Origin: a virus
Lineage: Duplodnaviria; Heunggongvirae; Uroviricota; Caudoviricetes; Crassvirales
Length of the DNA: 64,000 nucleotides
IMG/VR virus record: IMGVR_UViG_3300042691_023995
Location: 1 to 64,000 of that record
Reading direction: 5' to 3' (one strand)
Shown here: positions 1 through 64,000 of the stretch, piece after piece
How positions within the stretch are numbered: the stretch's first letter is position 1
Layout of the letters: the number at the start of each line of letters is the position of its first letter
Made by a program: the position numbers and the translations under genes
Notes under the pieces: generated by a model
What the model saw: only the letters and a program-made list of their open reading frames with translations
Database searches by the model: none
Told to the model about the DNA's origin: nothing

Positions 1-200
1 TCTTTAACACCCTAATTTATCCAACTTACAGGTGTCATGGCTGTCCCTATTGCTAGGTTAGGAATAGTCATTCGTCCTCATGAGGTCAAGCTGACTGGCT
101 TAGGTGTTCTCCCTATACACCAATGTACGTTCCCATATGGCTATCACACCATTTCTCATCGTATTGGGCATACTATCTGTGGATTAGACAGAACGTAAGT

Positions 201-398
201 TTATAATCCTCTAAATGTCCCATCAGGGAAAGCATATTCTTCCCACTCGCCATTCACAGGCACCATAACACTATTGTCATACATATTAATGACAACAATA
301 CGTTCTCCCTTATCTAATAACTTATCTAATCCCTGTTCAGGAAACTCTCCTGTGTATTTGACACATGTCTTCTGTGTCTTGTTGATGATGATGTACAT
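201..398 (-). CDS. hypothetical small protein (65 aa)
   Basis: Complete ORF in the track; sits in the - strand block at the left edge. No recognisable motif. Confidence 0.35.
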   Translation of the reverse strand: MYIIINKTQKTCVKYTGEFPEQGLDKLLDKGERIVVINMYDNSVMVPVNGEWEEYAFPDGTFRGL

Positions 399-426
399 AA
401 CTGATTGATATTTAAATGATTAATAA

Positions 427-963
427 CTATTTATCTGCTTGTGCATCGTAATGCGCTTGTCTATCTTCCTCTGTATAGCCTGCTGAGTCATATTCTGGCT
501 CTTCATCATCAGCCCATACATATTCCACTGTCTCAATCTTCATCTGCTTTCTAACCACACCTCTTTCCTCATCCCATGCATACTGATCATTAATGTCATC
601 CACTTCTATGAACCACTTACAATCCTGTTGTAGTTCTTGAGCAAAGTTGGTTAACACATATTCCACAGACTTCCAATCTGAATAATAAGCACTAGGAAGA
701 TATCTTTCTCCTGCCATTCTTATTGTAGAAACCCAAATAAGTGGTTCTTCATGACCATCCTCAGCTACCATAATGTCAAATGTGGCACATAATGTAGGAT
801 AGGAACACTTGTCATTAGTATACCTAACAGCAAACATTTTTGCCATTGTAGGAATGTGAGCAAACTTGTATGGCTTACCGTGGAAGGAAACTTGACGATC
901 TCCAAAATAAAGGTGACCATCTTCAATTTTAACTCCATTAGGGAGAGCAAATTCTTTTGTCAT
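427..963 (-). CDS. hypothetical acidic protein (178 aa)
   Basis: Complete ORF with an acidic C-terminus; same - strand block. No recognisable motif. Confidence 0.45.
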   Translation of the reverse strand: MTKEFALPNGVKIEDGHLYFGDRQVSFHGKPYKFAHIPTMAKMFAVRYTNDKCSYPTLCATFDIMVAEDGHEEPLIWVSTIRMAGERYLPSAYYSDWKSVEYVLTNFAQELQQDCKWFIEVDDINDQYAWDEERGVVRKQMKIETVEYVWADDEEPEYDSAGYTEEDRQAHYDAQADK

Positions 964-1156
964 AACAATCGTTTAAATGGTTAATTAATGCTATATTTAT
1001 CCTCTAATAATTTGATTCTCTGTTCTACCAATTTACCTATTAAAAGTGTCTATGGGTCACACTGCCTCTCTCTAACTCACACTAAATCAATGAGTTATGA
1101 GTTGGAAGTAATGATGAGCCCACCCTAAGGAATGGTAATTCCCCACCCATATATAT

Positions 1157-1200
1157 AATAGAAGAAAGAATGTCCCCATTGAGAGGACATTCTTCTATTC
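1157..1200 (-). terminator. hairpin terminator candidate 3' of the - strand gene 1202..1627
   Basis: Inverted repeat aatagaagaaagaatgtcc / ggacattcttctattc (about 17-bp stem with one bulge, 9-nt loop) immediately after the - strand stop, followed by an A/T-rich stretch on the - strand. Confidence 0.4.
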
Positions 1201-1201
1201 A

Positions 1202-1627
1202 TTAGGCGTTCATCAAGCTGTTGATGAGTTCATCGCTTGCTGGTGCAACAGCAAGTGTTTCATAACGCTTGATTTGGGAGTTAACCCTTGCATCTTCAAG
1301 TTTCTCATCACGAAGAGAAGACCATTGCATCTTGTTAATGTAAGTGCTGAAATTGAGTGTATCAATTTCTGTGGCTGTTACATTACCATCATCATCAACT
1401 CTATCAATAGTTGATGTTCCAGGGATGAGTGTGATGCTTTTAACATTACCGCTCTTAAAATCGGTGTTAAAAGGATGGTCATCTGGTACAGAGAATACTA
1501 CATTGTTTCTCTGATAACGAGTGAAGGTCTTGCCATCTTTTGCTCTTTGACCTTTTTTGTACTTCAAGCCACTTTGTACAAAAGCAACTTCGTAAACACT
1601 TTCATCTTGCAACTTAATTGGTTCCAT
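1202..1627 (-). CDS. hypothetical protein (141 aa)
   Basis: Complete ORF; the hairpin terminator lies directly downstream on the - strand. Confidence 0.45.
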   Translation of the reverse strand: MEPIKLQDESVYEVAFVQSGLKYKKGQRAKDGKTFTRYQRNNVVFSVPDDHPFNTDFKSGNVKSITLIPGTSTIDRVDDDGNVTATEIDTLNFSTYINKMQWSSLRDEKLEDARVNSQIKRYETLAVAPASDELINSLMNA

Positions 1628-2109
1628 AATGCCCTTTCAGTTTTTTGTGTGGTGACTCCACATTTTACAGTTAATAATTATTAAGGAAAAGAACAGGGGG
1701 GCTATCCCGACTCTCCAAATTCTGCTGGGGGTTTCTGGATGGAATACCCTCCCCTCCCATGCACATAATAGGTTTTTGGTTCCACGTGGAACATGGGGGG
1801 ATTGTCAACCTATAGGCTTACATATGGGGGTGTTTTGTCAGCTTATAGGTTTACAAAAAAAATTTTGTTGGTTATATGGAGGATGTGTTATAACTTTGGG
1901 GCGGTGGGTGGGTTAGGTGATAGTTCCGTCCTATGGATATATGAGCAATTGGTGGTTTGAAGTGGTTGACGGATGTCTCTGAGCTAAGAATATAAGAATG
2001 GGGAAGGTGTATCTGGTTGAAAATAAGACATAATATAGCAATAGTATAAAAGATTGTATTTGACTATGTTATAAAGTCTTCCTATCTTTGTATCAACTAC
2101 ATTAACAAT
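1628..2109. promoter_or_regulatory. divergent intergenic regulatory region (bidirectional promoters / possible operator or origin-like sites)
   Basis: 480 bp without an ORF between the - strand block and the + strand block. At least seven G5-6 runs in an otherwise AT-rich genome. Perfect 14-bp palindrome gttccacgtggaac at about 1779-1792. Direct repeats cctataggcttaca / cttataggtttaca at about 1810-1854. Confidence 0.5.
2059..2090 (+). promoter_or_regulatory. Bacteroidota-type sigma-A promoter candidate (-33 TTTG at about 2059, -7 TAnnTTTG = tatctttg at 2083-2090)
   Basis: tatctttg fits the TAnnTTTG -7 consensus about 19 nt upstream of ATG 2110. A TTTG lies about 21 bp further upstream. Confidence 0.45.
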
Positions 2110-2454
2110 ATGAAGGTCATATTACAAAAGCTGAAGAAACAGGAGGAGGATAGCTATCTGGTAGCAGAGAGGTATTACACCATCCTGTCAGCTATTAATG
2201 ATCTTAAGCTGACACAAAGGGAAATACAGCTTTTGGCTTTTACGGCTATTAGGGGGAATATATCCTATGCCAATATAAGACAGGACTTCTGTGATAAGTA
2301 TGGCACCACCAACCCCTCTATAAACAACATCATTTCCAGGCTGAAGAAGATGGGGGTGCTGGTGAAGGATGGGACAAAGGTGAAGGTGAACCCCAAAATA
2401 CTATTAAACTTTGAAAACGATGTCACCCTTGAAATCAGACTTGTTCACAGATAA
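2110..2454 (+). CDS. small putative DNA-binding regulator (114 aa)
   Basis: First + strand gene after the promoter region. The segment ISRLKKMGVLVKDG is helix-turn/wing-like and basic. Confidence 0.35.
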   Translation: MKVILQKLKKQEEDSYLVAERYYTILSAINDLKLTQREIQLLAFTAIRGNISYANIRQDFCDKYGTTNPSINNIISRLKKMGVLVKDGTKVKVNPKILLNFENDVTLEIRLVHR

Positions 2455-2461
2455 TAAGCCC

Positions 2462-2878
2462 ATGAGCCTTCCTGTTAAGGATTGGATCATTAGAAAGCTG
2501 GCTGTGAAGATGATGCTGGGGGAGAAGACCATTGAGGCTGTTGTCAACCATCAGTTTCAGGAAGCTAACAAGGCGCTGACAAAGCATAAGAGTTTGGAGA
2601 TCAGTGGGTTTGGCAAGTTCTTCTTCAATGAGGGAAAAGCTGTCAAGCAGATGGCGAAGTTTGAAAGCCAGAAAGAGCTGTTCAGCAGGATTTTGGAGAA
2701 CGAGGTGTTGACGGACCAGAAAAGGAAGTCGATAGAGCTCAAGCTGCAAATAGCCCTAGATAACATAAGAGACTTAAAACCAAAGATGTATGTCGATGAT
2801 TTCCCAGATTTACGAGGGGTGGAGGAACAATTTGATACCCCCAGAGAAGATGAGGACAGCGATCATAGAGACGAGTAA
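2462..2878 (+). CDS. HU/IHF-like histone-like DNA-binding protein
   Basis: The segment LEISGFGKFFFNEGKA matches the HU/IHF beta-arm signature (I-x-GFGxF) and is preceded by a helical N-terminal region. The track ORF starts at TTG 2411 and overlaps the upstream gene; ATG 2462 just after the upstream stop is the more likely start. Confidence 0.6.
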   Translation: MSLPVKDWIIRKLAVKMMLGEKTIEAVVNHQFQEANKALTKHKSLEISGFGKFFFNEGKAVKQMAKFESQKELFSRILENEVLTDQKRKSIELKLQIALDNIRDLKPKMYVDDFPDLRGVEEQFDTPREDEDSDHRDE

Positions 2879-2885
2879 TGAAAGA

Positions 2886-3089
2886 ATGAGGATCTGTAAG
2901 CAGTGTGAGTTTCATTCAGCTAACAGAAAAGATTATAAAACCATCCGTCCTGATGCTCATTGTACCCATTGTGGGTGCACCCTGTCTGCAAAAACCAAAT
3001 GTTTATCATGTGAGTGTCCACTACAGAAGTGGATTGCTGTGGTTACGCAAGAACAAGAAGAGCAAATAAAAAAAGATGATGGAAAATAA
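2886..3089 (+). CDS. Cys-rich zinc-ribbon protein
   Basis: CKQC...CTHCGC...CLSCEC: four Cys pairs. ATG 2886 lies after the upstream stop; the track ORF 2790..3089 overlaps the upstream gene. Confidence 0.45.
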   Translation: MRICKQCEFHSANRKDYKTIRPDAHCTHCGCTLSAKTKCLSCECPLQKWIAVVTQEQEEQIKKDDGK

Positions 3090-3336
3090 AGAGGTTGTTT
3101 TAAAGAAGATTCCCCTGAGGGTGTTGATAGACATTCTTCAGGATGCCTGGAACAAGGGAGCTGACTACATCGATATTATTGGTGTGGCAGACGAGGTTCA
3201 GGACAATATAGCCATTGCTATAAAAGAAGAATATTTTAATACCAATCCAGAGGAAGAGTTTGAGGTGGATGTGGAGCTAGAAAAGCTGGATGAAGATAAA
3301 GACATTACTGACGAAGATTTAAACCAATTAATATGA
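3076..3336 (+). CDS. small acidic protein (86 aa)
   Basis: Complete ORF with a very acidic C-terminal half. Confidence 0.4.
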   Translation: MMENKEVVLKKIPLRVLIDILQDAWNKGADYIDIIGVADEVQDNIAIAIKEEYFNTNPEEEFEVDVELEKLDEDKDITDEDLNQLI

Positions 3337-3512
3337 ACCCTGTAGTAGAAGCATGGATTGTTATTGAGAAACTGGGAGCTCTTGTGGCTACACCAGGCAT
3401 CTCAGAAGATGTTAAAACTCTAGCTAACGAACAGATTGCTAAGCTTTTAAAGGATGTAGTTACACCTGGACTAAGCAAGCTCTCTGCTAGTTCGGCTGGA
3501 ATTATTGCCTAA
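3333..3512 (+). CDS. small ORF (59 aa), below the track cutoff
   Basis: ATGA overlap with the upstream stop; open frame MNPVVEAWIVIEKLGALVATPGISEDVKTL... ending in taa at about 3510-3512. Confidence 0.3.
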   Translation: MNPVVEAWIVIEKLGALVATPGISEDVKTLANEQIAKLLKDVVTPGLSKLSASSAGIIA

Positions 3513-3515
3513 ATT

Positions 3516-3803
3516 ATGCATATGGGAAAACCCAATGATTATTACAGAGTGCTTGCACTCCTCCAGCAATTACAAGTTAGCTATCCTAATTACAATATGG
3601 GTAGACATATAGCCACTGCGCTAGATGAGTATGGAGATGTGTGGGGACTTACAGATAGAGAGATATTGTTTGCTCTGGAGAAGTATAAGGCTGAGCTGGA
3701 TATGGATGTCCCACATACGGACGAGAGTGAGATAGACCAGATTATAAAGGAGGGGATGAATCTGGAGAATATACTAAAAGAAGAAGATGGCGAAGACTAT
3801 TAA
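3516..3803 (+). CDS. hypothetical protein (95 aa)
   Basis: Complete ORF. No motif. Confidence 0.4.
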   Translation: MHMGKPNDYYRVLALLQQLQVSYPNYNMGRHIATALDEYGDVWGLTDREILFALEKYKAELDMDVPHTDESEIDQIIKEGMNLENILKEEDGEDY

Positions 3804-4122
3804 AAAAACTACATACGTAAATGCTGAGCTTGATTGGGCAGAACAGCAGCTTTCCTCATGGAAGGCTTATGTGGATGCCAATCCCCTGCATGAACTTAAG
3901 GATAGAATTGAGTGGAAACCAACGGCTAAAGGAGGCATGCTTCCTATGGTGATCGCATCAATCGAAGCACAGGGTAAGTTTATACAGGAAACAATGAAGA
4001 ACTACTTAGCTCTTCTTGAGGTGGTGGAGAAACTACGTGAGAAAGAGGAAGCTAAAGTGGAAATCAGAGGTAATGGAGAACTAAGCTCCATGGCTGAAGA
4101 CTTCCTTAAGAGCAGAAGATAA
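3787..4122 (+). CDS. candidate small terminase subunit (position-based)
   Basis: 111-aa gene whose stop overlaps the terL start; helical/charged. The call rests on position only. Confidence 0.3.
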   Translation: MAKTIKKTTYVNAELDWAEQQLSSWKAYVDANPLHELKDRIEWKPTAKGGMLPMVIASIEAQGKFIQETMKNYLALLEVVEKLREKEEAKVEIRGNGELSSMAEDFLKSRR

Positions 4123-6149
4123 TGAACGAGCTTAAGAGCATAGACTACAAAGACTGGTTTATTAACCAGGGGCGTCTGCCTGACCGTGAGTCTGCAGAGT
4201 ATAAGCCGTTTTTTGACTTTCATAGAGAAATATGCTTGAACGGGTGCTTAATGAACGGGGTGTATATCAACCCATTCCTTTACTGGCACCTGAATGTTTG
4301 GCATACAGAGGTGGATGTTGTAGATGAAAGAGGACGCATCTTCCAGAAATATGCAAATCCCCTGTTACGTGATAACGAATGGATTGTGACAAATGAGATT
4401 GACAGGGCACAACAAGATAAAAAGGGCTTGGTGATACTAGGAATACGACGTTTTGCCAAGTCTGTTTTAGAGGCTTCTTACATAGGGTGGGGCGCAACAT
4501 TTGATGAAAACTCCCAGAATGTGATCGCTGGGTTAAATGCCCCCGACATAAAGCTGATCACAGATAAGCTGGACAAGGGCCTCAACTTCCTTCCTGAAGC
4601 ATGGAGATGGCAGAGAGTTGAGGACAACTGGAAAAACCAAGTCACCCTAGGTATTAAGACTCGTGGAGGAGAACGTATACCATTTTCTCAAATCCTCATC
4701 CGTAACTTGGATGAAGGTAATAACGAAGAAGCTATTGCAGGTACCAAACCTCGTAAACTAATCATTGACGAGATTGGTAAGGGCAACTTCCTCAGAGGCT
4801 TTCAGGCAGCTGTGCCAGGTTTCACCACACCTTATGGTTGGGGATGTTCTCCTCTACTTACAGGTACAGGTGGTGACATGAAGAAATTCATGGATGCCAA
4901 GAGCCTAATGTTTGACGTGGACAACTTCAACTTTCTCACTTATAACAATGAGAAAGATGACAGAAGGGTGCACGGACTTTTCATTTCCTATAAGTATAGG
5001 ATGGAAGCTAAGGAAGAATCCACACTTGGAGCATTCCTTGGACATTCAGAGGACAGCGATTTGAACAATGTCCCTATGCTTGTAAGTAATGAGGAGAAAG
5101 CAAAGGAGATAACAGAGAACAATCTCGAACGCCTTAAAAAGGCTGGAGATAGAGTGGCCTATCTGAAGGAAAAGATGTACTATCCTATGGAGGTGGATGA
5201 CATCTTCCTGAATGAGGACACAAATATATTTGACATAGAAGCAGCCAAGCGTCAAAAAGGTAGGTTGCTCATGCAGGGGCGTACAGGAACTCCTGTTATT
5301 CTGTTTCATGATGGTGAGAACATCAGCCATGAGTTTACAGATAAACAGCCCATAACCAACTTCCCCCTAAAGAACAGTGACTTGAAAGACGCTCCTGTTG
5401 TCATCTACGAATTTCCCATCGAAAATCCTCCATATGGACTTTATGTGGCTGGTGTGGACCCATATAGACAAGGTCAAGCTGCATATTCCACCTCTCTTGG
5501 TAGTGTGTACATTTATAAAAGAATGCATGACATAACAGGAGAGAAATATCAGGATATGTTCGTAGCTTCGTACTGCGCTAGACCTGAAAAGAAGGAAACA
5601 TGGGAAGAACAGGCTAGATTGCTCATCAAATATTACAATGCTAGAACGCTTTGTGAGAATGATGACATCTCCTTCATAGAATACATGAAAGCAAAGGGAG
5701 ATGCACACTATCTAGAGAAACAACCTGACTGGCTGAAAGAAGTGGTGCCTGGAACAACAGTGAAACGTGACTATGGTGTACACCGTTCTGCAGATAAGAT
5801 AAGAGACTACCTGCATAACTGTCTGAAGAAGTATATGGAGGCTGTGATATATCAGGAGAAGGATGAAGATGGAAAGGTGATTAAAGAAGTGACAGGTGTA
5901 TCAAAGATATTTGATCCCGTGCTGTTGGAAGAGATAATTCAGTATAACGATCAAGGTAACTTTGACCGTATTGTGGCTGCAGAACTTGCTATTGCTCAGG
6001 CTCTTAAGATGGACCCTGTGATGGGCAAGGTGGGAGGATCATCAGATCCTAGAGTGAGTGCGATATTCAAACCCAACAAGAAGAACGTATTGTTCACAGA
6101 ATCTCGTGGGTTATTTAATAAAAGGAAAAAAAGTAAACTATTTTTATAA
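4122..6149 (+). CDS. terL: terminase large subunit
   Basis: 675 aa. Deviant Walker A LGIRRFAKS (about 4438-4464). Walker B KLIIDEIGKG (about 4759-4779). C-terminal RNaseH-like nuclease motif YVAGVDPYRQG (about 5449-5466). Sits immediately upstream of the portal. Confidence 0.85.
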   Translation: MNELKSIDYKDWFINQGRLPDRESAEYKPFFDFHREICLNGCLMNGVYINPFLYWHLNVWHTEVDVVDERGRIFQKYANPLLRDNEWIVTNEIDRAQQDKKGLVILGIRRFAKSVLEASYIGWGATFDENSQNVIAGLNAPDIKLITDKLDKGLNFLPEAWRWQRVEDNWKNQVTLGIKTRGGERIPFSQILIRNLDEGNNEEAIAGTKPRKLIIDEIGKGNFLRGFQAAVPGFTTPYGWGCSPLLTGTGGDMKKFMDAKSLMFDVDNFNFLTYNNEKDDRRVHGLFISYKYRMEAKEESTLGAFLGHSEDSDLNNVPMLVSNEEKAKEITENNLERLKKAGDRVAYLKEKMYYPMEVDDIFLNEDTNIFDIEAAKRQKGRLLMQGRTGTPVILFHDGENISHEFTDKQPITNFPLKNSDLKDAPVVIYEFPIENPPYGLYVAGVDPYRQGQAAYSTSLGSVYIYKRMHDITGEKYQDMFVASYCARPEKKETWEEQARLLIKYYNARTLCENDDISFIEYMKAKGDAHYLEKQPDWLKEVVPGTTVKRDYGVHRSADKIRDYLHNCLKKYMEAVIYQEKDEDGKVIKEVTGVSKIFDPVLLEEIIQYNDQGNFDRIVAAELAIAQALKMDPVMGKVGGSSDPRVSAIFKPNKKNVLFTESRGLFNKRKKSKLFL

Positions 6150-8743
6150 TGGCTATCATTAGATATACCAAGGATGCTACGATTAGATATGCCTATCTAA
6201 ACATATTCCCTGATCAGTTCAAGACTGACAAGGAAAAGCAAGATGAGAGTTGGATAAAGAACACCATGGACTACTTTGCAAACAAGGCATATGCTGAGTA
6301 TGTAAAGAATCGTGACACCTTTGTCAAGAATTATGACTTAATGAAAGGCATCCTTCGCATGGAGGACTTCTATCAAGAACCTCAGGTGAGAAGTTTTACA
6401 GATATGATGACAGCTGATTTACAGCTTCCTGCATATGTAAAGATGTATTCCATCATAACCACTCCTGTTAACGAGCTGGTTGGCGAGATATCAAAACGTC
6501 CAGACACCTTCCGTGTTAAGGCATTTGATGATGACAGTAAAGCTGAAGAGCTACAGTTTAAGACAGAGATTCTTCAGCAATACGTTTTAAATGAGGCTAA
6601 ACAAAAAATCATACAGTCTGCTGCTCTAAGTGGAGAAGAAATTTCTGATGAGGAATTGCAGCAGATGAGTTTTGAACAAGTGAAAGAACAATTGGATGCT
6701 TACACATCTGTGGCTGAAAAATGGGCCAACCATGTTCTCACTTGTCAGAAAGCAGAGTTTAACTTAAAAGAAAAGTCAGAAGACGCCTTCCGTGATATGT
6801 TGATATCTGGAAGGGAGTTCTATCACATATATGAAGACAACTCAAAACTTGGATTTAATATTGAGGTGGCTAACCCAAAGAACACTTGGTTTCTTACAAC
6901 TCCTGATCGTAAGTGGATCTCTGATCCTACAGGTAGAGCTCAGGGGGCTTATGCCGCTGGTACAGTTCAGGTTATGGAGCTTTCAGAAATCATTGAGAGT
7001 ATTCCTGACCTCACCAAAGAAGAGATTGATCACTTACGTTCATCTCTTCAAGACTATGGATTGATTAATGTACGTGAGTCCAACCTTGGTAATCCTGATG
7101 CGATTCCTGGTATAGACTCTGTAATGTATGATACATATGATCCTCTTGTTCTTCAAACTCGTATGATTATTGAATCAGAGATGAAGGAGAACAATGATGG
7201 ATTAAAAGACTTCTTGGGACTTACATCTAACGTATCTTCCTTTGGATACAAATACGTTGTTGTTCGTTGTTACTGGATTAGTAAGAAGAAGATTGGTAAG
7301 CTCATCTATCTAGATGAATTGGGCAACGAACAGTCTGTTCTGGTAGACGAGAACTACAAATCTGGTACTGTTCCTACACAACAGAGTTTGGAGTGGGGAT
7401 GGATTAATCAGTGGTATCAGGGTACAAAGATTGGTCCAGACATCTATCACATCAAACCATTCAAGCTTCTTAACTATTGTCCCATCATTGGTACAACTTA
7501 TGAAGTGAAGAACACGGAGGCTAAATCTCTGGTGGATTTGATGAAGCCTTTCCAAGTGTTGTACAACGTTTGTATGAACCAGTTGTACAAATTGCTTGAG
7601 AAGGAAGTGGGTAAGGTGTATTTGACTTCCATCAGACATATTCCTGTTCCAAAGGATGGTGATGCTCAAGATGCATTAGACATCTGGGAAATGGAAGCAC
7701 GTAACAGGGGTGTTGTATTTATTGATGATAGCCCTGAGAACTTAAAGAGTCCTTCAAGCTTCAACCAGTTTAGGGATATTGACCTTACACGTACACAGGA
7801 GATTCAATCTCGTTATACACTTGCTCAACAAATGAAGAATGAATGTTGGGAACTAGTAGGTTTGTCTAAGCAACGTCTTGGTTCTGTATCAGCTAGTGAG
7901 TCTGCAACAGGAACTAACACAGCCATTCAACAATCCTATTCTCAGACAGAACCTTTGTTTGTAGCACATGAATATGTTCTTGGACAGCTATATCAAGCCA
8001 TCATTGATGCTGCCTTGTATGTAGAATCCAAGAAGCCTCAGTCTACACTCTCTTACATTACAAATGAAGGAGAGTCAGCATTTGTTTCTGTAAATGGTTC
8101 TGATTTAAGATTCCGTGATTTGAAAGTGTTCTTGACTAATCGTCCTGAGGATACACAAATGTTTAATGAGCTTCGTCAACTTGCTCAGGCTGTTATTCAG
8201 AACGGTGGAAGCTTGTACGATGTGATTGAGCTTTACAGCACCAAGTCTATGAGAGCCATGAAGAAGGTGTTCAAAGATTTGCGTGATAAACAAGATGCCA
8301 TCCAGCAACAGCAATTGCAACAAAAACAGCAAGAGCTTGATCAGCAACAACAACAAGTTGCAGCTCAATTGCAACAAGCTCAATTGCAACATGAACAACA
8401 AATTGCTCATGATGATTATCAGAAAGAGCTTGATAGAATCAATAAGAAAGAGATTGCTATAATTTCAGCCACAGGTTATGGAAAAGTGGCTTCCGAAGAT
8501 GCAAACTCTAATGCTGTTCCTGATGTGTTGGAAGTGAGCAGGCTTGCTAATGAAGAAACATCTGCAGCAAATCAACATCAGGCAAAGCTTATGGAAATAG
8601 CATCCAAAGAAAGACAGGCTGCTGAAAAGCTAGCTCTGGAAAGAGAGAAGCTTCAGGTGGATAGAGAAAACCAAAAGAATGACTTAGCCGTAGCTAAAGA
8701 AAATGCTAAAGGAAGAGCTAAGCAACCTAAATCCAATAAATAA
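6149..8743 (+). CDS. portal protein (864 aa) with a Gln-rich coiled-coil C-terminal extension
   Basis: Position directly after terL (ATGA overlap) and its size. The C-terminus QQQLQQKQQELDQQQQQVAAQLQQAQLQHEQQ (about 8290-8410) is followed by charged coiled-coil. Confidence 0.6.
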   Translation: MAIIRYTKDATIRYAYLNIFPDQFKTDKEKQDESWIKNTMDYFANKAYAEYVKNRDTFVKNYDLMKGILRMEDFYQEPQVRSFTDMMTADLQLPAYVKMYSIITTPVNELVGEISKRPDTFRVKAFDDDSKAEELQFKTEILQQYVLNEAKQKIIQSAALSGEEISDEELQQMSFEQVKEQLDAYTSVAEKWANHVLTCQKAEFNLKEKSEDAFRDMLISGREFYHIYEDNSKLGFNIEVANPKNTWFLTTPDRKWISDPTGRAQGAYAAGTVQVMELSEIIESIPDLTKEEIDHLRSSLQDYGLINVRESNLGNPDAIPGIDSVMYDTYDPLVLQTRMIIESEMKENNDGLKDFLGLTSNVSSFGYKYVVVRCYWISKKKIGKLIYLDELGNEQSVLVDENYKSGTVPTQQSLEWGWINQWYQGTKIGPDIYHIKPFKLLNYCPIIGTTYEVKNTEAKSLVDLMKPFQVLYNVCMNQLYKLLEKEVGKVYLTSIRHIPVPKDGDAQDALDIWEMEARNRGVVFIDDSPENLKSPSSFNQFRDIDLTRTQEIQSRYTLAQQMKNECWELVGLSKQRLGSVSASESATGTNTAIQQSYSQTEPLFVAHEYVLGQLYQAIIDAALYVESKKPQSTLSYITNEGESAFVSVNGSDLRFRDLKVFLTNRPEDTQMFNELRQLAQAVIQNGGSLYDVIELYSTKSMRAMKKVFKDLRDKQDAIQQQQLQQKQQELDQQQQQVAAQLQQAQLQHEQQIAHDDYQKELDRINKKEIAIISATGYGKVASEDANSNAVPDVLEVSRLANEETSAANQHQAKLMEIASKERQAAEKLALEREKLQVDRENQKNDLAVAKENAKGRAKQPKSNK

Positions 8744-9273
8744 TGTTTGATAGGCTAATAGACCTACTAACAGGCTGGTTTGAACAATTGCTTCCTTTCT
8801 TCATCGTAAGGGATTATGAGGAAGCAGTTGTTCTAAGGTTTGGTAGGTTCCACAAGGTGGCTAAACCTGGTTTCCACTGGCGCATCCCTTTTGTGGATGA
8901 GCCTATGGAACAGCATGTTGTGGTCACTACTATTAGCCTGGCTCCCCAGAGCTTATACACAAAAGACAAGCAGAACATTGTGGTGAAAGGTGTGATTAAG
9001 TATAGAATCTCTGATGTTCAAACCTTCCTTCTGGAAGTGTATGATGCTCAGGACGCTATATCAGATATGACCCAGTCTATCGTTAAGAACATCATCATGG
9101 ATAAAACCCTGGATGAATGCATAGATCCTGAGATAGACAACACCCTCACGAAGAAAGCTAGGGTGGAAGCTAAGAAGTGGGGAGTGGAAATCCAACAGGT
9201 AACCCTCACTGACCTAGCTCCAATTCGTTCTTTCAGGCTTATAAACGATACCATCGTAAACAAACTTGATTAG
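8743..9273 (+). CDS. SPFH / band-7 (stomatin-prohibitin-HflK/C) domain protein
   Basis: AVVLRFGRFHKVAKPGFHWRIPFVDE closely matches the SPFH core (compare HflK/C GVVLRFGKF...PGL.FK.PFID). The amphipathic N-terminus fits membrane association. 176 aa. Confidence 0.7.
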   Translation: MFDRLIDLLTGWFEQLLPFFIVRDYEEAVVLRFGRFHKVAKPGFHWRIPFVDEPMEQHVVVTTISLAPQSLYTKDKQNIVVKGVIKYRISDVQTFLLEVYDAQDAISDMTQSIVKNIIMDKTLDECIDPEIDNTLTKKARVEAKKWGVEIQQVTLTDLAPIRSFRLINDTIVNKLD

Positions 9274-9372
9274 AGTAAATTAGATTAATGCTATATTATC
9301 TACGAAAAACCCTCATATAGCAACATAACTCTTTGCTATTCAATTATATCTATCTATTTTTACAGGCGTATA

Positions 9373-9395
9373 AACCAAATTAAAATAAACTACAT
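9373..9395 (+). promoter_or_regulatory. conserved late leader motif, copy 1 (aaaccaaattaaaataaactacat, then ATGG)
   Basis: An almost identical 23-26 nt element recurs immediately upstream of ATG 12458. Confidence 0.4.
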
Positions 9396-10682
9396 ATGGC
9401 TGAGAACCTTGATAGTCCGTCATTCGGCAACTTTAGTATTGAAAATACTATGGAAATGGGACCTGGGGGAGCAGAATTGTTAAACGATCTGTTGTCTCCT
9501 GAGACTTCTACAAGCAACCCTGATGGTATTCAGGAGATTGTAAAGAATGTAGAAGATCCTGCCCCTGCTCCAAAACCTGATGTTCCTAAGGGAAAAGAAA
9601 TTGTCCCTAAAGAAGATGGTAAAGAACCTACAGGTCAAGACCTCATCTCAAGCTTCCTTGGTGATAACACTGATGAAGAAGAGGCTGAGGATACACAACC
9701 CACTGACAATCAACCAGTTAAAAAGAAAGCACCTGAAGCAAAACCTGCTGAAGCTGCTCCTGCTGATGAAGAAGAGAGCGAAGAGGGTGATGAGCAAGTG
9801 AGTCAATTTACAGCTCTTTCCCGTGATCTCTTTAAACTTGGTGTCTTTTCAAAAGATGAAGAAGAGGAAGATGTAAACATCTCCACTCCTGAAGAATTCC
9901 TTGAGCGCTTCCAAAATGAGAAGAAGAAAGGAGCTGTTGAAATGGTACAAAACTTCATTGGTCAGTTTGGTGAAGACTATCAACAAGCATTCGACGCTAT
10001 ATTCGTAAAAGGTGTTAGTCCTAAAGAATACTTTGGTACCTACAATAATGTAGTGAGCTTTTCTGAAATGGATCTGTCACAAGAGAACAATCAAGTGGCA
10101 GTGATAAAGCAAGCATTAGCTGACCAAGGTTTTGAGCCTGAGGACATTAACACAGAAGTTGAAAGACTTAAAAACTATGGTGATCTTGAGAGCGTAGCTA
10201 CAAAGCACCATAAAGTGTTGGTTAAAAAGGAAGCCGCAAAGCTCTCACAAATGGAGCAAAAGGCTGAACAAGAACTCCAACAAAAACAGGCAATTAAAAA
10301 CCAATACATCCAAAACGTTCAACAAGTTTTACAAGATAAGTTGAAATCTAAGGAGTTTGATGGAATCCCCATCAATCCCAAGTTGGCTAACGAACTACAA
10401 GACTTCCTACTGGTAGATAAGTACAAAACTCAGTCTGGTGAAACCCTGACTGATTTTGACAAGACCATCTTGGAATTGAAGAGACCTGAGAACCATGCAA
10501 CAAAAGTGAAGGTTGCTCTCTTGCTCAAAATCCTAGAAAAAGATCCCACCCTATCTACCATCCAAAAAACAGGCGTTTCAAAGAAATCAAACGAACTGTT
10601 TGGGGAAGTGGCTAGACAAGTGACTCGCACTAAGACAGCAAGTAGCTCTCAGCCTTCTAAACAAAATTCATGGTTCATTTAA
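9396..10682 (+). CDS. putative scaffolding protein
   Basis: 428 aa with a highly acidic, Pro/Glu/Asp/Lys-rich N-terminal half and a coiled-coil C-terminal half. Located between the portal region and the major capsid gene. Confidence 0.5.
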   Translation: MAENLDSPSFGNFSIENTMEMGPGGAELLNDLLSPETSTSNPDGIQEIVKNVEDPAPAPKPDVPKGKEIVPKEDGKEPTGQDLISSFLGDNTDEEEAEDTQPTDNQPVKKKAPEAKPAEAAPADEEESEEGDEQVSQFTALSRDLFKLGVFSKDEEEEDVNISTPEEFLERFQNEKKKGAVEMVQNFIGQFGEDYQQAFDAIFVKGVSPKEYFGTYNNVVSFSEMDLSQENNQVAVIKQALADQGFEPEDINTEVERLKNYGDLESVATKHHKVLVKKEAAKLSQMEQKAEQELQQKQAIKNQYIQNVQQVLQDKLKSKEFDGIPINPKLANELQDFLLVDKYKTQSGETLTDFDKTILELKRPENHATKVKVALLLKILEKDPTLSTIQKTGVSKKSNELFGEVARQVTRTKTASSSQPSKQNSWFI

Positions 10683-10709
10683 ATTTTCATTAAATAAAAG
10701 GATAACAAA

Positions 10710-12263
10710 ATGGCAATTCAAACAATCCCAGGTCTAACTGGCTTCACGTATGCTCGTGTCGCATCTATGGACAAGCGTGCTGTGGGTAAGCTAACTGACG
10801 CTAACCACCTGGAGAGCTTTCACTCAACTGAGCCTGCTGATTACGATAAGAAAATCATCAGTCTCTATACACAGAGCTCTCTTTACAGCAATGACTTCCT
10901 AGACATGATCAACAAAAGCACGCCTTATTACATTGATAATAATAGCGATGCTTGGAAATGGCAAGTAGCTGTTCCCTACAAATTCCCTAAGATTATCGAC
11001 ATCCCTGCTTCAACTCTTGAGTTGAGCAAGCCTGGTATCGATGGTCAAGAGTTCCAATTGGTAATTGACACAAACGAGTTCTCTAAGAACGCAATCGTTT
11101 CTGTTGGTTCTCGCCAATATGGTCCTCGCTTTTACGTTATTAAGGATCCAGTTCCTTGGAACATGGGCTTCCTTTATAGCTTCACTTTGGTTACAGACAA
11201 TCCAACTGTAGACTTCGTTAGCCCTACCTTCTTGCAAGTGGGTATCGAACTTGAGTTGGTTGATGCTGCAATTGGTGAGTTCGATCAAGATTTGTTAGGT
11301 CTTCCTCGTTTGGGTGAGCAAATCACAATGTTTGAATCTTTGGGTTCTGCATATGGTTTTGAGCACAAAATCACTGAGTGGGCTGATGACAAAATGATGC
11401 GTGACTCTGCAGGACGTCCTTTGGATATCCTTGTTTATGCACCTCAGCGTCGTAACCAACTTCCTTTGACTCGTAACGATGTTAAATGGGAGCCATTCAT
11501 TGAGTTCTGGATGCGTAAGTCTATGCTTGAGTTGAAAGTTAAGCGTATGATTTGGTCTCGTCCTGGTACTGTTAAGACTAACGGTAGCAAGCAAGAACTT
11601 AAGCGTACATCTGCTGGTGTTTATCACAGAATGCGTAATAACGGTAACTTGGTTCAGTACAACCGTGGAGAATTCACTGCAAACTTGATTCGTTCAGTGT
11701 TTGGTGATTTGTTCTATCGTCGTGTGGATGTTAAGGACCGTCGTGTTAAAATGTATACTAATGAAGCAGGTTTTGACGTGTTCCAACAAGCTTTGAAGAC
11801 AGACGCTTTGAACAGTGGTTTGACATTCATGGCTGATAGCGGAAACCGTTACATGCAAGGAGAAGGTCAACACATCACTTACAACTTTGCATTCGATGCA
11901 ATGGTTACTCGTGAGACTGGTCGTGTTGAATTGATTCACTTGAAAGAACTTGACCTGCCTCAATCTAACCTTGAATTTGGTCAGAACAAGAAGTCAACTC
12001 CTGTATTCATGGTGTTCGACGTATCTCCAATGTCTGATGGTTCTTTGGTTAATAACATCCGTGAAGTTCGTATGAAGGGTGCACCTTCTATGACTTGGGG
12101 TTATATCGATGGAACTCGCCACCACTTGGGCTTTGCTAAGTCTCAGGGTATGAGCTCTGCGAACAAATTCCCAGGATATGAAATCTGGATGAAGGATCGT
12201 TGTGATGTATTCATTGAAGACTTGTCTCGTACAGTCTTGATTGAGGAAATCCCACAATTCTAA
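10710..12263 (+). CDS. major capsid protein (candidate)
   Basis: 517 aa gene directly after the scaffold, with an A-rich leader and a multi-hairpin terminator region directly after it. The order portal - X - scaffold - MCP is canonical. Confidence 0.6.
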   Translation: MAIQTIPGLTGFTYARVASMDKRAVGKLTDANHLESFHSTEPADYDKKIISLYTQSSLYSNDFLDMINKSTPYYIDNNSDAWKWQVAVPYKFPKIIDIPASTLELSKPGIDGQEFQLVIDTNEFSKNAIVSVGSRQYGPRFYVIKDPVPWNMGFLYSFTLVTDNPTVDFVSPTFLQVGIELELVDAAIGEFDQDLLGLPRLGEQITMFESLGSAYGFEHKITEWADDKMMRDSAGRPLDILVYAPQRRNQLPLTRNDVKWEPFIEFWMRKSMLELKVKRMIWSRPGTVKTNGSKQELKRTSAGVYHRMRNNGNLVQYNRGEFTANLIRSVFGDLFYRRVDVKDRRVKMYTNEAGFDVFQQALKTDALNSGLTFMADSGNRYMQGEGQHITYNFAFDAMVTRETGRVELIHLKELDLPQSNLEFGQNKKSTPVFMVFDVSPMSDGSLVNNIREVRMKGAPSMTWGYIDGTRHHLGFAKSQGMSSANKFPGYEIWMKDRCDVFIEDLSRTVLIEEIPQF

Positions 12264-12269
12264 GGCCCC

Positions 12270-12430
12270 CCTGTAATCTCAGAATTACAGGTCTGCTTCC
12301 TCTGGAAGCGTACATATACCGAGAAGAGAATGCCCCCCACACTCCCATGTGGGGGAGCTCTTCTCAAATTACAGAGTGTTTGGATTGGGGAGTCTCCCAG
12401 TCGCTGGCCCTTCGGTGGGAACCACTCTGC
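12270..12430 (+). terminator. GC-rich multi-hairpin element after the MCP gene (terminator cluster or structured RNA)
   Basis: Hairpins cctgtaat/attacagg (12270-12291), gcttcc/ggaagc (12295-12309) and a compound hairpin gagaagag...cccccaca-ctccca-tgtggggg...ctcttctc (12321-12365). An outer pairing cagagtg/cactctg encloses about 50 nt (12372-12429). Confidence 0.5.
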
Positions 12431-12435
12431 AAATA

Positions 12436-12457
12436 AAACCAAATAAATAAACTACAT
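12436..12457 (+). promoter_or_regulatory. conserved late leader motif, copy 2 (aaaaccaaataaataaactacat, then ATGG)
   Basis: Near-identical to the 9373-9395 element, directly abutting the start codon. Confidence 0.4.
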
Positions 12458-13426
12458 ATGGGTAAGTTAGGTAAAATCTCAACAATTAAGAAGGAGTATA
12501 ATAACTCACAACTTCAGACAATGCAAGGTGGTCTTGCACTTAAAGGCTTAACACGTATTCCTGGAACAGGGGTGTTTAAATATCCCTACAAGGAGCTGGA
12601 TGGTCAATACAGAACAGGACTTGATCCTAATGCTGCATACATCCGTAGAATCTCTGATCCTCTAGAAAGAGAGATGGAGATTGAACGTGTTACAAAACTT
12701 AAAGACAAGTTACAAGCTGCACTTGGTGATATTGACTTAGGTCCTCGTTCTAGTTTCTGGAACTATGGATTGTCTACATCTACACAAGATAGTTTGCATG
12801 TTCAGCCTGTGAAATTGCTGGATGGTGATAACTTCTTCGATCTTGCTATTCCTCTTCAGGAATTAGCTTTCTCTTGGTTACGTGTTCATCCAACAATTGC
12901 AAGCTCATATCAAGCTTGGGAACGTGGTGAATATGCTGCTGAAACTCAGTTCTATGTAGCTGATGATGAAATCGAGAATGCTGTACTCTTCAAGAAGAAG
13001 CAACTTATCAATAAAGCTATTGTTAAGTTTGACAGTATGACTCCTGAGAAGAAGAGAAAAGTGGCACGTTTGTTGGGACTACCTGTAACTGATGATACTA
13101 AAGAGGAAGCAGTTTACAACCTTGTAGACAACGTCCTTAAACAAACCGAGTTTAAAAACGGTAAGTATCAAGGTCTGAATCCTGTTGAAGTGTTCACACG
13201 CTTTGCAGACATGAAAGACAACTTACTCCATATTAAAGACTTAGTGAAACAAGCAATTGCTCACTCTGTTTATAGAGCTAAGCCAAATGGTAAAATCTAT
13301 GAAGGTGAGTTTGAAATAGCTAAGGACGAAGATGATTTAATTAAACAACTTGCAGATGATGACAACCAAGACTTGCTCTTGACCCTCGAAGGTAAGTTGA
13401 AAACTAAGAAATTAGCTGCAGTATGA
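12458..13426 (+). CDS. virion structural protein (322 aa), possible head decoration/auxiliary head protein
   Basis: Follows the MCP gene and shares its leader motif with the scaffold gene. No motif. Confidence 0.4.
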   Translation: MGKLGKISTIKKEYNNSQLQTMQGGLALKGLTRIPGTGVFKYPYKELDGQYRTGLDPNAAYIRRISDPLEREMEIERVTKLKDKLQAALGDIDLGPRSSFWNYGLSTSTQDSLHVQPVKLLDGDNFFDLAIPLQELAFSWLRVHPTIASSYQAWERGEYAAETQFYVADDEIENAVLFKKKQLINKAIVKFDSMTPEKKRKVARLLGLPVTDDTKEEAVYNLVDNVLKQTEFKNGKYQGLNPVEVFTRFADMKDNLLHIKDLVKQAIAHSVYRAKPNGKIYEGEFEIAKDEDDLIKQLADDDNQDLLLTLEGKLKTKKLAAV

Positions 13427-14154
13427 TACCAGTAGACAGTTTGTTGTACAAGATAGACCAAAAACTAAATAAACTGTCAACCAACATTCACCAGCAAATA
13501 AACTTAGAAGATAAGATATTGGCTTTGAATGAAGCCCAAATAAAGCTGATAAAACAAAAGGTTGATGGTTTTAGTGTAATAAGTGGAATGGGACTCGACG
13601 CTTTCAAGAAGCGTTATGAGGACCTCCAAAGCTTGGTCATAACCTACAACCACCAGCCCCTTAAGTTGAAGCTTAAGAACAAAGAACTAAATCAATGGTT
13701 TGCCAATATACACCTACTTGATCCCAAGTATATGTTCTACATAGATGCATATGTAATTGCGGACAAAGGAGTGTGTAAGGACAGAAAGATCTGGATTAAC
13801 AGAGACTTGGCTAAACATGGTGACCTTCAGTTCATTCTGAATAACGACCATTACAAACCAAGCTTTGAATACCAAGAGACTTTCAACTTCCTTTCGACAG
13901 ATGAAATAAGCATCTTTACTGATGGCACGTTCACACCAAAGCATATCTACATGTCATACATGAGATATCCTGTTTACATAGACAAAACTGGTTATGTAAG
14001 ATTTGATGGAACTGACTCAACAGATCAAGACTGCGAACTTGAACTCTATCTAGAGGATGAATTGGTAGACTTAACCGTACAAAACCTGGCTATGTACACA
14101 GAGAACGCTGCTGCTGTTCAGAGTGCACAGTTCAGGATACAGACAAACGAATAA
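13423..14154 (+). CDS. structural protein (243 aa)
   Basis: ATGA overlap with the upstream gene. No motif. Confidence 0.4.
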   Translation: MIPVDSLLYKIDQKLNKLSTNIHQQINLEDKILALNEAQIKLIKQKVDGFSVISGMGLDAFKKRYEDLQSLVITYNHQPLKLKLKNKELNQWFANIHLLDPKYMFYIDAYVIADKGVCKDRKIWINRDLAKHGDLQFILNNDHYKPSFEYQETFNFLSTDEISIFTDGTFTPKHIYMSYMRYPVYIDKTGYVRFDGTDSTDQDCELELYLEDELVDLTVQNLAMYTENAAAVQSAQFRIQTNE

Positions 14155-14182
14155 ATTTTTTAATCACCTAAAATAAAGCAAA

Positions 14183-15355
14183 ATGGCTGATTTTTCATTA
14201 ACTACGCTCTTCGTAGTACCAGTAGGGCAAACTGCGCTCCCTAGCTCTGGATCTACGCAAGACTTAACAGCAGGTCAGGTAGGTATCTACAAAGCTGACT
14301 ACACTGTTGCCAACGCTGGTAACATTGCTGCTGCTCCTTACTTTTATATTGCGCAGGGCCGTACTAACACTTATCTGCAAGGCTCTAAGCGTTCTGATAA
14401 GATTAAAGGATGTCCTTCAGGTGCTGGTTGCAATAGCAACGTAACTGAATGGTATAAAGTGAACGGTTGTCCTACACCATTGACTCAGATCACTGATGTA
14501 GTTAACTGGAACGTACAGTGTGGTGACATTGTTACCTTGACACTTCGTGCTCACTCTAGCTATTTGGATACTTTGTATTTCAACGGTTTCACTCGTTCAG
14601 TGACTGTAAATGCTCCTTGTTGCAACTGTGGTGATAACCCATGTGACACTGTAGACATTCCTGCATTCATTGATGATGTTATCTACCATTTGAATTTGCA
14701 AGCTCCAGGTAACAACCCTGATAACATCACTTTCTCTGACTTCTATCAGTTCCAGAGAATTGGTAATGACCAAAACGCTTTCTTGCGTATCACTGGTAAG
14801 CCTCTTACCAAATATGGTCAGCCTTGTGATGTTGCAGCGTTTCCTTTCGAGTATGACAGAATGTGGTTCCGTACATTCGTATTCAGTGGACCTGCTACAA
14901 CTGCTGACTTCATTGTAGCTGATCCTTGTAACGTTGTTGCTGATCCTGTAATTGTACAGCGTTCTTCTTACGCTACTGGTACTTCTGCAGAGATTGCACA
15001 ATTGGAGAAAAACTTCTACAGCTACCAAGCTGGTTACTTGAAGCATCTCTACAGAATGAATGGTTACAATGAGAACTTTGAAAGCTGGGTGAGTGATGGT
15101 ACAACTTATACCACCTACTACATCAAGTTTAATGAGTATAACAAGTCTGAATACAGCTGGGGTGACTATATCAAAGAAGACAGCACTGTAATTATTGCTG
15201 TTGAAAAAGATAGTCTTGCTGAAGCTGCTATTGAGGCTGTTCTTGTAGCTGGTCTTGGTGCAGTGGCTGATGAGAATGGAGTTTGTGTAACAACTACTTC
15301 TACCACAACCACAGTATGGCCTTCTACTTCTACTACTACAACCTTGATTCCGTAA
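14183..15355 (+). CDS. structural protein (390 aa) with a Cys-rich region and a C-terminal poly-Thr tail (TTTSTTTTVWPSTSTTTTLIP)
   Basis: Complete ORF. Cys cluster CCNCGDNPCDT. Thr-rich C-terminus at about 15288-15355. Confidence 0.45.
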   Translation: MADFSLTTLFVVPVGQTALPSSGSTQDLTAGQVGIYKADYTVANAGNIAAAPYFYIAQGRTNTYLQGSKRSDKIKGCPSGAGCNSNVTEWYKVNGCPTPLTQITDVVNWNVQCGDIVTLTLRAHSSYLDTLYFNGFTRSVTVNAPCCNCGDNPCDTVDIPAFIDDVIYHLNLQAPGNNPDNITFSDFYQFQRIGNDQNAFLRITGKPLTKYGQPCDVAAFPFEYDRMWFRTFVFSGPATTADFIVADPCNVVADPVIVQRSSYATGTSAEIAQLEKNFYSYQAGYLKHLYRMNGYNENFESWVSDGTTYTTYYIKFNEYNKSEYSWGDYIKEDSTVIIAVEKDSLAEAAIEAVLVAGLGAVADENGVCVTTTSTTTTVWPSTSTTTTLIP

Positions 15356-15387
15356 TAGTAGGATAGTAACCTAGATTATATTAACCT

Positions 15388-15437
15388 AAGCCAGAGGTGA
15401 GAGGATACAAACTCAGATCCTCTGGCTTATTTATTTA
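15388..15437 (+). terminator. rho-independent terminator candidate
   Basis: Perfect 10-bp inverted repeat aagccagagg / cctctggctt (15388-15397 / 15419-15428) followed by atttatttag. Confidence 0.5.
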
Positions 15438-15444
15438 GAACAAC

Positions 15445-16008
15445 ATGCCAGATTTAAAATTAGATATATTAGTAATCCCTACATATAATGTAACCACATT
15501 GGGGGTTGCTGATGCTTCTACCTACCCAACTAATCCACCTGTTGTTTCTGGTGCTACAATTGAGATTACTGTTCCTGGATTTGGTACATTCTTTAAACCG
15601 TTCAGTGTTAACGACTTTAATATATTCACTACATCAAACTTGGGTATAACACCTCCAGGGATAGATCAACCTCTTCCTGATGGTGTGTATCGTTTGAAAT
15701 ATTCTGTTGCTCCTGCGTATAAAAACTTTGTAGAAAAGTCAATTATGCGCATTGAACAGCTACAAGAAAAGTTTGATGGTGCGTTTATGAAGTTGGATAT
15801 GATGGAATGTGATAGAGCTATAAAAACACAAGCGTTTGTAGACCTGAACACCATAAACTTCTTCATCCAGGGAGCTCTAGCTGCTGCAAATAACTGTGCT
15901 GATGTTGAAGCAACAAAGATGTACAATCAGGCAGATATGATGCTGAATAACTTTATTAAAAACAATTGTGGCTGTTCTGGAAACAACTACGTCATAAACT
16001 TCTACTAA
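15445..16008 (+). CDS. structural protein (187 aa)
   Basis: Complete ORF with a C-terminal Cys pair NNCGCSGN. Confidence 0.4.
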   Translation: MPDLKLDILVIPTYNVTTLGVADASTYPTNPPVVSGATIEITVPGFGTFFKPFSVNDFNIFTTSNLGITPPGIDQPLPDGVYRLKYSVAPAYKNFVEKSIMRIEQLQEKFDGAFMKLDMMECDRAIKTQAFVDLNTINFFIQGALAAANNCADVEATKMYNQADMMLNNFIKNNCGCSGNNYVINFY

Positions 16009-16009
16009 T

Positions 16010-16162
16010 ATGGCAGTATGTAAAAAATGTGGAGCTAAGGTTGGATGTGGATGTCAATTGATTAACGGTCTTTGTGCAGCATGTAACAGTGCTGTAAAAC
16101 AAGGAAGAAAACTTATAGGAAATGTTATCACCCAGGCTTACAAGTTGTCCAGAATGCGCTAG
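16010..16162 (+). CDS. small Cys-rich zinc-ribbon ORF (about 50 aa, below the track cutoff)
   Basis: MAVCKKCGAKVGCGCQLINGLCAACNSAVKQGRKLIGNVITQAYKLSRMR, with CxxC...CGC...CxxC. Overlaps the start of track ORF 16122. Confidence 0.3.
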   Translation: MAVCKKCGAKVGCGCQLINGLCAACNSAVKQGRKLIGNVITQAYKLSRMR

Positions 16163-16388
16163 TATTCCTGCACTCATTGCTACAATAGATTGCAAGCTAG
16201 CTGAACTAGGAAACAACTTATACAATAATGTTGTATTTATGTTGAACCAGCCTGTACCTGGAGGTGTGATGCTGGCCCTCATAAACTACAGAAGAATACT
16301 TGCTTACAAGTATTGTAACCCCGATTATGCTGCTCCATATACAGTGAATATGATAGCTAGCAGAGTTAAACTTTTAAAATATAAATAA
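16122..16388 (+). CDS. small protein (88 aa)
   Basis: Complete ORF; true start uncertain. Cys-containing N-terminus CPECAS. Confidence 0.3.
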   Translation: MLSPRLTSCPECASIPALIATIDCKLAELGNNLYNNVVFMLNQPVPGGVMLALINYRRILAYKYCNPDYAAPYTVNMIASRVKLLKYK

Positions 16389-17516
16389 ATGTCTAACAAT
16401 TGTTCAAATTGCTATAATGGTTGTGCAGAAACCATATCTGATCAATGTGTAAGATATACGGGTGTTGATGTTCCCGTTTTGGGAATTCAAACAGGAGATT
16501 CTCTCTCGTATGTTGAACAAGCTTTGATTACGTTCCTAGTTTCTACACTAGATGGTACAGGAATAAAGCTTGTTATTGATCCTCAAATCATCTGTGAGAT
16601 TGTAAACAAAAACCTTATAGAATGTGAAGATCTCACTCTTCCAAATGTAATACAAGCACTAATCAAAGCTATCTGTGAGTTAGACGAAAGACTTACTTCT
16701 CTTGAACTTGATTTTGCTGCTTTAGAGGGACCATATGATGTAGATTGTCTTGAAGGTGTGAACAGTGGTTCTGGAACCCATGACATTCTTCAGGCAGCAA
16801 TCTATAAAATATGTGGACTGGAAATTGACCTTACAGCTCTTGCTATTGATGTAGATACAAACTACGTTAAGTTGTCTGAGCTTAATGCCTTGATTGCAGC
16901 CTATCTTGCTAGCGTAGGAACAAGCACCAAGTTCTACAATCGTATGGTTCCATACACTGTTGTAGAATTTTATGGTGATCCTGCTGGTAAGTTTGATGTA
17001 ACAGGTGCTGGTACTGGTGACTGGGAAAAAATCTATTTGTGTAATGGTAACAATGGCACTCCTGATAAAAGAGGACGTGTACCAGTTGGTGCTACAACAG
17101 GAATGGGTGGTGGAGCTTTGAATCCTGCAGTTGATCCTGCTGTTTCTGGCAACCCTGCTTACACTCTGTTAGGAACCGCTGGTTCTAACACAGTGACTCT
17201 TTCAGCTACACAGATTCCTGCTCACTCTCACAGTGCTACAAATACTGTCACTGTTACCAACCACACTCACAATACTGTCTTAGTTGGAACTCAGGTGGGA
17301 CTTACATCTACCACTCCTATTGCACAAACTGCTACATATGGAGGCAATACAAGTTATAGCTTGTCAGGTGCTGTAGGTACACCAAATATAGGCGTTACTA
17401 GTGAGAACAAAAGTGATGTAACAGTGGATACTGTGATTGGATCTACAGGAGGCGGATTAGCCCATACAAACTACCAGCCTGGTCTGGGATGTTATTACAT
17501 TATGTACATTCCTTAA
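16389..17516 (+). CDS. tail fibre / tail-collar domain protein (MdpB-like)
   Basis: The segment WEKIYLCNGNNGTPDKRGRVPVGA matches the phage tail collar signature (LCDG...PDLRGRFP). The C-terminal LAHTNYQPGLGCYYIMYIP resembles the NMQPYL...nyiI ending of this family. Confidence 0.65.
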   Translation: MSNNCSNCYNGCAETISDQCVRYTGVDVPVLGIQTGDSLSYVEQALITFLVSTLDGTGIKLVIDPQIICEIVNKNLIECEDLTLPNVIQALIKAICELDERLTSLELDFAALEGPYDVDCLEGVNSGSGTHDILQAAIYKICGLEIDLTALAIDVDTNYVKLSELNALIAAYLASVGTSTKFYNRMVPYTVVEFYGDPAGKFDVTGAGTGDWEKIYLCNGNNGTPDKRGRVPVGATTGMGGGALNPAVDPAVSGNPAYTLLGTAGSNTVTLSATQIPAHSHSATNTVTVTNHTHNTVLVGTQVGLTSTTPIAQTATYGGNTSYSLSGAVGTPNIGVTSENKSDVTVDTVIGSTGGGLAHTNYQPGLGCYYIMYIP

Positions 17517-17530
17517 ACTTCTTACGTAAA

Positions 17531-17815
17531 ATGATATTCCTTCCAGAAAATCCTTGCTGTAATCCTATACCAGTAACAAACACTATTCCTTGCCCTGGAT
17601 CAAATCCTTGTGCATCAAATATAGTGTCCTCTGATTATGTTGGGTATAGTGGTCCTAATCTTCCCTGTACAACTATCCAAACCTGCAACACACTCACAGT
17701 GTCTTTGCAGAAGTTGGATGAACAAATCTGCATTCTTAAAAGCACTGTATATTCTTTACAGCAGCAGATTAATGCAATTAATGCCACTACCACTACAACA
17801 ACTACACTTATTTAA
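17531..17815 (+). CDS. small Cys/Pro-rich structural protein ending in ATTTTTTTLI
   Basis: ATG 17531 lies after the upstream stop; the track ORF from 17489 overlaps the upstream gene. Poly-Thr C-terminus. Confidence 0.4.
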   Translation: MIFLPENPCCNPIPVTNTIPCPGSNPCASNIVSSDYVGYSGPNLPCTTIQTCNTLTVSLQKLDEQICILKSTVYSLQQQINAINATTTTTTTLI

Positions 17816-17826
17816 ATCAATAACCC

Positions 17827-18663
17827 ATGACGGTATTAATAACATTAACAATAGCTGGAACTGATACAGGACCATTTGATCTCTACTCAGATGTAGATGG
17901 TTATGTATCAGCGTTTGAGACAGGAGTGAGTAAAGCAGCCTTAGAAGCTGGCTATTCCTCAGCTCTTGTTCCAAATGGCACAACAGTGATCAGAGTGAAG
18001 TCTACAGGAATTTGTACAAATTATGTAGACATTACAGTGACCACAACCACTACAACCACAACCAGCAGTACCACAACTACAACCACCACTACAGCTTTTG
18101 TATGTGCTGATTGTAAAACTTGGAACTATGTATCTGGAAACATTCCATTAGGAGGAGACATCATTCACTACTACAGCTGCTATGATGGCACCCCTCAAAC
18201 CAGAGTGTTGAGCTTTGGTGATCCTGATGGAGACTTCTGTAACTGTAATAGCGTAGATGCTCCATACACAGAGAATGGCACTATAATTACAGAGGTGGGA
18301 GTGTGTACAACCACCACTACTACCACCCTATTTACAAACTTGGTATTTGACTTGACAACTGGTATAGGTGGGTATACAATCGGTGGAATAGATGTAAACT
18401 TTGTAACACCAACCCTCACTGGAGGTACAGATGTTCCATTCAGCACAGATACACACTCATATAACACAAGTCAAACAGGCCCAAGCGAAGAGTTGAATAT
18501 ATTTGTTTCATCGTTCACTCTGAACGGTTGTATCACTGTAACTGACAGCTCATCAACGAGTTATCAACAGAATGTAAGCTCGTCTGGGACATACACTTTC
18601 TCAGGACTAGTTATTGACAACATAACACCTGTCCTTGTAGTATGTGCAGATAACGTATGCTAA
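17827..18663 (+). CDS. structural protein (278 aa) with two poly-Thr linkers and an N-terminal domain shared with the 27373 gene
   Basis: TVTTTTTTTTSSTTTTTTTTAF (about 18036-18096) and CTTTTTTLF (about 18307-18330). N-terminal 70 aa homologous to the N-terminus of ORF 27373..28236. Confidence 0.5.
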   Translation: MTVLITLTIAGTDTGPFDLYSDVDGYVSAFETGVSKAALEAGYSSALVPNGTTVIRVKSTGICTNYVDITVTTTTTTTTSSTTTTTTTTAFVCADCKTWNYVSGNIPLGGDIIHYYSCYDGTPQTRVLSFGDPDGDFCNCNSVDAPYTENGTIITEVGVCTTTTTTTLFTNLVFDLTTGIGGYTIGGIDVNFVTPTLTGGTDVPFSTDTHSYNTSQTGPSEELNIFVSSFTLNGCITVTDSSSTSYQQNVSSSGTYTFSGLVIDNITPVLVVCADNVC

Positions 18664-18673
18664 CTGACTAAAA

Positions 18674-18740
18674 AAGCCTTGTTTGTTGGTTTTCAAGGCT
18701 TCTCCCTGGGGTTTCAACCCTGGGGAGTTTTTATTTTATA
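18674..18740 (+). terminator. terminator candidate (two hairpins plus T-run)
   Basis: aagcctt / aaggctt stem (18674-18701), then ccctgggg tttcaa ccctgggg, then agtttttatttt. Confidence 0.45.
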
Positions 18741-18842
18741 ACAAAGTTAGTTAGTACCAATAATGAACTTCGTTAAAATAATTTGGAAAATATCAAAAAA
18801 CTTTCGTACCTTTAGGCCAATTTTAATCAAACAAAACCGTAA

Positions 18843-20093
18843 ATGCCTGAAAATCAATCTCTTCTGCAACAGCTGGAGCAGATGCTTCACTGGAAGAAAA
18901 GCAAAAAGTTTTATGCAGACAAACTAAACATTACAGAGAATGAAGTGGATGAGCTGTTGAAAGAATTAAAAGGTTCACAAGATGCTCAGAATGAGGCAGA
19001 GATAGCAAGCTATATTGGAGAACTGGAAGATGCAATTGTAAGGTTTTCCGAGGATATACAGAAGGGAACAGGTGAGGTGGTGTTCAACTCTAAGGAAGAA
19101 ATCAAGAGTTTGGACGAGTTGATTGAAAAGTGCAAGATTGATACAGACAAGTGGGAAATAACTAAATACGTACAAAACTACTGGGGAAATGCTGAACAGC
19201 CCCACTACCAAGTTAAAGCTTGGCTAGGAAAGAAGAAAGGTGAGCAGATATTCCAGGACAGCTTTGTTAGCTTCCTTGAGACATATGAACCTGTTTCTCC
19301 TGAAATAGTAGCTCCTAAGTTTGATTCATCCAAGAAAGAAGCATGTCTAATTATCAACAAGCAGGATTCCCATTTAAACAAGCTAGACGTAGGAGGAGAG
19401 AATGATATAGAACAGCGCTTCGGTGATTTCATCCAGAGGGTGGAAATAATCTTAAACCAAGCTGCTCTAGCTAACAATCTCACAGATATCAAATACATCA
19501 TTGGTTCTGATGAGTTCAACAGTGAGTTCACTAATACAACTACAAAGGGCACCCCACAACAAAACATCCTATCCTATCACGATTCTTTCCAAGCAATCTG
19601 TGATCATGAGGTGAGCGTGATAAACTTGCTTCTTCAAAGAGGTGGAGATGTGGAGGTGATATTTGTAGCTGGCAATCATGATGAATATGTAGGATGGCAT
19701 TTAGCCAGTTGGTTGAAAACCTACTTTAGAAACGAGGAGCGTGTGTTCTTTGACATCTCTCCAAGATATAGGAAGTACGTAAGTTATGGTAGCTCTGCAA
19801 TGATGTTTAATCACGGAGATGCTCTAAAGCCTGCTAAACTTGCGCACTTGTTCCCAATGGAGTTTAAACATGGATGGTCAGATCATGATAACTTCTACAT
19901 CTTTACAGGTGACAAACACCATGAGATGAGTTTAGATTTTAACGGTATTAAGTTCTATCAGCTTCCAGCTTTCTCCACAGCTAAAAGTAGCTGGGATGAT
20001 AAAAATGGATACACAATAAGCAAGGGAGAGGTGACAGGATTTTTGATAGACTACGATAACGGAATAACGAATATATTCAAACAGTATTTATAA
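18843..20093 (+). CDS. calcineurin-like metallophosphoesterase domain protein (C-terminal half), coiled-coil N-terminal half
   Basis: The compact motif series CDHEV - GGDVEV - VAGNHDE (about 19668-19686) and later FNHGD / GDKHHE fits the D-x-H ... GD ... GNH[DE] ... H ... H metallophosphoesterase signature. Confidence 0.5.
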   Translation: MPENQSLLQQLEQMLHWKKSKKFYADKLNITENEVDELLKELKGSQDAQNEAEIASYIGELEDAIVRFSEDIQKGTGEVVFNSKEEIKSLDELIEKCKIDTDKWEITKYVQNYWGNAEQPHYQVKAWLGKKKGEQIFQDSFVSFLETYEPVSPEIVAPKFDSSKKEACLIINKQDSHLNKLDVGGENDIEQRFGDFIQRVEIILNQAALANNLTDIKYIIGSDEFNSEFTNTTTKGTPQQNILSYHDSFQAICDHEVSVINLLLQRGGDVEVIFVAGNHDEYVGWHLASWLKTYFRNEERVFFDISPRYRKYVSYGSSAMMFNHGDALKPAKLAHLFPMEFKHGWSDHDNFYIFTGDKHHEMSLDFNGIKFYQLPAFSTAKSSWDDKNGYTISKGEVTGFLIDYDNGITNIFKQYL

Positions 20094-20821
20094 TGTCAAC
20101 TTTTAGGAAGTTAGTTTCAGATGTACGCTCTATGCACAAGTTGCTCTCCACGGACAACTTGATCACGGATAGAGCTGTTATGTCTGAAATTAAGAACAAT
20201 GCCTTCCTCCTGATAAAGCGTGAGACTAACTTGAGGAAGTTATGGGCAACCGATACAGTTTTTACTACCATCCCCTGCTTGGAGATGGTGGAAGTTCCTA
20301 TTTCTGAATGCTGTGATTACGCAGATCCTTGCACTGTAGCTAGAACTAAATTCAAGCTACCTCGTATTACTGAAGGTAACTATCAGTATGTGATTCAGGG
20401 TGTTTATTCTATAAACGCTATGAGTGGTCAAGGAAAGAAACTTAAGGAAATAACCATCAACCGATACGTAAACTTGCTCAAACTTCCCATCATTAAAAAG
20501 GAAGAATACTACTGGATTTCTAATGGATATTTGTATGTGAACAACCCTCTTTTGAAAGCAATCAGACTTGTTGCTCTTTTCGAGGAAGATGTTCCAAATG
20601 CAATTATGTATCCTGAATGTGGATGCGGAACTCCTGATTATACACCAGAGCAACTCTGTGTAAATCCATTAGACAAGGAGTCACCAGTTCCAGGCTATCT
20701 GGAAAAGCAAGTGTTAGAGCTCACTTCTCAAAAGCTTCTCTCTACGTATTTCAGATTGAAAACAGACATCACAAGTGATGGCGTTGATGGTCAAGCACCT
20801 AACGCCCCAAACTTGAGATGA
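20093..20821 (+). CDS. hypothetical structural protein (242 aa)
   Basis: ATGA overlap with the metallophosphoesterase gene. Confidence 0.4.
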   Translation: MSTFRKLVSDVRSMHKLLSTDNLITDRAVMSEIKNNAFLLIKRETNLRKLWATDTVFTTIPCLEMVEVPISECCDYADPCTVARTKFKLPRITEGNYQYVIQGVYSINAMSGQGKKLKEITINRYVNLLKLPIIKKEEYYWISNGYLYVNNPLLKAIRLVALFEEDVPNAIMYPECGCGTPDYTPEQLCVNPLDKESPVPGYLEKQVLELTSQKLLSTYFRLKTDITSDGVDGQAPNAPNLR

Positions 20822-20822
20822 T

Positions 20823-21302
20823 ATGAGAGTGAAAATAGACTGGCGAAGCGCTAGTAAAGATAACTACAACAGTTTCTGCAAGAAGCATCCCTCCATCAAA
20901 CTTACATTTGATGAATGGAGAAACATCATCTATTCCTACAACGAGGCTTTCAAAGAATACATCCTAGAGACAGGAGAAAGAGCAAAGCTTCCATTTGGAT
21001 TTGGTGAGTTCTCTGTCAACAAAAAGAAGCGTAGAAAGATGAAAGGAAAGGATGGAAAAGAGGACTTTGTTAATCTTCCTATAGACTGGAAGAAGACAAG
21101 AGAAAAGGGTAAGAGGATTTACAACTTCAACTTCCACACTGAGGGATATTTCTTTGGATGGGTGTGGTTCAAGAACACAGCTAGATTTAGACAATCAAAT
21201 CTGTGGTATTTCAAAGCTTCCAGAAACACATCTAGACTGCTGTCACACTATCTAAAAACGGATGATAAATACCAACATCTTTATCACGAATGGAAAAAGT
21301 AA
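20823..21302 (+). CDS. basic (Lys/Arg-rich) protein (159 aa)
   Basis: Complete ORF. KKKRRKMKGKDGKED cluster. Confidence 0.4.
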   Translation: MRVKIDWRSASKDNYNSFCKKHPSIKLTFDEWRNIIYSYNEAFKEYILETGERAKLPFGFGEFSVNKKKRRKMKGKDGKEDFVNLPIDWKKTREKGKRIYNFNFHTEGYFFGWVWFKNTARFRQSNLWYFKASRNTSRLLSHYLKTDDKYQHLYHEWKK

Positions 21303-21307
21303 AATAG

Positions 21308-22279
21308 ATGTCATACTATTACAAATATAATTTCATCAGCCCTGAGCCTGTGTATTCCACTGTTAAGGAGGAATTCAAAAGTTATTTTGATACAGGAGCT
21401 GTTGACGATTTAATGTTCCCTACCTACTTAGACAAGTGTCTAAGAAAGCTAGGTAGAACCACTTATGTGATTTCTCAGGAAATCCTACACATCTGTGACT
21501 ACGAAGCTAGACTTCCAGACAACTTCTATGCTGTTCGTGAAGCATGGCTTTGTACAGCTGTAAATGGCTATCCCTATCAACAGGCTAACTCTTTCTATTC
21601 ACAGGCTGCCAGTTCTACAACAATTCAGGTGAGCCCTGTAATTGTGTATGGTAACCCTTGTAATGAGGGTGGATGTGACAATCCTTTCTGCCCTAAGTGT
21701 ATGCCTGATTTGGTACAAGCTGTCTACAAGACAAACAACCAAGCCCCTGTGCTATATCGAAAGGAATATCTTCTCAAGCCTGGTAATATCTCCGCACAAG
21801 ATAACTGTGGTGTAGACTATACCAGCAATTGGGAATTCTATCAAGAGGCACCTCCTCTACGTGAGTTCACTCCAGGATCTGCTGGTTATGACTCATTTGA
21901 CATCAGAGACAATAAGTTTGTAACAAACTTCCGAAATGGTGTTGTACATCTTCTTTTCTATGCTACAGAATATGATGCTGGTGGAAATCAGCTAATTCCT
22001 GACAACTATCGTATCAGGGAGTTTATTGAGGCTTTCATCAAATACAAAGTGATTGAAACTCTCACCAATCAGACCAACGATGAGACTTTCAACCAGCTTC
22101 AAACCAAGCTAGCTTTCTATAAACAACAGGCTGATGAAGCATTCATCATGGCTGATATTGAGATTAAGAAGCAAGATCCTTGGACTAAGCAGCGTAGGAT
22201 TAAGAATGACTTGAACAGATTTAATATGTATGAACTCCCTAACCGTACTAACAGATATGGTTGGAGACGAAATAACTAA
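21308..22279 (+). CDS. Cys-rich structural protein (323 aa)
   Basis: Complete ORF. CNEGGCDNPFCPKC cluster. Confidence 0.4.
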   Translation: MSYYYKYNFISPEPVYSTVKEEFKSYFDTGAVDDLMFPTYLDKCLRKLGRTTYVISQEILHICDYEARLPDNFYAVREAWLCTAVNGYPYQQANSFYSQAASSTTIQVSPVIVYGNPCNEGGCDNPFCPKCMPDLVQAVYKTNNQAPVLYRKEYLLKPGNISAQDNCGVDYTSNWEFYQEAPPLREFTPGSAGYDSFDIRDNKFVTNFRNGVVHLLFYATEYDAGGNQLIPDNYRIREFIEAFIKYKVIETLTNQTNDETFNQLQTKLAFYKQQADEAFIMADIEIKKQDPWTKQRRIKNDLNRFNMYELPNRTNRYGWRRNN

Positions 22280-22284
22280 TACTA

Positions 22285-25200
22285 ATGGCTGAATTGGAAA
22301 AGGGCAATATTAAACAGGAGTACAATAATGCTACCACTGGTCTTAACATGGACCAAACTGTTAACCAGATCCAAAAGGGTAGGTTAACTTATGCATTGAA
22401 TGCTGCTGTTGAAAACTTTGATGCTAATTCTGTAAACTATCAGAATGAGCCAGGGAACGAACTTTGTGTTACGTTCCCTTCTGGCTTTATACTTATAGGT
22501 ACCCACTTCATCCAAGAGAAGAACAAACACATATTCTTCATCACTAATCCAGAAACTGGCGGAAGTCAGATTGGATATATGGAGAACAATGATTGTGTGT
22601 ATCGTGTGATTGTAAATGCTCCCTGTCTTAACTTTAACATTGACCATCCCATTCATAAGGTGGCGCATAAGATTACTAATTGCACCACTGAAATATATTG
22701 GACAGATGGATTTAATCCTAGGAGATACCTAGATATTGATGATGTACCAAAAGTTCTAAAATCTGGAACTCCTTTCTGCGATCCAGAATATACAGACGAT
22801 CTAGACTGTAATCAACTTAAGCTTCAACCCAACTTTAAGATTCCTCAACTGGAGGTAACTGATGTTACAAGCACAGGTAATCTGATTGCTGGTACATATC
22901 AGTTTGCTATACAATACTCTGATCCTCAGGGTAATCCGTACACTTCCTACTATTCCATCACTAACCCAACACCAATCGCTGATCCATTCATTACATCAGT
23001 GAACTTCAACTATCCTGTTGGGAAATCTATCATCCTCAATATAAGCAATCTTGAGGACACTGGACTATACCAGTATTTCAACCTGGCAGTGATTAAGACA
23101 GTGAATGACATCACTTCTGTAGAACTGGTGGGCACCTACTATATTGACAACCTCCAGAAACAAATCACATACACTGGTCAGAACGTTACACAGATTCGTT
23201 TGACCATCAATGATATATTTGAGAAGTTCCCTTATTATGACGTTGCACAAGACCTCACAAATGCGCAAGATGTTTTAATCTGGGACAATCTTACATCTAT
23301 TGATCGTATCAACTATCAAAGCATTGCTAATCAGATTCCTCTGCTATGGGAAACTTATCGTATCCCTGCCACAGAAAACTATGCAGACGAACTGAATGCC
23401 ACCAATCTCAGAGGTTATCTAAGAGATGAGGTGTATGCTTTTGAAATAGTATTCTTGCTTAAGAATGGTAAGCAAACTGATGGATTCCACATTCCTGGTA
23501 GAATCAAAGGTCCTGCAGAGAACTTGCAACCTGATGTTCCAGATACCAACCCAGACTTTATAGGCGTTCCTGATTACACATCTGGAGGAGTAGGATATTC
23601 CCCATATTGGAAAATCTACAACACAGGATCTGTAATTGGTACAAGTCCTGGTTATTCACCAGCTCCTGACTACAAAGGACCATACCAATATGGTCAATTT
23701 GCATATTGGGAGTCTACAGACACCTATCCTTGTAACAAAGATGTATGGGGTGATTTAGCTGGCCAACCAATCAGACATCACAAGTTTCCTGATATTAATG
23801 TAAGCCCTGCTTACGAATCAAAGATATTCACAGGACCTGGTGGAATGGTGATGGGTAATGATGCAGTGTTCCCTATTGGTGTACGTATTGACGTACAACA
23901 GGTATCTGCTCTCATTCAGTCTTCTAGTCTTACAGATGATCAGAAGAGTGATATTGTGGCATTTAAGATTGTTCGTGCTGATCGTGGCACTAATAAGTCT
24001 ATCATTGCTAAGGGTATTCTTAGGAATGTAAATACATACGAGAGAGAAGAAGAGATTTACTACTATCCTAACTACCCATACAACGATCTTAACGCAGATC
24101 CATTCCTTAATACAACAAACAATGCCTATTCACAAATCTGTGATGGGTATAATGTATTTATAGACACACTTGCTGTAGATCCTGCTGGAGGACCTGACTT
24201 TGCAGAAATAGAATGGACAGATTGTAATACAAACAAACTTACAAAGAAGAAGGTTCTTGCCATTGGTGTCTATCCATTTTGCTCAATTGGTAAACCTAGA
24301 ATCCTTGGACCTGCAACAGGTAAAGTGGGACTTTCTACATATGAAGTGTGGACTGCCCAGGTTTGTAACACAAGTCCTTTTGGATTTGCACAAGGTGGTA
24401 GAATTGAGTGGGATGATATCTACACTGGTATAACCACAGATTGGGTATCTGGATGGCCCACATTCCCAACACTTACATTATATGTAGTTCCTGGAACTGT
24501 TCCTGTACAAATTGAAGGACCTGGTGAAATATGTTTCAATGGTCCTACACTTGTGACAGGACCTGATTGTAAAGGAGAAAATCCTCAACCAGGATTTACA
24601 GAGAAATACAGACAGATATTCAACTCTCCTGAAACTTCATTTGGACAGCCATTCTTGGGTGATATTCTAAAGCTTGAGAGTGTGATGTTTGGTAGAGGCA
24701 AGGCTCACTTTGTTGAGGTGAAGGATAATGCTAAGTATAAGCTCTTAACAGAAGAAGCTCAGCGTGATGCTCTTGAAAGTGCTGAAGACTTAGGAGATAT
24801 CACCACACCGTTTAACGCCACTGCTATGTTTACAGCATATCAGGCGTATTTGACAATATATGTAAACGGTATCACAAGAAAGAACTATGCCTACTCTTTC
24901 AACTCTATAGCTGATTATAACTATGGAGTGGGAGTTCCTGATAACCTTGGCATCAAGCAAAGAACTCTAGACATTGCTAGATATTTGATTCCTGGTGTTT
25001 TGAACGTTGGTGATATACATAATATCAACAACTTCCAAAGAGAATCATCTGTCTACCTAAGAACTGACCTAACTAAGACAGCTCTTCCTTTCCCAGACCA
25101 GAGCCCTAATATGCTATCTGGAGGAAATCCTATAGTGACAGACATTTCGAGATTTACCATCTCTGAAAAAAACAAATGTCAAGCTCCTGCTAGGGAAGAA

Positions 25201-27360
25201 GACATATCTGTTGTTTCCTACTATGCATCTCTTAAGAATGTGTTTGTCAATCAGTACGGACAGATCTATTCTTATGACACTGTAGACACTGGTTTCCAAG
25301 CACTTGTAGATGACATCACTCCTAATGTATCAACTATATTTGGTGGTGATACATTCATCAGCAGATTTGCTTTCAAGACCAAACTTCCATTCTTCATAGA
25401 TAATCGTGTAAATGCTCCTGATGATAGTGATATATTCTACGATGAGATTGGTAATATAGCCTATCCAAAATACTGGCACTCAGCACGTTCCATCCTGAAA
25501 GATTATGCAATCACAGGTGTGGGCGTACTATCAAACATCATATCTTACAAAGCTCACAACTTTGACTGTCCAAACAGTCAATTTGTAGCTCCTGGACAAC
25601 CTAAGGATAGCAATCCTGGAAGAACCTATTACGATGGATATTTCTATCTGTTTGCATATGGTATTCCTAACTTCTATTGTGAGAGCTCTTACAACGTAGA
25701 TTTACGTCAGGCATTCAACAATAGAGAAGGTGACTTCTGGCCTCACGTGAGCACAGGTATTCCTGATGACTGGGTGCAGCAGAGCTTTGTTCCTATTATT
25801 CAGGACAACACCTACTACTATAATGTAACCTATTCTAAACAGAACAGGGAGAACACATTTACCCATTTGCCTATCGACTGGGACAAACCTTGCTATACAT
25901 ACTATCCATTCAGAGCTATCTATTCTGATTCTCAGAACATTGATTCTGATAACAGAGTGAATAGCTGGTTGATTTACAGAGCCATATCTTACTATGATTT
26001 CCCACAGAACTATGGAAATCTGATATCTCTAGACGGAATCCAGAACAGAGCTGTTCTTGCTCGCTTTGAGAACAAGACACTCATGTACAACAACCTTCTT
26101 ACGATAGATACAAGTAACCCTCAGGCTGCATACGTAGGTAATCCTATGCTGTTCAGAGGAGCACCTCCAATTGACTTTGCAGAAACTGATTTAGGATATG
26201 TAGGAAGTCAAAACAAGATGTTGTTGAAGATCCCACAAGGACAAGTGACTGCAGATGCTAAACGTGGTCAAATCTTCCTCATTAGTGGTACACAGGCTGT
26301 GGACATATCTGGATTTGGTTCAGGAGTAAACAGGTTCCTTACAGACCACTTAGCGTTTGAAATCTTACGTTACTTCCCCAAGGTAAACACTGATAACAAC
26401 TATGCAGGTATTGGTTTGCATGGTGTATATGATAGTAAGTATGACCGTGTGTTAATCACTAAGCTTGATTACATTCCAAAAAGAAATGATATTGTATATG
26501 ATGAGGTTACAAAAGAGTTCTATATAGTTAAAACTGTTAACGGTTTAACTATTAAAACTCCTGTAAACTTAACTGACCAAGAATACTTCTGTAACAAGAG
26601 TTGGACATTATCCTTCAACTTTAATACTAAGAGCTGGATAAGTTTCCATACATATCTGCCTAACTGGTATATTGGAGAGAACAACTTCTTCTATTCTGGT
26701 ATTAATGGATGCTGTGAAGACTTTGAGGTGATTGCTGGTATACCTGGACCTGTTCCAACCACCACTACTACTTCTAGTACATCTACCACATCTACCAGTT
26801 CTACTACTACAACCACTACAACACGTGATTGTCGTCTTGAAGGAGAAGTTGAGATTACAGATTGTCCTCTTGATGGAACAGCTATTGTAACTGTACCTGC
26901 TCCAAATCCTCCTTGTGAAAGACCTCAAGGATTAACTCAAGAGGCGTTCTTTACAGGATATGATATAATTATTCCGCCAAGCAACACTGTATCTACAGGA
27001 AGTGCAACAGACGCATGTGATGCTGTAAACTACCTGAATACATTCGGTGGAAGCTATGTGAATGTTATTCCTACATACGTCCTAGTAGAATACCAAGGAT
27101 TGTACATAGGATCTGATGTATACATATTCAACGGTACAACAGACTGTGAGACTATTCCTGATGGCTGGTATTTCACAGGAGCATCTCAGGCAGTGAATAC
27201 AGTGTTCCATGTGGTGGGTGGTGAAATCTCAATGATTGTTGTTTGTCAACCTACAACAACTACAACATCAACTAGTAGCACAACAACTACTACAACCACT
27301 ACAATAGTTCCTGTTGATTGTATATTTGGTGGAACAGCAGAGGAAACAGCACCTTTATAA
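22285..27360 (+). CDS. very large structural (tail/tailspike-like) protein (1691 aa) with a C-terminal module delimited by two poly-Thr linkers
   Basis: Complete ORF. Thr/Ser linkers at about 26752-26826 and 27250-27312 bracket a roughly 140-aa Cys-containing module. Confidence 0.55.
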   Translation: MAELEKGNIKQEYNNATTGLNMDQTVNQIQKGRLTYALNAAVENFDANSVNYQNEPGNELCVTFPSGFILIGTHFIQEKNKHIFFITNPETGGSQIGYMENNDCVYRVIVNAPCLNFNIDHPIHKVAHKITNCTTEIYWTDGFNPRRYLDIDDVPKVLKSGTPFCDPEYTDDLDCNQLKLQPNFKIPQLEVTDVTSTGNLIAGTYQFAIQYSDPQGNPYTSYYSITNPTPIADPFITSVNFNYPVGKSIILNISNLEDTGLYQYFNLAVIKTVNDITSVELVGTYYIDNLQKQITYTGQNVTQIRLTINDIFEKFPYYDVAQDLTNAQDVLIWDNLTSIDRINYQSIANQIPLLWETYRIPATENYADELNATNLRGYLRDEVYAFEIVFLLKNGKQTDGFHIPGRIKGPAENLQPDVPDTNPDFIGVPDYTSGGVGYSPYWKIYNTGSVIGTSPGYSPAPDYKGPYQYGQFAYWESTDTYPCNKDVWGDLAGQPIRHHKFPDINVSPAYESKIFTGPGGMVMGNDAVFPIGVRIDVQQVSALIQSSSLTDDQKSDIVAFKIVRADRGTNKSIIAKGILRNVNTYEREEEIYYYPNYPYNDLNADPFLNTTNNAYSQICDGYNVFIDTLAVDPAGGPDFAEIEWTDCNTNKLTKKKVLAIGVYPFCSIGKPRILGPATGKVGLSTYEVWTAQVCNTSPFGFAQGGRIEWDDIYTGITTDWVSGWPTFPTLTLYVVPGTVPVQIEGPGEICFNGPTLVTGPDCKGENPQPGFTEKYRQIFNSPETSFGQPFLGDILKLESVMFGRGKAHFVEVKDNAKYKLLTEEAQRDALESAEDLGDITTPFNATAMFTAYQAYLTIYVNGITRKNYAYSFNSIADYNYGVGVPDNLGIKQRTLDIARYLIPGVLNVGDIHNINNFQRESSVYLRTDLTKTALPFPDQSPNMLSGGNPIVTDISRFTISEKNKCQAPAREEDISVVSYYASLKNVFVNQYGQIYSYDTVDTGFQALVDDITPNVSTIFGGDTFISRFAFKTKLPFFIDNRVNAPDDSDIFYDEIGNIAYPKYWHSARSILKDYAITGVGVLSNIISYKAHNFDCPNSQFVAPGQPKDSNPGRTYYDGYFYLFAYGIPNFYCESSYNVDLRQAFNNREGDFWPHVSTGIPDDWVQQSFVPIIQDNTYYYNVTYSKQNRENTFTHLPIDWDKPCYTYYPFRAIYSDSQNIDSDNRVNSWLIYRAISYYDFPQNYGNLISLDGIQNRAVLARFENKTLMYNNLLTIDTSNPQAAYVGNPMLFRGAPPIDFAETDLGYVGSQNKMLLKIPQGQVTADAKRGQIFLISGTQAVDISGFGSGVNRFLTDHLAFEILRYFPKVNTDNNYAGIGLHGVYDSKYDRVLITKLDYIPKRNDIVYDEVTKEFYIVKTVNGLTIKTPVNLTDQEYFCNKSWTLSFNFNTKSWISFHTYLPNWYIGENNFFYSGINGCCEDFEVIAGIPGPVPTTTTTSSTSTTSTSSTTTTTTTRDCRLEGEVEITDCPLDGTAIVTVPAPNPPCERPQGLTQEAFFTGYDIIIPPSNTVSTGSATDACDAVNYLNTFGGSYVNVIPTYVLVEYQGLYIGSDVYIFNGTTDCETIPDGWYFTGASQAVNTVFHVVGGEISMIVVCQPTTTTTSTSSTTTTTTTTIVPVDCIFGGTAEETAPL

Positions 27361-27372
27361 AAGAAAATATAA

Positions 27373-28236
27373 ATGGCAAAGACAATCATCATAAAGTTAA
27401 CTAGCTCAGGTCCTTCAATAGGTCCATTCACAATCTCTGATGAGTTTGGAAACGTTATTGCAACTAACGTTTCTAAAGCTGATTTGATTGCTGGAGTGAG
27501 CTATAGCGTAGGTGATGATGTTAATATTGTTGTAATAGAATCCACTGGTAAGTGTAAGAGCAAGAAGAGTTTCCCAGTTGGTGTAGTGACACCTAATGAT
27601 TTGGCATTCGATGGATACAAACAAATCAAAACTGCTTGTATCTGGAGGCACCTGACTAACCCAGAGATATACAATACATTCTATGGAAACATAGAACCTT
27701 ATATCATCGAGTATCCTTTTGCCTACCAATACTACGATGAAATCCTTCAGAGTGTACAGGATTACACTAAGTCATACAAATACCTTCCTACAGACGATGG
27801 TATTTTCAACGACAACAGAAGGATAGCTACTAATAACTACTTCAACAAGGCTGTTCTATATAACGATCAGCAGTCCACTGGTATACTTGAGTTGGTTCCT
27901 AAACCAATCAACAACCTGAAGGAATACATGAAGTATCCTATATATAGCACTGATAGTAAGACAATTACATTCACAAAGAGTGATAACTTCTATCAGTATA
28001 ACACATTCTGGTCATTGGTTAGAGATAAGGCTGTACCTCTGTTTGTAAAGAGCTGTGAATCTCTATCTATAGACAAGCTTGTGAATCAACCTAATATGGA
28101 CTACGGCAAGAGATCTTTCAAGAAAGAACCTCTAAGAGCTAAGGATCTAAAGGTGAGACACATTCTGGACAATAGTTCAGAAACTCATTTGGTTTCCCAG
28201 TTTATTTACACACCTGCTCAAATCTCTTACAAATAA
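27373..28236 (+). CDS. structural protein (287 aa) sharing its N-terminal domain with ORF 17827
   Basis: SSGPSIGPFTISDEFGNVIATNVSKADLIAGVSYSV...VVIESTGKC aligns with the N-terminus of the 17827 protein. Confidence 0.45.
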   Translation: MAKTIIIKLTSSGPSIGPFTISDEFGNVIATNVSKADLIAGVSYSVGDDVNIVVIESTGKCKSKKSFPVGVVTPNDLAFDGYKQIKTACIWRHLTNPEIYNTFYGNIEPYIIEYPFAYQYYDEILQSVQDYTKSYKYLPTDDGIFNDNRRIATNNYFNKAVLYNDQQSTGILELVPKPINNLKEYMKYPIYSTDSKTITFTKSDNFYQYNTFWSLVRDKAVPLFVKSCESLSIDKLVNQPNMDYGKRSFKKEPLRAKDLKVRHILDNSSETHLVSQFIYTPAQISYK

Positions 28237-29141
28237 TGGCAAAGAAACTCACATCAGCAAAAGCAAAGGAAATCCTACACGACAAGAGCGTGCATGGGCA
28301 TCCTTTGACAGACAAGCAAAGAAGATTCTTCGGTGCTATAGCTGGAGGTGCTAAGCCTTACAAAGCTGAGGAAGGTGGATGGTTGGATAAGTATGAACAA
28401 GGAGGATTGGTATTGAAGCAAAAGAAACAAGATAACTACGGTAAAAAAGGCAACTATAACGACTATACAATATCCACTCCCCCAGGATTTGTAGGTATGG
28501 GTAATAACCTCAAAGGTCGCAACTACAGTCCTGCGTGGGGTGGACAGTTTCAAGATGGTGGTAATTTGATGCCTGCTATGGCTGGAGCTAACCAAACTGT
28601 TCCTATGGCTCAATTGGGAGACAGTGTTAAACCCATCCCAATGCAATTAGCAATGGGAGGAAGTCTTCCTGGTGCTGTTGGGTTCACGTACGCACGCACG
28701 GTGGGAGCTGCTCCTGACAATGGTCCATATGCTAAGAAGACAAAGGCTAGTGCACAGAATGGACAGGAGATGAAATACTACCAAGCAGGACTAGATTTCA
28801 AACCTAAGACTATTAGTCAAGATGGGTCTGTTATAGATCCTGAAGGATACTGGAACCCAGACAACTGGGGTAAATCAGTTATCATCCCATCCACAGATAT
28901 CACTATGAAGGGTGTGGATCAACCACTAATTGGTGTATCTGACACAGGAGATGTACAATATATGGAGCCTGGAGAGGATTATGAATTTGATGGTGAATAT
29001 GTAACAGAATATCCTGTAGCTAAGGGAGGAATTAGTGTGAATAATGCTGATGCTCAACCTATTAAAAAGTTAGATCAATTACTTAACTTTACAAACTATA
29101 ACAAACCAACCAAGGGCGGCTGGTTAGATAAATATAATTGA
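28236..29141 (+). CDS. structural protein (301 aa) with a terminal GGWLDKY repeat
   Basis: GGWLDKY occurs near the N-terminus (EEGGWLDKYEQGG) and again at the extreme C-terminus (TKGGWLDKYN). Confidence 0.45.
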   Translation: MAKKLTSAKAKEILHDKSVHGHPLTDKQRRFFGAIAGGAKPYKAEEGGWLDKYEQGGLVLKQKKQDNYGKKGNYNDYTISTPPGFVGMGNNLKGRNYSPAWGGQFQDGGNLMPAMAGANQTVPMAQLGDSVKPIPMQLAMGGSLPGAVGFTYARTVGAAPDNGPYAKKTKASAQNGQEMKYYQAGLDFKPKTISQDGSVIDPEGYWNPDNWGKSVIIPSTDITMKGVDQPLIGVSDTGDVQYMEPGEDYEFDGEYVTEYPVAKGGISVNNADAQPIKKLDQLLNFTNYNKPTKGGWLDKYN

Positions 29142-29142
29142 T

Positions 29143-32100
29143 ATGAAAAAACAGATGCTTAAAATCGCTGGTGTCAAGTCTGAGAAGGAGTTCTACAAGA
29201 AGTTTCCTACAGAAAAAGATTTTATGGCTAAGCATGGTAAAGCTTTCAAGAAAGCTCAAATCGGTTCATATATCGGTGGTGAATCAGATGCAGGTTTCCA
29301 ACCTGTTAACTTCCAAGAGATGTATGATGCTGTTGACTATGGTGTTACAGGATCTACAGATCAAATGCGTAAGGATGAACAGCTTAGACAAGCACAGATT
29401 AAAGCTGCCCAAGAGGAATCTGGCAAAGGAGGTGGTGGAGGACTTGGTAATATTGCCAATGTTCTTCAGAGCGAAGAGCTTATGACTGCCCTTAGTAGCG
29501 CAGCTGGTGCTGCTAGAAAAGGTAAGAAGATTAAGAAAGCACAGCCTGGAGAAGTGATTGAATCAGACACTCCTGGTGGAATGGGAAGACCTTTGCCTCC
29601 TGAGCTGAGACAAGATGAGTTTGATATAGAAGAGAAACCAGGAGGAGACTTTCTTAAACAAATATCTAAGTATGCAGGTCCTGCAGGTAAGATAGTTGAA
29701 GGTATTCAACAGTTGAAAGAAGAGAAGAAGGCTCTACAAAGAGCTCAGCAGATGCAGGGAGTGAGTGATGTTGTAAGACAAGCTGCTAATACACGCCCTG
29801 AAGAAACCAAACGTAGATATGTTCGTCCTGAGGATATTACAAATACAGGAGAGGAGTTCTTCCCAATATATGGCGTAGGTACAAATGTGCTTGCAAAAGA
29901 TGGAGCTTCTGTTGGTGGTGGAGAAATCATGAACACGTTTGCTCCTAATACACTTTACGATGATCTTGGATATGAACCTTTGAATGAGAGCGAAAGACTT
30001 AAGCAATTCTACTATGGTGGCAAAATGAGAACAGCTCAGACTGGTCTAGAAGCATTTGCTCAAGCTGGTGGAGGAGACATGGCTAGTCAACTAATTACTG
30101 GTATCACTGGTGAAAACGCTGGTGGTAACATCGGTGGAACTATTGGTAAGACAGCAGGAATGTTTTTTGGACCAGTTGGAAGTATGGTAGGTCAAGCAGC
30201 TGGTCAACTTATTGGATCTGCTTTAGATAGAAAACCACAACAAATTAAAAAGGCAAAAGAAGCTACACAGAGAAACATTAAAGCTACTGCTCTTCAATCA
30301 GGGTTCCAAGGTGGACAAGCACAATATACATCATTCATGCAGGATGGTGGTACAACATCTCCTTATGAGTGGGTTAGTCATACATGGCAACCTCAGGTGA
30401 TAGCTACCTTTGGAGAACACAAAGTGAGCCAATTGCTTAGACCTCCAAAGGATGCTGATATGCTCAGAGCTGGTGGTCATCTTAAAGAATACACTCCTCC
30501 TAGTGCAAGAGCTATGTCTACAGAAAGACCTAACTTCCAAATGGGTGGAGAGCTCCAAACACATTGGGGTGGATATGCTGAGCCTATGTCTCAGAATCCT
30601 TATTTACCTGGAACAGGAGAAACCGTTATGTTCAGAGGACAATCCCACGATGAGTCTGATGGAAGAGGAAATACAGGTATTGGTATCACCTATGGTGGTA
30701 ACCCTGTAGAGGTGGAGAGAGGTGAGCCTATGTTTGAATTGCAAGAAGGTGGTGAGATAGATCCTGCAACAGGAGAACCTAAAAAGTCAGGTGTTGTACT
30801 TGGTAATATCAAGATTACAAAAGCTTTTGCAGATATGCTAGGCGATACTAAAGCTGAAGGTATGAAGTTTAAGACTTATGGTGCTGATCTATCTAAACAA
30901 GAAAATAAACAGAACAAGTTGATTGAGAAGGCGTTAGATAGAATTGATAACATGAATGTTGAAACATCTATTGATAAGATTGCAGCTGACACTGCTATGA
31001 TAGATATATATGGTGGAAATGCTAAACTTAAAGACTTGGCAGATAAGAAAATAAACGCAGCCTCTCTTCAGAATGCTATTAATGATACAAAGGAAGAAGG
31101 ATTTCTAAAGATTACAGATAGAGGTGATGTAAGAGCTGAGAAGGGTGCTAAGATTCCAAAAGCCCAAACTGGTGAAGATGTTCCAAAAATAGACGAGAAA
31201 AGCTATGATTATCTAAAAGGTCTATATGAGTCTGCCAAACAAGAAGAGGGTAAAAAAGGTGGAGGTCCTGCTACCTTAAGATTCCAACAGGAATATCATA
31301 AGCTTGCAAAACCTTTTGCTGAAAGAATTATAGCCAGTGAACCTTTAACTAGATTTGGAAAGAAAAAGGGATATCCTGTCACTGATGTAAGAAGTAATGA
31401 AGATTCTATCTTTGGAAAGAGGACAAAACAATACATGGCTGCTCTAGATGAAGCTGAGAAACAAAAACCTGTTGTCCCTGTTGAAGAAGGTAAACCTGGT
31501 CCAAAAGTAGAACCTATAAAACCTGTTACAGAAAAAACAACTGAGGACACTATTGATGTGGAAGAGGATAAGACTAAGCGTAACTACTGGATGGATATAT
31601 TCAACCAGGTGGCTCCTTATCTGAGACCAAGTGATGTTGAAGACCTTGATCCTAACCAATTGGCTGGTGAGATGTATGCTCTTGCTACCAACCAGGTTCA
31701 GCCTGTGTATGCCCAGACATTCACTCCTCAGCTCACAGTTCCTTATGATATCTCTCTTCAGGACATTCTGAACGAAAACAGAGCAACTACAAGAGCACAA
31801 CAGAGACTTGTTGGATACAATCCTGCTCTGCAAAGTCAGCTTAGCGCACAAGAATACTCTGCTAATCAGAGAGTGCTTGGTGAGCAGTTCCGTATGAATC
31901 AAGCATTTAAGAACCAGATTTACAAAGAGAATAGGGATAAGCTTGACCAAGCAAACCTTGCAAATTTGCAAATCCTTGATACTCAGGCACAAAGACAAGC
32001 TGAGGCTTTGTCTAAGACCAAGGCTACCACACAGGCTGCTCTCAACTCTATTGCTAGCAAGTATGCTCAGAACAAGCTGGAGAACAGAACCTTGGCTACC

Positions 32101-32316
32101 TACGAGAATCTGTACAACTATCGCTACGATCCTAGATTCAGGGCTATCAATATGAACCCTCTGGCTCAGTTTAACATTCCCCAACTTGCAGATTACACTC
32201 CTGAGGAACTTCGTGCTATGGCTCTTCTTAGAGAAAAAGAGAGCAAAACCACCAAGAAATCCTCTGAGGAGAAGAAAAGAAATGGCGGTATTGCCAAAGC
32301 ATTTAAAAATCTCTAA
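29143..32316 (+). CDS. Gly-zipper / Lys-rich large internal protein (tape-measure-like or ejection protein), 1057 aa
   Basis: GGGGGLGNIANVL and ITGITGENAGGNIGGTIGKTAGMFFGPVGSMVGQAAGQLIGSAL (GxxxG zipper). Repeated KAQxGE motifs. C-terminal coiled coil. Confidence 0.5.
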   Translation: MKKQMLKIAGVKSEKEFYKKFPTEKDFMAKHGKAFKKAQIGSYIGGESDAGFQPVNFQEMYDAVDYGVTGSTDQMRKDEQLRQAQIKAAQEESGKGGGGGLGNIANVLQSEELMTALSSAAGAARKGKKIKKAQPGEVIESDTPGGMGRPLPPELRQDEFDIEEKPGGDFLKQISKYAGPAGKIVEGIQQLKEEKKALQRAQQMQGVSDVVRQAANTRPEETKRRYVRPEDITNTGEEFFPIYGVGTNVLAKDGASVGGGEIMNTFAPNTLYDDLGYEPLNESERLKQFYYGGKMRTAQTGLEAFAQAGGGDMASQLITGITGENAGGNIGGTIGKTAGMFFGPVGSMVGQAAGQLIGSALDRKPQQIKKAKEATQRNIKATALQSGFQGGQAQYTSFMQDGGTTSPYEWVSHTWQPQVIATFGEHKVSQLLRPPKDADMLRAGGHLKEYTPPSARAMSTERPNFQMGGELQTHWGGYAEPMSQNPYLPGTGETVMFRGQSHDESDGRGNTGIGITYGGNPVEVERGEPMFELQEGGEIDPATGEPKKSGVVLGNIKITKAFADMLGDTKAEGMKFKTYGADLSKQENKQNKLIEKALDRIDNMNVETSIDKIAADTAMIDIYGGNAKLKDLADKKINAASLQNAINDTKEEGFLKITDRGDVRAEKGAKIPKAQTGEDVPKIDEKSYDYLKGLYESAKQEEGKKGGGPATLRFQQEYHKLAKPFAERIIASEPLTRFGKKKGYPVTDVRSNEDSIFGKRTKQYMAALDEAEKQKPVVPVEEGKPGPKVEPIKPVTEKTTEDTIDVEEDKTKRNYWMDIFNQVAPYLRPSDVEDLDPNQLAGEMYALATNQVQPVYAQTFTPQLTVPYDISLQDILNENRATTRAQQRLVGYNPALQSQLSAQEYSANQRVLGEQFRMNQAFKNQIYKENRDKLDQANLANLQILDTQAQRQAEALSKTKATTQAALNSIASKYAQNKLENRTLATYENLYNYRYDPRFRAINMNPLAQFNIPQLADYTPEELRAMALLREKESKTTKKSSEEKKRNGGIAKAFKNL

Positions 32317-32380
32317 CTAATTCAGTTAGAGAGAATTACCAAAATCTGTTAGTGCTCTTGGAAATTATAATTCTTTCTAT

Positions 32381-32388
32381 TACATTTG
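32381..32388 (+). promoter_or_regulatory. -7 box tacatttg (TAnnTTTG) upstream of the giant-protein operon
   Basis: Perfect TAnnTTTG about 14 nt before ATG 32403, preceded by a hairpin tctctaac-taattca-gttagaga at the upstream stop. Confidence 0.4.
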
Positions 32389-32402
32389 TAACTTAATACT
32401 CT

Positions 32403-35066
32403 ATGGCCTCTTATACAGACATAATACCCCAGTTTAACCCCTATATCCAGCAGCTTCCTGTGGAGGCTATGGTGCAGGTGGGTATGGAGAAACAGAAGCG
32501 CTATGATGAGGGGGTCCAAAAGATTCAGTCTCAGATAGATAGTGTAGCTGGCTTGGACATATACCATCCTTCAGATAGAATGTATTTGCAGTCTAAACTG
32601 AATGAACTTGGTAACAATCTTAGAACTGTGGCCGCTGGTGATTTCTCCAACTATCAGCTTGTCAACTCTGTAGGAGGTATGACTACCCAGATTGTTAAAG
32701 ACAAAAATGTACAGAATGCTGTACGTTCTACACAACAGATTAGGAAGCAACAAACTTTGATGGACCAGGCTAGGGAGAAAGGTACCCTCCATAGAAACAA
32801 TGAGATTTTCTTCAACGACCAGGTGATCTCCTATCTGAATAACAATAAAGTGGGACAGGTATTTGGTGAGAACTATCAACCGTACACTGACTACCAGAAA
32901 AAGTGGTTGGAAGTCCAAAAGAGTCTTGGTATAAAGGAAACACAAACAGATCTTCCATTTGTAATGCAAGATGGTAAGATAGTCATTGACCCAAAGACCA
33001 AGAAGCCTATGGTCAATGATTACATGGTAAGGGAAACCTTCAAAGGTGTTGATGCTCAAAGACTTAAGGAAGCCATCATGGCAGCTATGGATGATAATGA
33101 CTATGCACAGATGAAGATTGATGCATATGTTAGCTACAAGGGATACACACCTGATATGCTTATTAAGGAAGCTGATAGCACTTATAGGTCTAACAAAGAG
33201 GAGTTGACAAAGACTATAGACAATCTAACCATCCTGAAAACTCAGAATGTTGGAAATCAACAGATGACCAAGGATATAGATGTTCAACTTGAACAATATA
33301 AAAAACAGCTGAAGAATACAGAAGATCAGTATAGAGATGTAATAGCAGGAATTCAGGCAAATCCTGAGGGATACAAACAGAAGCTATTTGCAATGAATTC
33401 TATAAACAACTTTGCTAATAGTTTCTCAAACATATCCCATATTCAAAATATTGTAGATAGTCCCATCAAAAAACAAATGAATGAGGACAGAGCCTACAAC
33501 TTCAAGGTGGTTGAGTTTAACACAAAGAATGCTCAGTGGCAGAAAGAGTTTGGTTTAAAAGTAGCTACAGAATCTAGACTTGCAAATAAAGAAGCATTTG
33601 ACCAAGCACTAGCCTTATATAAAGAAGGATTGGGTCCTAATCCTCTTGGTCCAACTACAGCTAAATATGTTGGAGCTCCTCCTACAGATAAAGAGATATT
33701 GGATGGAATGGTAGAAAGCTTTAAACAAGGAGCTGACATAGACCAACTGAATAATGACAAGAATGCATTAAAGGTGAATTGGGCAAAGAACCAGCCTTCT
33801 AAAGCAGACTATGCAAAACAGAAAGGAATAGATCTTAAAAACTATACAGACGCACAATATAGAGCTGATTTAGATAAACAATTCAACAGTGACTTAGCTG
33901 CATATAATTCAAACAAGAACTCTGTAGATGCTCCTACAAGAAAAATCCTTGGTCAGTATTCTGAGCTGGATAGATTGTATAAGCTTAAGGTTAATGCAAT
34001 AAATGATGCAACTGAAAAAGCAAACGCACTTCATCCTGAAGTGACTGAAGAGGCAAATAAGCTATCTAACAATAAGGTGAGCTTTTTGGATTATACATTT
34101 AAAGATGGAAAACCTGGAGTGTATAACATACTAACAAAAAGTGCAAGAGAGATATACGAAGATATTCAATCTGGAAAAGCCACATTAAGAGTGGACAAAG
34201 CTCCTGGAGGATATATTGTACTTAGATATCCTGGTTCAAATATTACATATGAAATATCTAAGAAAGGTGGATTCTTTGGTTCTGACAAGGTGGGAGGAAA
34301 ACAAACAAGAGAATTGCTTTTGTCTGTTCATGATACATACAACAGAGTAGGACAGTCTATTAAAAATAGAGATGCAGACTTTGCAAAAATACTTGGTGAA
34401 ACTATCAACTCTGTAGCTCCAGTATCATCATTGCTTCCAAAGGGAGCAACAAGCACTCTTCTACCTTTGATAGAGGATAAACTAGGAAGAGAGCAAAAAG
34501 GACAGACAGAGGAACTAGCTGGCTTTGTAAAAGGTAAGGATTTTAACTTTGACACTGTAAAAGAACTAGCTCTAAATCCTGACACTAAGGTGACTCATAC
34601 TACCTGGGGAGATAATGTATTCATTACAATGACTGGAATGCTAGGTAAAAATCTTGCAACTCAGAAGTTTAAGATTTCAAAGTCTGACTTTGCTACAATG
34701 TATCCAAATCTTGTTGACAATACAAATATGGATTTCTGGCAATCAGCAGCAGCAAATGGTAGCACCAACTACAAATATCACGTTGCTAAGAGCGCTTTGA
34801 TGAATCCAGATGATGCTTTCACTTCTGGCACTTACGATATTCCATCTAAGAAATACATAGTGAAGGGTGATATCTTCTTTGATCAAACTGACAAAAACAA
34901 CACCACCCCTGTTGTTTATGTAAAAAGTAAAAAGACAGGAAAGGTTGTTCCTATTCCTGGCGAGGTGTTTTCTACTTTTTCAGGTTCTGAAAAATCAATG
35001 TATCAAGTGAATGATCTGTTGATAGAGAACTACTTTAAAAATAATAATCTAGATGCCGATTTTTAA
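32403..35066 (+). CDS. large Lys/Gln/Asn-rich internal virion protein (887 aa)
   Basis: Complete ORF; its stop overlaps the start of the 3978-aa gene. Confidence 0.5.
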   Translation: MASYTDIIPQFNPYIQQLPVEAMVQVGMEKQKRYDEGVQKIQSQIDSVAGLDIYHPSDRMYLQSKLNELGNNLRTVAAGDFSNYQLVNSVGGMTTQIVKDKNVQNAVRSTQQIRKQQTLMDQAREKGTLHRNNEIFFNDQVISYLNNNKVGQVFGENYQPYTDYQKKWLEVQKSLGIKETQTDLPFVMQDGKIVIDPKTKKPMVNDYMVRETFKGVDAQRLKEAIMAAMDDNDYAQMKIDAYVSYKGYTPDMLIKEADSTYRSNKEELTKTIDNLTILKTQNVGNQQMTKDIDVQLEQYKKQLKNTEDQYRDVIAGIQANPEGYKQKLFAMNSINNFANSFSNISHIQNIVDSPIKKQMNEDRAYNFKVVEFNTKNAQWQKEFGLKVATESRLANKEAFDQALALYKEGLGPNPLGPTTAKYVGAPPTDKEILDGMVESFKQGADIDQLNNDKNALKVNWAKNQPSKADYAKQKGIDLKNYTDAQYRADLDKQFNSDLAAYNSNKNSVDAPTRKILGQYSELDRLYKLKVNAINDATEKANALHPEVTEEANKLSNNKVSFLDYTFKDGKPGVYNILTKSAREIYEDIQSGKATLRVDKAPGGYIVLRYPGSNITYEISKKGGFFGSDKVGGKQTRELLLSVHDTYNRVGQSIKNRDADFAKILGETINSVAPVSSLLPKGATSTLLPLIEDKLGREQKGQTEELAGFVKGKDFNFDTVKELALNPDTKVTHTTWGDNVFITMTGMLGKNLATQKFKISKSDFATMYPNLVDNTNMDFWQSAAANGSTNYKYHVAKSALMNPDDAFTSGTYDIPSKKYIVKGDIFFDQTDKNNTTPVVYVKSKKTGKVVPIPGEVFSTFSGSEKSMYQVNDLLIENYFKNNNLDADF

Positions 35067-38000
35067 TAAAGATTTACCAGCTTTTGATAAGCCACTTGAA
35101 GGATTTCCCAAAGAGCAAGAAGTCTATAAGGGAAAGGTGTTGCCTGACACCCTGCATCCTGCTGTCCCAAATCTAGATTCAGACTTTGGACAGGTGGGTA
35201 CTGGAGATGTTCAAGACCTATTCAGAATGAACTCTGTCCAATCAGGACCTATATTCGGATCTACAATAAGTGAGCTTTCTAGAAACAAGAGGTATGATTA
35301 TTATAAGCCAGGAACAAACTATGAAGATTTATATGCAAGAGTACAACCCTGGTACAAGCAGATTGGTAACGGTCTTGTAAAAGGGGGTGCCTTTATGGTG
35401 GGCACCTTTGCACAATCATTCAATAGTATTCCAGAAACAATAAACGCTGTAGCAAAAAAAGATTTATCTGAGCTTGCTGGAAAAGACTCTTATGTTAGTC
35501 CTATAGATGATTGGTATAGAAATCTAGAAGATCTCTATCCCAACTACTATTCAGACTATGAGAAAGCACATCCTTTTAAAAGCATCCTAGGTAGTGGCTT
35601 TGCTAACACCTTTGGAGACAAGTTTGTTAAGAACCTTGGATTCATGGGTGGTGCTATTGCTGGTGCTGTAGTGCAGGATTTTGCCATAGGTGCTCTTACA
35701 CAAGGACTTGGTGAAATTCCTTTGCTATCTAACCAGATAGGAAAAGCAGCTCTTTACATGAATAAAATCCTATCCTCAGAAAGCAGGGTGGGAAGAGCAT
35801 TGGGTGCTAGTGAAAAGGGTATACTTACATCGTTTCTAGATAGCGGTGTGCAAGCTGGTAGAACAGCTGAGCAGCTCAATAGAATGGAAACATTGGCTCA
35901 ATTGGCTGCTTCTAGAAAGATTAACAATCAGTTTAGATATGGACTTAATCTGTGGACATCTGCTCTCACTGAGGCAGGAATTGAGTCAAGAGATGGATAC
36001 AGAACATTGAAGACTGATCTGATTGATCAATACAAGCTTGACAACTATGGATTAGAACCCACTGGAAAAGACCTGAAAGATATTGAGGATATTGCTACAT
36101 CTGCTATGAATGCTAGGGAAATAGGAAACCTTGGCATCCTCCTTGTATCAAACGCTATACAGTTTGAAAACATATTAAGACCTTTCTCTTCAGCAAGAGT
36201 AGGTGTAACCTCTCCTATATTCCAGGAAATTGCTGGTAAGCGCATTGCTCTTCAAGATGGACTAATGGGTGGCTATTCAGAAATAGTGCCTAAGTCTACA
36301 TTTGGAAAGATAGTTAGAGACATCAAACCATATGCACCTGAACTGTTTACAGAAGGTGTGTTTGAAGAGGGTGGACAGTTTGCAATAGAAAGAGGTACGT
36401 ACGACTATTACAATAAGAAGTATTTTGATCAGAAAAATAACAAATCAAGAAACGACTTAGCTGAATTCATTGATTCTATAGGAACTGGACTAGTTGACCA
36501 ATTCAGAACAACAGCTGGTTGGGAGAACATGTTCCTAGGAGCTTTGACAGCAGGACTCACTGGTAAAGCAAAGAGTGTATATAGTAACATAAAAGGTACA
36601 GGATCAAAAGCTCAGATAGCTGCTGAGATTAACAATCTCAACTCTAGCCAGCTCATGGGTGTATTTGAGAACAACTTTGAAAATGCTGCTCAACAGCTTA
36701 AGGCTTCTAAAGACATGGAAGCTGCTGTTAAGAAGAGAGATATATTTGAATACAAGAATGCTCAGTTTAGAGCTTTGTTCTCTTGGGCAAATGCCAGAAT
36801 GCAGGGCAACAGATATGGTCTTCTAGAGGAAGAAATTAAACTTGCCAAAGAACTTCCTAATGAGCAATTCAAACAAATGTTTGGATTTGATGCTACGGCA
36901 GACAACAGACAGGTTGTAAATGCATACCTGTCATTGGTTCAAGAGGAAGCTAATAAGATTAAGAGAAACTACGACAAGATCAATGAGTTCTTTGTAAACC
37001 CTTACAAGTATATTAGAACTCCTAAGACTGATGAGGAAATAACTGAAAGCGAGAACTACAGGAAGTATGAGAACTATAAGACAGCAATGACTTATTTCCC
37101 ATCCTTGATTGATCATGCTGACAGAAGAACCGATGAGATACAGAAAGAACTGATTGACATCAATCCTCTATTGTCTGTAGATATAGTTAAGAAACTTGGT
37201 AGTGTTGACTCGCTATTAGACTTGGCTAAAGAATATGAGAAAGAGGCTACAACATCTCTTGGTCTAATTAGTGACATCACCACTCCTGAGGAAAGAAAGA
37301 AACTGGAGAGAAGAGCTAAGACACTTAGAAACCTAGCAGAAAAAATATATGGTGTTACAGACACCTACTATTTAGTAGCAAAAGATGAGATGTCTAAAGA
37401 TGTTCTTTCTAGGAAGGAAAATCTACCAGGCGACTATCTTAAGCTATTTGACAACCTAGTAAACTTTGAGATTAACGGAAGAGACCCTCTAAGAACTGAT
37501 AAGAACATCAAACATCCTCTGGATGTAGAAAAGGCTATCTCTCTAGCTGTAGATCTTAACAGACTGGCTGAGATGAAGAAAGATGCAGGAGATGCATTTG
37601 ATATTCTATCTAATCCTGAGAAAGGGTTTGACGAGTTTAACAAGGTGGATGAGAACAGACTTCCTCCTAAACATTCTCCTGAGTCAGAACTCACTCCTGG
37701 TAGAGAGTATGAAACTTCAAATCTTGGTAAGTATAGAACCAGGAAGATTGCTGATGGAAGATACCAAGTGATTAGTCCAGACAAGACTATTGTATCTACA
37801 CATCCTTCAAAAGAAGAAGCATCTGCCACTACTAAGTATTTGAATGAAAATCTAAGCAGCCTACTTAAGGTGACTGTGGTTAGAGATAATGGAGATGGCA
37901 CTATCAGAATCACTGACTCTAATGGTGACATTCAAGATATTCCTAAAGCAGATATATTAAAATACACTCCTCTTGAAACCCAAGAGGAAAAGATAGCTAA

Positions 38001-41000
38001 GCAGAAAGAGCAAATAGCTAATGAGCAGAAAGACCTAGAGGCAGATTCTGGAAACGTAAACACAGGAAACCCTGCAGAACCTTACGGTAAAGAAAGTGCT
38101 CTTCCTGATATAAAGATATTGTTCAGCTCAAGCACTACAGAATCTGAAGGTAGTGATGATCCTAACTGGCAGAAGAATGCTGCTCTGTCTCCTATTCACA
38201 TTAAGAATTCTAGAGAGTTTTTAAACAAGGCACAGGGTTTTGCTAATAGAGCAAACCTAAGAGCCATCCTTATCACTCCTCTATTGGAGAAAGCATATGG
38301 ATTAGAGGGACTCACTCAAATCTCCTATGGTGTCAGAAATGAGGACCTAGCAACACAAGAACAAAAAGACAAGTTCTTAAAAGACACTACAGATTTAAAC
38401 AATGGATTCATTGCCCAAGTGTTTGTAGAACAAGTAGGTAGTGATCTATACTTTATTGATAAAACTGGAAACAAACTTGGTAAGTTTGGAGAGCAATTAG
38501 ATGAAACCAAACTTGGTAATGTTGTTTTCCAGACAATGCGTAGAGCTGCTCTTAAAGATAGTCAGGGTGGTACAAAAGCAAGAAGTGGACAGGAGGAAGA
38601 AGCTAAAGTATATCTAGAAGCTTGGAAAAAAGAAAGAGCAAACATATTTGCTACAGATCCTAACGCCTCTCCTACAGTTTATGAGTTCAACATATCTAGA
38701 GGTATACCTATAGATGGTGATACTCCTAATCATGTAGCAGGCACACTGATTACATCTGATCCTAAGGAAGAAAGACAAGTTCTTAAGGGTCAATCAATTA
38801 TACAGATTCCAACAACCAAGACTATCACATTCAAAGGAAGAGCTATAAACTTCCCTAATGGCAGACCAGTTCTTGTATATGGTGACAATGTTGCCTTCTT
38901 GAACAATGTGAAGTTGGATGGCAAGAGAGCTCAGGTGATATATGCTGTTATTGAGAAGATGGCTAATGACATCACTCAGAGAGCTAATGCTGGAAAGAAG
39001 ATTGTATTCAGTAAGACAAAAGAAGCCAAGTTCCTGCAGAACATTCTCTATTGGAGAACAGGAGATACAAAAGAGGGTTCTAATCAGATAAACATTTCTG
39101 AGGATGGAACCACAATATCTTTTGCTGGTAAGTCATTCCCTATTGCTAAACTGGCTGAGAATAAGAAGGAATTAATTGAGGCCATCAGTAACTCCTACCA
39201 CAATACAAACAACAAGAGCTTGTCTGAGGAAATGTTCAGCAAGTCCTTTACAGAGTTCTACATTGAGAAGGGAGAACTCAAGTCTCGTGATTGGGCTAAC
39301 TACCAGTCCTACTTGTTGTCCTCTACATTCCCAGATGGATCTAAGAGAGCTGCAGCTGACACCCCTCTTACAACTAAAATAGCTATTCCTCTTTCTGAGA
39401 TTCCTTATACACATAAGCAGAAATACTCAACTCTTATAGGACTTGAGCTTCCTATTGGTGTAATAAACAAACCTGCTGCAGAAGCTAAAGAAACTGTTGT
39501 AGAAGCTCCTAAAGGTAAGTTTGATTACAACGGAACAAAAGAGAACACCACTCCTATTCTGAGCTTTGGTAATGTATCCTTCACTGTTAAGGAAGGAGAA
39601 GATCCTCAGTTCTTGGTAGACAGCGAGGAGTTTAAGAAGACACAAGATAACCTTGTTAAGAAACTAAGACAAAACTCCCCAGAGGCAGATGAGGAATCAT
39701 TGGTTAAACAAGCCAATGGTGTCATCCTCAGTGTTGTTAGAAAGGAAGTGGATAATGATCTAAAGACTGCTACAGTTGAGGAAGTTGTTCCCACTGCTGA
39801 GGAAGTAAAACCTACTGAGGAAGTAAAACCTGTTGAAGAGAAAAAAGAAGAAGAACCTAAGAAGACACAGTTTGATCCTAAGAAGACAAAGAAGAGAGGA
39901 AACCTATTCAGAGCTGTAAGTGAGACTGATGAGTCTGAGAGAATGACTGAGGCTGATATTGAAGCCTTTAAGAAATGGCATGCTGAGAAGGTACCTCAAA
40001 TCCCTTATGAGATTCTTGGACAGATGGTAACCATCAATCCTAATAGAAAGGCATGGGGTGTGTTTGAAAATGGTGTGGCTAAGTTTGTACGTGGTGGATT
40101 GAGAGCTACAGAATACCATGAGATATTTCATGGCATATGGAGAGGATTGCTAAACGCTGATGAAAGAGCTGCTATTGTAAAAGAGTTTAATGCTAAAGAG
40201 GGTAGCTTCAAAGACAGGCTTAGTGGTAAGACTATCAACTTTGCTGATGCTACAGAAGAGCAAGTGGAAGATAGACTAGCTGATGACTTCAGTGATTACA
40301 GAAAAGGTAAGCTTGCTGCTAGAACTTTAGGAGATGCTATCCGTGAGTTCTTCAAAAGAATCATGGATTTCTTCAAGTCCTTTGTAGCCAAACCTACATT
40401 AAAGGACCAACTGTTTGATAATATTGAGCAAGGTAGATTCAAAGATAGAGAGCTTGCACCTGAGGTTAAGAACCTAGGCCCAGCTTACAGAGCTGCAGAA
40501 GGTCTTAACGAACAGCAGACTAACGAGTTTGTTCAGGATATGACAGCCCTATCTTCTGCCATGATCTTTGGAAATGGAAAGATAGGTGCAATTGATAAGT
40601 CAGCCATCTATGATATTAGAAAGATAACCAGCAAGCAAGTGTTTGATGAGATTAAAAACATCTACACTGAGCAGGGCTGGATGGATCAACTTAGTGAAAA
40701 CACCTGGAATGATCTGGTTGAAAAGACTAAGCGCTCCCTAAAAGCCAACCTTAAGGTTTCCTTTAATGAGGAAGACTTGGTGAACATCAACGATGAGCAA
40801 AGTAATAACAGAGACTATGCTCCAGAACCATTCTCTACAGACTATAAGAAGTCTGCTCCTGTTGGAATAAAGTTCACATCTTCTACTATTCCTAAGACCA
40901 AAGCAATGAGTCAGGAGGGTAGAACATCTCTCACTCTTCCTGATCTAAAAGATACTAATAATCTTTATTCACTGGTTCCTTATGGACAAGTGTTCTCCAC

Positions 41001-44000
41001 TGTAATCAACGCCCTCCATAATACAAGCATTGGTAAAATAGCTGGAAAACTTCTAAAACTAAGCCAGAAAGACTCTGACTATGTTAGATTCTTCCAAAGG
41101 GTGGGAGGAGATCTGGAAACAGGAACTCTTCCATTTGGAGACTTCAAGTATGATGATTGGAGATTGTTTATAGAATTGGTACAGGTGTATACAAAACAAA
41201 AGCCTGATGCTAGGATAGAATACATACAAGGAAATCAGGTGTATTCTGGTTCTGCGCTTGTAACAGGTATTGTCAACACCACTGTTAAAGGATGGATACA
41301 GAACATCAGAAACCTGGCTAAAGATCCAGACTCAATCATTAAATATGATAGTATAGATAAATCCTACACAATTGAGGATATATCAGATGTAAAGATTGAC
41401 AGCCCTAAAGAACAATTGGAGTTCCTTGCAAAGCTGGGAGTAACATTCTCTAAGGATGCATATGACCGTCTTAGCAAAGATATTAAAGAGAACAAGTTCC
41501 CAACAGCTGTAAGCTCTATTAAGAACACCCTGCTTAAGGATAAGCAGATCATGAATGTTCAGAAGAAAACTCTGGACATCGGAGGTCCTCTAAATACATT
41601 GGCTGAGTTCCTGGTAGGTGCTACTAATCCTATTCAGGCAAGCACCCGTACAAACATCACAGGTAACCAAGCTAACTCATTTGCAGATAGCAACGCTCCT
41701 TCTGTGTTTGAAACCACATTCAATGAGGTGGGAAGTATACAGGAGCTGTTCCAAATCAGACCTGAGCTACAAGATGTGTTCTCTAAAGGATCACAAGTGC
41801 TCAAACTTGGTGGACTGTTCTTTGATGAAGACGGTAAGAGAACTAACTTAAAGATTAAGTTGGGATATATCGAAGGAAGAAACAACAATGACACCTCTTC
41901 AGGAAAGTCAGTTGGTAATCTTACAGAGGGAGAAAAGCTTTCTTTGGAGATTAACCAGAACCTGAATGGTCAGTTCTATGTACTGATTCCTGCAGATAGC
42001 TCTACAGAATGGATGATGAATCTAGGAAACAATGTAGAGTTTGCTGAATTTGAAACAGGAGAGGCATGGGACAAGGTGAATAACATATTCAAGGATTATC
42101 TATTTGATGACGTAGCTCTTGCCCTAGATGCTGATAACAGAAAAGATATTAGAAACCTTGGAGACAGAGCAAGAGATCTTCGCTTCTTTGGAGAGATTCT
42201 CTCTGAGAAATACGCTTCTGCCATCCAGGAAATGATTGATGATGAGAGATCACTTAGTGATATCCAAACATACATCAATGAGAACTTTAAGGATAGAGAG
42301 GTTGAAGACCCAGTGGGTAACAAGAAAATTGTTCTTGGTATAGAGTCTGACATCAAAGCTTTCATAAATGGTTCAGCACAAGAAACCATAGAAAACCTGA
42401 AAAACACAGGTGAGCTTTCTTTCACAGATGAAGGTTTTCTTAAATATGAATCTCTTGATGGCAACTTTGCTAGCAGAGAAAGTTTAAAAAAGAATGAGCT
42501 AAGTGAGGAAGATGTTACAAACATTATAATGTTTGCTAATACCAACCAGATCATTAGCAACTTTGAGTATCACAAGATATTGTTTGGTGATCCTTATCAG
42601 TTTGCTATTAAGGATAATCAGCTAGATGAGACTAAGCGTATTAAGAGCTTCCTCTCTCCAAGAAGAATGACTGTTGATCTTGTGGAGTTTAACTCATTCC
42701 TTAATGATAATGTGAACAATGCTGATGGAATAAAGCTTGATCCTAAAGATCCAGGCTACCACACCTTCAAGTCTTACACAAAGACTATTACATTGAATGA
42801 TGTGAAGGTGGCTAGTTCACTGGCTAATAATCCTAATCTTTCTAAGGAAGTGAGAAAAGCCTTCCTTGATATCACTGAGGCTGACGCTTCTTCTATTCTT
42901 GAGCTAGGCACATATAGAGAGGTTAAGATTAAGAACTCTCAGTGGCCTAAGGAAGCAGAAGATTGGTATCAATGGCAGATGGCTTATACCAGACAGAACA
43001 TGCCTGGATATGAATACACTAATCCTGTTCTTGAGGAACATGACAAAGCATTGGTAGCTACTCCTGAGCCTAGTTTCGTAATAGAGGTGCTGAAGCCAAT
43101 TGTATCTGGTGTAAAGAACAACAAGAACAGAATTGAGCTTGTGCTTGATAAGTTCTCCCAAATGCCCATCTACTATAAGGCTGTACAGGGAACTAGTCTT
43201 GAAGATGTATATCTGAGAATGATTAATCCTGATAACCAAATAGGTTATGCTATCATGGTGTCTGGTAGAAAGGTGGGTGCTCAGAAATTGTATGAGCTAT
43301 ACAAAGGTGGCAAACTAAACAGTGATGCTTTCTCTGAGGAAGACATTGTTGAGGTGCCTTGGAAGATATATGGTATACAGGTGGAGAATAGTTATGAAGG
43401 TCCTGGTTACCAAACTAGAGGTAGTCAGCTTACAAAGATATCTACCCTTGACCTATATGCATACGGTGAACCTATTGGTGCTAATGCTGAGAGAAAAGAA
43501 GCTATTAGAGCTGCTGTAAATAAGAACAAAGACATCCTTAGTAGATACCATAAGAATAAATATGAAGGTTTCCTTAAGAAAGCTGGACTAGAAGACTTGG
43601 AAGGTGTGTACAGAATTGTAGACAGAGCTGCTCTTGCTAAGGCTCTGCAGGATGAGATGTTCAAAAGAACTCTGTCTGAGAATGTAGTGGATAGTATACA
43701 ACTTGATGAAAACAACGAGTTCATCATTCCTTTTGAGGCTTCTCCTGCATATGTTCAGATTAGAAACATCATCTATTCTTTCATAGATAAGGCTATCGGT
43801 TCTCCTAAAATGTCAGGTGGTCCATATGTACAGGTGCCTGTAACAGGATGGGAAAGTGCTTCTAAGGGAAGAGGTCTGGCTGTAAAGACAAAAGATGGCT
43901 ACAAAAAGATAAGCAGAGAAGAGTATGAGGCTATGGAGGATAAGAAAGGTGTAATCCTTACAGAGGACACTCTTAAGATATATGAGGATGAGAAGGGTAA

Positions 44001-46989
44001 GAGATATTGTGAGGTGATGATTCCTCACTGGTTCAGAGATTTGGGCAAGCTGTCTAAGAAGACAGATGCTGAAATCCTGCAATATCTGAACACTCCTGAA
44101 GGAAGAAAGATACTAACAGGTGTTGGTTTCCGTATTCCTACACAGGCGCTAAGCTCTGCAGAAGTGTTTGTTGTGAAGGGCTTCCTTCCTAAGGCTATGG
44201 GTAAGACGGTGGTTGTTCCATCAGCCATCACTACAAAAGCTGGATCTGACTTTGATATAGATAAACTCAACATGTATCTGAAAGCCACCTATATTGATAG
44301 GAATGGTAATCTCAAACTTGTCACTCTTGAGGGTGATGAGGCAAGTACAAGAGCTTTCTATACAAAGGTGTTCAATGATTCATTAGCTGGAAAACAAATG
44401 TACAAGACTGAGCTGTTGGAAGCTGCACAGATCTTATCATACAACCTTGATGATCCTAAGAATCTTGTAGAGAAATATGCTAATACATTAAACATTGTTC
44501 TTGAAGGAGTTACTGACTCATCTGACTATGAGCAGGCTATAATAGATGATATTAATGAGCTTGGAGATGAAAACATTCAGAAGGGTCTGAGAGAGAAGTT
44601 TGTAGATGAGATGTATACAAAAGCTCTTGAAAATGAATACTATGAGAGCCTAGAAGAACTGCTTACACTCCCTGAGAACTTCAGCAGATTGGTGAATCCT
44701 GTAACTGATGGTGGTCTGAAGAAGCTAGCTGGAAAGATAGATGCATTGAAAGGATATGATGAAGCAGCTGTTAAGAACAAGCTTCTTAATAGAAACTTCC
44801 TGAGCAATCTAAGGAATGCATTCATCACTGGTAAGAAGTGGGTGGGTATTGTGGCTACAAACATCACAGGACACTCTCTTGCACAGAAGTCTAAGATTAT
44901 AATTGATCCAGTTAGATTTGAAAATGTTAAGAATAGAGACGAGAGAAACATTCTTAAATACAATGGTGGACAGATCCTCCTTGATCATAACACTATAGAA
45001 GTGGATGGTAAGACATATGCTTCTATCTCAGGAATCTATGATGCTAAGAATGAAGGATACATCTCTGATGGTTTATCTGGATATGCTACAGCTGTTGTGG
45101 ACGTTGCTAAAGACCCATACATCTTGAGAATCATTAAGAGCGATCTTTTGATAAGCACATTCATGTTCCTCAGAAGAGTAGGTGTTCCTAATGAGCAGCT
45201 GGCAATGTTCATGAACCAGCCAATCATAGATGAGTATATTAAGCTCTTAGATAAGAAGAAGTCAAAAACTCTATTTGATTCAAGATATATAAATGAGATA
45301 CAGGAGTTTTTCCCTCATCTTAAACAAGACATAACTAATACGTTTGATAAGGATGGTCTTGAAGAAAACATCAAAACCTACTACAGTGAAAAACAGTTGA
45401 GTCCACGTAAGAACGGTGAGCAGATAGCTATTCTTAAAGAGTTCTTGAAATATGCTAAGATGGCTGACTTCAGCTTCAATCTTACACAGGCTTCCAACTA
45501 TGACACTACTAAATTCAGAAATGCAGAGAACCTCTCTAACAAACAATACAAGCAGGAATTCGCAGAGAATTATAACATATTCTCTTCTGTGGATGATCTT
45601 TTAAGAAATACACACATTGGAGAGCAAGCCATGTACCTCAACAAGAGTGTAGATGCTGCTGCTGAATACCTTGTTCTTGATAAGCCTGAGTTCATGGAGA
45701 TCACAGATGAGCTTATGGAGCCTTATTACAGAGATCAATACTTAGGTAATGAAGATCGTAATAAGGTGGGTAATAAGATGAAATCTGCTCTTCTTGACTT
45801 CATCATCCAGACAAGAACAGATGTTGCTGCTAATCTATACAGAGACTTGGTAGAAACTTCCACCTCTGTAGCAAACATGCTCACTGAGGCTAAGAAGCAA
45901 TTCCCTAACGTAAAGATTATCAATGACTTAGAGGTGGATAGCTCAGGTAGAATTGGAGGTGCACAAACCATCAAACTGAGAGTGAATGATAGATCTAAGG
46001 ATAGTGAAGACATGTACACAGGAATGATGAGAGAGCTTAGAGATGATCCTCGTACAAACGCTCTGTATAATGGAATAGTGAAACTATCCATCCTACAGGG
46101 TACACAGATGTCTCCTATCTCCATCAAGAACATCATACCTGTAGAAGACTATGCTGCTAAGATAACTCCCATTATTGCTGGTCTGAAGGCTGATGAGTCA
46201 ATTAAAGCCTTTGCAAAAAGTTATGAGTTCCAAAGGAATGAGTTTGCTGATGATAAGGTGGTACCAATTGTAAATCCTAGATTTAGAGAGGTAGAGCAGG
46301 TTGAATATAACGAAGATGCTCCTAGAAGATTCCAGGCTGCCTTTGTAAAGATTAACACAGTGAAGGGTCCTATCGTGGTTCCTGGTCAATTCCCAACCAT
46401 CCAAGGTTTGGGTGTTAAAACCATGCAAAGACAGCTGTTGTTCTTGAATGAGAAGTATGATGCTAAGGGTAGCAACTATGATGTGGTGAAGGTTCCTAGA
46501 GCGCTTCCTATCAACAAGAAGAAGCTAGATGAGGGTAAGTTTGATATAGCCACTGGCTTAGAAATCACTAACCAAACTTACGCTGAGAAGATAAAGAATG
46601 GTGACACATCTCTTCAGAACTACTATGGCTATCAGAAGGTGAAGAATGTAGATGGTTCTCCTGTAATTGCTGGACGTGATAGAGACGGAAATGCAATTTA
46701 TGTCTATAAATTTATTAACTTGCATGGGGATGGTAACTACACCACTGAGTATTATGGAGATGGAAGACCTTCCGTTTTCAACAATGGAACTCAGAAGAAC
46801 ATCATAAATGTAAACGGATCAAAGGTGAGTGGTGAGATTTCAGATGCTGCAATAGTTGACTACTTCATGGAGAATGCATATTCAGACATCATGAAACTGC
46901 AAGCTGCAGATCCTGTAGTTAATAAACAAATTGAACCAGAGGGACTTCCTCCAATTGATGACGAGAATCAAAATAGTTGCAAATCATGA
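35053..46989 (+). CDS. giant 3978-aa virion protein; candidate ejected multidomain protein with an RNA-polymerase-like GSDFDID motif and an HExxH motif
   Basis: Complete ORF. N-terminal Gly-zipper hydrophobic segments. HEIFHGIW at about 40118-40132. KAGSDFDIDKLNMY at about 44240-44262, resembling the DxDGD metal site of two-barrel/QDE-1-like polymerases. Confidence 0.55.
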   Translation: MPIFNKDLPAFDKPLEGFPKEQEVYKGKVLPDTLHPAVPNLDSDFGQVGTGDVQDLFRMNSVQSGPIFGSTISELSRNKRYDYYKPGTNYEDLYARVQPWYKQIGNGLVKGGAFMVGTFAQSFNSIPETINAVAKKDLSELAGKDSYVSPIDDWYRNLEDLYPNYYSDYEKAHPFKSILGSGFANTFGDKFVKNLGFMGGAIAGAVVQDFAIGALTQGLGEIPLLSNQIGKAALYMNKILSSESRVGRALGASEKGILTSFLDSGVQAGRTAEQLNRMETLAQLAASRKINNQFRYGLNLWTSALTEAGIESRDGYRTLKTDLIDQYKLDNYGLEPTGKDLKDIEDIATSAMNAREIGNLGILLVSNAIQFENILRPFSSARVGVTSPIFQEIAGKRIALQDGLMGGYSEIVPKSTFGKIVRDIKPYAPELFTEGVFEEGGQFAIERGTYDYYNKKYFDQKNNKSRNDLAEFIDSIGTGLVDQFRTTAGWENMFLGALTAGLTGKAKSVYSNIKGTGSKAQIAAEINNLNSSQLMGVFENNFENAAQQLKASKDMEAAVKKRDIFEYKNAQFRALFSWANARMQGNRYGLLEEEIKLAKELPNEQFKQMFGFDATADNRQVVNAYLSLVQEEANKIKRNYDKINEFFVNPYKYIRTPKTDEEITESENYRKYENYKTAMTYFPSLIDHADRRTDEIQKELIDINPLLSVDIVKKLGSVDSLLDLAKEYEKEATTSLGLISDITTPEERKKLERRAKTLRNLAEKIYGVTDTYYLVAKDEMSKDVLSRKENLPGDYLKLFDNLVNFEINGRDPLRTDKNIKHPLDVEKAISLAVDLNRLAEMKKDAGDAFDILSNPEKGFDEFNKVDENRLPPKHSPESELTPGREYETSNLGKYRTRKIADGRYQVISPDKTIVSTHPSKEEASATTKYLNENLSSLLKVTVVRDNGDGTIRITDSNGDIQDIPKADILKYTPLETQEEKIAKQKEQIANEQKDLEADSGNVNTGNPAEPYGKESALPDIKILFSSSTTESEGSDDPNWQKNAALSPIHIKNSREFLNKAQGFANRANLRAILITPLLEKAYGLEGLTQISYGVRNEDLATQEQKDKFLKDTTDLNNGFIAQVFVEQVGSDLYFIDKTGNKLGKFGEQLDETKLGNVVFQTMRRAALKDSQGGTKARSGQEEEAKVYLEAWKKERANIFATDPNASPTVYEFNISRGIPIDGDTPNHVAGTLITSDPKEERQVLKGQSIIQIPTTKTITFKGRAINFPNGRPVLVYGDNVAFLNNVKLDGKRAQVIYAVIEKMANDITQRANAGKKIVFSKTKEAKFLQNILYWRTGDTKEGSNQINISEDGTTISFAGKSFPIAKLAENKKELIEAISNSYHNTNNKSLSEEMFSKSFTEFYIEKGELKSRDWANYQSYLLSSTFPDGSKRAAADTPLTTKIAIPLSEIPYTHKQKYSTLIGLELPIGVINKPAAEAKETVVEAPKGKFDYNGTKENTTPILSFGNVSFTVKEGEDPQFLVDSEEFKKTQDNLVKKLRQNSPEADEESLVKQANGVILSVVRKEVDNDLKTATVEEVVPTAEEVKPTEEVKPVEEKKEEEPKKTQFDPKKTKKRGNLFRAVSETDESERMTEADIEAFKKWHAEKVPQIPYEILGQMVTINPNRKAWGVFENGVAKFVRGGLRATEYHEIFHGIWRGLLNADERAAIVKEFNAKEGSFKDRLSGKTINFADATEEQVEDRLADDFSDYRKGKLAARTLGDAIREFFKRIMDFFKSFVAKPTLKDQLFDNIEQGRFKDRELAPEVKNLGPAYRAAEGLNEQQTNEFVQDMTALSSAMIFGNGKIGAIDKSAIYDIRKITSKQVFDEIKNIYTEQGWMDQLSENTWNDLVEKTKRSLKANLKVSFNEEDLVNINDEQSNNRDYAPEPFSTDYKKSAPVGIKFTSSTIPKTKAMSQEGRTSLTLPDLKDTNNLYSLVPYGQVFSTVINALHNTSIGKIAGKLLKLSQKDSDYVRFFQRVGGDLETGTLPFGDFKYDDWRLFIELVQVYTKQKPDARIEYIQGNQVYSGSALVTGIVNTTVKGWIQNIRNLAKDPDSIIKYDSIDKSYTIEDISDVKIDSPKEQLEFLAKLGVTFSKDAYDRLSKDIKENKFPTAVSSIKNTLLKDKQIMNVQKKTLDIGGPLNTLAEFLVGATNPIQASTRTNITGNQANSFADSNAPSVFETTFNEVGSIQELFQIRPELQDVFSKGSQVLKLGGLFFDEDGKRTNLKIKLGYIEGRNNNDTSSGKSVGNLTEGEKLSLEINQNLNGQFYVLIPADSSTEWMMNLGNNVEFAEFETGEAWDKVNNIFKDYLFDDVALALDADNRKDIRNLGDRARDLRFFGEILSEKYASAIQEMIDDERSLSDIQTYINENFKDREVEDPVGNKKIVLGIESDIKAFINGSAQETIENLKNTGELSFTDEGFLKYESLDGNFASRESLKKNELSEEDVTNIIMFANTNQIISNFEYHKILFGDPYQFAIKDNQLDETKRIKSFLSPRRMTVDLVEFNSFLNDNVNNADGIKLDPKDPGYHTFKSYTKTITLNDVKVASSLANNPNLSKEVRKAFLDITEADASSILELGTYREVKIKNSQWPKEAEDWYQWQMAYTRQNMPGYEYTNPVLEEHDKALVATPEPSFVIEVLKPIVSGVKNNKNRIELVLDKFSQMPIYYKAVQGTSLEDVYLRMINPDNQIGYAIMVSGRKVGAQKLYELYKGGKLNSDAFSEEDIVEVPWKIYGIQVENSYEGPGYQTRGSQLTKISTLDLYAYGEPIGANAERKEAIRAAVNKNKDILSRYHKNKYEGFLKKAGLEDLEGVYRIVDRAALAKALQDEMFKRTLSENVVDSIQLDENNEFIIPFEASPAYVQIRNIIYSFIDKAIGSPKMSGGPYVQVPVTGWESASKGRGLAVKTKDGYKKISREEYEAMEDKKGVILTEDTLKIYEDEKGKRYCEVMIPHWFRDLGKLSKKTDAEILQYLNTPEGRKILTGVGFRIPTQALSSAEVFVVKGFLPKAMGKTVVVPSAITTKAGSDFDIDKLNMYLKATYIDRNGNLKLVTLEGDEASTRAFYTKVFNDSLAGKQMYKTELLEAAQILSYNLDDPKNLVEKYANTLNIVLEGVTDSSDYEQAIIDDINELGDENIQKGLREKFVDEMYTKALENEYYESLEELLTLPENFSRLVNPVTDGGLKKLAGKIDALKGYDEAAVKNKLLNRNFLSNLRNAFITGKKWVGIVATNITGHSLAQKSKIIIDPVRFENVKNRDERNILKYNGGQILLDHNTIEVDGKTYASISGIYDAKNEGYISDGLSGYATAVVDVAKDPYILRIIKSDLLISTFMFLRRVGVPNEQLAMFMNQPIIDEYIKLLDKKKSKTLFDSRYINEIQEFFPHLKQDITNTFDKDGLEENIKTYYSEKQLSPRKNGEQIAILKEFLKYAKMADFSFNLTQASNYDTTKFRNAENLSNKQYKQEFAENYNIFSSVDDLLRNTHIGEQAMYLNKSVDAAAEYLVLDKPEFMEITDELMEPYYRDQYLGNEDRNKVGNKMKSALLDFIIQTRTDVAANLYRDLVETSTSVANMLTEAKKQFPNVKIINDLEVDSSGRIGGAQTIKLRVNDRSKDSEDMYTGMMRELRDDPRTNALYNGIVKLSILQGTQMSPISIKNIIPVEDYAAKITPIIAGLKADESIKAFAKSYEFQRNEFADDKVVPIVNPRFREVEQVEYNEDAPRRFQAAFVKINTVKGPIVVPGQFPTIQGLGVKTMQRQLLFLNEKYDAKGSNYDVVKVPRALPINKKKLDEGKFDIATGLEITNQTYAEKIKNGDTSLQNYYGYQKVKNVDGSPVIAGRDRDGNAIYVYKFINLHGDGNYTTEYYGDGRPSVFNNGTQKNIINVNGSKVSGEISDAAIVDYFMENAYSDIMKLQAADPVVNKQIEPEGLPPIDDENQNSCKS

Positions 46990-49900
46990 GTAAATGCGCA
47001 TTAGATATAAGGAAAGATATCGTTGCTACTGTTGGTAGAAAGCTTACAGAGAAGGGAGCTATTGTGCAAGGAGATGTAGGATATTTCCCAAATCCTTCTA
47101 GGGCTGGAGCTGCTATCAATGATATTAACTCTGAGTTCAAGACTAGTATTGTAAAAGAAAGTGAGAAAGGATCGTTCCTAATTGAACCATCTGATGATCT
47201 TATTAATAGATATTTTGAACAATACAAAAGACAGGAAGAAGGTGAAGCTGGACAATTGCAAGAAGAAGAAAGACTTAGAGGTGGATATACAGAAGAACAG
47301 CGTGGTGAGTTCTTTCAGTTAGAACAAACTGAAACATCAGCAGCATCTCCTGCTACAATAGCTAAGATAAAAGACTTCCTTGAAAGAATTGGTGTGAATG
47401 TTAAGGAGTATGACAGCATAGTTGTAAATGGTGTCAAGCAAGATGCTAATGCTGCAGCCCTAATTACACAGAAGCTCATTCAGATTGTTCAGGGTAAGGA
47501 GGGTGTTGCTCTTCCTGAAGAAGCTATGCACTTTGCTTTGGAGATCATAAAGCAAACAAACCCAGCGCTTTATAACAAGCTGCTCAAAGAGATTAACAAC
47601 TATCAGTTTTATAAACAGATATTGGCTGACTATGGTGCACATCCTCTATACCAAACTGCTGATGGAAAACCTGACATCAGAAAGTTAAAAGACGAAGCTA
47701 TTGCTAAGGTGTTAGCTGAGACAGTGATTAACCAGAACGAGGGTTCTGTAGAGAATCCTGAACACCTAGCAAAGGTGGAAAGCTGGTGGTCACAGATTGT
47801 AGAATGGCTTAAAAACCTATTCAACATAAAGAGTGGATTTGATCAAGCAGCCCTTGCTGTGCTTTCTGGGGAAGAGATTGGCACTGTAGAAGATATTAGA
47901 GCAGAAGAGGGAGCAGCCTATTTACAAAAGACCAAGCAGGAAGATAGCATCGATAGATTGAAAGCTATGGATAGCAGACTATCTATCAAAGATGTTGAAG
48001 AAGAGGGTAAAAAAGAACCTAGGTATTTCTTAGATGGCGTTACAAAGATATTGAAAAGGGTGTCTGATGATGTAAAAGATTGGTACTCAAGAAGATTCTC
48101 AAACAATGAAATCACCAAAACTGAGAAAGACAAGGCAATCGATGATATAAAAAGAGACAAAGGAACTAAAGGACACAGTGATCAAGACTATTTGATAAGA
48201 GGATTGAACGATGGTAGAGGTGGTATATTGGTTGATGAGAATGGCTATCTTAGACAAGATCCTTTAGACGATAGTGGATATGTTCCTCAGATGGACCCTA
48301 ATGATCCTGAGAGAGTTATATATGAAACGCTAAAAGAGAATCTACGTGAGAGACTTGCATCCTTTGGAGAAAGTACAAGGTTTCTTTCTGAGATAAAAAT
48401 ATATGATCCAAAGACTAACAAGGCTGGTACAATTGACCTAGTTGCCATCACTAAAGATGGTAAGGTGAATATAATAGACTGGAAGTTTATGGATTTAAAC
48501 GTTGATGTATATGAGGATGTTCCTTGGTACAAGATAGCTGCTTGGAAGAATCAGATGGATCAGTATAAAACCATGCTAATCAATGCTTATGGTTTTAAAT
48601 CTCAAGACTTTGGACAAACCAGAATGATTCCTATCAGGACAGTTTATTCTGGTGGTACACTCCTAGGAATAGAAATAGGTGCTGTAGATCCAAAAGATAT
48701 CACAGATGCATACCTGATGCCTGTTGGACTAGAAGAAGAAGCAACAGGAAACGAACAGATAGATGCACTGTTGAAGAAACTGAACGCTGCCTATAGAACT
48801 CTTTCTGAGAAGAAAGCACTTCCTTCAGAGAAGAAAGAAAAGGCTGTGCAGTTGAATACCCTGATGTCAGCCATCAGACAACTTCAGATAAGACAAAACA
48901 TTGAACCGCTTTTGGAAGAAGCTAAGTTGCTTAACAACTACATCCAGAAGGTAATCAATCGATTTGAAACAGAATGGAAGGATAAAGAAAGAATAACACC
49001 AGAAGAAGAAGCACAGAGAAGTGCATTCTTAAAGGAGATAAGAGATGCTGAGAAGATGCTTGGTACATACACTAGCTTGGATGTTGACCTTTCAGACCTA
49101 TTCTTATCAGGAGGTTCTGAGAATGAGAAGCTTGAGACTGAGGTGGCTAAGACTGTTAGAGTGGCTAGAGCCTTAGGTGACAAGCTTAATAGAACTAAGA
49201 CAGCTTTCGTAAGAGATGTTGTAGGTAGAAGTGAGAAGGTTGAGGACATTATAAAGGAAGAGAAGGAGATAGGTATTGTAGCAAGATGGTTCTCAGATAC
49301 AGCCTCTTTACAGCTCAACTCTGCAAAGGTGCTATTTAGAAAATCTAACAGAGCGCTTGCAAAAGCTTCTATGGATTCTGTAGACCTGGCAAGAGAACTT
49401 CAAGAGATTGAGGGTAGATATAAGAAATGGGCCACTGCTAAAGGTCTTAATAAGAAAGACTACTTCAATATCATCAAGAAGAAGGGTAAGAATGAACTTA
49501 TCGATGAGTTTAATCCTGAGTTCTACAAAGAACTTAAGTCTAGAATAGATAGGAAAGATCCTGATCTATTTAACTGGGTTAAGGAAAACATTGATATCAA
49601 AGCTTATAACGACTTCCTTGATGAGCAAATCAAAAAGGAAACAGAAGAGATTAATCAGAAGTATAAGGACAGAATGGAGTTTGACAGAGCTACAGGAAAC
49701 TTCTATCTGTCTGAAGAACAGGAAAGAAAGAAGGAGTGGGAGCTGAACAAGATGAAGAAAGCCTATAACACTTCTTCAACAACAAGTGCTGGCTGGTTAC
49801 AATATAACTTCATCAAGAGATTTCCAAAGGTGGAGAAGTGGCAGTCTCAAGAATGGAAAGAGTTGTTTAAGAAAGATGCTGCTGGTAACTATGTGAATAA

Positions 49901-52001
49901 ACCTGCTGTGGACTTATACAACTACATCAGGAAAGTTAATGACGACTATAGATCTATTGGATATTTAGGAAGAGGAGAAGAAAGGGTGTTCTTACCATGG
50001 GTGAGAAAGAGTTTAGTGGAAACACTTATGTCTGGTGGCAGGGTGAATCTATTTGAACAGTTCCTAAAGTCTATATCTGTTGATCCAAATTCAGAAGTGG
50101 GTCTTGGTAAAATGGACCAGTACACTGGTAAACCAATTGACGAGATTCCTAAATACTTCACTACAGAGATTAAGGAGGACGTGAGTGAGGACTTATTCAG
50201 GAACCTGGCTCTATATAACACCATGGCTCTTAGATATAAGTATCTTTCAGAGATTGAAGAGCAGGCTTTGGGTTTGGTTGACATAGAGCAAAACAAAGGA
50301 TCAATTGCCACTTCTTGGTTCTCAAAGACCCAATACGACAAGAAAACTGGAAAGCTCATCACTGTTCCAAATAATAGCAAGAACACTGAGCTTATTGATA
50401 GCATGGTGAAGGGTATCATCTATGGACAGAAATATCTGAAGAATGATACGTTTGACCAGGCTCTTGGAAAGCTAACCAACGTTGGTGAAACGATAAACAA
50501 AAAACTTGGTGTGAAGATATTCCCAGAAGGATTAGAGGGAAGAATCATATCAATGAATAAATCTATTGATACACTGAACAAAACATTCAGTCTCCAAGCT
50601 ATGGGTCTGAACCCTCTGTCAGCCACTTCCAACTTGTTTGGTGGCACATCTCAGTCAATTATTAATAGTGGAAAATACTTTACAAAGGGAGACTATCTCG
50701 CTGCTGAAGCAAAGGTGAATGCTAAATGGCTCAACTTTATATCCACTGAGGAAAAGAAAAAGATTATCGGTGCCCTAGATTACTTCCTTCCTCTTACAGA
50801 AGACTTCTCTAGGGATATTGCTAATGAACTGTCTTTGGGTAAGTTGAGTCCTGATGGGATACAGAACTTCCTCATGAGCCTCATGAGAAACTCAGACAAG
50901 CACGTACAAACTGTTAACTTCCTTGCTTACATAGGTAACTCTATTGTAGTGGATGGACAGGTGGTAAATGCTAGGGAATACCTACGCACCACTCCTGAAT
51001 ACTCAGATATGTATTCTGGTACAACAGAGGAAAGACAAGAAAGAGAGAAACGCTTTGAGAAGGATGTTGAGAAGCTTGTAGAAGAAAAGGGAGTGATGAA
51101 GGTAGGACAAGTGGTTGATAATAAGTTTACTATACCTGGCGTAGATAGAAAATCTGAATCAGTGATTGAGCTCAGAAGGAAGATACAACAAGTGAGCAAG
51201 GATGCTCTTGGTAACATGACAGATGACGCTAGGAGAATGATTGACATGAACATATATGGAAATTCTTTCATGTTGTTCAAAAAATGGATTCCAAGACTGG
51301 TGGATGTTAGGTTTGGTGACCTGAAATACAACTCAGCTTCTGATGCTTATGAATGGGGTAGGATGCGTGTTGCGTTTAGCATGCTATCTCTTGACGTTAT
51401 TAAAAGCATAAAGAGGCTAAGAAACTCTCTTGTAGGTAACCAGGCTGGTGTGGATGATATGAGACAGATGTTTGAGAAGAAGAAGGAGGAATATGAGACA
51501 GAAACAGGTAAAGAGCTGGATATGACAGAAACCGAGTTTGTAGACTTGGTAAGAAGAAGTATACAGTCTCAGATGATTGATCTTATGTTCTACCTCACAC
51601 TGATAGGATTGTTCATGGCTCTGAAGGCAAATGCCCCAGATGAGGATGAGGATGAGGTGGTTAGAAACAGATATAGGTTTATCATGAGGGCTACAGACAA
51701 GCTTAAGGATGAGATTGCCTATTTCTACAATCCAGCCAACTTCTCAGCCCTTGTGGCAGGGGGTATATTCCCAGCCATCAGCCAGCTTGACAACTATGGG
51801 AAGTTCTTAAGCAACTTCATGAAGGAAATGTTTGGGGTGATTGTGGGTGACCAGGAGATGAGAGATGACGCTTTTGCTATAAAATACCTTATGAAATCCT
51901 TCCCAATTACAAATCAGCTGTCCCAATATCTCCCTGTGTTTGTTCCAGATGTAGCTAAAGACCTAGGAATTAAAATGCAGTCAAGATCAGGTATAAGGTA
52001 A
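46977..52001 (+). CDS. giant 1674-aa virion protein with a PD-(D/E)xK-like nuclease motif
   Basis: Its start overlaps the upstream stop. SEIKIYDPKTNKAGTIDLVAITKDGKVNIIDWKF (about 48400-48490) fits an E...hhD...hh(D/E)xK nuclease motif. Confidence 0.5.
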   Translation: MQIMSKCALDIRKDIVATVGRKLTEKGAIVQGDVGYFPNPSRAGAAINDINSEFKTSIVKESEKGSFLIEPSDDLINRYFEQYKRQEEGEAGQLQEEERLRGGYTEEQRGEFFQLEQTETSAASPATIAKIKDFLERIGVNVKEYDSIVVNGVKQDANAAALITQKLIQIVQGKEGVALPEEAMHFALEIIKQTNPALYNKLLKEINNYQFYKQILADYGAHPLYQTADGKPDIRKLKDEAIAKVLAETVINQNEGSVENPEHLAKVESWWSQIVEWLKNLFNIKSGFDQAALAVLSGEEIGTVEDIRAEEGAAYLQKTKQEDSIDRLKAMDSRLSIKDVEEEGKKEPRYFLDGVTKILKRVSDDVKDWYSRRFSNNEITKTEKDKAIDDIKRDKGTKGHSDQDYLIRGLNDGRGGILVDENGYLRQDPLDDSGYVPQMDPNDPERVIYETLKENLRERLASFGESTRFLSEIKIYDPKTNKAGTIDLVAITKDGKVNIIDWKFMDLNVDVYEDVPWYKIAAWKNQMDQYKTMLINAYGFKSQDFGQTRMIPIRTVYSGGTLLGIEIGAVDPKDITDAYLMPVGLEEEATGNEQIDALLKKLNAAYRTLSEKKALPSEKKEKAVQLNTLMSAIRQLQIRQNIEPLLEEAKLLNNYIQKVINRFETEWKDKERITPEEEAQRSAFLKEIRDAEKMLGTYTSLDVDLSDLFLSGGSENEKLETEVAKTVRVARALGDKLNRTKTAFVRDVVGRSEKVEDIIKEEKEIGIVARWFSDTASLQLNSAKVLFRKSNRALAKASMDSVDLARELQEIEGRYKKWATAKGLNKKDYFNIIKKKGKNELIDEFNPEFYKELKSRIDRKDPDLFNWVKENIDIKAYNDFLDEQIKKETEEINQKYKDRMEFDRATGNFYLSEEQERKKEWELNKMKKAYNTSSTTSAGWLQYNFIKRFPKVEKWQSQEWKELFKKDAAGNYVNKPAVDLYNYIRKVNDDYRSIGYLGRGEERVFLPWVRKSLVETLMSGGRVNLFEQFLKSISVDPNSEVGLGKMDQYTGKPIDEIPKYFTTEIKEDVSEDLFRNLALYNTMALRYKYLSEIEEQALGLVDIEQNKGSIATSWFSKTQYDKKTGKLITVPNNSKNTELIDSMVKGIIYGQKYLKNDTFDQALGKLTNVGETINKKLGVKIFPEGLEGRIISMNKSIDTLNKTFSLQAMGLNPLSATSNLFGGTSQSIINSGKYFTKGDYLAAEAKVNAKWLNFISTEEKKKIIGALDYFLPLTEDFSRDIANELSLGKLSPDGIQNFLMSLMRNSDKHVQTVNFLAYIGNSIVVDGQVVNAREYLRTTPEYSDMYSGTTEERQEREKRFEKDVEKLVEEKGVMKVGQVVDNKFTIPGVDRKSESVIELRRKIQQVSKDALGNMTDDARRMIDMNIYGNSFMLFKKWIPRLVDVRFGDLKYNSASDAYEWGRMRVAFSMLSLDVIKSIKRLRNSLVGNQAGVDDMRQMFEKKKEEYETETGKELDMTETEFVDLVRRSIQSQMIDLMFYLTLIGLFMALKANAPDEDEDEVVRNRYRFIMRATDKLKDEIAYFYNPANFSALVAGGIFPAISQLDNYGKFLSNFMKEMFGVIVGDQEMRDDAFAIKYLMKSFPITNQLSQYLPVFVPDVAKDLGIKMQSRSGIR

Positions 52002-52057
52002 CGCTATATTATATCGTTTATTTCCTCATAACTCATTGAAAATACATTAATAACAAC

Positions 52058-52065
52058 TAATTTTG
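52058..52065 (+). promoter_or_regulatory. -7 box taattttg (TAnnTTTG) upstream of the fibre operon
   Basis: Perfect consensus 5 nt before ATG 52071, implying a leaderless or very short-leader transcript. Confidence 0.3.
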
Positions 52066-52070
52066 CTTAT

Positions 52071-52466
52071 ATGCGAACTGCTGCAATTTGCCCAACATGT
52101 CCCTCATATGAGAACGCTTTGTGCGTGCTCTATAACGGAGAATATCTGACCAATATCGACGTAAACCCTTTAGACTCTCTAGAGGTAGCCCTTGGCAAGA
52201 TAAATGATAACCTCGTGCCTGTATCAGGAACAGGAGCTCCCACAGCTGGAGCTATCTATTTAGGACAGCTCTATGTAAGAACCACCGTGGCTCCAAACCT
52301 CTACTTCGCTAAGTCAACAGGTACAGGTGCTTTGGACTGGAGGATTCTCCTTTCTATTCCATATACAGGAGCCCCTGAATATGCTGATAACGCTGCTGCC
52401 ATAGCTGGTGGTTTAACAGATGGTCAAGTCTACCGTACAGGTGACGTATTGAAAATCGTACATTAA
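52071..52466 (+). CDS. small protein (131 aa) immediately upstream of the mega-fibre
   Basis: Complete ORF, Gly/Ala/Thr-rich with an N-terminal CPTCP...C motif. The fibre gene starts 9 nt after its stop. Confidence 0.45.
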   Translation: MRTAAICPTCPSYENALCVLYNGEYLTNIDVNPLDSLEVALGKINDNLVPVSGTGAPTAGAIYLGQLYVRTTVAPNLYFAKSTGTGALDWRILLSIPYTGAPEYADNAAAIAGGLTDGQVYRTGDVLKIVH

Positions 52467-52474
52467 TTTAGAAC

Positions 52475-55400
52475 ATGAACGTACTTCCTAATATACTAAG
52501 TTATGGAAGTTCAGGTTCATCTGGTACATCAGGTGAAGCTGTTCCCCATATACCAGACTTTTTAGAAAGCTTTCCCCAGCAGGTTGAGACACCTGAACCA
52601 ATCGATCCTACGGTTGGTAAGCCTTCCTTTTTGTCTAAACTGTATAATAGCCCACAGTATCAGACTCCTGATCCTGAGAATACGTCTATAAATTATAGTG
52701 AGAGTTTCTTCAATACACCTCTCCTTTCTAATATTGTTGGCTCTGAATCCTCTGAGGGTGATGGCCAATCATTCATAAATAAGCTCTTTGGTACAACCCA
52801 TTGTGAGCCTAAGTTCACATCCGCCCCTGTGGTATGTGCAGCTAACCCATGTCCTATCACATTGAACGCCACCTGTGTGTTCTATGAAGGACCCAATTTG
52901 ATCTATACAGGAATTAACACTAATGACAACCTCCAGACAGCTCTTGAGAAGATAGAGGCAGCTATTGCTGACGAACTTGCAGGTAGCTCTGGTACAAGCG
53001 GTACGTCAGGCACCTCAGGAACATCTGGCACATCAGGTAGCTCTGGAACCTCAGGAACTGACGGTAGTGGGGGAAGCAGTGGTACATCTGGCACTAGCGG
53101 TATAGACGGAACAAGTGGCACAGCAGGAACTAGTGGCACTTCTGGTACCACTGGTACATCTGGAAGTAGTGGAACTAGTGGAACAGATGGAAGTGGAGGT
53201 AGTAGTGGTACATCAGGGACTAGTGGAACCTCTGGGACATCTGGCACATCTGGTACTACAGGAACCTCTGGTACTACGGGTACAAGTGGCACCTCTGGTA
53301 CAGATGGTAGCGGTGGCACCTCAGGCACTTCTGGCACTTCTGGGACCAGTGGTACAACTGGCACCTCAGGGACAAGTGGAACTACAGGAACTAGTGGTAG
53401 TAGTGGAACTAGCGCTACATCAGGTACATCTGGGACATCAGGAACCTCTGGAAGTTCAGGTACAACTGGCACTAGTGGAACGTCTGGAACAACAGGTACC
53501 TCTGGTAGCTCAGGCACTACAGGCACGTCTGGTACCTCAGGTACTTCTGCAACAAGTGGTACGAGCGGCACCAGTGGTACAGATGGAACAGGAGGCACAA
53601 GCGGTACATCTGGTACATCAGCCACTAGTGGAACTAGTGGTACAACAGGAACCAGTGGGTCAAGTGGCACCAGTGGAACTTCAGGAACATCAGGAACTGA
53701 TGGTAGTGATGGTAGTTCTGGTACATCAGGAACATCTGGTACAGCTGGAACTAGTGCAACATCTGGTACTTCTGGCTCTTCTGGAACTGCAGGAACCTCT
53801 GCAACTAGCGGAACATCAGGCACTTCTGGTACGTCAGCCACTGATGGAACAGGGGGAACTAGTGGTACGTCAGGTACATCTGCCACCTCTGGATCATCAG
53901 GATCTTCTGGAACTGATGGAACAGGAGGTACATCTGGATCGAGTGGTACAAGTGCAACCAGTGGTTCATCTGGAACCTCTGGAACTTCTGGTAGTAGTGG
54001 AACAACAGGTACATCAGGCACTAGCGGTACAAGTGGTACGTCTGCTACAGACGGTACAGGAGGTACAAGTGGAACAAGTGGAACGTCAGGAAGTAGTGGA
54101 ACCACGGGTACATCTGGTACTACAGGTACGTCAGGCACAAGTGGAACCAGTGGTACAAATGGTTCACCTGGAACATCTGGTACATCTGCAACATCAGGAA
54201 CTAGTGGTTCAAGTGCTACATCAGGCACATCTGGAACTAGTGGAACAACTGGTACATCAGGAAGCTCTGGCTTGAGTGGAGATAGATATGCCACTACATC
54301 AAGCACAACATATACATTACAAGCAGCTGGTAATACAGGCACAATCACTGTAGGAACAGGACTAGCCTATACAGTGGCTCAGTCTATTATAATTGCCTAC
54401 AATGCAACAAATTACCAAGAGGCTGAGGTGACATCGTACAACTCTGGTACAGGTAGTTTATCATTCACCACCATTACACAGGTGGGAAGTGGAACATATA
54501 GTTCATGGTTTGTAAACCTAGATGGTGCAACAGGAGGAGATGGTTCTAACGGTACATCTGGTACAAGTGGAACATCTGCTACATCTGGCACTTCAGGCAC
54601 TACAGGAACTTCAGGCACTAGCGGTAGTTCAGGAACTACAGGTACATCTGGTACGTCTGGAACTCCTGGTACATCAGGAACCAGTGCTACTAGTGGAACC
54701 TCAGGAACTACAGGTACTTCGGGCACAACAGGTACTAGTGGCACATCAGGCTCATCAGGCACCTCAGGTACTGATGGATCTGGAGGAACAAGTGGAACCA
54801 GCGGCACCACAGGCACATCTGGCTCAAGTGGAAGTAGTGGATCTTCAGGAAGCAGTGGTTCTAGTGGAACATCTGCCACTTCTGGAACATCTGGTACCTC
54901 TGGCACAAATGGTAGTGCAGGCAGTAGTGGAAGTAGTGGGTCCTCAGGATCAAGCGGTAGTGCTGGAACGAGTGGTACAGCAGGTAGTCCTGGTACGTCT
55001 GGTACTAGTGGTAGTTCAGGCACATCTGGTACAGCAGGTACAACAGGAACTTCTGGAACCTCAGGTACAACAGGTACCTCTGGAACTAGTGGATTAACAG
55101 GAACTTCTGGTACATCAGGGGTGAATGGTACTAGTGGAACATCTGGAACCTCAGGGTCTAGTGGCACTGCTGGTAGCTCAGGTACAGCTGGTAGCTCAGG
55201 AACTAGTGGAACTGCAGGTACATCTGGAACCAATGGTTCTCCAGGTACCAGTGGTACAAGTGGGTCTAGCGGTTCCTCTGGATCATCAGGAACAACAGGC
55301 ACTTCAGGTTCTAGTGGTACAAGTGGAACATCAGGCTCTAGTGGTACGTCTGTAGCTGTAGCTGGTACACAGGAATACATTGTTAAGTTTACATCAGCCA

Positions 55401-58400
55401 CAACAATTGGAAACAGTGCCACATGTCAAAAGGCTAGTGGTGACCTCTGTGTCAACCTAGCAGGTGGTATTGGTGTGGATGTTGGTAAGGGTGGTGGATC
55501 TATTGCTACAAACACAGCAGTGGGTAACAGTGCTCTGTCAAGCAACACCACTGGTGCAGGGAACGTTGCTGTTGGATATTTTGCTCTAAGATGTAACACT
55601 ACAGCTAATAATAACATTGCTATTGGTAAAAATGCTTTATGTGCTAATGTATCATCAACTGATCTTACAGCAGTTGGAGATGCGGCACTTAAAGCAAACA
55701 CAGGTGCTTATAATTCAGCTTTTGGTGCTGCTGCTTTGTATAAAAATACAACAGGAACTAGTAATACAGCCATTGGTTTAAGAGCACTACAAGAAAATAT
55801 TACAGGCAGTAATAACACTGCTGTTGGTAGGTTAGCTCTATTCTGTAACACGGCATCAAATAATACAGCAGTAGGTACTTGTGCACTAAGAAGCAATACC
55901 ACTGGTATTTATAATACAGCTCTTGGAACAAATGCACTCAAATCTAACACTACAGGTGGAAGAAACGTTGGTATTGGTCTTAACGCTTTGATTAGTAACA
56001 TTACAGGTGCTCATAACATAGCTGTTGGATATGTTGCTTTAGGTTGTAATGTTTCAGGCAACAATAACATAGCTCTTGGTAGTTTAGCTTTACAATATAA
56101 TACAGCCTCCAACAACACTGCTATAGGATTTTTTGCATTAAGAGCTAATACTACAGGTAATTACAACACAGCTATTGGTAGAAATGCGTTAAAGGCTAAT
56201 ACTATAGGTAGATATATTGTGGCTTTGGGAGATAGTGCCTTATATTCAAACACAACAGGTGAACGAAATACCGCTGTAGGATATGGTACTTTAGTATGTA
56301 ATACTGTCGGAGCTAACAATACAGCTCTTGGATTCCAAGCACTCCGTCAAAATACGGCTTCCAATAACACAGCCGTTGGTTTCTGTGCTTTAAGAAGTAA
56401 CACCACTGGTGTATATAATACTGCATTAGGTTTTCAATCTTTAGCATCTAATACAACAGGTAATAGTAATACTGCAGTTGGTTTACAATCACTTTTATAC
56501 AATACTAGTGGTGTTCAAAATACAGCTGTAGGTAGAAGTACACTATTCTGTAATACTACAGGAAGTAATAACGTAGCTTTAGGTCAGGCTGCTCTTAGAC
56601 TTAACACTATAGGTAATAGAAACATAGCCATAGGTAGAGCTGCTATGGAAGCCAATACTACTGGTGCGGATAACGTAGCTGTAGGACATTATGCTCTTAT
56701 AGCTAATAGTGTTGGTACAAACAACGTAGCTATTGGTAGAAATGCTTTGTATTGTAATACCGCATCAAATAACACAGCAGTTGGATTTAGTGCTTTACGT
56801 AGTAATACTACTGGTACAAACAACGTAGCAGTAGGTTATTGTGCATTAAGAAATAATACAATTGGCACAGGAAATAATGCATTTGGACATGGTTCACTAA
56901 TCTGCAACACAACAGGAGCTAATAATGTTGCTGTTGGTACATCTTCTTTAGGTAGAAATACAATTGGTACAGACAATACTGGTATTGGTGTAAATACTCT
57001 TTTATATAATACAACAGGTATAAACAACACAGCTGTTGGTAGAAGTGCTCTTCAAACAAATACTACAGGAACTCTTAATACAGCAGTAGGTGTTAATTCA
57101 TTGTTAGTTAATACTGTAGGTTCAGTAAATGTTGCTGTTGGTGTAGGTGCTTTACAATCTAATATATCTGGTAATAACAATATCTCAATAGGTGTTAACT
57201 CCCTTGTAACAAATCAGGTAGGTAGCTCTAACGTAGCTGTGGGTAGAGATGCTTTGTTTTCTAATACAGCATCAAACAATACAGCTATAGGCCACTATTC
57301 TTTAAGATGTAATACTACTGGTACACCTAATACAGCTGTTGGTGCTAATGCTCTTGCTTCAAATACAATTGGAGATATTAATACAGCAATAGGTGTAAAT
57401 GCTTTAAATTCTAATACAACAGGAAGAGGAAACGTCGCTGTAGGTCACACAGCATCCAATTCAAATGTTGTTGGTTCTTATAACACTTCAGTAGGTGTAA
57501 GTGCATTAAGATGTAATACTGCATCAACCAATACTGCAATTGGATTTTATTCTATGAGAAATAACTCCACAGGAACTGTCAATACAGCTCTTGGAGTACA
57601 ATCATTAGCATATAATACAACTGGTGCTAGAAACGTAGCAATAGGACATCAGGCACTTTTCAGTAATGTAGTAGGAGTAAACAATACATCGGTAGGTTAT
57701 TTAGCTCTACTTTGCAGCACTGCATCAAACAACACAGCCGTAGGTTATTGCTCTCTTAGAAGCAATACTACTGGTACATCAAATGTTTCTGTAGGTGGGT
57801 TTTCAACAAGATTAAATACCACTGGTGTACACAACTCTGCTTTAGGATTTGCTGCTCTTGAAACAAATGTAACAGGAAATTATAATGTTGCCGTTGGATA
57901 TAGATCATTAAACCAAAACAAAGCTAGCAACAACACAGCAGTTGGATTTAATTCTTTAAGATTTAACACTACAGGTGCGTCAAACGTAGCTGTTGGTAAA
58001 AATGCGTTAGTAAGTAATACTACTGGTGCGCAGAATGTTGCAATGGGGTATAATGCCTTACTTGCAAACACCTCAGGTGGTAGCAATACTGCTTTGGGAA
58101 TGAAAGCATTGTATTCTAACACAGTATCAAACAATACAGCTGTTGGTCGATATGCAATGTGTGCTAATACAACAGGCACCCAAAACACAGGTCTTGGATT
58201 TGGTGCATTAAAAACTAACACTACAGGTAATACAAACACAGCTGTTGGATATAACGCTTTAACATACAACACAACAGGAGGTCTTAACACAGCAATGGGT
58301 GTGTTGGCTCTTGAAAAGAATACAACTGGGTGCTATAATATAGCAATAGGACCATCTGCTCTTAGAAACAATACTACAGGTGCTAGTAACGTTATTATAG

Positions 58401-61400
58401 GTAGAGATGCTGGGTATGCTAACACAATAGGATGTGCTAATACAGCAGTGGGTACTAACTCTTTAAAATGTAATACAACAGGAGGCAGAAACTCTGCATT
58501 AGGATCTGGTGCCTTAAATGCCAATACAACAGGATGCTTTAACACAGCTGTTGGTTTTAACTCTTTAACAGCAAACACAGTAGGAAGTTTAAATACAGCC
58601 CACGGTGTTCAGGCATTAAAATCTAACACCACAGGAAATAGAAATACAGCTTTAGGTTTAAATGCATTATATGCAAACAACGGTAGTTACAACGTAGCAG
58701 TTGGTACCTATTCAACACAAAATACAACAACAGGTTCTTGTAACGTAGCTGTGGGTTATGCAACGTTAGTTGCTAATACAACAGGTATTAGAAACGTAGC
58801 AATAGGTGTTTGTGCTTTAAGTGCAAACCAAGCATCTTCAATTGTTGCTGTGGGACCTAATGCCTTAAGATGTAATACAACAGGAGCAGGAAATACAGCA
58901 CTTGGTAATCAGGCATTGTTTGCTAACACAACAGGAGCAAATAATACTGCTGTTGGACAGAATGCAATGTTATGTAATACTACTGGAGGTGGTAACTCTG
59001 CACTTGGTGATTACGCATTAAGGAGTAACACAACTGGTAATAATAACGTAGCAATTGGTAGATTAGCAGCATCATGCAATACTGTTGGTTCTTATAACAT
59101 AGCAATAGGTAGAGACTCTTCACAAAATAATGTATCAGGAAGTAATAATATTGGTATTGGTTTCCAAGCATTACTACAGAACACAGCGTCAAATAATACT
59201 GCTCTAGGATATAGAGCATTAAGAAGCAACACTACTGGTGCTTATAATGTAGCAGTAGGTGCATGCTCATCAATGTACAACACCACAGGTGGTATAAACA
59301 GTGCATTTGGTTTTAGAGCAATGCTTAGAAACACCACTGGTATTCAAAATAATGCATTTGGTTTCTTAGCGCTTTGTAACAGCAATGGTAACTATAATAA
59401 CGCATTTGGTGTTTGTGCTCTAAGACAAAACACGACAGGTGCTCGTAATACAGCTGTGGGCCATAGATCCATGAACTATAACACAACAGGTAGTTATAAC
59501 ACAGCCATGGGTATGTGTTCTTTGTTGTGTAACACCACAGGTTCTAGTAATGTTGCTTTAGGATTTGCCTCATTACAATGTAACTTAACAGGTACAGACA
59601 ACGTTGCAGTTGGTGTTAATTCGTTATTTAAGAATTGTTCTAATAATAATGTTGCAGTTGGTGCTGCGGCTATGTTGGAAAACACAACTGGTACAAACAA
59701 TGTTGCAATTAGTACCAGTGCGTTGAGGAATAATACAACAGGAGTAAGCAATGTTGCTATAGGATTTTATTCTCAAAGAGTTAGTGTTGCTTCTAACAAC
59801 ACTTCAGTGGGCGTTAGTACACTGAGATGTAACACAACAGGTACTAATAACGTAGCACTTGGAATTTCAGCGTTGTATTCAAATACAACAGGTGTTTCAA
59901 ATGTTGCTATAGGATCTGTTTCTTTGGCAGGCAATACAATAGGTCAACACAACGTAAGCATTGGTAGAGTAGCTCTTAGAAATAATAGTACAGGTAATAG
60001 TAACGTCGCTCTTGGTAGCTATGCTCTTTATGCAAATGTTACAGGTTGCAATAACATAGCCATGGGTTATTTGTCTTTAGCTTGTAATACTGCTTCTAAC
60101 AATACAGCAGTGGGATATGCATCATTAAGATTTAATACCTCTGGTACAGACAATGCAGCATTAGGTCAATGTGCATTGATTTTCAATACTACGGGTGCAC
60201 AAAATACAGCTGTTGGTAAACAAGCTATGATGTACAACAACGTAGGTTGTAGAAACACAGCAGTGGGTACTTTTGCATTGTTTAGAACAAGGTGTAGCAA
60301 TCAAGTGGCTGTAGGATATGGTGCTTTAAGATATAACATAACAGGTGTTGGTAATACAGCAGTGGGTTATACCGCAGGAAGAAATAACGTATGTGGAAAC
60401 AATAATACATCATTAGGAAATTCAGCATTAACTTCTAATACAGCATCATATAATACAGGTATAGGAGCTCAGGCATTAACAAGTAATACAACAGGTGGTA
60501 ACAATACAGCTGTTGGTATGCAATCAATGTTGCTTAATACAACAGGGTATCGAAACACAGCATTAGGTGTAAGAGCATTATGTGCTAATACTACAGCAAA
60601 CAGTAATACTGCACTAGGGTATAGTGCACTAAGAAAAAATATAACAGGCGCAGATAACACCGCTGTAGGAGGATATGCTCTTGCATGTAACACATCAGGA
60701 CGTCAAAACGTAGCTATTGGTAAGGATTCATCTAGATACAATCAAACAGGTATTTATAATACATCTCTAGGTGTAGCCTCTTTACAATCAAATACAGCAG
60801 GTAGTCGTAACACTGCTATTGGTTATCAAGCTTTATTATTGAATACAGCTTCTAACAATACAGCAGTGGGATATCGTTCCTTGAGGAATAATACTACAGG
60901 CTATTGTAATACGGCTGTAGGTAGATTTGCTTTATTTGCTAATACAACAGGCTTTAGAAACAATGCTTTTGGATCAAGAGCACTCTATTCCAATACTACA
61001 GGTGTTAGAAATGTGGCAATGGGTGATAGAGCTCTGGCAGCAAATACAATAGGTTTAAGTAATAGCTCCTTTGGAACTTATGCTCTCTATACTAACACAA
61101 CAGGATCTCTTAACGTAGCTGTAGGAAGCCAAGCATTATTTTATAATCTAGTTGGCTCAGCTAACACTGCTGTTGGAGCTGATGCGCTATTGTGTAACAA
61201 AGCATCAGGTAACACAGCCGTTGGTTTTTGTGCCTTAAGAACTAATACTACTGGTGCTCAGAATGTAGCTGTGGGGTACGGAGCATTGAGATTAAATACC
61301 ACAGGTCAGTATAACACTGCTTTAGGATATCACGCTTTACGTAATAGCACAGGATCACAGAACAATGTTGGTTTAGGAATGCATGCAGGATGTGCTATTA

Positions 61401-64000
61401 CTACAGGTAGTAATAATATTGCAATTGGTAGGGACGCTTTATCTACTGGCCAAACCATGAACAACAACGTTGCTGTAGGTAGAGATGCGCTACTTTTAAA
61501 TACAGCAGACCACAATACCGCAGTAGGATTCTGCGCACTTAGAAGTAATACGACAGGTAATAGAAATACCGCTGTTGGTAGATATACTTTAAGATCTAAT
61601 ACAACTGGTAAATACAACGTAGGTGTAGGTGTTAATGCACTAGAATCAAATGCAGTGGGAGATAATAATACTGCTGTTGGTATGTTTGCACTTACAGCTA
61701 ACACAGCATCAAACAACACAGCGGTTGGTTTCTGTTCTCTTAGGAGTAATACTACAGGAGGTAATAATACAGCTGTTGGTAGATACTCACTAAGAACAAA
61801 CACTGTAGGCTACAATAATACTGCTCTAGGTGTTAATTCACTACAATGTAATGTATCAGGTAGATGGAATACAGCAGTTGGTTTTGTATCATTAAATTTA
61901 AACACTACAGGTATAGACAATACAGCATTAGGTGGAAACTCACTATATGCTAATACAACAGGAAACAGTAATACAGCGCTAGGTACCAACGCTTTGTGTG
62001 CTAATACAACAGGTGGATTCAATGTTGCTGTTGGACAGTCTGCATTAAGAGTAAATACTGCATCTAATAATACGGCTGTAGGTAGTTGTGCCTTAAGATA
62101 TAATACCACTGGTACACAAAACGTAGCTCTTGGATTTGAAGCTCTACTATTAAATGTAGGTGCTAATAACAATACAGCTGTAGGAGCAGTGGCTATGAGA
62201 AGAAATACCAGCGGTGCTTACAATACAGCTATGGGTAGGGCTGCTCTTTATGCTAACACAATAGGAACTAGTAACGTTGCCATTGGATATAGATCATTAT
62301 TTTCTAATACCACTGGAGATCATAATGTTGGTGTTGGAACTAACTCATTAAGATATAATACTACAGGAGGTTGTAACGTAGCATTAGGTAGTACAGCATT
62401 GAGAAATAATACAACTGGTATTCGTAATACGGCTGTAGGTTGTGGTGCTATGTATGGAAACACAGGAGGACAAGCAAATGTAGCTGTTGGATTTAATGCT
62501 AATCAAGCTAACAACACAGGTGGAAGTAACACAGCTATTGGATTTAATTCACTGGCTAATAATAAAGCAGGTAGCAATACAGCTGTAGGTGCTAGTTCAC
62601 TTTATAATAACACTACTGGATTTAATAACACAGCTGTAGGACTTAATGCTTTAGTATCAAACACAACGGGATATAATAACGCTGCACTTGGTGTACAATC
62701 ACTTCAGTGCAATACAACAGGAAGACGTAATGTTGCGGTGGGTCCAAATGCACTATTCTGTAATACAACAGGACAAAATAACACAGGTTTAGGTTATAGA
62801 TCTGGACAAAATAACCAAACTGGTACAGGAAACGTATCTGTTGGATATTATTCATTAACAGCCAATACAGCTTCAAATAATACAGCATTAGGTGCAAGTG
62901 CGTTAAGAGCCAACACCACTGGTGCTAATAACACAGCTTTAGGTTATGTTGCGTTAAGGAATAATACTACAGGAGCATCTAACGTAGCAATTGGATTTAG
63001 AGCACTTTGTGGCAATACAACAGGTGTAGCTAATATATCCATAGGTGTTCAATCCATGCTATATAATGCAGGTGGCACTGCAAACATAGCTGTAGGATCA
63101 CAAGCATTGTATAAGAACAATGGTTCTAATAACACTGCGGTTGGTCATGAAGCAATGAAATGTAACACAACAGGTAATAGTAATACTGCTGTTGGATCTA
63201 ACGCACTGTTTAAGAATACCACTGGTGTTTACAACACAGCGCTTGGAGGTAATGCTTTACAATGTAACACAACTGGTTGTAGGAACGTTGCTCTAGGTTT
63301 AAATACAATGAGATTTAACCTAACAGGATACCAAAATATAGGAATAGGTGTAAATGCTCTGTTGAACAGCTCATCAAACTCTTGTGACATTGGTATAGGT
63401 GATGGTGCTTTGTGTTCTAATACATATGGTGGTGGAAACGTAGGTGTTGGTATGTTGGCACTGAGCAGCCACAACTGGTACATCAAATCTCACAACGTTG
63501 CTATTGGTACCAGGGCATTGAAAGCAAACACCATTGGTAGCAATAATACAGCTGTAGGAGGATATGCTCTATATAAGAACACTAATGCAGGTGAGAATGC
63601 TGCGTTTGGTTACTTGTCTATGGCGTGCAACACCACAGGTAGTAGCAATGCAGGATTGGGAACCCAAACACTAAAATCCAATACTACAGGTGTTTGTAAT
63701 ACAGCTGTAGGTACAAGAAGCTTATATCAAAACACCATAGGTACTTGCAATACAGCTGTAGGAACATGGGCCCTCTTTAACAACACTACAGGAAGATGTC
63801 ACGTGGCTGTTGGATTTATAGCCAACTGTGCTATAAATGCGAACATCACTAACACTATTGCTGTAGGTACATGTTCTGCTACATCTGCTACAACAGGTCA
63901 CACTGTTTGGGGTAATAGTGGTAACAACGTTTGTAACTGCGTATATGCAGCTTGGTCAAACGTATCTGACTGTCGTGATAAGACCAATGTTGAAACTCTT
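52475..64000 (+). CDS. giant repeat fibre protein, at least 3842 aa and 3'-truncated by the window edge: N-terminal domain, two collagen-like GXY blocks, about 160 x 17-aa beta-solenoid-type repeats and the start of a C-terminal S74-like chaperone domain
   Basis: ATG 52475 is preceded by an in-frame tag at 52469-71. Hand translation of the frame with codon starts at positions equal to 2 mod 3 is open to base 64000, spot-checked at 52.5-53.0, 54.2-54.5, 59.0 and 63.9 kb. Absent from the ORF track only because there is no stop in the window; the track shows its antisense and off-frame shadows instead. Confidence 0.85.
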   Translation, partial: MNVLPNILSYGSSGSSGTSGEAVPHIPDFLESFPQQVETPEPIDPTVGKPSFLSKLYNSPQYQTPDPENTSINYSESFFNTPLLSNIVGSESSEGDGQSFINKLFGTTHCEPKFTSAPVVCAANPCPITLNATCVFYEGPNLIYTGINTNDNLQTALEKIEAAIADELAGSSGTSGTSGTSGTSGTSGSSGTSGTDGSGGSSGTSGTSGIDGTSGTAGTSGTSGTTGTSGSSGTSGTDGSGGSSGTSGTSGTSGTSGTSGTTGTSGTTGTSGTSGTDGSGGTSGTSGTSGTSGTTGTSGTSGTTGTSGSSGTSATSGTSGTSGTSGSSGTTGTSGTSGTTGTSGSSGTTGTSGTSGTSATSGTSGTSGTDGTGGTSGTSGTSATSGTSGTTGTSGSSGTSGTSGTSGTDGSDGSSGTSGTSGTAGTSATSGTSGSSGTAGTSATSGTSGTSGTSATDGTGGTSGTSGTSATSGSSGSSGTDGTGGTSGSSGTSATSGSSGTSGTSGSSGTTGTSGTSGTSGTSATDGTGGTSGTSGTSGSSGTTGTSGTTGTSGTSGTSGTNGSPGTSGTSATSGTSGSSATSGTSGTSGTTGTSGSSGLSGDRYATTSSTTYTLQAAGNTGTITVGTGLAYTVAQSIIIAYNATNYQEAEVTSYNSGTGSLSFTTITQVGSGTYSSWFVNLDGATGGDGSNGTSGTSGTSATSGTSGTTGTSGTSGSSGTTGTSGTSGTPGTSGTSATSGTSGTTGTSGTTGTSGTSGSSGTSGTDGSGGTSGTSGTTGTSGSSGSSGSSGSSGSSGTSATSGTSGTSGTNGSAGSSGSSGSSGSSGSAGTSGTAGSPGTSGTSGSSGTSGTAGTTGTSGTSGTTGTSGTSGLTGTSGTSGVNGTSGTSGTSGSSGTAGSSGTAGSSGTSGTAGTSGTNGSPGTSGTSGSSGSSGSSGTTGTSGSSGTSGTSGSSGTSVAVAGTQEYIVKFTSATTIGNSATCQKASGDLCVNLAGGIGVDVGKGGGSIATNTAVGNSALSSNTTGAGNVAVGYFALRCNTTANNNIAIGKNALCANVSSTDLTAVGDAALKANTGAYNSAFGAAALYKNTTGTSNTAIGLRALQENITGSNNTAVGRLALFCNTASNNTAVGTCALRSNTTGIYNTALGTNALKSNTTGGRNVGIGLNALISNITGAHNIAVGYVALGCNVSGNNNIALGSLALQYNTASNNTAIGFFALRANTTGNYNTAIGRNALKANTIGRYIVALGDSALYSNTTGERNTAVGYGTLVCNTVGANNTALGFQALRQNTASNNTAVGFCALRSNTTGVYNTALGFQSLASNTTGNSNTAVGLQSLLYNTSGVQNTAVGRSTLFCNTTGSNNVALGQAALRLNTIGNRNIAIGRAAMEANTTGADNVAVGHYALIANSVGTNNVAIGRNALYCNTASNNTAVGFSALRSNTTGTNNVAVGYCALRNNTIGTGNNAFGHGSLICNTTGANNVAVGTSSLGRNTIGTDNTGIGVNTLLYNTTGINNTAVGRSALQTNTTGTLNTAVGVNSLLVNTVGSVNVAVGVGALQSNISGNNNISIGVNSLVTNQVGSSNVAVGRDALFSNTASNNTAIGHYSLRCNTTGTPNTAVGANALASNTIGDINTAIGVNALNSNTTGRGNVAVGHTASNSNVVGSYNTSVGVSALRCNTASTNTAIGFYSMRNNSTGTVNTALGVQSLAYNTTGARNVAIGHQALFSNVVGVNNTSVGYLALLCSTASNNTAVGYCSLRSNTTGTSNVSVGGFSTRLNTTGVHNSALGFAALETNVTGNYNVAVGYRSLNQNKASNNTAVGFNSLRFNTTGASNVAVGKNALVSNTTGAQNVAMGYNALLANTSGGSNTALGMKALYSNTVSNNTAVGRYAMCANTTGTQNTGLGFGALKTNTTGNTNTAVGYNALTYNTTGGLNTAMGVLALEKNTTGCYNIAIGPSALRNNTTGASNVIIGRDAGYANTIGCANTAVGTNSLKCNTTGGRNSALGSGALNANTTGCFNTAVGFNSLTANTVGSLNTAHGVQALKSNTTGNRNTALGLNALYANNGSYNVAVGTYSTQNTTTGSCNVAVGYATLVANTTGIRNVAIGVCALSANQASSIVAVGPNALRCNTTGAGNTALGNQALFANTTGANNTAVGQNAMLCNTTGGGNSALGDYALRSNTTGNNNVAIGRLAASCNTVGSYNIAIGRDSSQNNVSGSNNIGIGFQALLQNTASNNTALGYRALRSNTTGAYNVAVGACSSMYNTTGGINSAFGFRAMLRNTTGIQNNAFGFLALCNSNGNYNNAFGVCALRQNTTGARNTAVGHRSMNYNTTGSYNTAMGMCSLLCNTTGSSNVALGFASLQCNLTGTDNVAVGVNSLFKNCSNNNVAVGAAAMLENTTGTNNVAISTSALRNNTTGVSNVAIGFYSQRVSVASNNTSVGVSTLRCNTTGTNNVALGISALYSNTTGVSNVAIGSVSLAGNTIGQHNVSIGRVALRNNSTGNSNVALGSYALYANVTGCNNIAMGYLSLACNTASNNTAVGYASLRFNTSGTDNAALGQCALIFNTTGAQNTAVGKQAMMYNNVGCRNTAVGTFALFRTRCSNQVAVGYGALRYNITGVGNTAVGYTAGRNNVCGNNNTSLGNSALTSNTASYNTGIGAQALTSNTTGGNNTAVGMQSMLLNTTGYRNTALGVRALCANTTANSNTALGYSALRKNITGADNTAVGGYALACNTSGRQNVAIGKDSSRYNQTGIYNTSLGVASLQSNTAGSRNTAIGYQALLLNTASNNTAVGYRSLRNNTTGYCNTAVGRFALFANTTGFRNNAFGSRALYSNTTGVRNVAMGDRALAANTIGLSNSSFGTYALYTNTTGSLNVAVGSQALFYNLVGSANTAVGADALLCNKASGNTAVGFCALRTNTTGAQNVAVGYGALRLNTTGQYNTALGYHALRNSTGSQNNVGLGMHAGCAITTGSNNIAIGRDALSTGQTMNNNVAVGRDALLLNTADHNTAVGFCALRSNTTGNRNTAVGRYTLRSNTTGKYNVGVGVNALESNAVGDNNTAVGMFALTANTASNNTAVGFCSLRSNTTGGNNTAVGRYSLRTNTVGYNNTALGVNSLQCNVSGRWNTAVGFVSLNLNTTGIDNTALGGNSLYANTTGNSNTALGTNALCANTTGGFNVAVGQSALRVNTASNNTAVGSCALRYNTTGTQNVALGFEALLLNVGANNNTAVGAVAMRRNTSGAYNTAMGRAALYANTIGTSNVAIGYRSLFSNTTGDHNVGVGTNSLRYNTTGGCNVALGSTALRNNTTGIRNTAVGCGAMYGNTGGQANVAVGFNANQANNTGGSNTAIGFNSLANNKAGSNTAVGASSLYNNTTGFNNTAVGLNALVSNTTGYNNAALGVQSLQCNTTGRRNVAVGPNALFCNTTGQNNTGLGYRSGQNNQTGTGNVSVGYYSLTANTASNNTALGASALRANTTGANNTALGYVALRNNTTGASNVAIGFRALCGNTTGVANISIGVQSMLYNAGGTANIAVGSQALYKNNGSNNTAVGHEAMKCNTTGNSNTAVGSNALFKNTTGVYNTALGGNALQCNTTGCRNVALGLNTMRFNLTGYQNIGIGVNALLNSSSNSCDIGIGDGALCSNTYGGGNVGVGMLALSSHNWYIKSHNVAIGTRALKANTIGSNNTAVGGYALYKNTNAGENAAFGYLSMACNTTGSSNAGLGTQTLKSNTTGVCNTAVGTRSLYQNTIGTCNTAVGTWALFNNTTGRCHVAVGFIANCAINANITNTIAVGTCSATSATTGHTVWGNSGNNVCNCVYAAWSNVSDCRDKTNVETL
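52982..54280 (+). repeat. collagen-like block 1: about 144 Gly-X-Y triplets, mainly GTS/GSS/GTT/GTD, with rare Gly-to-Ala breaks
   Basis: Continuous ggt-aca/agc triplets with Gly every third codon. Recurring GTDGSGG punctuation. Confidence 0.85.
54524..55351 (+). repeat. collagen-like block 2: about 90 Gly-X-Y triplets including a GSSGSSGSS run
   Basis: Same periodicity, separated from block 1 by a roughly 85-aa non-collagenous insert (DRYATTSSTTYTLQAAGNTGTITVGTGLAYTV...SWFVNLD). Confidence 0.85.
55511..63900 (+). repeat. coding tandem array of about 160 diverged 51-bp / 17-aa units, consensus N-[TV]-A-[VLI]-G-x-x-[AS]-L-x-x-N-T-[TA]-G-x-x (YadA-head / Hep_Hag-like)
   Basis: Units are diverged at the nucleotide level but conserved at the protein level. 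A marker unit NTASNNTAVGxxALRxNTTG recurs about every 10 units (about 16 times). Confidence 0.85.

Follow-up and report, generated by a model that had tools for sequence, protein, structure and literature searches.

Why viruses carry SPFH (band-7) proteins is a recurring question, for which phage genome papers offer speculation alone. SPFH proteins universally organise membrane microdomains and act as gatekeepers for membrane proteases. To our knowledge, every characterised member of the superfamily is located at a membrane and regulates proteases or channels there. The question is raised here by a gene in a window of 64,000 nucleotides (the whole stretch of phage DNA that was analysed), which a sequence-only reading had described as encoding a stomatin- or HflC-like protein in the slot where a prohead protease normally sits. 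We found no literature linking SPFH proteins to phage lysis cassettes, to the portal or to crAss head assembly. Viral SPFH domains have been reported with no function assigned (PMC7760394, PMC10269572, PMC13239085), and one 2026 preprint mentions a domain resembling HflK/C in a gut crassvirus, on which it only speculates.

The open reading frame at 8743-9273 encodes a genuine SPFH/Band-7 protein in a cut-down form. The AVVLRFGRFHKVAKPGFHWRIPFVDE stretch, which had been taken for an SPFH signature, corresponds to residues 28-53 of the 176 residues. Pfam Band_7 (PF01145) matches residues 21-160 with 99.1 bits against a gathering cut-off of 23.6 (E = 4e-28), and the only other profile matches are to HflK/HflC in NCBIfam and to phrog_200 in PHROGs. 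Stomatin (human STOM, Pyrococcus PH1511) was found to be the best match in both sequence (phmmer against the PDB, 3.5e-13) and fold (Foldseek, E = 2.4e-14, TM 0.77), with HflK and QmcA also among the PDB sequence matches. The AlphaFold2 model (pLDDT 93.3, pTM 0.82) has the SPFH1+SPFH2 alpha/beta fold, and Foldseek aligned it with stomatin, HflK, QmcA, prohibitin, erlin and flotillin; the top 49 PDB matches are SPFH proteins throughout. No protease was returned for this protein by the Pfam, NCBIfam, PHROGs or fold searches. The family assignment of the sequence-only reading is thus borne out, both by profiles, which place the protein with SPFH families alone, and by the fold comparison with the stomatin/HflC family. 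The features of the locus are collected in Table 1.

Table 1. Features of the SPFH locus and its flanks, with the basis of each assignment.
Feature	Position	Strand	Basis
Large terminase gene	4122..6149	+	phrog_6681, 4e-86; overlaps portal start
Portal protein gene, 864 aa	6149..8743	+	Pfam P22_portal, 5.5e-15; phrog_6547, 4e-93
TAATG junction, portal stop/SPFH start	8741..8745	+	Sequence; 1-nt overlap
Mini-SPFH gene, 176 aa, TAG stop	8743..9273	+	ORF call
N-terminal amphipathic helix, residues 2-16	8746..8790	+	DSSP on model
SPFH1+SPFH2 core, residues 19-160	8797..9222	+	Pfam 21-160; phmmer to stomatin 19-161; strands and helices of model
Conserved C-terminal motif [IMV][RK]S[ILF]RL[IFL], residues 161-167	9223..9243	+	Family alignment
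Conserved intergenic spacer	9274..9395	+	Alignment of 14 diverse clade members
428-aa acidic protein, putative scaffold	9396..10682	+	Position and composition only
Major capsid protein, crassvirus type	10710..12263	+	Pfam Crass_capsid, 6.4e-26; phrog_11589

The genome context is that of a crAss-like phage, as judged from the capsid, portal, tail ring and muzzle genes of the late block (Crass_capsid, P22_portal, CrAss_Ring_2, CrAss_Ring_1 and crAss_MUZ, the last at 4.2e-38), and tblastn with the portal matched mostly Crassvirales or crAss-like phages. A megablast search of the head module against GenBank phages gave no match, so the module has no annotated close relative there. The SPFH gene ends a run of abutting reading frames (3787..4122, 4122..6149, 6149..8743 and 8743..9273) in which the terminase gene is the first large gene. 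The portal TAA (8741-8743) and the SPFH ATG (8743-8745) share a single nucleotide, in place of the ATGA overlap reported earlier, and in 80 related loci the distance between the portal stop and the start of the SPFH gene is about 0-5 nt.

On the 3' side, the alignment of the spacer contains two blocks that are unchanged in all 14 clade members, TTAATGCTATATTAT (9285-9299) and TCTTTG-N20-TAttTTTA (9330-9362), the second of which resembles a Bacteroidota -33/-7 promoter. The spacer motif occurs 15 times in the window versus 4.85 expected, and the -33/-7-like pattern has a single match. A scan for sigma-70 promoters and terminators over 2-13 kb gave counts at the chance level and was therefore set aside, the spacer motifs being taken from the comparative alignment. 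The spacer is the probable start of a scaffold-capsid transcription unit with a predicted promoter-like element, and the host is probably a member of the Bacteroidota. The 428-residue protein is encoded immediately 5' of the capsid gene in every related locus that reaches far enough. It is acidic (pI 4.6; 4.05 for the N-terminal 150 residues), matches phrog_16294, annotated as of unknown function, and has no Pfam match. The scaffold label given to it earlier is provisional.

The head module contains no recognisable prohead protease, as had been proposed: protease HMMs of Pfam and PHROGs matched none of the eight head-module proteins tested at 4.1-15.4 kb. The same was found for ten proteins with PHROGs only (nine at 16.4-29.1 kb and one at 52.1 kb) and for six proteins at 20.1-47.0 kb with Pfam. 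An HMM of the phage trypsin-like proteases encoded near other members of the family gave nothing at E <= 10 against all reading frames of the window, and no lysis gene adjoins the SPFH gene there. The slot itself did not survive comparison with other phages. No prohead protease is known for the Crassvirales; their hallmark gene block contains none (PMC10136315), and the structural atlas of crAss001 nowhere mentions a protease or a scaffold. The gene 3' of the crAss001 portal (gp20) encodes gp21, a small head-fibre protein (PMC10172136). Leptolyngbya phage Lbo-JY46, the best portal match among phage records, has no gene between the portal and the pre-capsid gene, and in gut phage cr6_1 this interval contains two small reading frames, both unrelated. 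Neither Lbo-JY46, the nearest relative with an SPFH-free head module, nor the gut crassviruses have a protease at this position. These protease-free slots, together with the scattered positions of the gene in other phages, leave the protease-slot description unsupported. For crassvirus head modules, a tempting inference from gene position to prohead protease function is thereby shown to be mistaken.

The protein has been reduced at both ends relative to its cellular counterparts. It shares with stomatin the SPFH1+SPFH2 topology and a helix before the first strand, at the place of the stomatin membrane hairpin, but it is only 22% identical and has no hydrophobic hairpin, coiled-coil wall or C-terminal cap. 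The N-terminal helix takes the place of the transmembrane anchor of HflC and stomatin. Of the two features that the earlier reading proposed to check, a transmembrane or an amphipathic helix, the second was found: residues 2-16 form an amphipathic helix containing D3, D7 and E14, and no transmembrane segment was predicted (maximum 19-residue Kyte-Doolittle average of 1.16, threshold 1.6). The amphipathic character is conserved across 61 diverse members of the family (hydrophobic moment of 0.61), with hydrophobic residues at positions 1, 2, 5, 6, 8, 9, 12, 13 and 16 and an acidic polar face. The Kyte-Doolittle average exceeds 1.6 in 15 of the 61, and the membrane anchor thus appears to be degenerate rather than uniformly lost. 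An acidic polar face is uncommon among helices that bind anionic bacterial membranes. With such a face and no predicted transmembrane segment, the protein could be soluble.

At the other end, only 16 residues follow the last SPFH2 strand (E148-160), and neither the coiled-coil helices (CC1/CC2) nor the cap is present. The C-terminal motif, which aligns with the stomatin "LPV" region and is modelled at low confidence in the monomer (pLDDT 54-66), is a stub at the start of the coiled-coil wall helix of full-length SPFH proteins, and nine residues remain after it. Its position 165 is arginine in 59 of 61 members and lysine in the other two. The Foldseek targets are 255-420 residues long, and the target-normalised TM scores are just 0.3-0.55. 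The protein is therefore without both the anchor and the wall by which cellular SPFH proteins form cages, and a 16-mer cage is not expected for it.

The comparison with HflK and HflC leads to a similar picture. These are the best NCBIfam profiles (84.5 bits for hflK and 61.3 bits for hflC), the fold matches include 7vhq and 9cz2, and the motif after the N-terminal helix (..VV.EGE.GV.LRFGK..) has the HflC arrangement. The equivalog cut-offs were not reached (TIGR01933, 84.5 versus 159.4; TIGR01932, 61.3 versus 134.4; PRK10930, 51.4 versus 660). Unlike HflK (419 aa), the phage protein has under half the length, and there are no paired K/C genes. In contrast to the SPFH-protease operon pairs (stomatin-NfeD/STOPP and HflKC-FtsH), no protease profile match was obtained among the window neighbours tested. 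With no transmembrane helix, the protein is not expected in the periplasm, the site of HflK/C action in E. coli.

The window protein belongs to a family of approximately 175-residue proteins (168-190 aa) that can be aligned from end to end. At 50% identity the family forms at least 150 clusters, nearly all on viral contigs. No member was found among the cultured phages in GenBank, where the sole phage match is the uncultured MW202733. Other SPFH proteins are also encoded by phages and giant viruses (PHROG 200 "lipoprotein", the "prohibitin family" proteins of Rhizobium/Agrobacterium phages, and those of RaK2-like and Vi01-like phages). These differ in being mostly longer where a length is stated (258-507 aa in BFVD; 379 positions in the PHROG 200 profile), some have a lipoprotein annotation or a coiled coil, and they match the window protein weakly (E of 1e-4 to 1e-8, partial coverage). 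The present analysis defines a distinct, very widespread, phage-only minimal SPFH protein with neither anchor nor cage wall and with no cultured representative.

The SPFH gene is intact and occupies the same slot in 80 of 80 related loci, with a dN/dS of about 0.06, and purifying selection on it is strong. Its history differs from that of its neighbours, since the SPFH phylogeny conflicts with the head genes. In the divergent crAss-like lineage L096 the SPFH protein is 54% identical to that of the window, compared with 28% for TerL, 28% for the portal and 21% for the capsid. Within the clade the order is reversed, with SPFH identities of 72-98% versus 94-100% for the capsid, and the gene is absent from the nearer relative Lbo-JY46. 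From these three comparisons the gene is best read as horizontally mobile among phages with unrelated capsids (T7-like, P22-like and crAss-like). A sliding-identity profile of the clade has a broad dip over the portal C-terminal tail and the SPFH gene, where the head module varies most. A sharply bounded recombination cassette was also considered and is not claimed, as the profile shows no clean breakpoints.

The positions of the gene in other phages vary widely. Among homologues that are 53-59% identical, those of L087, L116 and L141 lie between the crAss tail ring-2 and muzzle genes, and that of an unrelated phage (L098) lies about 2 kb 3' of a lysozyme gene. Lysis cassettes are found with the orders SPFH-Trypsin_2-Peptidase_M15_3-holin (L095), SPFH-Trypsin_2-lysozyme (L094), lysozyme-x-SPFH (L089) and SPFH-Trypsin-M15_3 (L083). 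A trypsin-like protease is the commonest specific neighbour in 56 further lineages, within two genes in about 8 and within 5 kb in about 10. The earlier proposal that the protein modulates a protease gains indirect support from these neighbours in other lineages and finds no counterpart in the window; the two other proposals of that reading, action at the membrane and counter-defence, may also apply. By eye, the N-terminal sequences of the neighbouring proteases look like signal peptides; if real, these would put the proteases across the membrane from a cytoplasmic SPFH protein. Head-module contexts include portal(DUF4055)-SPFH-Mu F (L158, L160, L161 and L092), portal-scaffold-SPFH-capsid in a T7-like phage (L128), 547aa-99aa-SPFH-scaffold-P22 coat (L147) and SPFH-TerL-portal (L155), and the post-portal slot is reused in a second, highly divergent crAss-like lineage (L096, L097 and L103). 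In all, at least six independent phage groups carry the gene within a head-morphogenesis operon (after the portal, before Mu-F, or between the T7 scaffold and capsid genes), which fits either a head-related role or chance insertion. Many other members lie in lysis, tail, replication or early-gene regions. An enrichment in head modules was considered and not adopted, as the approximately 13 of 56 lineages with the gene near head or packaging genes are, without a background model, not clearly above the expectation from head-module size.

The most plausible reading is that the SPFH gene is an accessory gene, horizontally mobile and for the most part expressed late, whose product would act at the membrane. 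Its many genome positions and its phage-only family make such a membrane helper likelier than a stand-in for a capsid protease. More specifically, and tentatively, we suggest a phage-specific minimal SPFH (stomatin-core) protein that is made late and acts on the host cytoplasmic membrane rather than on the capsid. It would be produced alongside terminase and portal, and the amphipathic helix and SPFH1 lobe would seat it on the inner face of the membrane. The SPFH core might then tune or shield a membrane-embedded target, either a protease (a host complex of the FtsH/HflKC type, or the phage trypsin-like protease where one is encoded) or a pore such as a holin, and the membrane would stay intact and energised until assembly is complete. 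SPFH proteins have been connected with channels and transporters in two reports (PMC3433786, PMC5383999). The post-portal place would then be a parking site peculiar to the clade, where the terminase-portal operon ends and just before the scaffold-capsid promoter. Identification of the target would reveal how a bare SPFH core works cage-free, and could expose a strategy, common to environmental crAss-like phages and many other phages, for controlling lysis timing or the membrane proteolysis of the host late in infection.

An unlikely alternative is a head-assembly accessory, made with the portal, that nucleates or tethers the procapsid (for example as a T4 gp40-like membrane-proximal portal chaperone, or as a co-scaffold) and exits before or during packaging. 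The close coupling of the SPFH start to the portal stop in all 80 loci, the shared slot in L096/L097/L103, the other head-module contexts and the joint variability of the gene with the portal C-terminal tail all favour this role. However, the closest homologues outside the clade are not beside head genes, many members lie elsewhere altogether, the phylogeny is at odds with the head genes, and Lbo-JY46, cr6_1 and crAss001 build heads with no SPFH gene. We know of no SPFH-fold protein in any phage assembly pathway.

The protein might instead be a dominant-negative or decoy subunit that inserts beside host HflK/C, QmcA or stomatin-like subunits and opens or poisons their cages, although we regard this as quite unlikely. 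FtsH or NfeD proteolysis would then be reprogrammed, or an SPFH-linked defence disabled. The phage protein keeps the SPFH1/2 lateral-contact domains and stops a few turns into the wall helix, past a near-invariant arginine; its closest profiles are HflK and HflC, though under the family cut-offs; and phage-only distribution with horizontal spread suits a host-directed effector. Open "nautilus" HflK/C assemblies with FtsH are known (e.g., PDB 9cz2). The SPFH domains of HflK/C are periplasmic in E. coli, however, and the phage protein has no export signal. PADLOC models matched it with 0 families at E <= 0.01, and a known anti-phage defence component was also rejected on that basis. The retained contact domains and missing remainder would allow a narrower version, distinctly improbable in our estimate, in which such approximately 175-residue subunits intercalate in host SPFH rings of the HflK/C, QmcA or stomatin type, which would then stay open or fail to close. 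If true, many unrelated phages would share a portable switch by which FtsH/NfeD-type membrane proteolysis or the response to membrane stress is controlled late in infection.

We consider it very unlikely that the protein is virion-associated, either as a decoration near the portal vertex in the manner of crAss001 gp21 or as packaged cargo ejected to the membrane at entry. Like gp21, it is encoded by a small gene right after the portal that varies between crassvirus groups; gp21 is a head fibre bound beside the portal vertex, and uncharacterised proteins may have analogous roles in other crassviruses according to the authors (PMC10172136). The gene is inside virion structural operons in many lineages, and particle mass spectrometry has detected other, longer SPFH proteins in jumbo and Vi01-like phages (PMC6034870, PMC7760394, PMC10892097), but with low counts and in at least one crude preparation (PMC6034870). 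Unlike gp21, a trimeric fibre with a phi29 gp8.5-like domain, the window protein has no sequence or fold similarity to it and resembles SPFH proteins alone. A structural role is made less likely by members encoded in lysis cassettes and in replication or early regions, and transfer between T7-like, P22-like and crAss-like capsids fits poorly with a specific capsid-binding site. Finally, functional replacement of a prohead maturation protease, for which the position between portal and putative scaffold and the lack of protease HMM matches among the window proteins tested could be cited, has next to no probability and is effectively refuted by the absence of any protease family or fold match and of catalytic residues from SPFH domains, by the many other positions of the gene, and by Crassvirales and P22-like phages with no prohead protease at this position (PMC10136315).

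No tRNAs were found in the window. For its ORF-poor region at 52-64 kb, reassignment of a stop codon was considered and rejected, as no single reassignment brings back long reading frames; the region probably consists of many small minus-strand genes.

The product of the open reading frame directly after the portal gene was found to be a true SPFH core. Its sequence, which holds the AVVLRFGRFHKVAKPGFHWRIPFVDE stretch at residues 28-53, matched Pfam Band_7 (PF01145) over residues 21-160 with 99.1 bits (gathering score 23.6, E = 4e-28), and the solved structures matched by sequence were those of stomatin (3.5e-13), HflK (6e-12), and QmcA. An AlphaFold2 model was built from a 61-sequence alignment (pLDDT 93.3, pTM 0.82) and compared with the PDB using Foldseek. 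The best 49 matches were all SPFH proteins, led by stomatin (2.4e-14, TM 0.77) and followed by HflK/C, QmcA, prohibitin, erlin, and flotillin. The best-scoring profiles were HflK and HflC, both far under their cut-offs, and neither the fold searches nor Pfam, NCBIfam, or PHROGs gave a protease or other non-SPFH family for this protein. The sequence-only reading was thus correct in assigning the protein to the SPFH/band-7 family, and the outcome named as its refutation, placement in a non-SPFH family by profile searches, did not occur.

No transmembrane segment was predicted in the SPFH protein (maximum 19-residue hydropathy average of 1.16). The place taken by the membrane anchor in HflC and stomatin is instead occupied by a strongly amphipathic N-terminal helix with a mean hydrophobic moment of 0.61. 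The pattern is kept throughout the family, with hydrophobic residues at positions 1, 2, 5, 6, 8, 9, 12, 13, and 16 and acidic residues at positions 3, 7, and 14. A conserved [IMV][RK]S[ILF]RL[IFL] motif directly follows the last strand, and position 165 is R in 59 of the 61 family sequences and K in the other two. The protein ends 9 residues beyond the motif and therefore lacks the coiled-coil wall and cap with which stomatin, HflK/C, prohibitin, and flotillin build cages. The phage protein has neither a membrane anchor nor a cage wall.

Features of the window and segments of the SPFH protein
Feature	Position	Strand	Size	Remarks
Large terminase (TerL)	4122-6149			phrog_6681
Portal	6149-8743			P22_portal, phrog_6547
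SPFH gene	8743-9273	+	176 aa	
N-terminal helix	residues 2-16			AlphaFold2 model
SPFH1+SPFH2	residues 19-160			AlphaFold2 model
C-terminal tail	residues 161-176			low confidence in monomer model
Spacer	9274-9395		122 nt	
Acidic protein	9396-10682		428 aa	pI 4.6; PHROG of unknown function, no Pfam match
Major capsid protein	10710-12263			Crass_capsid
Tail ring protein 2	20093-20821			
Tail ring protein 1	21308-22279			
Muzzle protein	22285-27360			
Giant ORF	35053-46989		3978 aa	no Pfam match
Giant ORF	46977-52001		1674 aa	

The window genome is that of a crAss-like phage. The gene at 3787-4122, terL, the portal gene, and the SPFH gene each abut or overlap the next. The junction of the portal and SPFH genes, described earlier as an ATGA overlap, is in fact TAATG with an overlap of 1 nt (TAA 8741-8743, ATG 8743-8745). 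When 14 diverse relatives were aligned, the spacer that follows was conserved more strongly than the coding sequence on either side. Within it lie an invariant TTAATGCTATATTAT motif and an element, TCTTTG-N20-TAttTTTA, that resembles a Bacteroidota -33/-7 promoter. From the abutting genes and this promoter-like spacer, the SPFH gene appears to close the terminase-portal unit, and the scaffold-capsid unit would have its own start. The 428-aa protein is a putative scaffold by its position and composition. The TTAATGCTATATTAT motif (consensus yTAnTGCTrTATTAT) occurs in 15 copies in the window versus 4.85 expected, with other sites at 985, 2030, and 51998 and about 10 between 55.8 and 63 kb on the minus strand, and probably serves the phage as a promoter or regulatory element common to the capsid operon and presumed early genes. 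Most copies lie on the minus strand in a region of small ORFs.

Close relatives of the SPFH gene were found in 146 IMG/VR stretches, and 80 loci, from freshwater or wastewater samples, were retrieved. In all 80 the gene is intact and has 176 codons, its start lies some 0-5 nt from the stop codon of the portal gene, and the order TerL-portal-SPFH-428aa-capsid is kept in every locus long enough to show it. The median dN/dS relative to the window copy was 0.06, calculated over the 31 comparisons free of saturation at synonymous sites. Within the clade, identities are 72-98% for the SPFH protein, 94-100% for the capsid, 77-99% for the full-length portal, and 60-99% for the 428-aa protein. In every pairwise comparison, the head module varied most in the Q/K/E-rich C-terminal portion of the portal (about 180 residues, 8200-8743), and the dip in identity there extends over the neighboring SPFH gene. 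The window gene and all 80 clade copies (L001-L080) stop with TAG (9271-9273), a codon that ends 1 of 21 confident late genes of the window; a conserved in-frame TAA lies five codons further on, within the invariant spacer motif.

When 1.84 billion representative proteins were searched exhaustively without a profile, 5785 matches were obtained at E ≤ 1e-3. Of the best 150 clusters (50% identity level), almost all have a length of 168-190 aa and can be aligned from end to end. These proteins, here called mini-SPFH, are a large family. Scanning 185,579 species-representative genomes with a sequence pattern returned four copies only, each on a MAG contig: a 59-kb contig in a Sediminibacterium bin (L102, JBBAJX010000014.1; 73% identical), a crAss-like fragment binned with Saccharibacteria, a 295-kb Bryobacterales contig, and a short Gammaproteobacteria contig. 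The Bryobacterales copy lies in a tail-gene module with ORFs judged by eye to be tape-measure-sized and lambda K/J-like, and is probably in a prophage. Among GenBank phage records the only member is the uncultured MW202733, annotated as 'prohibitin-like' and adjoining TerL; none was found there in a cultured phage. The mini-SPFH family is widespread, specific to phages, and strongly constrained by purifying selection. One clade copy (P0114) is labeled as coming from a Cytophagia MAG; this label, the Sediminibacterium bin, and the Bacteroidota-type promoter motif point to freshwater Bacteroidota as hosts of the window clade.

A prohead protease in a head-module slot is the expectation from lambda and HK97, and the sequence-only reading had placed the SPFH gene where such a protease normally sits. 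Judged by portal similarity, the nearest phage record is that of Leptolyngbya phage Lbo-JY46 (TerL 40%, portal 29%, and capsid 26% identical); its order is TerL-portal-407aa-capsid with nothing between the portal and 407aa genes. In gut phage cr6_1 the slot after the portal holds two small ORFs of no relation to the SPFH gene. In crAss001 the gene after portal gp20 encodes head-fibre gp21 (PMC10172136). A protease is absent from the crassvirus hallmark gene block, and capsid assembly in these phages has been described as not yet established (PMC10136315); the crassvirus structural atlas mentions neither protease nor scaffold. The protease slot is thus a lambda/HK97 expectation misapplied to these phages, and the particular surprise of that reading, an SPFH protein in place of a protease, is not supported.

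Settings of the mini-SPFH gene in other phages
Locus	Phage	Setting
L096, L097, L103	second, very divergent crAss-like lineage	portal-86aa-SPFH-380aa-capsid
L087, L116, L141	third crAss-like lineage (L087 SPFH 53% identical)	between tail ring protein 2 and muzzle protein
L098	unrelated; closest non-clade homologue (59%)	~2 kb downstream of lysozyme gene; near integrase and Por_Secre_tail protein
L095		SPFH-Trypsin_2-Peptidase_M15_3-holin
L094		SPFH-Trypsin_2-lysozyme
L089, L090		lysozyme-x-SPFH
L083, L084		SPFH-Trypsin-M15_3
L099		nucleotide-metabolism and DNA polymerase genes
L088		SNF2 helicase context
L100		arrays of small genes, probably early
L104		lambda-like tail module
L128	T7-like	portal-scaffold-SPFH-capsid-tube
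L147		547aa-99aa-SPFH-scaffold-P22 coat
L158, L160, L161, L092		portal(DUF4055)-SPFH-Mu F
L155		SPFH-TerL-portal
L157		Trypsin_2-SPFH-capsid
L123, MW202733		TerL-SPFH

The genome position of the mini-SPFH gene varies, and the end of the terminase-portal operon is its place in the window clade. On high-GC podovirus-like contigs (L083, L084, L089, L090, L094, L095) it lies within the lysis cassette, and with several unrelated head types (L128, L147, L158, L160, L161, L092, L155, L157, L123, MW202733) it lies within the head or packaging operon. The SPFH protein of the L096-type lineage is 54% identical to that of the window, versus 28% for TerL, 28% for the portal, and 21% for the capsid. The SPFH protein is here less diverged than the head proteins, a reversal of the order of rates within the clade, and this indicates horizontal transfer. 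The gene moves horizontally between phages whose capsids and hosts are unrelated (GC 29-69%). The large terminase of L096 (3243-6476, 1077 aa) contains an intein (Intein_splicing match).

The two nearest same-strand genes on each side were surveyed with Pfam in 56 lineages (85% clustering). The neighboring ORFs matched trypsin-like proteases (8), portal families (5), terminases (5), Mu F (4), capsid families (4), crAss tail genes (3), cell-wall hydrolases (about 7), and replication or nucleotide-metabolism genes (about 8); no single neighbor is conserved across the 56 lineages. A late (virion or lysis) operon is the commonest setting. Among recurring partners the most specific is a serine protease, and judged by eye its N-terminus resembles a signal peptide. 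In about 10 of the 56 lineages a trypsin-like protease is no more than 5 kb away from the SPFH gene; none was found in the window. A periplasmic protease within a lysis cassette is unusual. Trypsin_2 proteases near the SPFH gene were seen in L083, L094, L095, L106, L108, L110, L111, L145, L157, and L160, often in lysis cassettes beside endolysin and holin.

SPFH-protease pairings are universal (HflKC-FtsH, stomatin-NfeD, and prohibitin-AAA proteases). The recurrent protease neighbor echoes them, which by analogy gives indirect backing to the earlier suggestion that the phage protein may modulate a host protease. The true SPFH core without anchor or wall, its phage-specific spread, selection, mobility, and variable position, and its place at the operon end in this clade fit a self-contained accessory function aimed at something common to many hosts; given the roles of SPFH domains elsewhere, the likeliest target would be a protease or channel within the cytoplasmic membrane, together with that membrane. 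We tentatively propose, with somewhat less than even confidence, that the protein is a late-acting, membrane-proximal modulator. Late in infection it would sit close to the cytoplasmic membrane and tune a membrane-embedded protease or pore, and membrane integrity or lysis timing would be protected as the outcome. Against this proposal, the polar face of the N-terminal helix is acidic, the SPFH protein lacks an export signal whereas the neighboring proteases appear to be exported, and in the window phage neither a protease gene nor a lysis gene adjoins the SPFH gene.

A head-assembly accessory would agree with the tight coupling to the portal gene in the window and with the location of the gene inside head operons, which was seen in six or more independent phage groups and in one case lies between the scaffold and capsid genes of T7 type. 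The SPFH findings fit a capsid-specific role less well than a membrane-directed accessory role, and we regard head assembly as less likely, though a serious alternative. Slightly less probable again is a protein that enters the SPFH cages of the host as a decoy or poison subunit, with which the truncation pattern is compatible. Virion decoration or ejected cargo, for which crAss001 gp21 offers a precedent in the equivalent slot and other phage SPFH proteins have been seen at low level by mass spectrometry, is given a low probability. A literal protease substitute is effectively excluded.

SPFH genes in phages have been noticed earlier through automatic annotation and speculation only (PMC10269572, PMC7760394, PMC13239085, and a 2026 preprint). 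In the literature and databases searched, no description was found of an end-to-end conserved, anchorless, and wall-less 175-aa family. The mini-SPFH proteins offer a solid and testable way into the question of how a bare SPFH core serves a virus.

The 52000-64000 region has few long ORFs under code 11, and the fragments are mostly on the minus strand with GTG or TTG starts; no single stop-codon reassignment restored long ORFs. No tRNA genes were found in the window. At 52-56 kb the GC content rises to 0.46-0.47, with overlapping ORFs of 481 aa (-) and 386 aa (+). Going by position, the two giant ORFs may correspond to the RNA polymerase or cargo proteins that crass-like phages package in their virions.

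Follow-up and report, generated by a model that had tools for sequence, protein, structure and literature searches.

Giant proteins of the transcription block carrying DxDxD are a recognised signature of crAss-like phages, and two described systems are close to the locus analyzed here. In Cellulophaga phage phi14:2, gp66 is an injected, active polymerase which transcribes the early genes; its DFDID sequence at 1361-1365 is the catalytic metal-binding motif, found in a non-catalytic conformation in the crystal (bioRxiv 10.1101/2020.03.07.982082). In ΦcrAss001, the cargo set consists of gp45 (C1), gp46 (C2), gp47, gp49 and gp50 (Bayfield et al. 2023, PMC10172136), of which gp47, gp49 and gp50 are virion components by MS/MS (PMC10172136). 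The phi14:2 counterparts are annotated in the phi14:2 record as virion proteins found by mass spectrometry. The two sets are related to each other: gp47 matches phi14:2 gp67 at E 2e-8 and gp49 matches phi14:2 gp65 at E 4e-31.

The DNA analyzed here (the window) comprises the first 64,000 nucleotides of the IMG/VR record IMGVR_UViG_3300042691_023995. Pfam searches of the window returned Crass_capsid (E 6e-26), crAss_MUZ (4e-38), CrAss_Ring_1, CrAss_Ring_2 and P22_portal, all above the cut-offs, and PHROGs identified the terminase and the portal. Judged by these matches, the window is that of a crAss-like phage with Crassvirales-type virion genes (capsid, P22-like portal, R1, R2, muzzle). Its TerL shares 25-33% identity with the TerL of the remaining crAss-like phages and of Cellulophaga phages, and 40% with that of Leptolyngbya phage Lbo-JY46. 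The phage belongs to a divergent environmental crAss-like lineage whose nearest cultured relative is Lbo-JY46, a phage for which a literature search found no paper. The lineage is large and mostly uncultured; its metagenomic relatives number in the hundreds to thousands, and its genomes measure ~110-116 kb. The order from the muzzle through smaller proteins to giant proteins is common to the window, ΦcrAss001, the uncultured crAss phage cr108_1 and phi14:2. In this region three very large genes, designated p1, p2 and p3, follow each other:

32403-35066, plus strand: p1, 887 aa, 100 kDa, ATG start, no internal stops
35053-46989, plus strand: p2, 3978 aa, 448 kDa, ATG start, no internal stops
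46977-52001, plus strand: p3 as listed, 1674 aa, TTG start, no internal stops
46986-52001, plus strand: p3 in its likelier form, 1671 aa, 191 kDa, ATG start

We consider it very probable that these genes form the crAss-like "transcription gene block", p2 containing the virion-type RNA polymerase and p3 being the gp65/gp49 equivalent. The preliminary description had seen here an operon of giant proteins, candidate ejected cargo including a virion RNA polymerase; homology, fold, motif and gene order indicate that this reading was essentially right. The three giant reading frames with overlapping stops and starts on which it was built are confirmed by the coordinates and the sequence. The p1 stop codon (TAA, 35064-66) lies 14 nt within p2, which starts at ATG 35053. 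At the next junction an in-frame p3 ATG at 46986 forms ATGA with the p2 stop (46986-46989); because of this overlap, this ATG is the likelier start of p3, and the resulting 1671 aa equal the length of a 100%-identical database protein (P0226). Frames of 1671 to 3978 codons cannot have arisen by chance in DNA of 39% G+C. Of the Lys/Asn/Gln richness attributed to the proteins, Lys (9-10%) and Asn (7-8%) are found in all three, whereas Gln reaches 6% in p1 only.

A Bacteroidota promoter had also been proposed upstream of p1. The pattern sought was of the Bacteroidota sigma-A type, i.e. a -33 TTTG and a -7 TAnnTTTG with a spacing of about 19 nt. The octamer TACATTTG (TAnnTTTG) is indeed present at 32381-32388, and no -33 TTTG occurs at 17-21 nt spacing from it. 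The full pattern is found at just two other sites in the window, which corresponds to the chance expectation. As the octamer alone occurs 71 times in the window against 58.7 +/- 7.6 expected, its single occurrence at 32381 is no promoter evidence; with the -33 element absent and the counts near chance, the promoter was rejected as unproven. Sigma-70 and terminator scans revealed nothing marking the operon ends.

The sequence of p2 is that of a fusion: after a gp47/gp67-like module come a linker, then a zincin-like module, and lastly a two-barrel RNA polymerase. Its parts are distributed as follows:

35155-37341, plus strand: N-terminal module (residues 35-763), common to ΦcrAss001 gp47 and a 1552-aa protein of Lbo-JY46
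35359-35694, plus strand: Gly-rich uncharged segments seen in the sequence, residues 103-123 (QIGNGLVKGGAFMVGTFAQSF) and 194-214 (NLGFMGGAIAGAVVQDFAIGA)
39679-40491, plus strand: region resembling the gp47 C-terminus by BLASTP (residues 1543-1813)
39778-39870, plus strand: low-complexity linker rich in Pro, Glu and Lys (residues about 1576-1606), separating the gp47-like module from the zincin/polymerase part
40117-40131, plus strand: zincin-like motif H1689-E-I-F-H1693, an HExxH aligned with gp47 and cr108_1
41896-45630, plus strand: single-chain two-barrel RNA polymerase (residues 2282-3526), homologous to phi14:2 gp66 and ΦcrAss001 gp50
44236-44277, plus strand: catalytic motif KAGSDFDIDKLNMY (residues 3062-3075), with DFDID at residues 3066-3070, nt 44248-44262

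The presence of a virion-type polymerase in the 3978-aa protein, suggested from a motif at about 44240-44262, is borne out by sequence, profile, fold and motif conservation. Residues 2372-3485 of p2 match residues 758-1761 of gp66 (PDB 6VR4) in phmmer at E 1.5e-15; the family HMM gives E 3.6e-51, and BLAST agrees. The same region shows significant fold similarity to gp66, with two domains of the double-psi-beta-barrel (DPBB) type and a connector in one polypeptide, the fold which had been anticipated around DFDID. The proposed motif is real and aligns with the active-site motif of gp66, TKTGSDFDIDKM (1361-DFDID-1365); gp66 and ΦcrAss001 gp50 are likewise single-chain two-DPBB proteins with GSDFDIDK. 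Across p1, p2 and p3, D-[hydrophobic]-D-x-D has a single occurrence, which is DFDID. Relatives were collected from a set of 5.8 billion proteins using the C-terminal 1699 aa of p2 as query. In the GSDFDIDK region, the residues G, D, F, D, D and K are unchanged in 50/50 homologues whose identity to the p2 fragment is just 31-60%; such constancy speaks for selection on activity. The active site of a two-double-psi-beta-barrel DNA-dependent RNA polymerase is predicted at D3066/D3068/D3070. Identity of p2 to characterised proteins, gp66 included, is low (about 20-25%). QDE-1/RDR-type RNA-dependent RNA polymerases, β' and RPB1 are relatives at the fold level only, their sequence similarity being undetectable. 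An N4-like (T7-fold) polymerase was also considered for p2 and rejected, the Foldseek match being not significant (E about 0.9). No DFDxD polymerase was detectable in the fetched neighbourhood of the homologous Lbo-JY46 genes, so the polymerase module does not occur throughout the wider lineage.

In Pfam and PHROGs, p2 gave nothing significant. Its N-terminal module is matched in BLASTP by gp47 (E 3.9e-20) and by the 1552-aa protein of Lbo-JY46 (E 1.4e-46), and is linked to phi14:2 gp67 since gp47 matches both. Residues G111 and G200, one in each Gly-rich segment, are invariant in a 6-sequence alignment with gp47, cr108_1 and Lbo-JY46, and the two segments are possibly membrane-active elements. 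Gly-zipper segments had been ascribed to all three proteins; p2 has two such segments at its N-terminus, whereas p1 and p3 have none. The clearest Gly-zipper segment of the region sits in a 1057-aa ORF located upstream of the three genes. Residues 1543-1813 match gp47 residues 1991-2305 (E 1.9e-6) and a 2967-aa protein of cr108_1 (E 1.3e-10), HEIFH of p2 being aligned with HEAFH and HESFH, respectively. The zincin-like part (about 1607-1815) has no Pfam or PDB match. The distance from this motif to the downstream GSDFDxD is about 1350-1380 aa in relatives, yet their motif is mostly HExxE; as the second His is replaced by Glu in most of them, a protease activity of this region of p2 appears doubtful. 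Residues about 764-1540, 1815-2280 and 3530-3978, large stretches of p2, lie outside the modules with an assigned function. C-terminal additions vary among relatives and include an AlkB-like oxygenase, NADAR and an SF1 helicase.

By BLASTP, p3 is a homologue of gp49, the RNA polymerase-associated virion protein of ΦcrAss001 which itself matches gp65 of phi14:2: the E values are 3.3e-48 for a 1714-aa protein of cr108_1 and 1.1e-7 for gp49. Its gene is located downstream of that of the catalytic subunit, and 701 metagenomic homologues were found. Two motifs are conserved, LPEEAMHF (residues 176-183) and AGTIDLVAI...IIDWKF (480-501). The HExxH reported for gp65 orthologues is absent from p3, which has an invariant EEAMH instead; the EExxH type is also present in gp49 (EEFAH) and cr108_1 (EECAH), while phi14:2 gp65 has HExxH. 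In the window phage an HExxH is found in p2, not in p3. The N-terminal 700 residues of p3 gave negative hhalign results against gp65 and gp67, with no direct gp65 similarity, and a weak match to gp47 near a PD-(D/E)xK-like motif (E 9e-4, probability 23%); this motif is in gp47 in ΦcrAss001 and in p3 in the window phage. Searches of p3 against PDB by phmmer and profile were negative, and Pfam and PHROGs gave nothing significant.

More than 2500 metagenomic homologues of p1, of about 860-890 aa, form an unannotated family in which the N-terminal ~135 aa are invariant and the C-terminus is variable. No significant match was found in Pfam, PHROGs or PDB, profile search included. Against ΦcrAss001 gp45 and gp46, p1 has no BLASTP match, and hhalign with a 41-sequence p1 profile gave probabilities of 0.1-0.2%; hhalign against phi14:2 gp68-70 and the small cr108_1 proteins was negative. 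The N-terminus has weak matches to Lbo-JY46 and to a "structural protein" of csAssE-Sib. The AF2 model (pLDDT 78, pTM 0.45) consists mostly of long helices with small β-domains, and Foldseek found no match to it in PDB (best E 0.024). A tail fibre, considered in view of the conserved N-terminus and variable C-terminus, is unsupported by such a model. The gene adjoins the gp47-like gene on its upstream side, the place of cargo protein C2 (gp46) in ΦcrAss001. This position makes p1 a candidate for a cargo or ejection protein; that role rests on position only, as no link to known cargo proteins is detectable.

The organization of the locus was then compared with that of the known systems. As in phi14:2, the polymerase is encoded in the structural genome half, with a gp67/gp47-like module on one side and a gp65/gp49-like protein on the other. 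In contrast to gp66 (2180 aa), the polymerase of the window belongs to a chain of 3978 aa, in which it is fused N-terminally to a gp47/gp67-like module and a zincin-like region. The ΦcrAss001 cargo genes have the same order after the muzzle, and gp47, gp50 and gp49 correspond to the p2 N-terminus, the p2 polymerase and p3. In ΦcrAss001, gp47 and gp50 are encoded separately, one on each strand, whereas the window has one ORF. The predicted TM helix of gp45 is resembled by the Gly-zipper segment of the upstream 1057-aa ORF, and neither this ORF nor p1 has sequence similarity to gp45/gp46. The corresponding genes of cr108_1 (NC_055878) encode proteins of 2967, 798 and 1714 aa, the last being the best database match of p3 outside its clade. 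The 2967-aa ORF likewise places HESFH and the N-terminal polymerase half in one frame with a gp47-like module, but it ends just before DFDxD and resumes about 290 nt on, while the polymerase of the window is uninterrupted.

Such a long frame could be an assembly or sequencing artefact uniting two genes, and in two related scaffolds (L005 and L011) the gene does appear as two ORFs. Both splits fall on 100-N scaffold gaps at the linker point, and a two-gene state in these strains was rejected as a product of the gaps. A further sample (L009, 99.96% nt identity) has the same ORF of 3978 aa, and contigs that were assembled independently from other samples and are 99.96-99.99% identical carry it without interruption. 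The linker is an indel hot spot: strain L007 (92-98% identical) has a 213-aa insertion there and carries the ORF as a 4191-aa version. Long relatives also keep the zincin-like motif and the catalytic motif, ~1350-1380 aa apart, in one chain. An artefact has therefore next to no chance of being the explanation; the p2 fusion is real, and related strains conserve it.

Other explanations concern the function of the proteins. That p2 and p3 are virion cargo would follow by homology from the presence of their homologues in phi14:2 and ΦcrAss001 virions; that the two-barrel polymerase of p2 is instead unpackaged and intracellular, made after infection like the nvRNAPs of phiKZ and AR9, seems very unlikely. 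The proteins could also be mainly structural, forming a trans-envelope channel or a T7 gp14-16-like core, with the polymerase region of p2 an inactive relic. The Gly-rich hydrophobic segments of the p2 N-terminus, the long helical p1 model, whose similarity to helical barrels of the TolC/OprM type is weak and not significant, and the non-catalytic DFDID of the gp66 crystal are in line with such an ejectosome. It is nevertheless highly improbable, given that G-DFD-D-K is invariant in 50 relatives 31-60% identical, that gp66 is an active polymerase, and that p1 and p3 showed no similarity to T7 gp14-16 or to any other solved protein, in sequence or fold. The parallel drawn earlier with T7 gp14-16 is retained as analogy only: these proteins and N4-type (Schitoviridae) vRNAP are functional analogues as large capsid-carried, ejected proteins. 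N4 vRNAP also transcribes early genes, but is a T7-like single-subunit enzyme whose fold differs from that of p2.

p2 is one 448-kDa chain uniting the equivalents of two genes (phi14:2 gp67 and gp66, or ΦcrAss001 gp47 and gp50). If they behave like their characterised homologues, p2 and p3 would be made late and packed in the cargo zone of the capsid, then pushed through the tail partly unfolded, either before the DNA or together with it. In the host they would refold, and the polymerase would there transcribe early phage genes. The chain may act uncleaved, or it may be processed at the linker, its own zincin-like domain being a possible agent. p1 is co-translated with p2 and p3 and stands in the position of a cargo/ejection protein, as a candidate for such a role. 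A more speculative version, which we regard as unlikely, is that the polymerase is not released but ejected and working as a single 448-kDa chain. The Gly-zipper module would exit first and insert in the host membrane, and the flexible linker would hold the polymerase and the zincin-like domain at the entry pore, so that anchored transcription helps pull the genome in; the AlkB-like oxygenase, NADAR and SF1 helicase of relatives would be injected along with it, serving as repair or anti-defence enzymes.

Earlier reports had described fusions of these three proteins in crAss-like phages, and the current picture is unchanged by this locus. The result widens the range of the crAss-type virion RNA polymerase block to an environmental lineage that is large and for the most part uncultured. 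The window offers a clean, uninterrupted case of a single frame encoding the polymerase together with the gp47/gp67-like module and the zincin-like region, and p2 is a convenient construct for questions of proteolytic processing and of the roles of the non-polymerase modules.

The window covers the structural half of the genome of a crAss-like phage. Terminase and portal (PHROGs), a capsid protein (Pfam Crass_capsid, E 6e-26), ring proteins 2 and 1 and a muzzle protein (crAss_MUZ, E 4e-38) are encoded by co-directional genes, followed by three consecutive giant ORFs on the + strand. The TerL shares 40% identity with that of Leptolyngbya phage Lbo-JY46, the closest cultured relative, and only 25-33% with those of the other listed crAss-like and Cellulophaga phages; these low values indicate a divergent environmental lineage. 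A Shine-Dalgarno-like sequence was observed before only 2 of the 23 + strand gene starts, and the upstream regions are A-rich. Such little use of Shine-Dalgarno sequences fits a Bacteroidota-type host without proving one. The giant ORFs and the small ORF that follows them are distributed as follows:

32403-35066, + strand: p1, 887 aa, 100 kDa
35053-46989, + strand: p2, 3978 aa, 448 kDa
46977-52001, + strand: third ORF as listed, TTG start, 1674 aa
52071-52466: 131-aa ORF, between p3 and a fourth giant ORF

These coordinates bear out the overlapping stops and starts of the preliminary description: p1 runs 14 nt into p2 before its stop, and within the third ORF an ATG at 46986, in frame, overlaps the p2 stop as ATGA. 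Because of this overlap, and of an identical database protein of the same length, a p3 starting at that ATG (1671 aa, 191 kDa) appears the likelier product.

p2 carries a crAss-type two-barrel RNA polymerase whose active-site motif is intact and conserved. The pattern D-hydrophobic-D-x-D occurs only once among p1, p2 and p3, at KAGSDFDIDKLNMY (p2 residues 3062-3075, nt 44236-44277). A phmmer search of p2 against all PDB sequences gave a single match, 6VR4 (E 1.5e-15, p2 2372-3485). This entry is gp66 of phage phi14:2, an RNA polymerase packaged in the virion, and p2 TKAGSDFDIDKL is aligned with gp66 TKTGSDFDIDKM; the catalytic motif of gp66 is 1361-DFDID-1365 (bioRxiv 10.1101/2020.03.07.982082). 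Identity to gp66, to gp50 of ΦcrAss001 and to the proteins annotated "putative RNA polymerase" in many gut crAss phages is about 22-25% (tblastn, BLASTP). The polymerase part has 105 metagenomic homologues, and G-DFD-D-K is invariant across the 50 of these that were aligned; an HMM of this region detects gp66 at E 3.6e-51 and gp50 at 9.6e-43. A DPBB fold around DFDID had been anticipated, and structure prediction agrees: with the AlphaFold2 model of p2 residues 2451-3550 (mean pLDDT 84.8, pTM 0.84) as query, Foldseek returned 6vr4_A first among PDB entries (E 2.6e-31, TM 0.67) and plant RDR2 next, so that the two-barrel fold around the motif is supported. Four relatives of p2 (P0001, P0006, P0014 and P0032) carry, at the C-terminus and about 870-1200 aa past GSDFDxD, differing extra enzyme domains: an AlkB-like 2OG-Fe(II) oxygenase, a NADAR domain or an SF1 RecD/TraI-like helicase. 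Such domains are absent from p2; in the relatives they may serve as co-injected enzymes of repair or anti-defence.

The polymerase is fused to a gp47-like module, is followed by a gp49-like gene with an overlapping start, and lies inside the virion gene block. Residues 35-763 of p2 match the N-terminus of ΦcrAss001 gp47 (BLASTP, E 3.9e-20) and a 1552-aa protein of Lbo-JY46 (E 1.4e-46), and residues 1543-1813 match the gp47 C-terminus, with a Y-HEIFH aligned to HEAFH in gp47 and HESFH in cr108_1. As gp47 itself matches phi14:2 gp67, p2 unites in one fused chain the equivalents of gp67/gp47 and of gp66/gp50, and the summed lengths of gp67 (1797 aa) and gp66 (2180 aa) almost exactly equal that of p2. 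The junction is a Pro/Glu/Lys-rich linker (p2 residues ~1576-1606, nt 39778-39870), which is an indel hot spot: in strain L007, 92-98% identical, a 213-aa domain is inserted at this place (L007 region 17393-17989) and the ORF reaches 4191 aa. Assembly gaps in two related scaffolds fall exactly at the linker (L005 9738-9837, L011 9753-9852), which explains why the gene looks split in them. The uninterrupted 3978-aa ORF was found again in other samples at 99.96-99.99% identity, showing that the fusion is real. In clade members long enough to show both, the zincin-like motif (HEIFH in p2) precedes the catalytic motif by about 1350-1380 aa; since it is mostly HExxE and not HExxH, any protease activity of this region is uncertain.

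p3 resembles a 1714-aa protein of cr108_1 (BLASTP, E 3.3e-48) and ΦcrAss001 gp49 (E 1.1e-7), and gp49 matches the "RNA polymerase associated protein" gp65 of phi14:2 (E 4e-31). p3 has 701 detectable relatives. In its motif LPEEAMHF (EEAMH at nt 47517-47531), E178, E179 and H182 are invariant, gp49 and cr108_1 included. A PD-(D/E)xK-like motif, AGTIDLVAI...IIDWKF (residues 480-501, nt 48423-48488), is shared with cr108_1, whereas in ΦcrAss001 it is found in gp47 and not in gp49; this placement suggests that domains have been shuffled between the three giant proteins. PDB searches matched neither p3 motif to a solved structure.

The family of p1 comprises more than 2500 metagenomic proteins of ~870 aa, all unannotated, in which the first ~135 residues are highly conserved. 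We detected no similarity to ΦcrAss001 cargo gp45/gp46 or phi14:2 gp68-70, no PDB relative by profile search, and no significant structural neighbour of its mostly helical model (pLDDT 78, pTM 0.45). The p1 N-terminus has a weak similarity to a 993-aa "structural protein" of csAssE-Sib, located downstream of the muzzle gene of that phage. We infer a cargo role for p1 from its position only.

The region preceding p1 was also considered. The proposed Bacteroidota-type promoter at 32381 reduces to the octamer TACATTTG, with no -33 TTTG at a suitable distance from it; the complete bipartite pattern occurs twice in the window against 1.8 expected, i.e. at chance level, and the octamer alone 71 times against ~59. 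An inverted repeat with a 10-bp stem, TCTCTAACTAATTCAGTTAGAGA (32310-32332), lies within the 86-nt gap before p1 and overlaps the stop of a 1057-aa ORF (29143-32316, +); it was rejected as a canonical terminator, the + strand having no T-run after it. Gly-zippers, attributed to the giant proteins, are confined in them to the p2 N-terminus, as uncharged Gly-rich segments (residues 103-123 and 194-214), and are absent from p1 and p3. The clearest one, GENAGGNIGGTIGKTAGMFFGPVGSMVGQAAGQLIG, is in the 1057-aa ORF (residues 323-358, nt 30109-30216) and resembles the predicted TM helix of the ΦcrAss001 cargo protein C1 (gp45); this ORF had no sequence match in the phage collection searched. The cargo or ejection block may start upstream of p1. 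A 287-aa ORF after the muzzle gene (27373-28236, +) matches the C-terminal end (residues 1454-1641) of the 1654-aa muzzle-like protein of Lbo-JY46, so the muzzle protein, single in that phage, seems split here over two genes (1691 + 287 aa).

Downstream of p3, a fourth giant ORF (52475-64000, +) stays open for more than 3842 codons, past the window end. Collagen-like triplet repeats, G-T-S/G-S-S, make up most of it (Pfam Collagen, E 2.6e-70), with non-repeat segments in between. This ORF accounts for the raised G+C (0.46-0.47) and for spurious ORFs seen on either strand at 52.9-55.4 kb, and is probably the fibre mentioned in the preliminary description.

The recognised signature of crAss-like phages is the presence of giant transcription-block proteins that carry DxDxD (PMC7886860), and every membership feature testable in silico was found at the locus. 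The preliminary reading, candidate ejected cargo including a virion RNA polymerase, was essentially correct. The fused arrangement is of an already reported type: for some crAss-like phages, Drobysheva et al. (bioRxiv 10.1101/2020.03.07.982082) describe a single huge polyprotein made up of all three proteins, and the published genome cr108_1 likewise joins a gp47-like module to the polymerase. In cr108_1 (L002 19506-28409, 28700-31096) the polymerase ORF ends just before the DFDxD profile position and resumes ~290 nt further on, in line with the description by Yutin et al. (2021) of RNAP genes with internal introns or disruptions. The 2748-aa protein of Lbo-JY46 (L004 24652-32898) combines an HExxH region with a C-terminus like that of gp49/gp65; it contains no DFDxD motif, and the polymerase HMM does not hit it. 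A crAss-type vRNAP may be missing from that phage or be encoded elsewhere in it.

The locus is a divergent new member of a known system. Mass spectrometry places gp65-67 in phi14:2 virions (phi14:2 record annotation) and gp47, gp49 and gp50 in those of ΦcrAss001, a phage that stores ~5 MDa of cargo in capsid and tail and for which extrusion of this cargo in a partly unfolded state has been proposed (PMC10172136); gp66 passes into the host and there transcribes the early genes (bioRxiv 10.1101/2020.03.07.982082). By analogy with these homologues, p2 and p3 would be packaged, ejected and then refolded, and the polymerase of p2 would start early transcription.

Follow-up and report, generated by a model that had tools for sequence, protein, structure and literature searches.

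A close known counterpart of the fibre described here is the class of phage fibres and tailspikes ending in an S74 intramolecular chaperone, which includes K1F endosialidase, T5 pb1, SPO1 gp2.52, Methylophilales phage Venkman gp55 and the tail fibre of Pelagibacter phage HTVC112P. In both, the same type of repeat leads straight into an S-D-x-R-x-K-T-N motif, and by analogy the fibre would be trimeric and self-cleaving. Known examples have 500–1300 aa, whereas the product of the gene found at the end of a 64,000-nt stretch of viral DNA (the window) is 3951 aa long, of which the repeats take up 2780 aa and a collagen-like stalk 710 residues; its S74 domain is read over 12 residues.

The repeat region was also compared with the YadA-like heads of trimeric autotransporter adhesins (YadA 1p9h, EibD 2xqh, UspA1 3pr7, BoaA 3s6l, BpaC 7o23 and CbpF 9gh4), which have about 9–16 turns of about 14–16 residues. 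The window solenoid differs in its 17-residue turn and its 165 uninterrupted turns, and neither YadA_head nor Hep_Hag of Pfam matched at E ≤ 0.1 in three solenoid-containing segments (1000, 1000 and 200 aa). Assignment as a trimeric autotransporter adhesin was rejected: no coiled-coil stalk and no membrane-anchor barrel is found at the C-terminal end of the window, and an S74 start, a collagen-like stalk and a phage virion module are present instead.

Large phage structural proteins with YadA-type repeats are known from cyanomyophage S-TIM4 (ORF108, 2235 aa and thus shorter than the fibre; PMC6224464) and from pelagimyophages ("YadA domain-containing structural protein"). Such proteins are implicated in host adaptation (PMC6224464; PMC7029224), and a homologous YadA-domain protein mutates in the course of cyanophage host adaptation (PMC6224464). 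Proteins of cyanophage P-SSM2 also match the window's repeat. These proteins come from myoviruses, and S-TIM4 ORF108 has no reported collagen stalk and only about half the length of the window fibre. In polinton-like viruses, large modular fibres that reach 3.9k aa join collagen-like repeats to a C-terminal S74 domain (PMC12220804), and this combination is also found in uncultured Caudovirales; there the viruses and hosts differ, and in place of a 165-turn beta-roll the middle of the fibre is made of laminin-G, adenovirus-fibre or PTR domains. The tail fibre gp22 and head fibre gp21 of crAss001, a phage with the same crAss-like virion type (muzzle protein), are trimeric and anchored by short N-terminal peptides (PMC10172136), but no sequence similarity to the window fibre was found and no collagen segment is reported for them (PMC10172136). 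No reports of collagen fibres in crAss-like phages, or of phage Lbo-JY46, were found in the literature searched. Phage entries in BFVD named "Collagen triple helix repeat" have the solenoid fold in common with the window fibre, and this architecture class has already been annotated in uncultured phages.

Genomic context and extent of the fibre gene

The predicted proteins of the window, namely the crAss muzzle protein (PF25731, E 4e-38), terminase, portal and giant late proteins, make up a virion module and assign it to a distant crAss-like phage. PHROG families for TerL (6681), portal (6547) and MCP were matched, and the TerL relatives are Cellulophaga phi17:2 and crAss phages at 26–40% identity. 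The fibre gene is located after a block of cargo-like proteins, away from obvious tail genes, and a 1674-aa neighbour is homologous to cr108_1 gp052. No near-identical phage was present in GenBank, and among GenBank phages no cultured relative was found to carry the fibre gene. The original prediction mentioned neither the crAss-like identity nor a YadA-head-like solenoid.

Frame +1 is free of stop codons from the ATG at 52475 to base 64000 (0 stops in 3842 codons), while the remaining five frames of this region contain 84–441 stops. With a stop expected every ~15 codons from the regional base composition, such a frame would arise by chance with a probability of about 1e-115 (log10 P about -115). 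An in-frame TAG at 52469–52471 precedes the ATG, which begins 9 nt past the stop of the upstream ORF (52071..52466), and the start codon is supported by conservation of the N-terminal peptide in homologues (Table 1). Gene calls on two contigs spanning the fibre gene give a 3951-aa product, which places the stop 109 codons past the window, at about coordinate 64328–64330. Exact-match scans of viral and metagenome contigs with the window's terminal 54 nt gave no match, nor did a scan with 50 nt from one of the related contigs (L002), carried out in order to extend the contig. If collinearity of the window and this contig is assumed, the genome measures at least 99.7 kb, and about 12% of it is taken up by the gene. 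The single open frame, its upstream signals and its continuation beyond the window had all been described in the original prediction and are borne out.

The gene is missing from the ORF list, as also pointed out there, because ORFs running off the source are not listed. The off-frame and minus-strand ORFs of the collagen part are shadow ORFs, and the latter were rejected as genes since they mirror the GGN-ACN-TCN periodicity of the coding strand. Older JGI gene calls on two related contigs (L005 and L006) picked antisense shadow ORFs across the collagen part and left out the fibre ORF, showing that automatic annotation can overlook or mis-call such a gene.

Table 1. Position of the fibre gene, its predicted modules and neighbouring ORFs in the window.
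Feature	Coordinates	Strand	Remarks
131-aa ORF directly upstream of fibre	52071..52466	+	Paralogue of the fibre's three-Cys module at its N-terminus
Fibre gene	52475..64000	+	First 3842 of 3951 codons; stop predicted outside window
Conserved N-terminal peptide MNVLPNILSYGSSGSSGTSG, aa 1–20	52475..52534	+	Candidate docking peptide; conserved in homologues
Pro/Ser-rich extension, aa 21–108	52535..52798	+	Poorly conserved; missing from many relatives
Three-Cys module, aa 109–168	52799..52978	+	C..C....CP......CVFYEG..L.YTGINTND.LQTAL.KI
Antisense shadow ORFs, not genes	52903..55422: 52903..54348 (481 aa), 54412..55422 (336 aa)	-	GGN-ACN-TCN periodicity
Collagen-like block 1, aa 170–604	52982..54286	+	145 in-phase G-X-Y triplets
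Intra-collagen domain, 79 aa (605–683)	54287..54523	+	GDRYATTSS...GQSIIIAY...GSGTYSSWFVNLDG
Collagen-like block 2, aa 684–958	54524..55348	+	92 triplets
Linker/neck, aa 959–1012	55349..55510	+	Similarity to near-identical phage L008 stops at its beginning
Predicted beta-solenoid, aa 1013–3793	55511..63853	+	165 consecutive units
C-terminal cap, aa 3794–3830 (...TIAVGTCSATSATTGHTVWGNSGNNVCNCVYAAWSNV)	63854..63964	+	Kept in homologues just before cleavage site
Predicted Peptidase_S74 chaperone start, SDCRDKTNVETL, aa 3831–3842	63965..64000	+	First 12 residues; other 109 aa past window

Modules of the predicted fibre

Translation and repeat statistics confirm one giant fibre gene with the domain order originally proposed, including two collagen-like blocks (~700 residues proposed, a 710-residue stalk found) and a 17-residue repeat solenoid of ~2800 aa (~160 coils proposed, 165 units found). 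Some details differ. The insert between the collagen blocks is present but measures 79 aa, not roughly 85; the non-repeat C-terminal region exists, from about aa 3794, but the S74 start within it had been missed; and the description of the first 168 aa as globular is unsupported, as aa 1–105 are Pro/Ser-rich and an AlphaFold2 model of aa 96–175 reached a pLDDT of 47, a low confidence at which the model was left unused.

The N-terminus had no Pfam match, and a PDB sequence search with it returned nothing significant. Its first 20 residues may serve as a docking peptide, by analogy with residues 1–26 of gp22 and 1–38 of gp21 of crAss001 (PMC10172136). The three-Cys module, which ends in a predicted helix immediately before the collagen, occurs at fibre N-termini in 50 IMG/VR phage loci and was absent from the GenBank phages searched. 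A similar N-terminus (CPTCPSYENALCVLYNGEYL...LEVALGKIN) is found in the 131-aa upstream ORF, which gave a weak PHROG tail-protein match and, according to tblastn positions, has full-length homologues of 79–99% identity that closely precede the fibre gene in 15 of 50 related loci.

Both collagen-like blocks consist mostly of Gly-Thr-Ser triplets (X being Thr/Ser and Y Ser/Thr; in block 1 mostly Thr and Ser, respectively), with Gly at position 1 in 223 triplets and Ala in 14, the latter including some interruptions of block 1. All four Gly codons are used in a mixed fashion at this position, so the periodicity is kept at the protein level. The Gly periodicity that the original prediction had staked itself on is therefore present in the computed translation, and Pfam Collagen (PF01391) was matched with E 4e-79. 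The Gly-X-Y rule of the collagen family is thus followed, while imino-acid-rich X and Y positions, or another demonstrated stabiliser, are lacking; with almost no proline (4 in 222 counted triplets), the blocks would form a triple helix of uncertain stability. The 79-aa domain between them has no Pfam match and is kept in 21 of 50 related fibres, each time between collagen segments.

This scarcity of proline, together with a mucin-like Thr/Ser composition, would also suit flexible and possibly O-glycosylated spacers, in which case the fibre would be a floppy tether shorter than 0.28 µm. We regard such spacers as rather unlikely, given that 145 and 92 consecutive triplets run without a phase slip, that position 1 admits Gly or Ala only, in four Gly codons and despite DNA identities of 60–80% between repeat copies, and that trimeric modules lie on both sides of blocks recognised by the Pfam Collagen profile.

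Past the triple-helical stalk thus preferred, the solenoid has the consensus N-[TV]-A-[VLI]-G-x-x-[AS]-[LM]-x-x-N-T-T-G-x-x and an autocorrelation peak at lag 17. Its units are of 17 aa (136), 16 aa (27), 18 aa (one) and 19 aa (one), and N1, G5, N12 and G15 are retained in at least 94% of them. A regular 84-residue super-repeat was rejected, as the 16-residue units recur irregularly, every 3–11 units, and recent amplification at the DNA level was likewise rejected, as TRF found no tandem array in the solenoid DNA. Residues 1009–2008 matched PHROG 23837, 4636 and 6002 (virion structural, tailspike) with E 7e-194, 2e-185 and 2e-171, and the last 1000 aa gave similar values. No Pfam family was matched by the solenoid; a PDB sequence search with it returned nothing significant, and a profile of 27 repeat blocks found no adhesin chain, nor any other chain, in the PDB. 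With 49,479 cluster representatives, the repeat is a very abundant one, and no solved structure of it turned up in sequence searches.

A monomer model predicts a solenoid that may be YadA-head-like. Foldseek of this model against the PDB gave no significant match, the top ones being hexapeptide left-handed beta-helices mixed with one YadA head. The 17-residue repeats of the three chains might instead interdigitate into a single triple-stranded beta-helix, like that of T4 gp5/gp12 or of the endosialidase stalk, or might fold as a left-handed beta-helix of the three-sided, hexapeptide-like type; we give this a low probability, and the outcome would be the same fibre, but without three separate YadA-type beta-rolls.

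Following the YadA-like rolls favoured here, the C-terminal cap leads into S-D-C-R-D-K, which conforms to the conserved S-D-x-R-x-K with the cleavage Ser and a Lys five residues later; S3831, D3832, R3834 and K3836 fall in invariant columns of an 87-sequence alignment. The segment WSNVSDCRDKTNVETL aligns to position 1 of the PF13884 profile in Venkman gp55 and in a relative from the same clade (L021), and nearly all of 120 listed short homologues carry PF13884. The alignment consensus runs about 110 aa further, matching the 109 extra codons of the 3951-aa calls; a complete domain of this family has roughly 110–120 aa. From 12 residues, homologues and gene-call length, an S74 domain is predicted, and autocleavage would take place at S3831.

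Size, cassette exchange and putative role

The fibre is the longest of 50 related IMG/VR fibres, of which the complete ones have at most 3390 aa and one, cut by the locus end, at least 3387 aa. Its ranking as one of the largest phage fibres known holds among these relatives but appears overstated more widely, since among the best-scoring 150 of the 49,479 repeat-family representatives, 11, which may be of phage or cellular origin, have at least 3951 aa and up to 5494 aa. It is a large instance of an abundant and already annotated phage fibre class, ordinary in kind and extreme in scale. At a rise of 0.286 nm per triple-helix residue, the collagen would extend over about 203 nm, and at 0.48 nm per turn the solenoid would contribute about 79 nm, roughly 0.28 µm in all, in agreement with the earlier estimate of 250–300 nm as long as triple helix and turn rise are assumed.

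Phage L008 shares 95–98% nucleotide identity with the window both ahead of the fibre gene and along its initial ~1.7 kb (to ~54156), and in collagen block 2 the identity is 90% for protein and 77% for nucleotides. Beyond block 2, it carries a solenoid with a 15-residue period and its own SDERLK motif, for 3020 aa in total. As the similarity ends where the linker begins, the linker is taken as a cassette junction, and since an unrelated solenoid follows the same stalk in L008, the distal part behaves like a host-recognition cassette that can be swapped. Fibres with the full set of modules always have them in one order: anchor, collagen, knob, collagen, exchangeable solenoid and S74.

The gene product is probably a virion fibre (adhesin) that a distant crAss-like podovirus assembles as a homotrimer, and fibre-type PHROG families (tail fiber, tailspike) are matched; trimeric state, attachment site and receptor are what we infer. 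In the proposed mechanism the S74 domain (aa 3831–3951) would trimerise first and put three chains in register, after which folding would run from the C- to the N-terminus through the solenoid and zip up the two collagen-like triple helices. The chaperone would then release itself by a cut at Ser3831, with S3831/K3836 as the Ser-Lys dyad, so that about 3830 residues remain in the mature chain. The N-terminal peptide and three-Cys module may anchor the fibre to the tail hub or to a capsid hexon pocket; a thin proximal collagen-like stalk (about 124 nm, then a small knob or hinge domain, then about 79 nm) would follow, and then a distal rod of approximately 79 nm made of three left-handed beta-rolls of YadA-head type. 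Variable positions 6, 7, 10, 11, 16 and 17 of each turn could provide a long multivalent surface binding a host surface polymer, and the part distal to collagen block 2 would be the exchangeable host-range cassette.

It is very unlikely that the protein is no part of the virion, being instead ejected cargo or an infection-stage adhesin altering the host surface. The gene does come after a block of giant crAss-type cargo-like proteins, and in crAssphage cr108_1 the late strand ends with the gene homologous to that of the 1674-aa neighbour, no fibre following it; yet known external trimeric fibres and spikes contain S74, collagen-like and YadA-like modules, the PHROG matches are to tail fibre, tailspike and virion structural proteins, and cassette swapping is typical of receptor-binding proteins. 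An assembly artefact or pseudogene, with a solenoid inflated or scrambled by misassembly, can be dismissed as exceedingly improbable, for although L005 has a frame-breaking 178-nt deletion in the solenoid and L007 departs from the window inside the collagen block, four metagenome assemblies from different samples (L002, L003, L004 and L006) agree to 1–4 mismatches over 15.5–20.4 kb with the frame open, the solenoid DNA is free of tandem repeats, 3842 codons contain no stop, and relatives have complete genes of 2900–3400 aa.

On the virion-fibre reading, freshwater crAss-like phages appear to have extended their late operon by a final gene for a giant modular fibre. Tentatively, and a little short of calling it probable, we picture trimeric appendages of ~0.28 µm in which ~200 nm of proline-free (Gly-Thr-Ser)n triple helix bears one uninterrupted 165-turn YadA-type beta-roll, as a "fishing line" whose 8.5-kb distal cassette is exchanged wholesale between near-identical phages. 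The accepted picture of phage fibre action is unchanged by the present findings. If such appendages exist, each would measure roughly 3x the 88-nm diameter of the crAss001 capsid and act as a long-range multivalent line, with a beta-roll far longer than any of YadA type solved so far; it would be a natural test case for the stabilisation of Pro-free collagen and for the way in which an S74 chaperone, starting at the C-terminus, brings chains of about 3800 residues into register and folds them. The fixed module order offers a concrete starting point for studying how host range evolves in this uncultured clade.

Open frame and extent of the fibre gene

The + frame from ATG 52475 to base 64000 was found to be a single open run of 3842 codons with 0 stops, as the original prediction had it, and each of the five other frames carries 84–441 stops over the same stretch. 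The local base composition predicts one stop per ~15 codons, which gives so long a run a log10 P of about -115. The in-frame TAG upstream (52469-52471) was likewise confirmed, as was the position of the ATG, whose start lies 9 nt beyond the stop of ORF 52071..52466. The gene is missing from the ORF list because ORFs running off the source are left out of it. On the minus strand, the Pro/Val-rich ORFs 52903..54348 and 54412..55422 were rejected as genes, being antisense shadows of the GGN-ACN-TCN periodicity; on the public contigs L005 and L006 the gene caller picked antisense shadow ORFs of 481 and 336 aa.

The protein of the neighbouring 131-aa ORF is encoded on 17 public contigs. Four contigs from different samples, L002 (JGI 3300032116), L003 (ENA ERZ27247995), L004 (ERZ27247984) and L006 (JGI 3300008339), have 1–4 mismatches to the window over 15.5–20.4 kb and keep the frame open. 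The called product is 3951 aa on both contigs spanning the gene, which puts the stop 109 codons beyond the window's last base, where window numbering would reach ~64328-64330. L002 runs on for ~35 kb more; if it is collinear with the window, the genome comes to 99.7 kb or more, with the fibre gene making up ~12% of it. L005 is without 178 nt inside the solenoid (L005 15360; window 58255-58432), which breaks the frame, and L007 departs from the window inside collagen block 1, from 53259. These differences are probably repeat-collapse assembly errors; they could also be real defective variants. The fibre gene is real and correctly delineated.

Modular architecture of the fibre

Fibre modules (aa counted from ATG 52475) and virion genes of the window
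Feature	Position	Remark
Conserved N-terminal peptide MNVLPNILSYGSSGSSGTSG	aa 1-20	kept in homologues
Pro/Ser-rich variable stretch	aa 21-108	
Three-Cys module C..C....CP......CVFYEG..L.YTGINTND.LQTAL.KI	aa 109-168	
Collagen block 1	aa 170-604	145 in-phase Gly-X-Y triplets
79-aa domain GDRYATTSS...VNLDG	aa 605-683	window 54287-54523
Collagen block 2	aa 684-958	92 Gly-X-Y triplets
Linker	aa 959-1012	
Solenoid	aa 1013-3793	165 units
Cap	aa 3794-3830	
SDCRDKTNVETL, S74 start	aa 3831-3842	
TerL	4122-6149	
Portal	6149-8743	
MCP	10710-12263	
crAss muzzle protein	22285-27360	PF25731, E 4e-38

The predicted domain order was recovered, with a 79-aa insert between two collagen-like blocks, a ~2800-aa solenoid of 165 17-residue-type units and a non-repeat C-terminus. 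Conservation of MNVLPNILSYGSSGSSGTSG among homologues supports the start codon. The description of the N-terminus as globular was not borne out, because the AlphaFold2 model of aa 96-175 is of low confidence (pLDDT 47) and its sole feature is a helix directly before the collagen. In crAss001, whose capsid is ~88 nm across, the head fibres gp21 and the tail fibres gp22, both trimeric, attach through N-terminal residues 1-38 and 1-26, respectively (PMC10172136); this is a precedent for the N-terminal peptide that fits a place on the head as well as on the tail.

Computational translation disclosed the Gly periodicity as 145 + 92 in-phase triplets (Pfam Collagen, E 4e-79), in which position 1 is Gly in 223 cases and Ala in 14, X is Thr in 74% and Y is Ser in 71%. 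The Gly codons are mixed (GGT 91, GGA 83, GGC 39, GGG 10) and TRF finds in the DNA just short-period repeats, 60–80% identical; therefore the periodicity is maintained at the protein level. The insert, here called the knob, is without a Pfam family; 21 of the 50 related fibres contain it, every time between collagen-like segments. Its pattern, GDR[YF]xT[TS]S ... GQSIII ... GSGTY..W.VNLDG (window 54287-54523; related loci L008-L057), describes an uncharacterised module.

Of the solenoid units, 136 are 17 aa long and 27 are 16 aa long, with a single unit of 18 aa and another of 19 aa; their consensus is N-[TV]-A-[VLI]-G-x-x-[AS]-[LM]-x-x-N-T-T-G-x-x, of which N1, G5, N12 and G15 are retained in 94–99% of units and positions 6, 7, 10, 11, 16 and 17 are variable; TRF detects no tandem repeat in its DNA. 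Nearly all 16-residue units read ..NTASN, followed by NTAVGFCALRSNTTG-like turns, and they recur every 3–11 turns, so that the autocorrelation has peaks at lags of 67, 84 and 101 residues. The composition includes 65 Cys, 16.5% Asn and only 1.3% acidic residues. AlphaFold2 with an 87-sequence alignment modelled aa 3587-3842 as a single-chain solenoid (pLDDT 87–95 over regular turns, mean 77.9), and the BFVD matches came from phages and giant viruses, with S74, YadA-like head, LbR_YadA-like or collagen as their annotation. We therefore call the repeat a predicted left-handed beta-solenoid, probably most like the YadA head. Membership of the Pfam YadA_head family was rejected, as Pfam did not detect it in the solenoid, the repeat profile found no PDB chain and Foldseek against PDB gave nothing significant. 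An autotransporter was also rejected.

When the last 200 aa were compared with Methylophilales phage Venkman gp55, SDCRDKTNV aligned with SDARDKTNV, exactly where Pfam Peptidase_S74 starts in gp55. L021, a fibre from the same clade of phages that shares the cassette type and is complete at 2927 aa, has 50% identity across the last 194 aa, and its PF13884 domain (E 8e-12) begins at the Ser aligned with S3831; nearly all of the 120 short homologues listed carry PF13884. S, D, R and K do not vary in the 87-sequence alignment, whose consensus goes on for ~110 aa, in agreement with the 109 codons beyond the window. Judged from these alignments, the 12 C-terminal residues in the window are the start of a predicted S74 intramolecular chaperone. 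Endosialidase-type chaperones trimerise, drive folding and then cleave at Ser; by analogy, the fibre S74 domain should trimerise, drive folding and cut at its Ser.

Genomic context and exchange of the distal fibre

The genes of the window make up a phage virion module. Its TerL shares 40% identity with that of Leptolyngbya phage Lbo-JY46, 33% with those of Cellulophaga phages phi17:2 and phi4:1, and 26–28% with those of gut crAss phages. Giant ORFs of 1057, 887, 3978 and 1674 aa had no family match. The 3978-aa ORF (35053-46989, +), without Pfam or PHROG match, exceeds the visible fibre part in length and comes after the muzzle protein and two large ORFs (29143-32316, 32403-35066); its position makes it a possible crAss-type ejected cargo protein or virion RNA polymerase. 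The C-terminal 160 aa of a 375-aa ORF (16389-17516, +) match PHROG tail/tail-fibre families (E 4e-21 and 3e-14), so at least one further fibre protein, a short one, is probably encoded by this phage.

The 1674-aa protein (46977-52001, +) is a homologue of crAssphage cr108_1 gp052 (22% identity over 90% of its length), the final late-strand gene before the replication genes; in the window clade it is followed by the 131-aa gene and the fibre, which appear to have been added. In 49 of 50 related IMG/VR loci a homologue of the 1674-aa protein (26–99% identity) directly precedes the fibre, and the 131-aa ORF has a full-length homologue in 15. The product of this ORF (52071-52466, +) has a paralogue of the fibre's three-Cys module at its N-terminus and YADNAAAIAGGLTDGQVYRTGDVLKIV at its C-terminus. 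In the database protein P0017 the YADNAAAIAGGLTDGQVYRTGDVLKIV tail motif is fused directly ahead of the CVFYEG module and collagen repeats, which suggests that the two products are functionally linked. P0017, 'hypothetical protein GHT06_007261 [Daphnia sinensis]' at NCBI, has the three-Cys module, Gly-Thr-Ser repeats and then out-of-frame-looking sequence, and is probably phage contamination in the Daphnia assembly.

The fibre N-terminal module matches 50 IMG/VR phage loci, on contigs mostly of 45–117 kb, and most of these fibres have long collagen-like stretches. Complete ones range from ~600 to 3390 aa, many with an SDxRxK end; that of L025, cut by the locus end, is at least 3387 aa. The distal part is of the 17-residue type in the window, L021 and L025, of a 15-residue type in L008, L011, L012, L018, L024, L048 and others, and non-repeat in further types. 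The near-identical phage L008 shares 97.7% and 94.7% nucleotide identity with the window across the genes upstream and the fibre gene's first ~1.7 kb, and its protein identity is 97.6% at the N-terminus, 93% in collagen block 1, 69% in the knob and 90% in collagen block 2. Past that block it carries an unrelated 15-residue-period solenoid of ~2000 aa and its own SDERLK motif (3020 aa in total). This amounts to a whole-cassette exchange of the distal part, which is presumably receptor-binding. The L008 fibre (IMGVR_UViG_3300006875_000022, 10001-19063) has the repeat ...SG.YS.VGGG..NTASG... and a weak match to PF21300 (E 0.004), a family of grass antifreeze beta-rolls.

Proposed assembly, estimated length and known parallels

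All three module types consistently imply that the fibre would be trimeric. S74 would register the three chains at the C-terminus, folding would then run in the C-to-N direction, through the solenoid first and the collagen next, and the chaperone would cleave itself at S3831. The collagen would measure ~203 nm (710 residues x 0.286 nm) and the solenoid ~79 nm (165 turns x 0.48 nm); the earlier estimate of 250–300 nm thus holds, at ~0.28 µm, provided the Gly-Thr-Ser blocks truly form a triple helix.

Searching with the last 1200 aa gave 49,479 matching cluster representatives at E <= 1e-3, of which 6,666 remained at E <= 1e-30. Within the best-scoring 150, a length of 3000 aa or more is reached by 25 and one of 3951 aa or more by 11 (maximum 5494 aa), and a simple triplet-run count found a long collagen stretch in none of these 11. 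The claim of one of the largest phage fibres therefore stands as to its very large scale and not as to uniqueness; the earlier reading, largely right, overstated the latter and was incomplete, missing for example the S74 C-terminus. The kind is already known from a 2235-aa cyanomyophage YadA-domain structural protein that mutates during host adaptation (PMC6224464), from similar pelagimyophage proteins (PMC7029224) and from collagen-plus-S74 fibres of polinton-like viruses, up to 3.9k aa (PMC12220804). The features of this fibre that deserve notice within a known kind are its scale, the uninterrupted solenoid of 165 turns and its crAss-like carrier.

Follow-up and report, generated by a model that had tools for sequence, protein, structure and literature searches.

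Organization of the fibre gene

The window (the whole stretch of DNA analysed here, 64,000 nucleotides in length) codes for terminase, portal, and major head protein, and its end is occupied by a fibre gene on the plus strand (52475..64000), whose frame is open from 52472, has an ATG at 52475, and runs without a stop to the end of the window and beyond (residues are numbered here with 52472 as residue 1). The source of the fibre is an uncultured freshwater phage. The full product has 3951 aa, as called on the near-identical contigs L002 and L003, and 109 of these residues fall past the window end. No DNA continuing past this point was found by exact-pattern scans of IMG/VR and JGI metagenome contigs; the full length and the C-terminal domain of the fibre are taken from the gene calls of the near-identical contigs and from homologues. 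From the N- to the C-terminus, the protein comprises an N-terminal Cys module, two collagen-like blocks, approximately 160 repeats of 17 aa, and, by homology, a C-terminal Peptidase_S74 chaperone. That the blocks lie inside a phage fibre, as had been proposed for this DNA, is corroborated by matches of the distal part to PHROG tail spike and virion structural families (E ~1e-109).

The N-terminal region (52475..52834) has a conserved start, MNVLPNILSYGSSGSSGTSG, followed by a Pro-rich and poorly conserved stretch. This N-terminus is conserved in four homologous proteins (P0002, P0003, P0011, and P0016) and in loci L009, L012, and L023, and is probably the virion-proximal end. Neither a Pfam match at E ≤ 1 nor a PHROG match was obtained for the region, and a tblastn search of phage genomes with the first 169 aa was likewise negative. 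It is followed by the Cys module (52835..52981), which contains three conserved Cys residues (alignment A2) within the pattern C-x4-C-P-x7-C-V-F-Y-x-G...N-T-N-D-N-L-Q-T-A-L-E-K-I and ends in a short helix that abuts the first collagen-like block. The AF2 model of this module is weak (pLDDT 61) and consists of a beta hairpin and a helix at residues 41-55. The module was found in 35 of 79 related IMG/VR loci, and uncultured-phage relatives recovered by protein and IMG/VR searches also have it N-terminally, in many cases at the very N-terminus and often with GTS repeats directly behind. It may act as a cap, set the register, or mediate attachment. An ORF of 131 aa immediately upstream (52071..52466, plus strand) begins with a diverged version of this module, 30% identical and with the invariant C-V-x-Y-x-G...L...D columns kept (alignment A2); it has no collagen, and its C-terminal part is related to the protein P0017. 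Possibly the ORF encodes a small partner or paralogue of the fibre.

Behind the collagen-like blocks lies a junction (55352..55510, plus strand) that begins with SVAVAGTQEYIVKFTSATTIGNS and is the point at which relatives switch to different distal modules; it is common to L010, L014, L016, L043, and P0145/P0147 and absent from the ortholog L009. The remaining distal part (55511..63799) is an array in which a 17-residue unit (NTAVGxxALxxNTTGxx) recurs approximately 160 times; the autocorrelation peaks at lag 17, and of the 156 spacings between motifs 121 equal exactly 17 residues. The array, presumed to be a beta-helical, receptor-binding shaft, matches PHROG families 23837, 4636, and 6002 (E ~1e-107 to 1e-109) and no Pfam family or PDB sequence; no Pfam families were found in the neighbouring giant ORFs. 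The last 36 nucleotides of the window (63965..64000) are the start of a Peptidase_S74 domain, beginning with S-D-C-R-D-K (63965-63982), in which the Ser and Lys match the cleavage dyad of PF13884. Almost all homologues of the last 243 aa of the fibre in the window contain PF13884, and in P0018, P0022, and P0064, which have the same preceding 30 residues, position 1 of PF13884 is the Ser of SDCRDK. The number of residues after the point corresponding to the window end is 107-112 in these three proteins and 119 in P0019, compared with 109 here. Based on the homologues and the recorded product length, the fibre is predicted to end in an S74 chaperone whose body lies outside the window. Fibres and spikes with such a chaperone include the phage K1F endosialidase and the T5 L-shaped fibre; members of the PF13884 family are obligate homotrimers, and the chaperone is cleaved off after folding. 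The fibre studied here resembles them in the S-D-x-R-x-K start of PF13884 at its C-terminus, with the full domain present in homologues, and a trimerising chaperone at this position implies a homotrimer. The characterised S74 members are not known to have a collagen stalk.

Two collagen-like blocks with uninterrupted phase

Block 1 (52982..54286, plus strand, aa 171-605) consists of 145 Gly-X-Y triplets (435 residues), mostly GTS, and block 2 (54524..55351, plus strand, aa 685-960) of 92 triplets (276 residues). Gly occupies the first position in 134 of 145 triplets in block 1 and 89 of 92 in block 2 (223/237 overall), all 14 exceptions (11 and 3, respectively) are Ala, and both blocks keep phase throughout; in residue shuffles of the blocks the longest in-phase run of Gly or Ala did not exceed 12 triplets. 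Both blocks score far above the gathering threshold of the Pfam Collagen family PF01391 (27.2 bits), with 164.6 bits (E 4.1e-49) for block 1 and 130.4 bits (E 2e-38) for block 2. The original prediction, which had described two blocks of about 432 and 276 residues with Gly at every third position and had suggested a triplet scan and the Collagen HMM as checks, thus agrees with the translation in the correct plus frame in both periodicity and length.

The typical layout is Thr at X and Ser at Y: these two residues make up 427 of the 474 X/Y positions (90%), Pro only 4 (0.8%), and charged residues 14 (3%). The X and Y positions tolerate at least eight residue types, and the Gly position admits Ala alone besides Gly. 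At the DNA level, the longest exact repeat within the 2370 nt is 18 nt, 80 GTS triplets are spelled by 38 different 9-mers, and the Ser codons include TCN as well as AGY forms. The scarcity of long exact repeats, together with the varied 9-mers and the mixed Ser codons, suggests selection at the protein level. Repeat copies delimited by TRF are 60-80% alike in their DNA.

A super-repeat of roughly 30-40 residues, marked by GTDGSGG and GTNGSPG punctuation, had also been proposed. A weak enrichment was indeed found for triplets with Asp or Asn at Y (10 pairs at a spacing of 12-16 triplets vs 4.8 expected, p ~0.02), but it corresponds to ~36-48 residues and no matching DNA-level period was found in the blocks. 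The punctuation itself is irregularly spaced (1 to 31 triplets), and long stretches have none.

Antisense reading frames

Two long ORFs on the minus strand, one of 481 aa (52903..54348, PDVPVVPLVP...) and one of 336 aa (54412..55422), lie opposite blocks 1 and 2, respectively. Considering that both are free of stops and that the JGI gene caller annotated the antisense ORFs on contigs L005 and L006, one might suppose that these Pro-rich frames are the expressed products, as on some public contigs. However, any run of GGN-ACN-(TCN/AGY) automatically yields a stop-free antisense CCN-GTN-(GAN/CTN) frame, and the antisense ORFs stop within ~60-110 nt of the block ends and are interrupted at the insert between the blocks, whereas the plus frame runs on into domains with thousands of homologues. 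Other long ORFs of the window are nearly all on the plus strand, unlike this pair. Codon-position entropy cannot separate the two strands because their third positions coincide, and a comparison with the ortholog L009 was used instead: the collagen-like blocks show 229 synonymous vs 61 replacement codons in the sense frame, which is the better conserved one, as the same changes would give 106 amino-acid changes in the antisense frame. On L005 and L006 the plus frame is also open across both blocks, the sole difference being Ser-to-Pro at 55196. The chance that the minus-strand frames are the real products is therefore negligible, and both ORFs are by-products of the collagen codons, as the original prediction held. 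Gene callers may annotate such antisense Pro-Val-rich frames and thereby introduce fictitious proteins into public databases.

A conserved domain between the blocks

The two blocks are separated by an insert of 79 aa (54287..54523, plus strand), close to the 85 aa initially suggested; the domain as detected spans 54281-54529, including a GDRY entry and an NLDGATG exit motif. The insert adjoins both collagen-like blocks, and the helix-ending Cys module adjoins block 1. The AF2 monomer model of the insert is a confident six-stranded beta-barrel. The advice to examine this insert for a trimerisation domain was worthwhile: the domain is real and widespread, being present in no fewer than 1321 protein clusters, and 140 of 188 insert copies have collagen flanks. 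In P0140, successive copies are separated by 3-5 triplets only. No Pfam family was found for the insert at E ≤ 1, and a PDB sequence search with its profile gave nothing significant. On this conservation, the predicted 79-aa barrel is a conserved domain without a family name. A similarity to CD40L/TNF was dismissed as chance, the PDB matches being at E ~0.3 only. The insert also matched the PHROG family 'head closure Hc2' weakly (E 0.0024), and this was given no weight.

Evolution of the fibre and alternative structures

The ortholog L009 has the N-terminus and stalk in common with the fibre and diverges completely from 55352 onward. Indels between the two in the collagen-like blocks comprise 9, 6, 36, 18, and 18 residues, whole triplets throughout, whereas those in the N-terminal region (60% nt identity) comprise 5, 2, 4, and 5 residues and are not multiples of three. 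The Cys module is 92.5% identical at the nt level, with 1 replacement in 49 codons. As for the Gly-to-Ala substitutions, their presence had been foreseen, but 'only a handful' was an underestimate: the 14 sites represent ~6% of the triplets, and they are to be regarded as features and not noise because 11 of the 14 are kept in the ortholog. Locus L010 has the distal part in common with the fibre and not the N-terminus. Among relatives, the stalk is retained and the N-terminal or distal modules at its ends are swapped.

The blocks might instead be disordered Gly/Ser/Thr tethers, possibly O-glycosylated and mucin-like, in which the period is left over from expansion through 9-bp duplications. 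Their composition, with almost no Pro or charge, is akin to that of engineered flexible linkers, and the GXY flanks of the insert have pLDDT below 50 in the AF2 model, though this is expected of any single collagen chain. A relic period, however, ought to decay, and here all 237 triplets keep the Gly phase despite heavy divergence of the DNA. The whole-triplet indels relative to the ortholog are confined to the blocks, and first-position substitutions are Ala only, with a similar bias in relatives (60 Ala and 6 Ser among 695 well-flanked Gly positions). Furthermore, LR756501, a 735-kb phage, encodes a 2816-aa protein that keeps strict phase over runs of 301 and of 424 triplets. None of these regularities would be required by a disordered tether. 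We thus consider such tethers unlikely. The possibility that the megablast match to LR756501 was low-complexity noise was rejected, the homology being real via the insert domain (47% identity), and the Gly-Thr-Ser composition of the LR756501 protein was read directly.

Polyproline II/polyglycine II (PPII/PGII) helices packed in a non-collagen way, such as an antiparallel PGII bundle with GTD-GSG-G as turns, would also have Gly at each third residue and could make use of the Gly-Gly punctuation that recurs at ~12-16 triplets. The snow-flea antifreeze protein and the gp38 adhesin of phage S16 contain antiparallel PGII bundles or sandwiches, but these domains are composed of short strands of ~10 residues and loops, not of runs of hundreds of residues. 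Given its irregular spacing and its lack over long stretches, the punctuation does not supply regular turn motifs, and the LR756501 relative has 424 triplets with no punctuation pattern and no Ala at Gly positions. The putative trimerising modules at the flanks would suit a parallel three-chain rod. We therefore regard a bundle of this kind as very improbable.

In the set of 79 related IMG/VR loci, Thr/Ser fills 80% or more of the X/Y positions in 68, and the Pro content is below 2% in 72. The Gly-Thr-Ser collagen fibre design is common in environmental phages.

A proposed triple-helical stalk

Considering the strict phase, the Ala-only substitutions, the PF01391 scores, the whole-triplet indels, and the collagen-tied insert, we propose a homotrimeric tail fibre in which the two blocks probably form a collagen-type triple-helical stalk. 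The phase, the selection pattern, and the domain conservation are direct observations, to which homology adds an S74-type C-terminus; the helix itself is what we infer from them. In such a stalk, three identical chains would wind together with Gly and the occasional Ala on the axis and the Thr/Ser side chains facing the solvent. At a rise of 0.29 nm per residue, block 1 would extend for ~126 nm and block 2 for ~80 nm, giving a stalk of roughly 200 nm that may serve as a thin spacer keeping the distal shaft of 17-residue repeats off the virion. The three insert barrels would constitute a globular node, probably a knee, that clasps the chains and maintains their register between the two helices. 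Trimerisation would most likely begin C-terminally via the Peptidase_S74 chaperone, with folding then proceeding towards the N-terminus, where block 1 may be capped by the Cys module with its short helix and thereby joined to the virion-proximal part. Conserved local soft spots may be provided by the Gly-to-Ala sites and by the GTD-GSG-G / GTN-GSP motifs, and the blocks would also act as evolutionary joints for module swapping.

Several features speak against a triple-helical stalk: both stabilisers of characterised bacterial collagens, Pro and charge, are nearly missing, a (Gly-Ser-Thr)-rich sequence may equally be a flexible linker, and each of the 14 Gly-to-Ala replacements would locally weaken a collagen helix. 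A more specific version, in which an essentially proline-free and charge-pair-free (Gly-Thr-Ser)n helix of hundreds of residues is stable via side-chain hydroxyl hydration and length, the conserved Ala sites act as hinges, and the barrel is a registering trimer node and a novel type of nucleation domain used again in over a thousand protein clusters, is offered tentatively, and we lean towards doubting it.

Comparison with characterised collagen-like proteins

The closest characterised analogues are EPclA and EPclB from prophages of E. coli O157:H7, tail-fibre proteins whose Col domains are flanked by globular modules and differ in length by multiples of three residues; the triple helix of EPclA, with a Tm of 42 C and nucleation by the globular PfC domain, was shown experimentally, as was the part that flanking domains play in trimerisation (Ghosh et al. 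2012, PMC3368898). Our fibre is similar in having collagen with flanking modules in a phage fibre and whole-triplet length changes, although the layout is analogous only. In contrast to the PfN-PCoil-Col-Pf2-Col-PfC arrangement of EPcl, its N-terminus and insert have no detectable homology to PfN, Pf2, or PfC (Pfam, E ≤ 1), and its collagen is 5-10 times longer, has almost no Pro or charge, and precedes a ~2800-aa distal shaft with the predicted S74 chaperone.

Streptococcal Scl1/Scl2 and BclA of Bacillus likewise have Thr-rich Gly-X-Y repeats without hydroxyproline, and proteins of this type have a non-collagen trimerisation domain beside the helix (PMC8968730). In characterised bacterial collagens, Pro accounts for about 19-31% of X positions, Thr is found chiefly at Y, and charged residues are often numerous (PMC8968730); our fibre departs from Scl/BclA in placing Thr at X and Ser at Y and in its low Pro and charge. 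The earlier statement that Thr and Ser in place of Pro are typical of bacterial collagen-like proteins is thus not upheld; such a composition is typical solely of the environmental phage group. Substantial Pro at X and/or many charges, a typical though not strictly defining feature of the characterised members, is lacking in both blocks.

Collagen-like stalks in phage fibres are already known, and in this respect the finding is an ordinary one. However, the fibre belongs to a large unstudied subclass, and its composition lies outside the range tested for collagen stability; a literature search covering few subscription journals, on Gly-Thr-Ser or proline-free collagens and on collagen repeats in metagenomic phages, found no functional or structural study of this subclass. 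Should the barrel act as a trimer clamp, it would explain how register is kept in very long collagen rods, and if both a proline-free helix and a new nucleation domain prove true, the rules of collagen stability would be widened and parts for designed collagen materials would become available.

The same barrel occurs within collagen-like repeats in proteins of uncultured phages annotated as 'Collagen triple helix repeat' (UniProt A0A6J5..., Virus NIOZ-UU157; 25-64% identity in BFVD). These proteins and that of LR756501 differ from the fibre in repeat number, insert number, and terminal modules. Module exchange at stalk ends illustrates how phages recombine their host-recognition parts.

Identification of two collagen-like blocks in the fibre protein

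The plus-strand frame of the fibre gene is open from its ATG at 52475 to the window end (residue 1 is numbered here from nt 52472). A triplet scan of this frame recovered exactly the two Gly-Thr-Ser blocks of the original prediction, namely block 1 (aa 171-605, nt 52982-54286, + strand, 145 Gly-X-Y triplets) and block 2 (aa 685-960, nt 54524-55351, + strand, 92 triplets). The predicted three-residue Gly periodicity is pronounced: the 237 first positions comprise 223 Gly and 14 Ala with no other residue, and the longest in-phase Gly/Ala run after shuffling residues within each block was at most 12 triplets, versus the real 145 and 92. Thr and Ser occupy 230/237 X positions and 197/237 Y positions, and Pro and charged residues account for only 4 and 14 of the 474 X/Y positions. 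Both blocks also match the Pfam Collagen HMM that had been proposed as a check (PF01391; 164.6 and 130.4 bits, cut-off 27.2). Thus, block coordinates, first-position counts, shuffles, and Pfam scores confirm the earlier observation. Super-repeats of roughly 30-40 residues, which had also been suggested, fared less well: Asp/Asn punctuation at Y is enriched at a spacing of 12-16 triplets (p ~0.02) but is irregularly spaced, and Tandem Repeats Finder reported only degenerate periods of 9-72 nt (59-84% match).

Structural constraint on the repeat

The collagen region combines a monotonous protein sequence with varied DNA: its longest exact repeat within 2370 nt is 18 nt, the 80 GTS triplets are encoded by 38 different 9-mers, and TCN and AGY codons for Ser are used about equally. 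Block lengths are identical on 5 contigs from different samples. The sole difference among these contigs in the collagen region is a population polymorphism at position 55196 (T in the window, C in the JGI contigs L005 and L006), converting Gly-Ser-Ser to Gly-Ser-Pro in block 2.

An ortholog in IMG/VR (L009) shares the N-terminus, the Cys module preceding block 1, the insert between the blocks, and both blocks (132 and 79 triplets). The blocks of the two proteins are 76-82% identical at the DNA level; 229 of the differing codons are synonymous and 61 are replacements. All block indels (9, 6, 36, 18, and 18 residues) are whole triplets, and the N-terminal region has indels of 5, 2, 4, and 5 residues. 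The 14 Ala at Gly positions correspond in L009 to 11 Ala, 2 Gly, and 1 gap, and two Gly positions of the window are Ala in L009. In the wider Gly-Thr-Ser group, 695 well-flanked first positions include 60 Ala, 6 Ser, and nothing larger. These substitution and indel patterns suit first positions that pack along a helix axis, not a free linker. The main rival reading, that the blocks are a disordered Gly/Ser/Thr tether, appears improbable, since such a pattern (Ala-only substitution at first positions, whole-triplet indels) is unlike that of a free linker. The fibre is probably a homotrimer whose blocks wind into a collagen-type triple helix, and the original reading of a collagen-like stalk in a phage fibre is essentially right.

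Antisense reading frames

In both blocks the sense frame is open, the +1 frame contains 2 stops, and one antisense frame contains none. The reverse complement of GGN-ACN-(TCN/AGY) is CCN-GTN-(GAN/CTN), i.e., Pro-Val-(Asp/Glu/Leu), which cannot hold a stop codon and hence keeps this frame open; codon-position entropy cannot separate the two strands because their third codon positions coincide. The resulting Pro-Val-rich minus-strand ORFs (52903-54348, 481 aa; 54412-55422, 336 aa) stop ~60-110 nt from the block ends and are interrupted by the insert, whereas the sense frame runs on into conserved domains. Amino-acid changes relative to L009 number 61 in sense and 106 in antisense, in an alignment built on the sense protein and favouring it somewhat. 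These points decide in favour of the earlier view of the minus-strand ORFs as antisense by-products. Public gene calls on L005 and L006 nevertheless place genes on the two antisense ORFs (481 and 336 aa) and not on the collagen frame, which is open there through both blocks. Antisense ORFs of the same type (946 and 1399 aa) occur in the 735-kb phage LR756501. Fictitious antisense proteins are probably present in public collections wherever Gly-Thr-Ser collagen genes occur.

The insert between the blocks

The 79-aa insert has a conserved entry (G-D-R-Y) and exit (N-L-D-G-A-x-G). No Pfam family matched it, and sequence search found no solved relative. When all 1.84 billion representatives were scanned with HMMER, 1321 clusters matched the insert at E<=1e-3 (387 at E<=1e-10), with 1 to 11 copies per protein. 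In the 150 best matches, 188 copies could be evaluated, 140 of which are flanked on each side by 4 or more Gly-X-Y triplets, and the collagen composition varies from Gly-Pro-Gln-rich to Gly-Thr-Ser; in some proteins (e.g., the database relative P0140) successive copies are 3-5 triplets apart. AlphaFold2 (52-sequence alignment) predicts a six-stranded all-beta domain with core pLDDT ~90, and a Foldseek search of viral models returned 25 proteins at E<=1e-3, mostly labelled 'Collagen triple helix repeat [uncultured Caudovirales phage]'. The insert is thus a real domain, predicted to be a beta-barrel. Three such barrels might together make up a node keeping the chains in register from one helix to the next, and this node could act as a knee.

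Probable trimerization and the fibre termini

The called fibre product on near-identical contigs from other samples has 3951 aa, and therefore 109 aa lie beyond the window end. Following a short junction (55352-55510, +), a 17-residue repeat (NTAVGxxALxxNTTGxx) recurs ~160 times in tandem over 55511-63799 (+; aa 1014-3776). This array of ~2760 aa (16% Asn, 68 Cys) matches PHROG tail-spike and virion-structural families (E ~1e-107 to 1e-109), with no Pfam family and no PDB relative by sequence search; the repeat is common to >4400 database proteins, most with a Peptidase_S74 C-terminus. The last residues encoded in the window are ...AAWSNVSDCRDKTNVETL, and nearly all homologues of the last 243 aa contain Peptidase_S74 (PF13884). 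In three homologues sharing the preceding 30 residues, PF13884 profile position 1 is the Ser of SDCRDK, presumably the cleavage site, and 107-119 residues follow the point equivalent to the window end in four homologues. Chaperones of the Peptidase_S74 family form trimers and promote folding of the fibre upstream of them, after which they are cleaved off. Because of this type of C-terminus, the fibre is best read as a homotrimer, which a homotrimeric collagen helix would need.

At the other end, the Cys module (52835-52981, +; ~48 aa) lies directly before block 1 and contains three conserved Cys and CVFYxG...NTNDNLQTALEKI. Of the 79 related IMG/VR loci, 35 contain it, and in many relatives it forms the extreme N-terminus, directly followed by Gly-Thr-Ser repeats. 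No other part of the fibre is as well conserved relative to L009 (1 replacement in 49 codons). It was modelled, with low confidence, as a beta hairpin plus a 15-residue helix continuing into the collagen; we conjecture that the module serves as a cap, sets the register, or provides a site of attachment. The 131-aa ORF immediately upstream of the fibre (52071-52466, +) begins with a diverged copy of the module (30% identity) and lacks collagen; its C-terminal half is similar to a portion of P0017, a sequence listed under Daphnia sinensis but probably derived from contaminating phage. The fibre N-terminus MNVLPNILSYGSSGSSGTSGE (52475-52540, +) is conserved in the orthologs L009, L012, L023, P0002, P0003, and P0016, and itself holds four Gly-X-Y triplets, >100 residues before block 1.

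Relatives, module exchange, and comparison with known collagens

Relatives of the insert are encoded at 79 IMG/VR loci, one with 790 triplets; Thr/Ser make up at least 80% of X/Y in 68 of them and Pro <2% in 72. When window DNA was compared with the phage record collection, the only match was LR756501, in the collagen and insert region. LR756501.1 has two adjacent giant collagen-like genes (nt 18-4643, 1541 aa; nt 4677-13127, 2816 aa). The 2816-aa protein carries the same insert (47% identity) and strict Gly-Thr-Ser-type runs of 301, 44, and 424 triplets with zero Ala at Gly positions; the 301- and 424-triplet runs rank among the longest uninterrupted Gly-X-Y runs encountered. The inter-collagen domain of the 1541-aa protein is different.

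L009 has the N-terminus and stalk of the window fibre, but its distal part is unrelated, starting with the residue that follows block 2, and locus L010 has the same junction and distal repeats with a different N-terminal half. From these sharing patterns, modules are exchanged at the collagen ends. A minimal relative of 832 aa (nt 4726-7221 of IMGVR_UViG_3300021962_000209 and 3300021963_000102) comprises the Cys module, 128 triplets, an insert 95% identical to that of the window, 96 triplets, a ~30-aa tail, and little else, offering a natural minimal construct for experiments.

The blocks belong to an already known class, the collagen-like phage fibre stalk. The nearest characterised system is the collagen-like tail-fibre proteins of E. 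coli O157 prophages, among which EPclA forms a triple helix that melts at 42 C and is nucleated by a flanking globular domain (PMC3368898). Their layout is that of the window fibre, but the flanking domains are not homologous. In characterised bacterial collagens, Pro fills ~19-31% of X positions, Thr sits mainly at Y, and charged residues are often numerous (PMC8968730), whereas the window fibre is rich in neither Pro nor charge. Thr/Ser in place of Pro, originally described as typical, is so for its own uncultured-phage group (68/79 loci) but not for characterised bacterial collagens. No paper on Gly-Thr-Ser collagens was found in an incomplete coverage of the literature. The window fibre falls in a large proline-free subclass, experimentally untouched, with an unnamed inter-collagen beta-barrel; that collagen is stabilised here in a new way and that the barrel is a new type of domain setting the collagen register is conceivable but rather doubtful.

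Genomic context

The window corresponds to a structural gene module of a phage, with nearly every long ORF on the + strand, encoding the large terminase, portal, and major head protein, followed by very large ORFs of 1691, 3978, and 1674 aa, none with a Pfam family. The 1691-aa ORF is matched only by PHROG virion-structural-protein families. Directly upstream of the fibre, the 3978-aa ORF (35053-46989, +) overlaps by 13 nt the 1674-aa ORF (46977-52001, +), which has no PHROG match. These two may be candidate virion-packaged proteins, e.g., RNA polymerase, an idea raised because the terminase is distantly crAss-like or Cellulophaga phi17:2-like: it is nearest to that of Leptolyngbya phage Lbo-JY46 (40% identity), with 33% identity to Cellulophaga phages phi17:2 and phi4:1 and ~28% to crAss-like phages.
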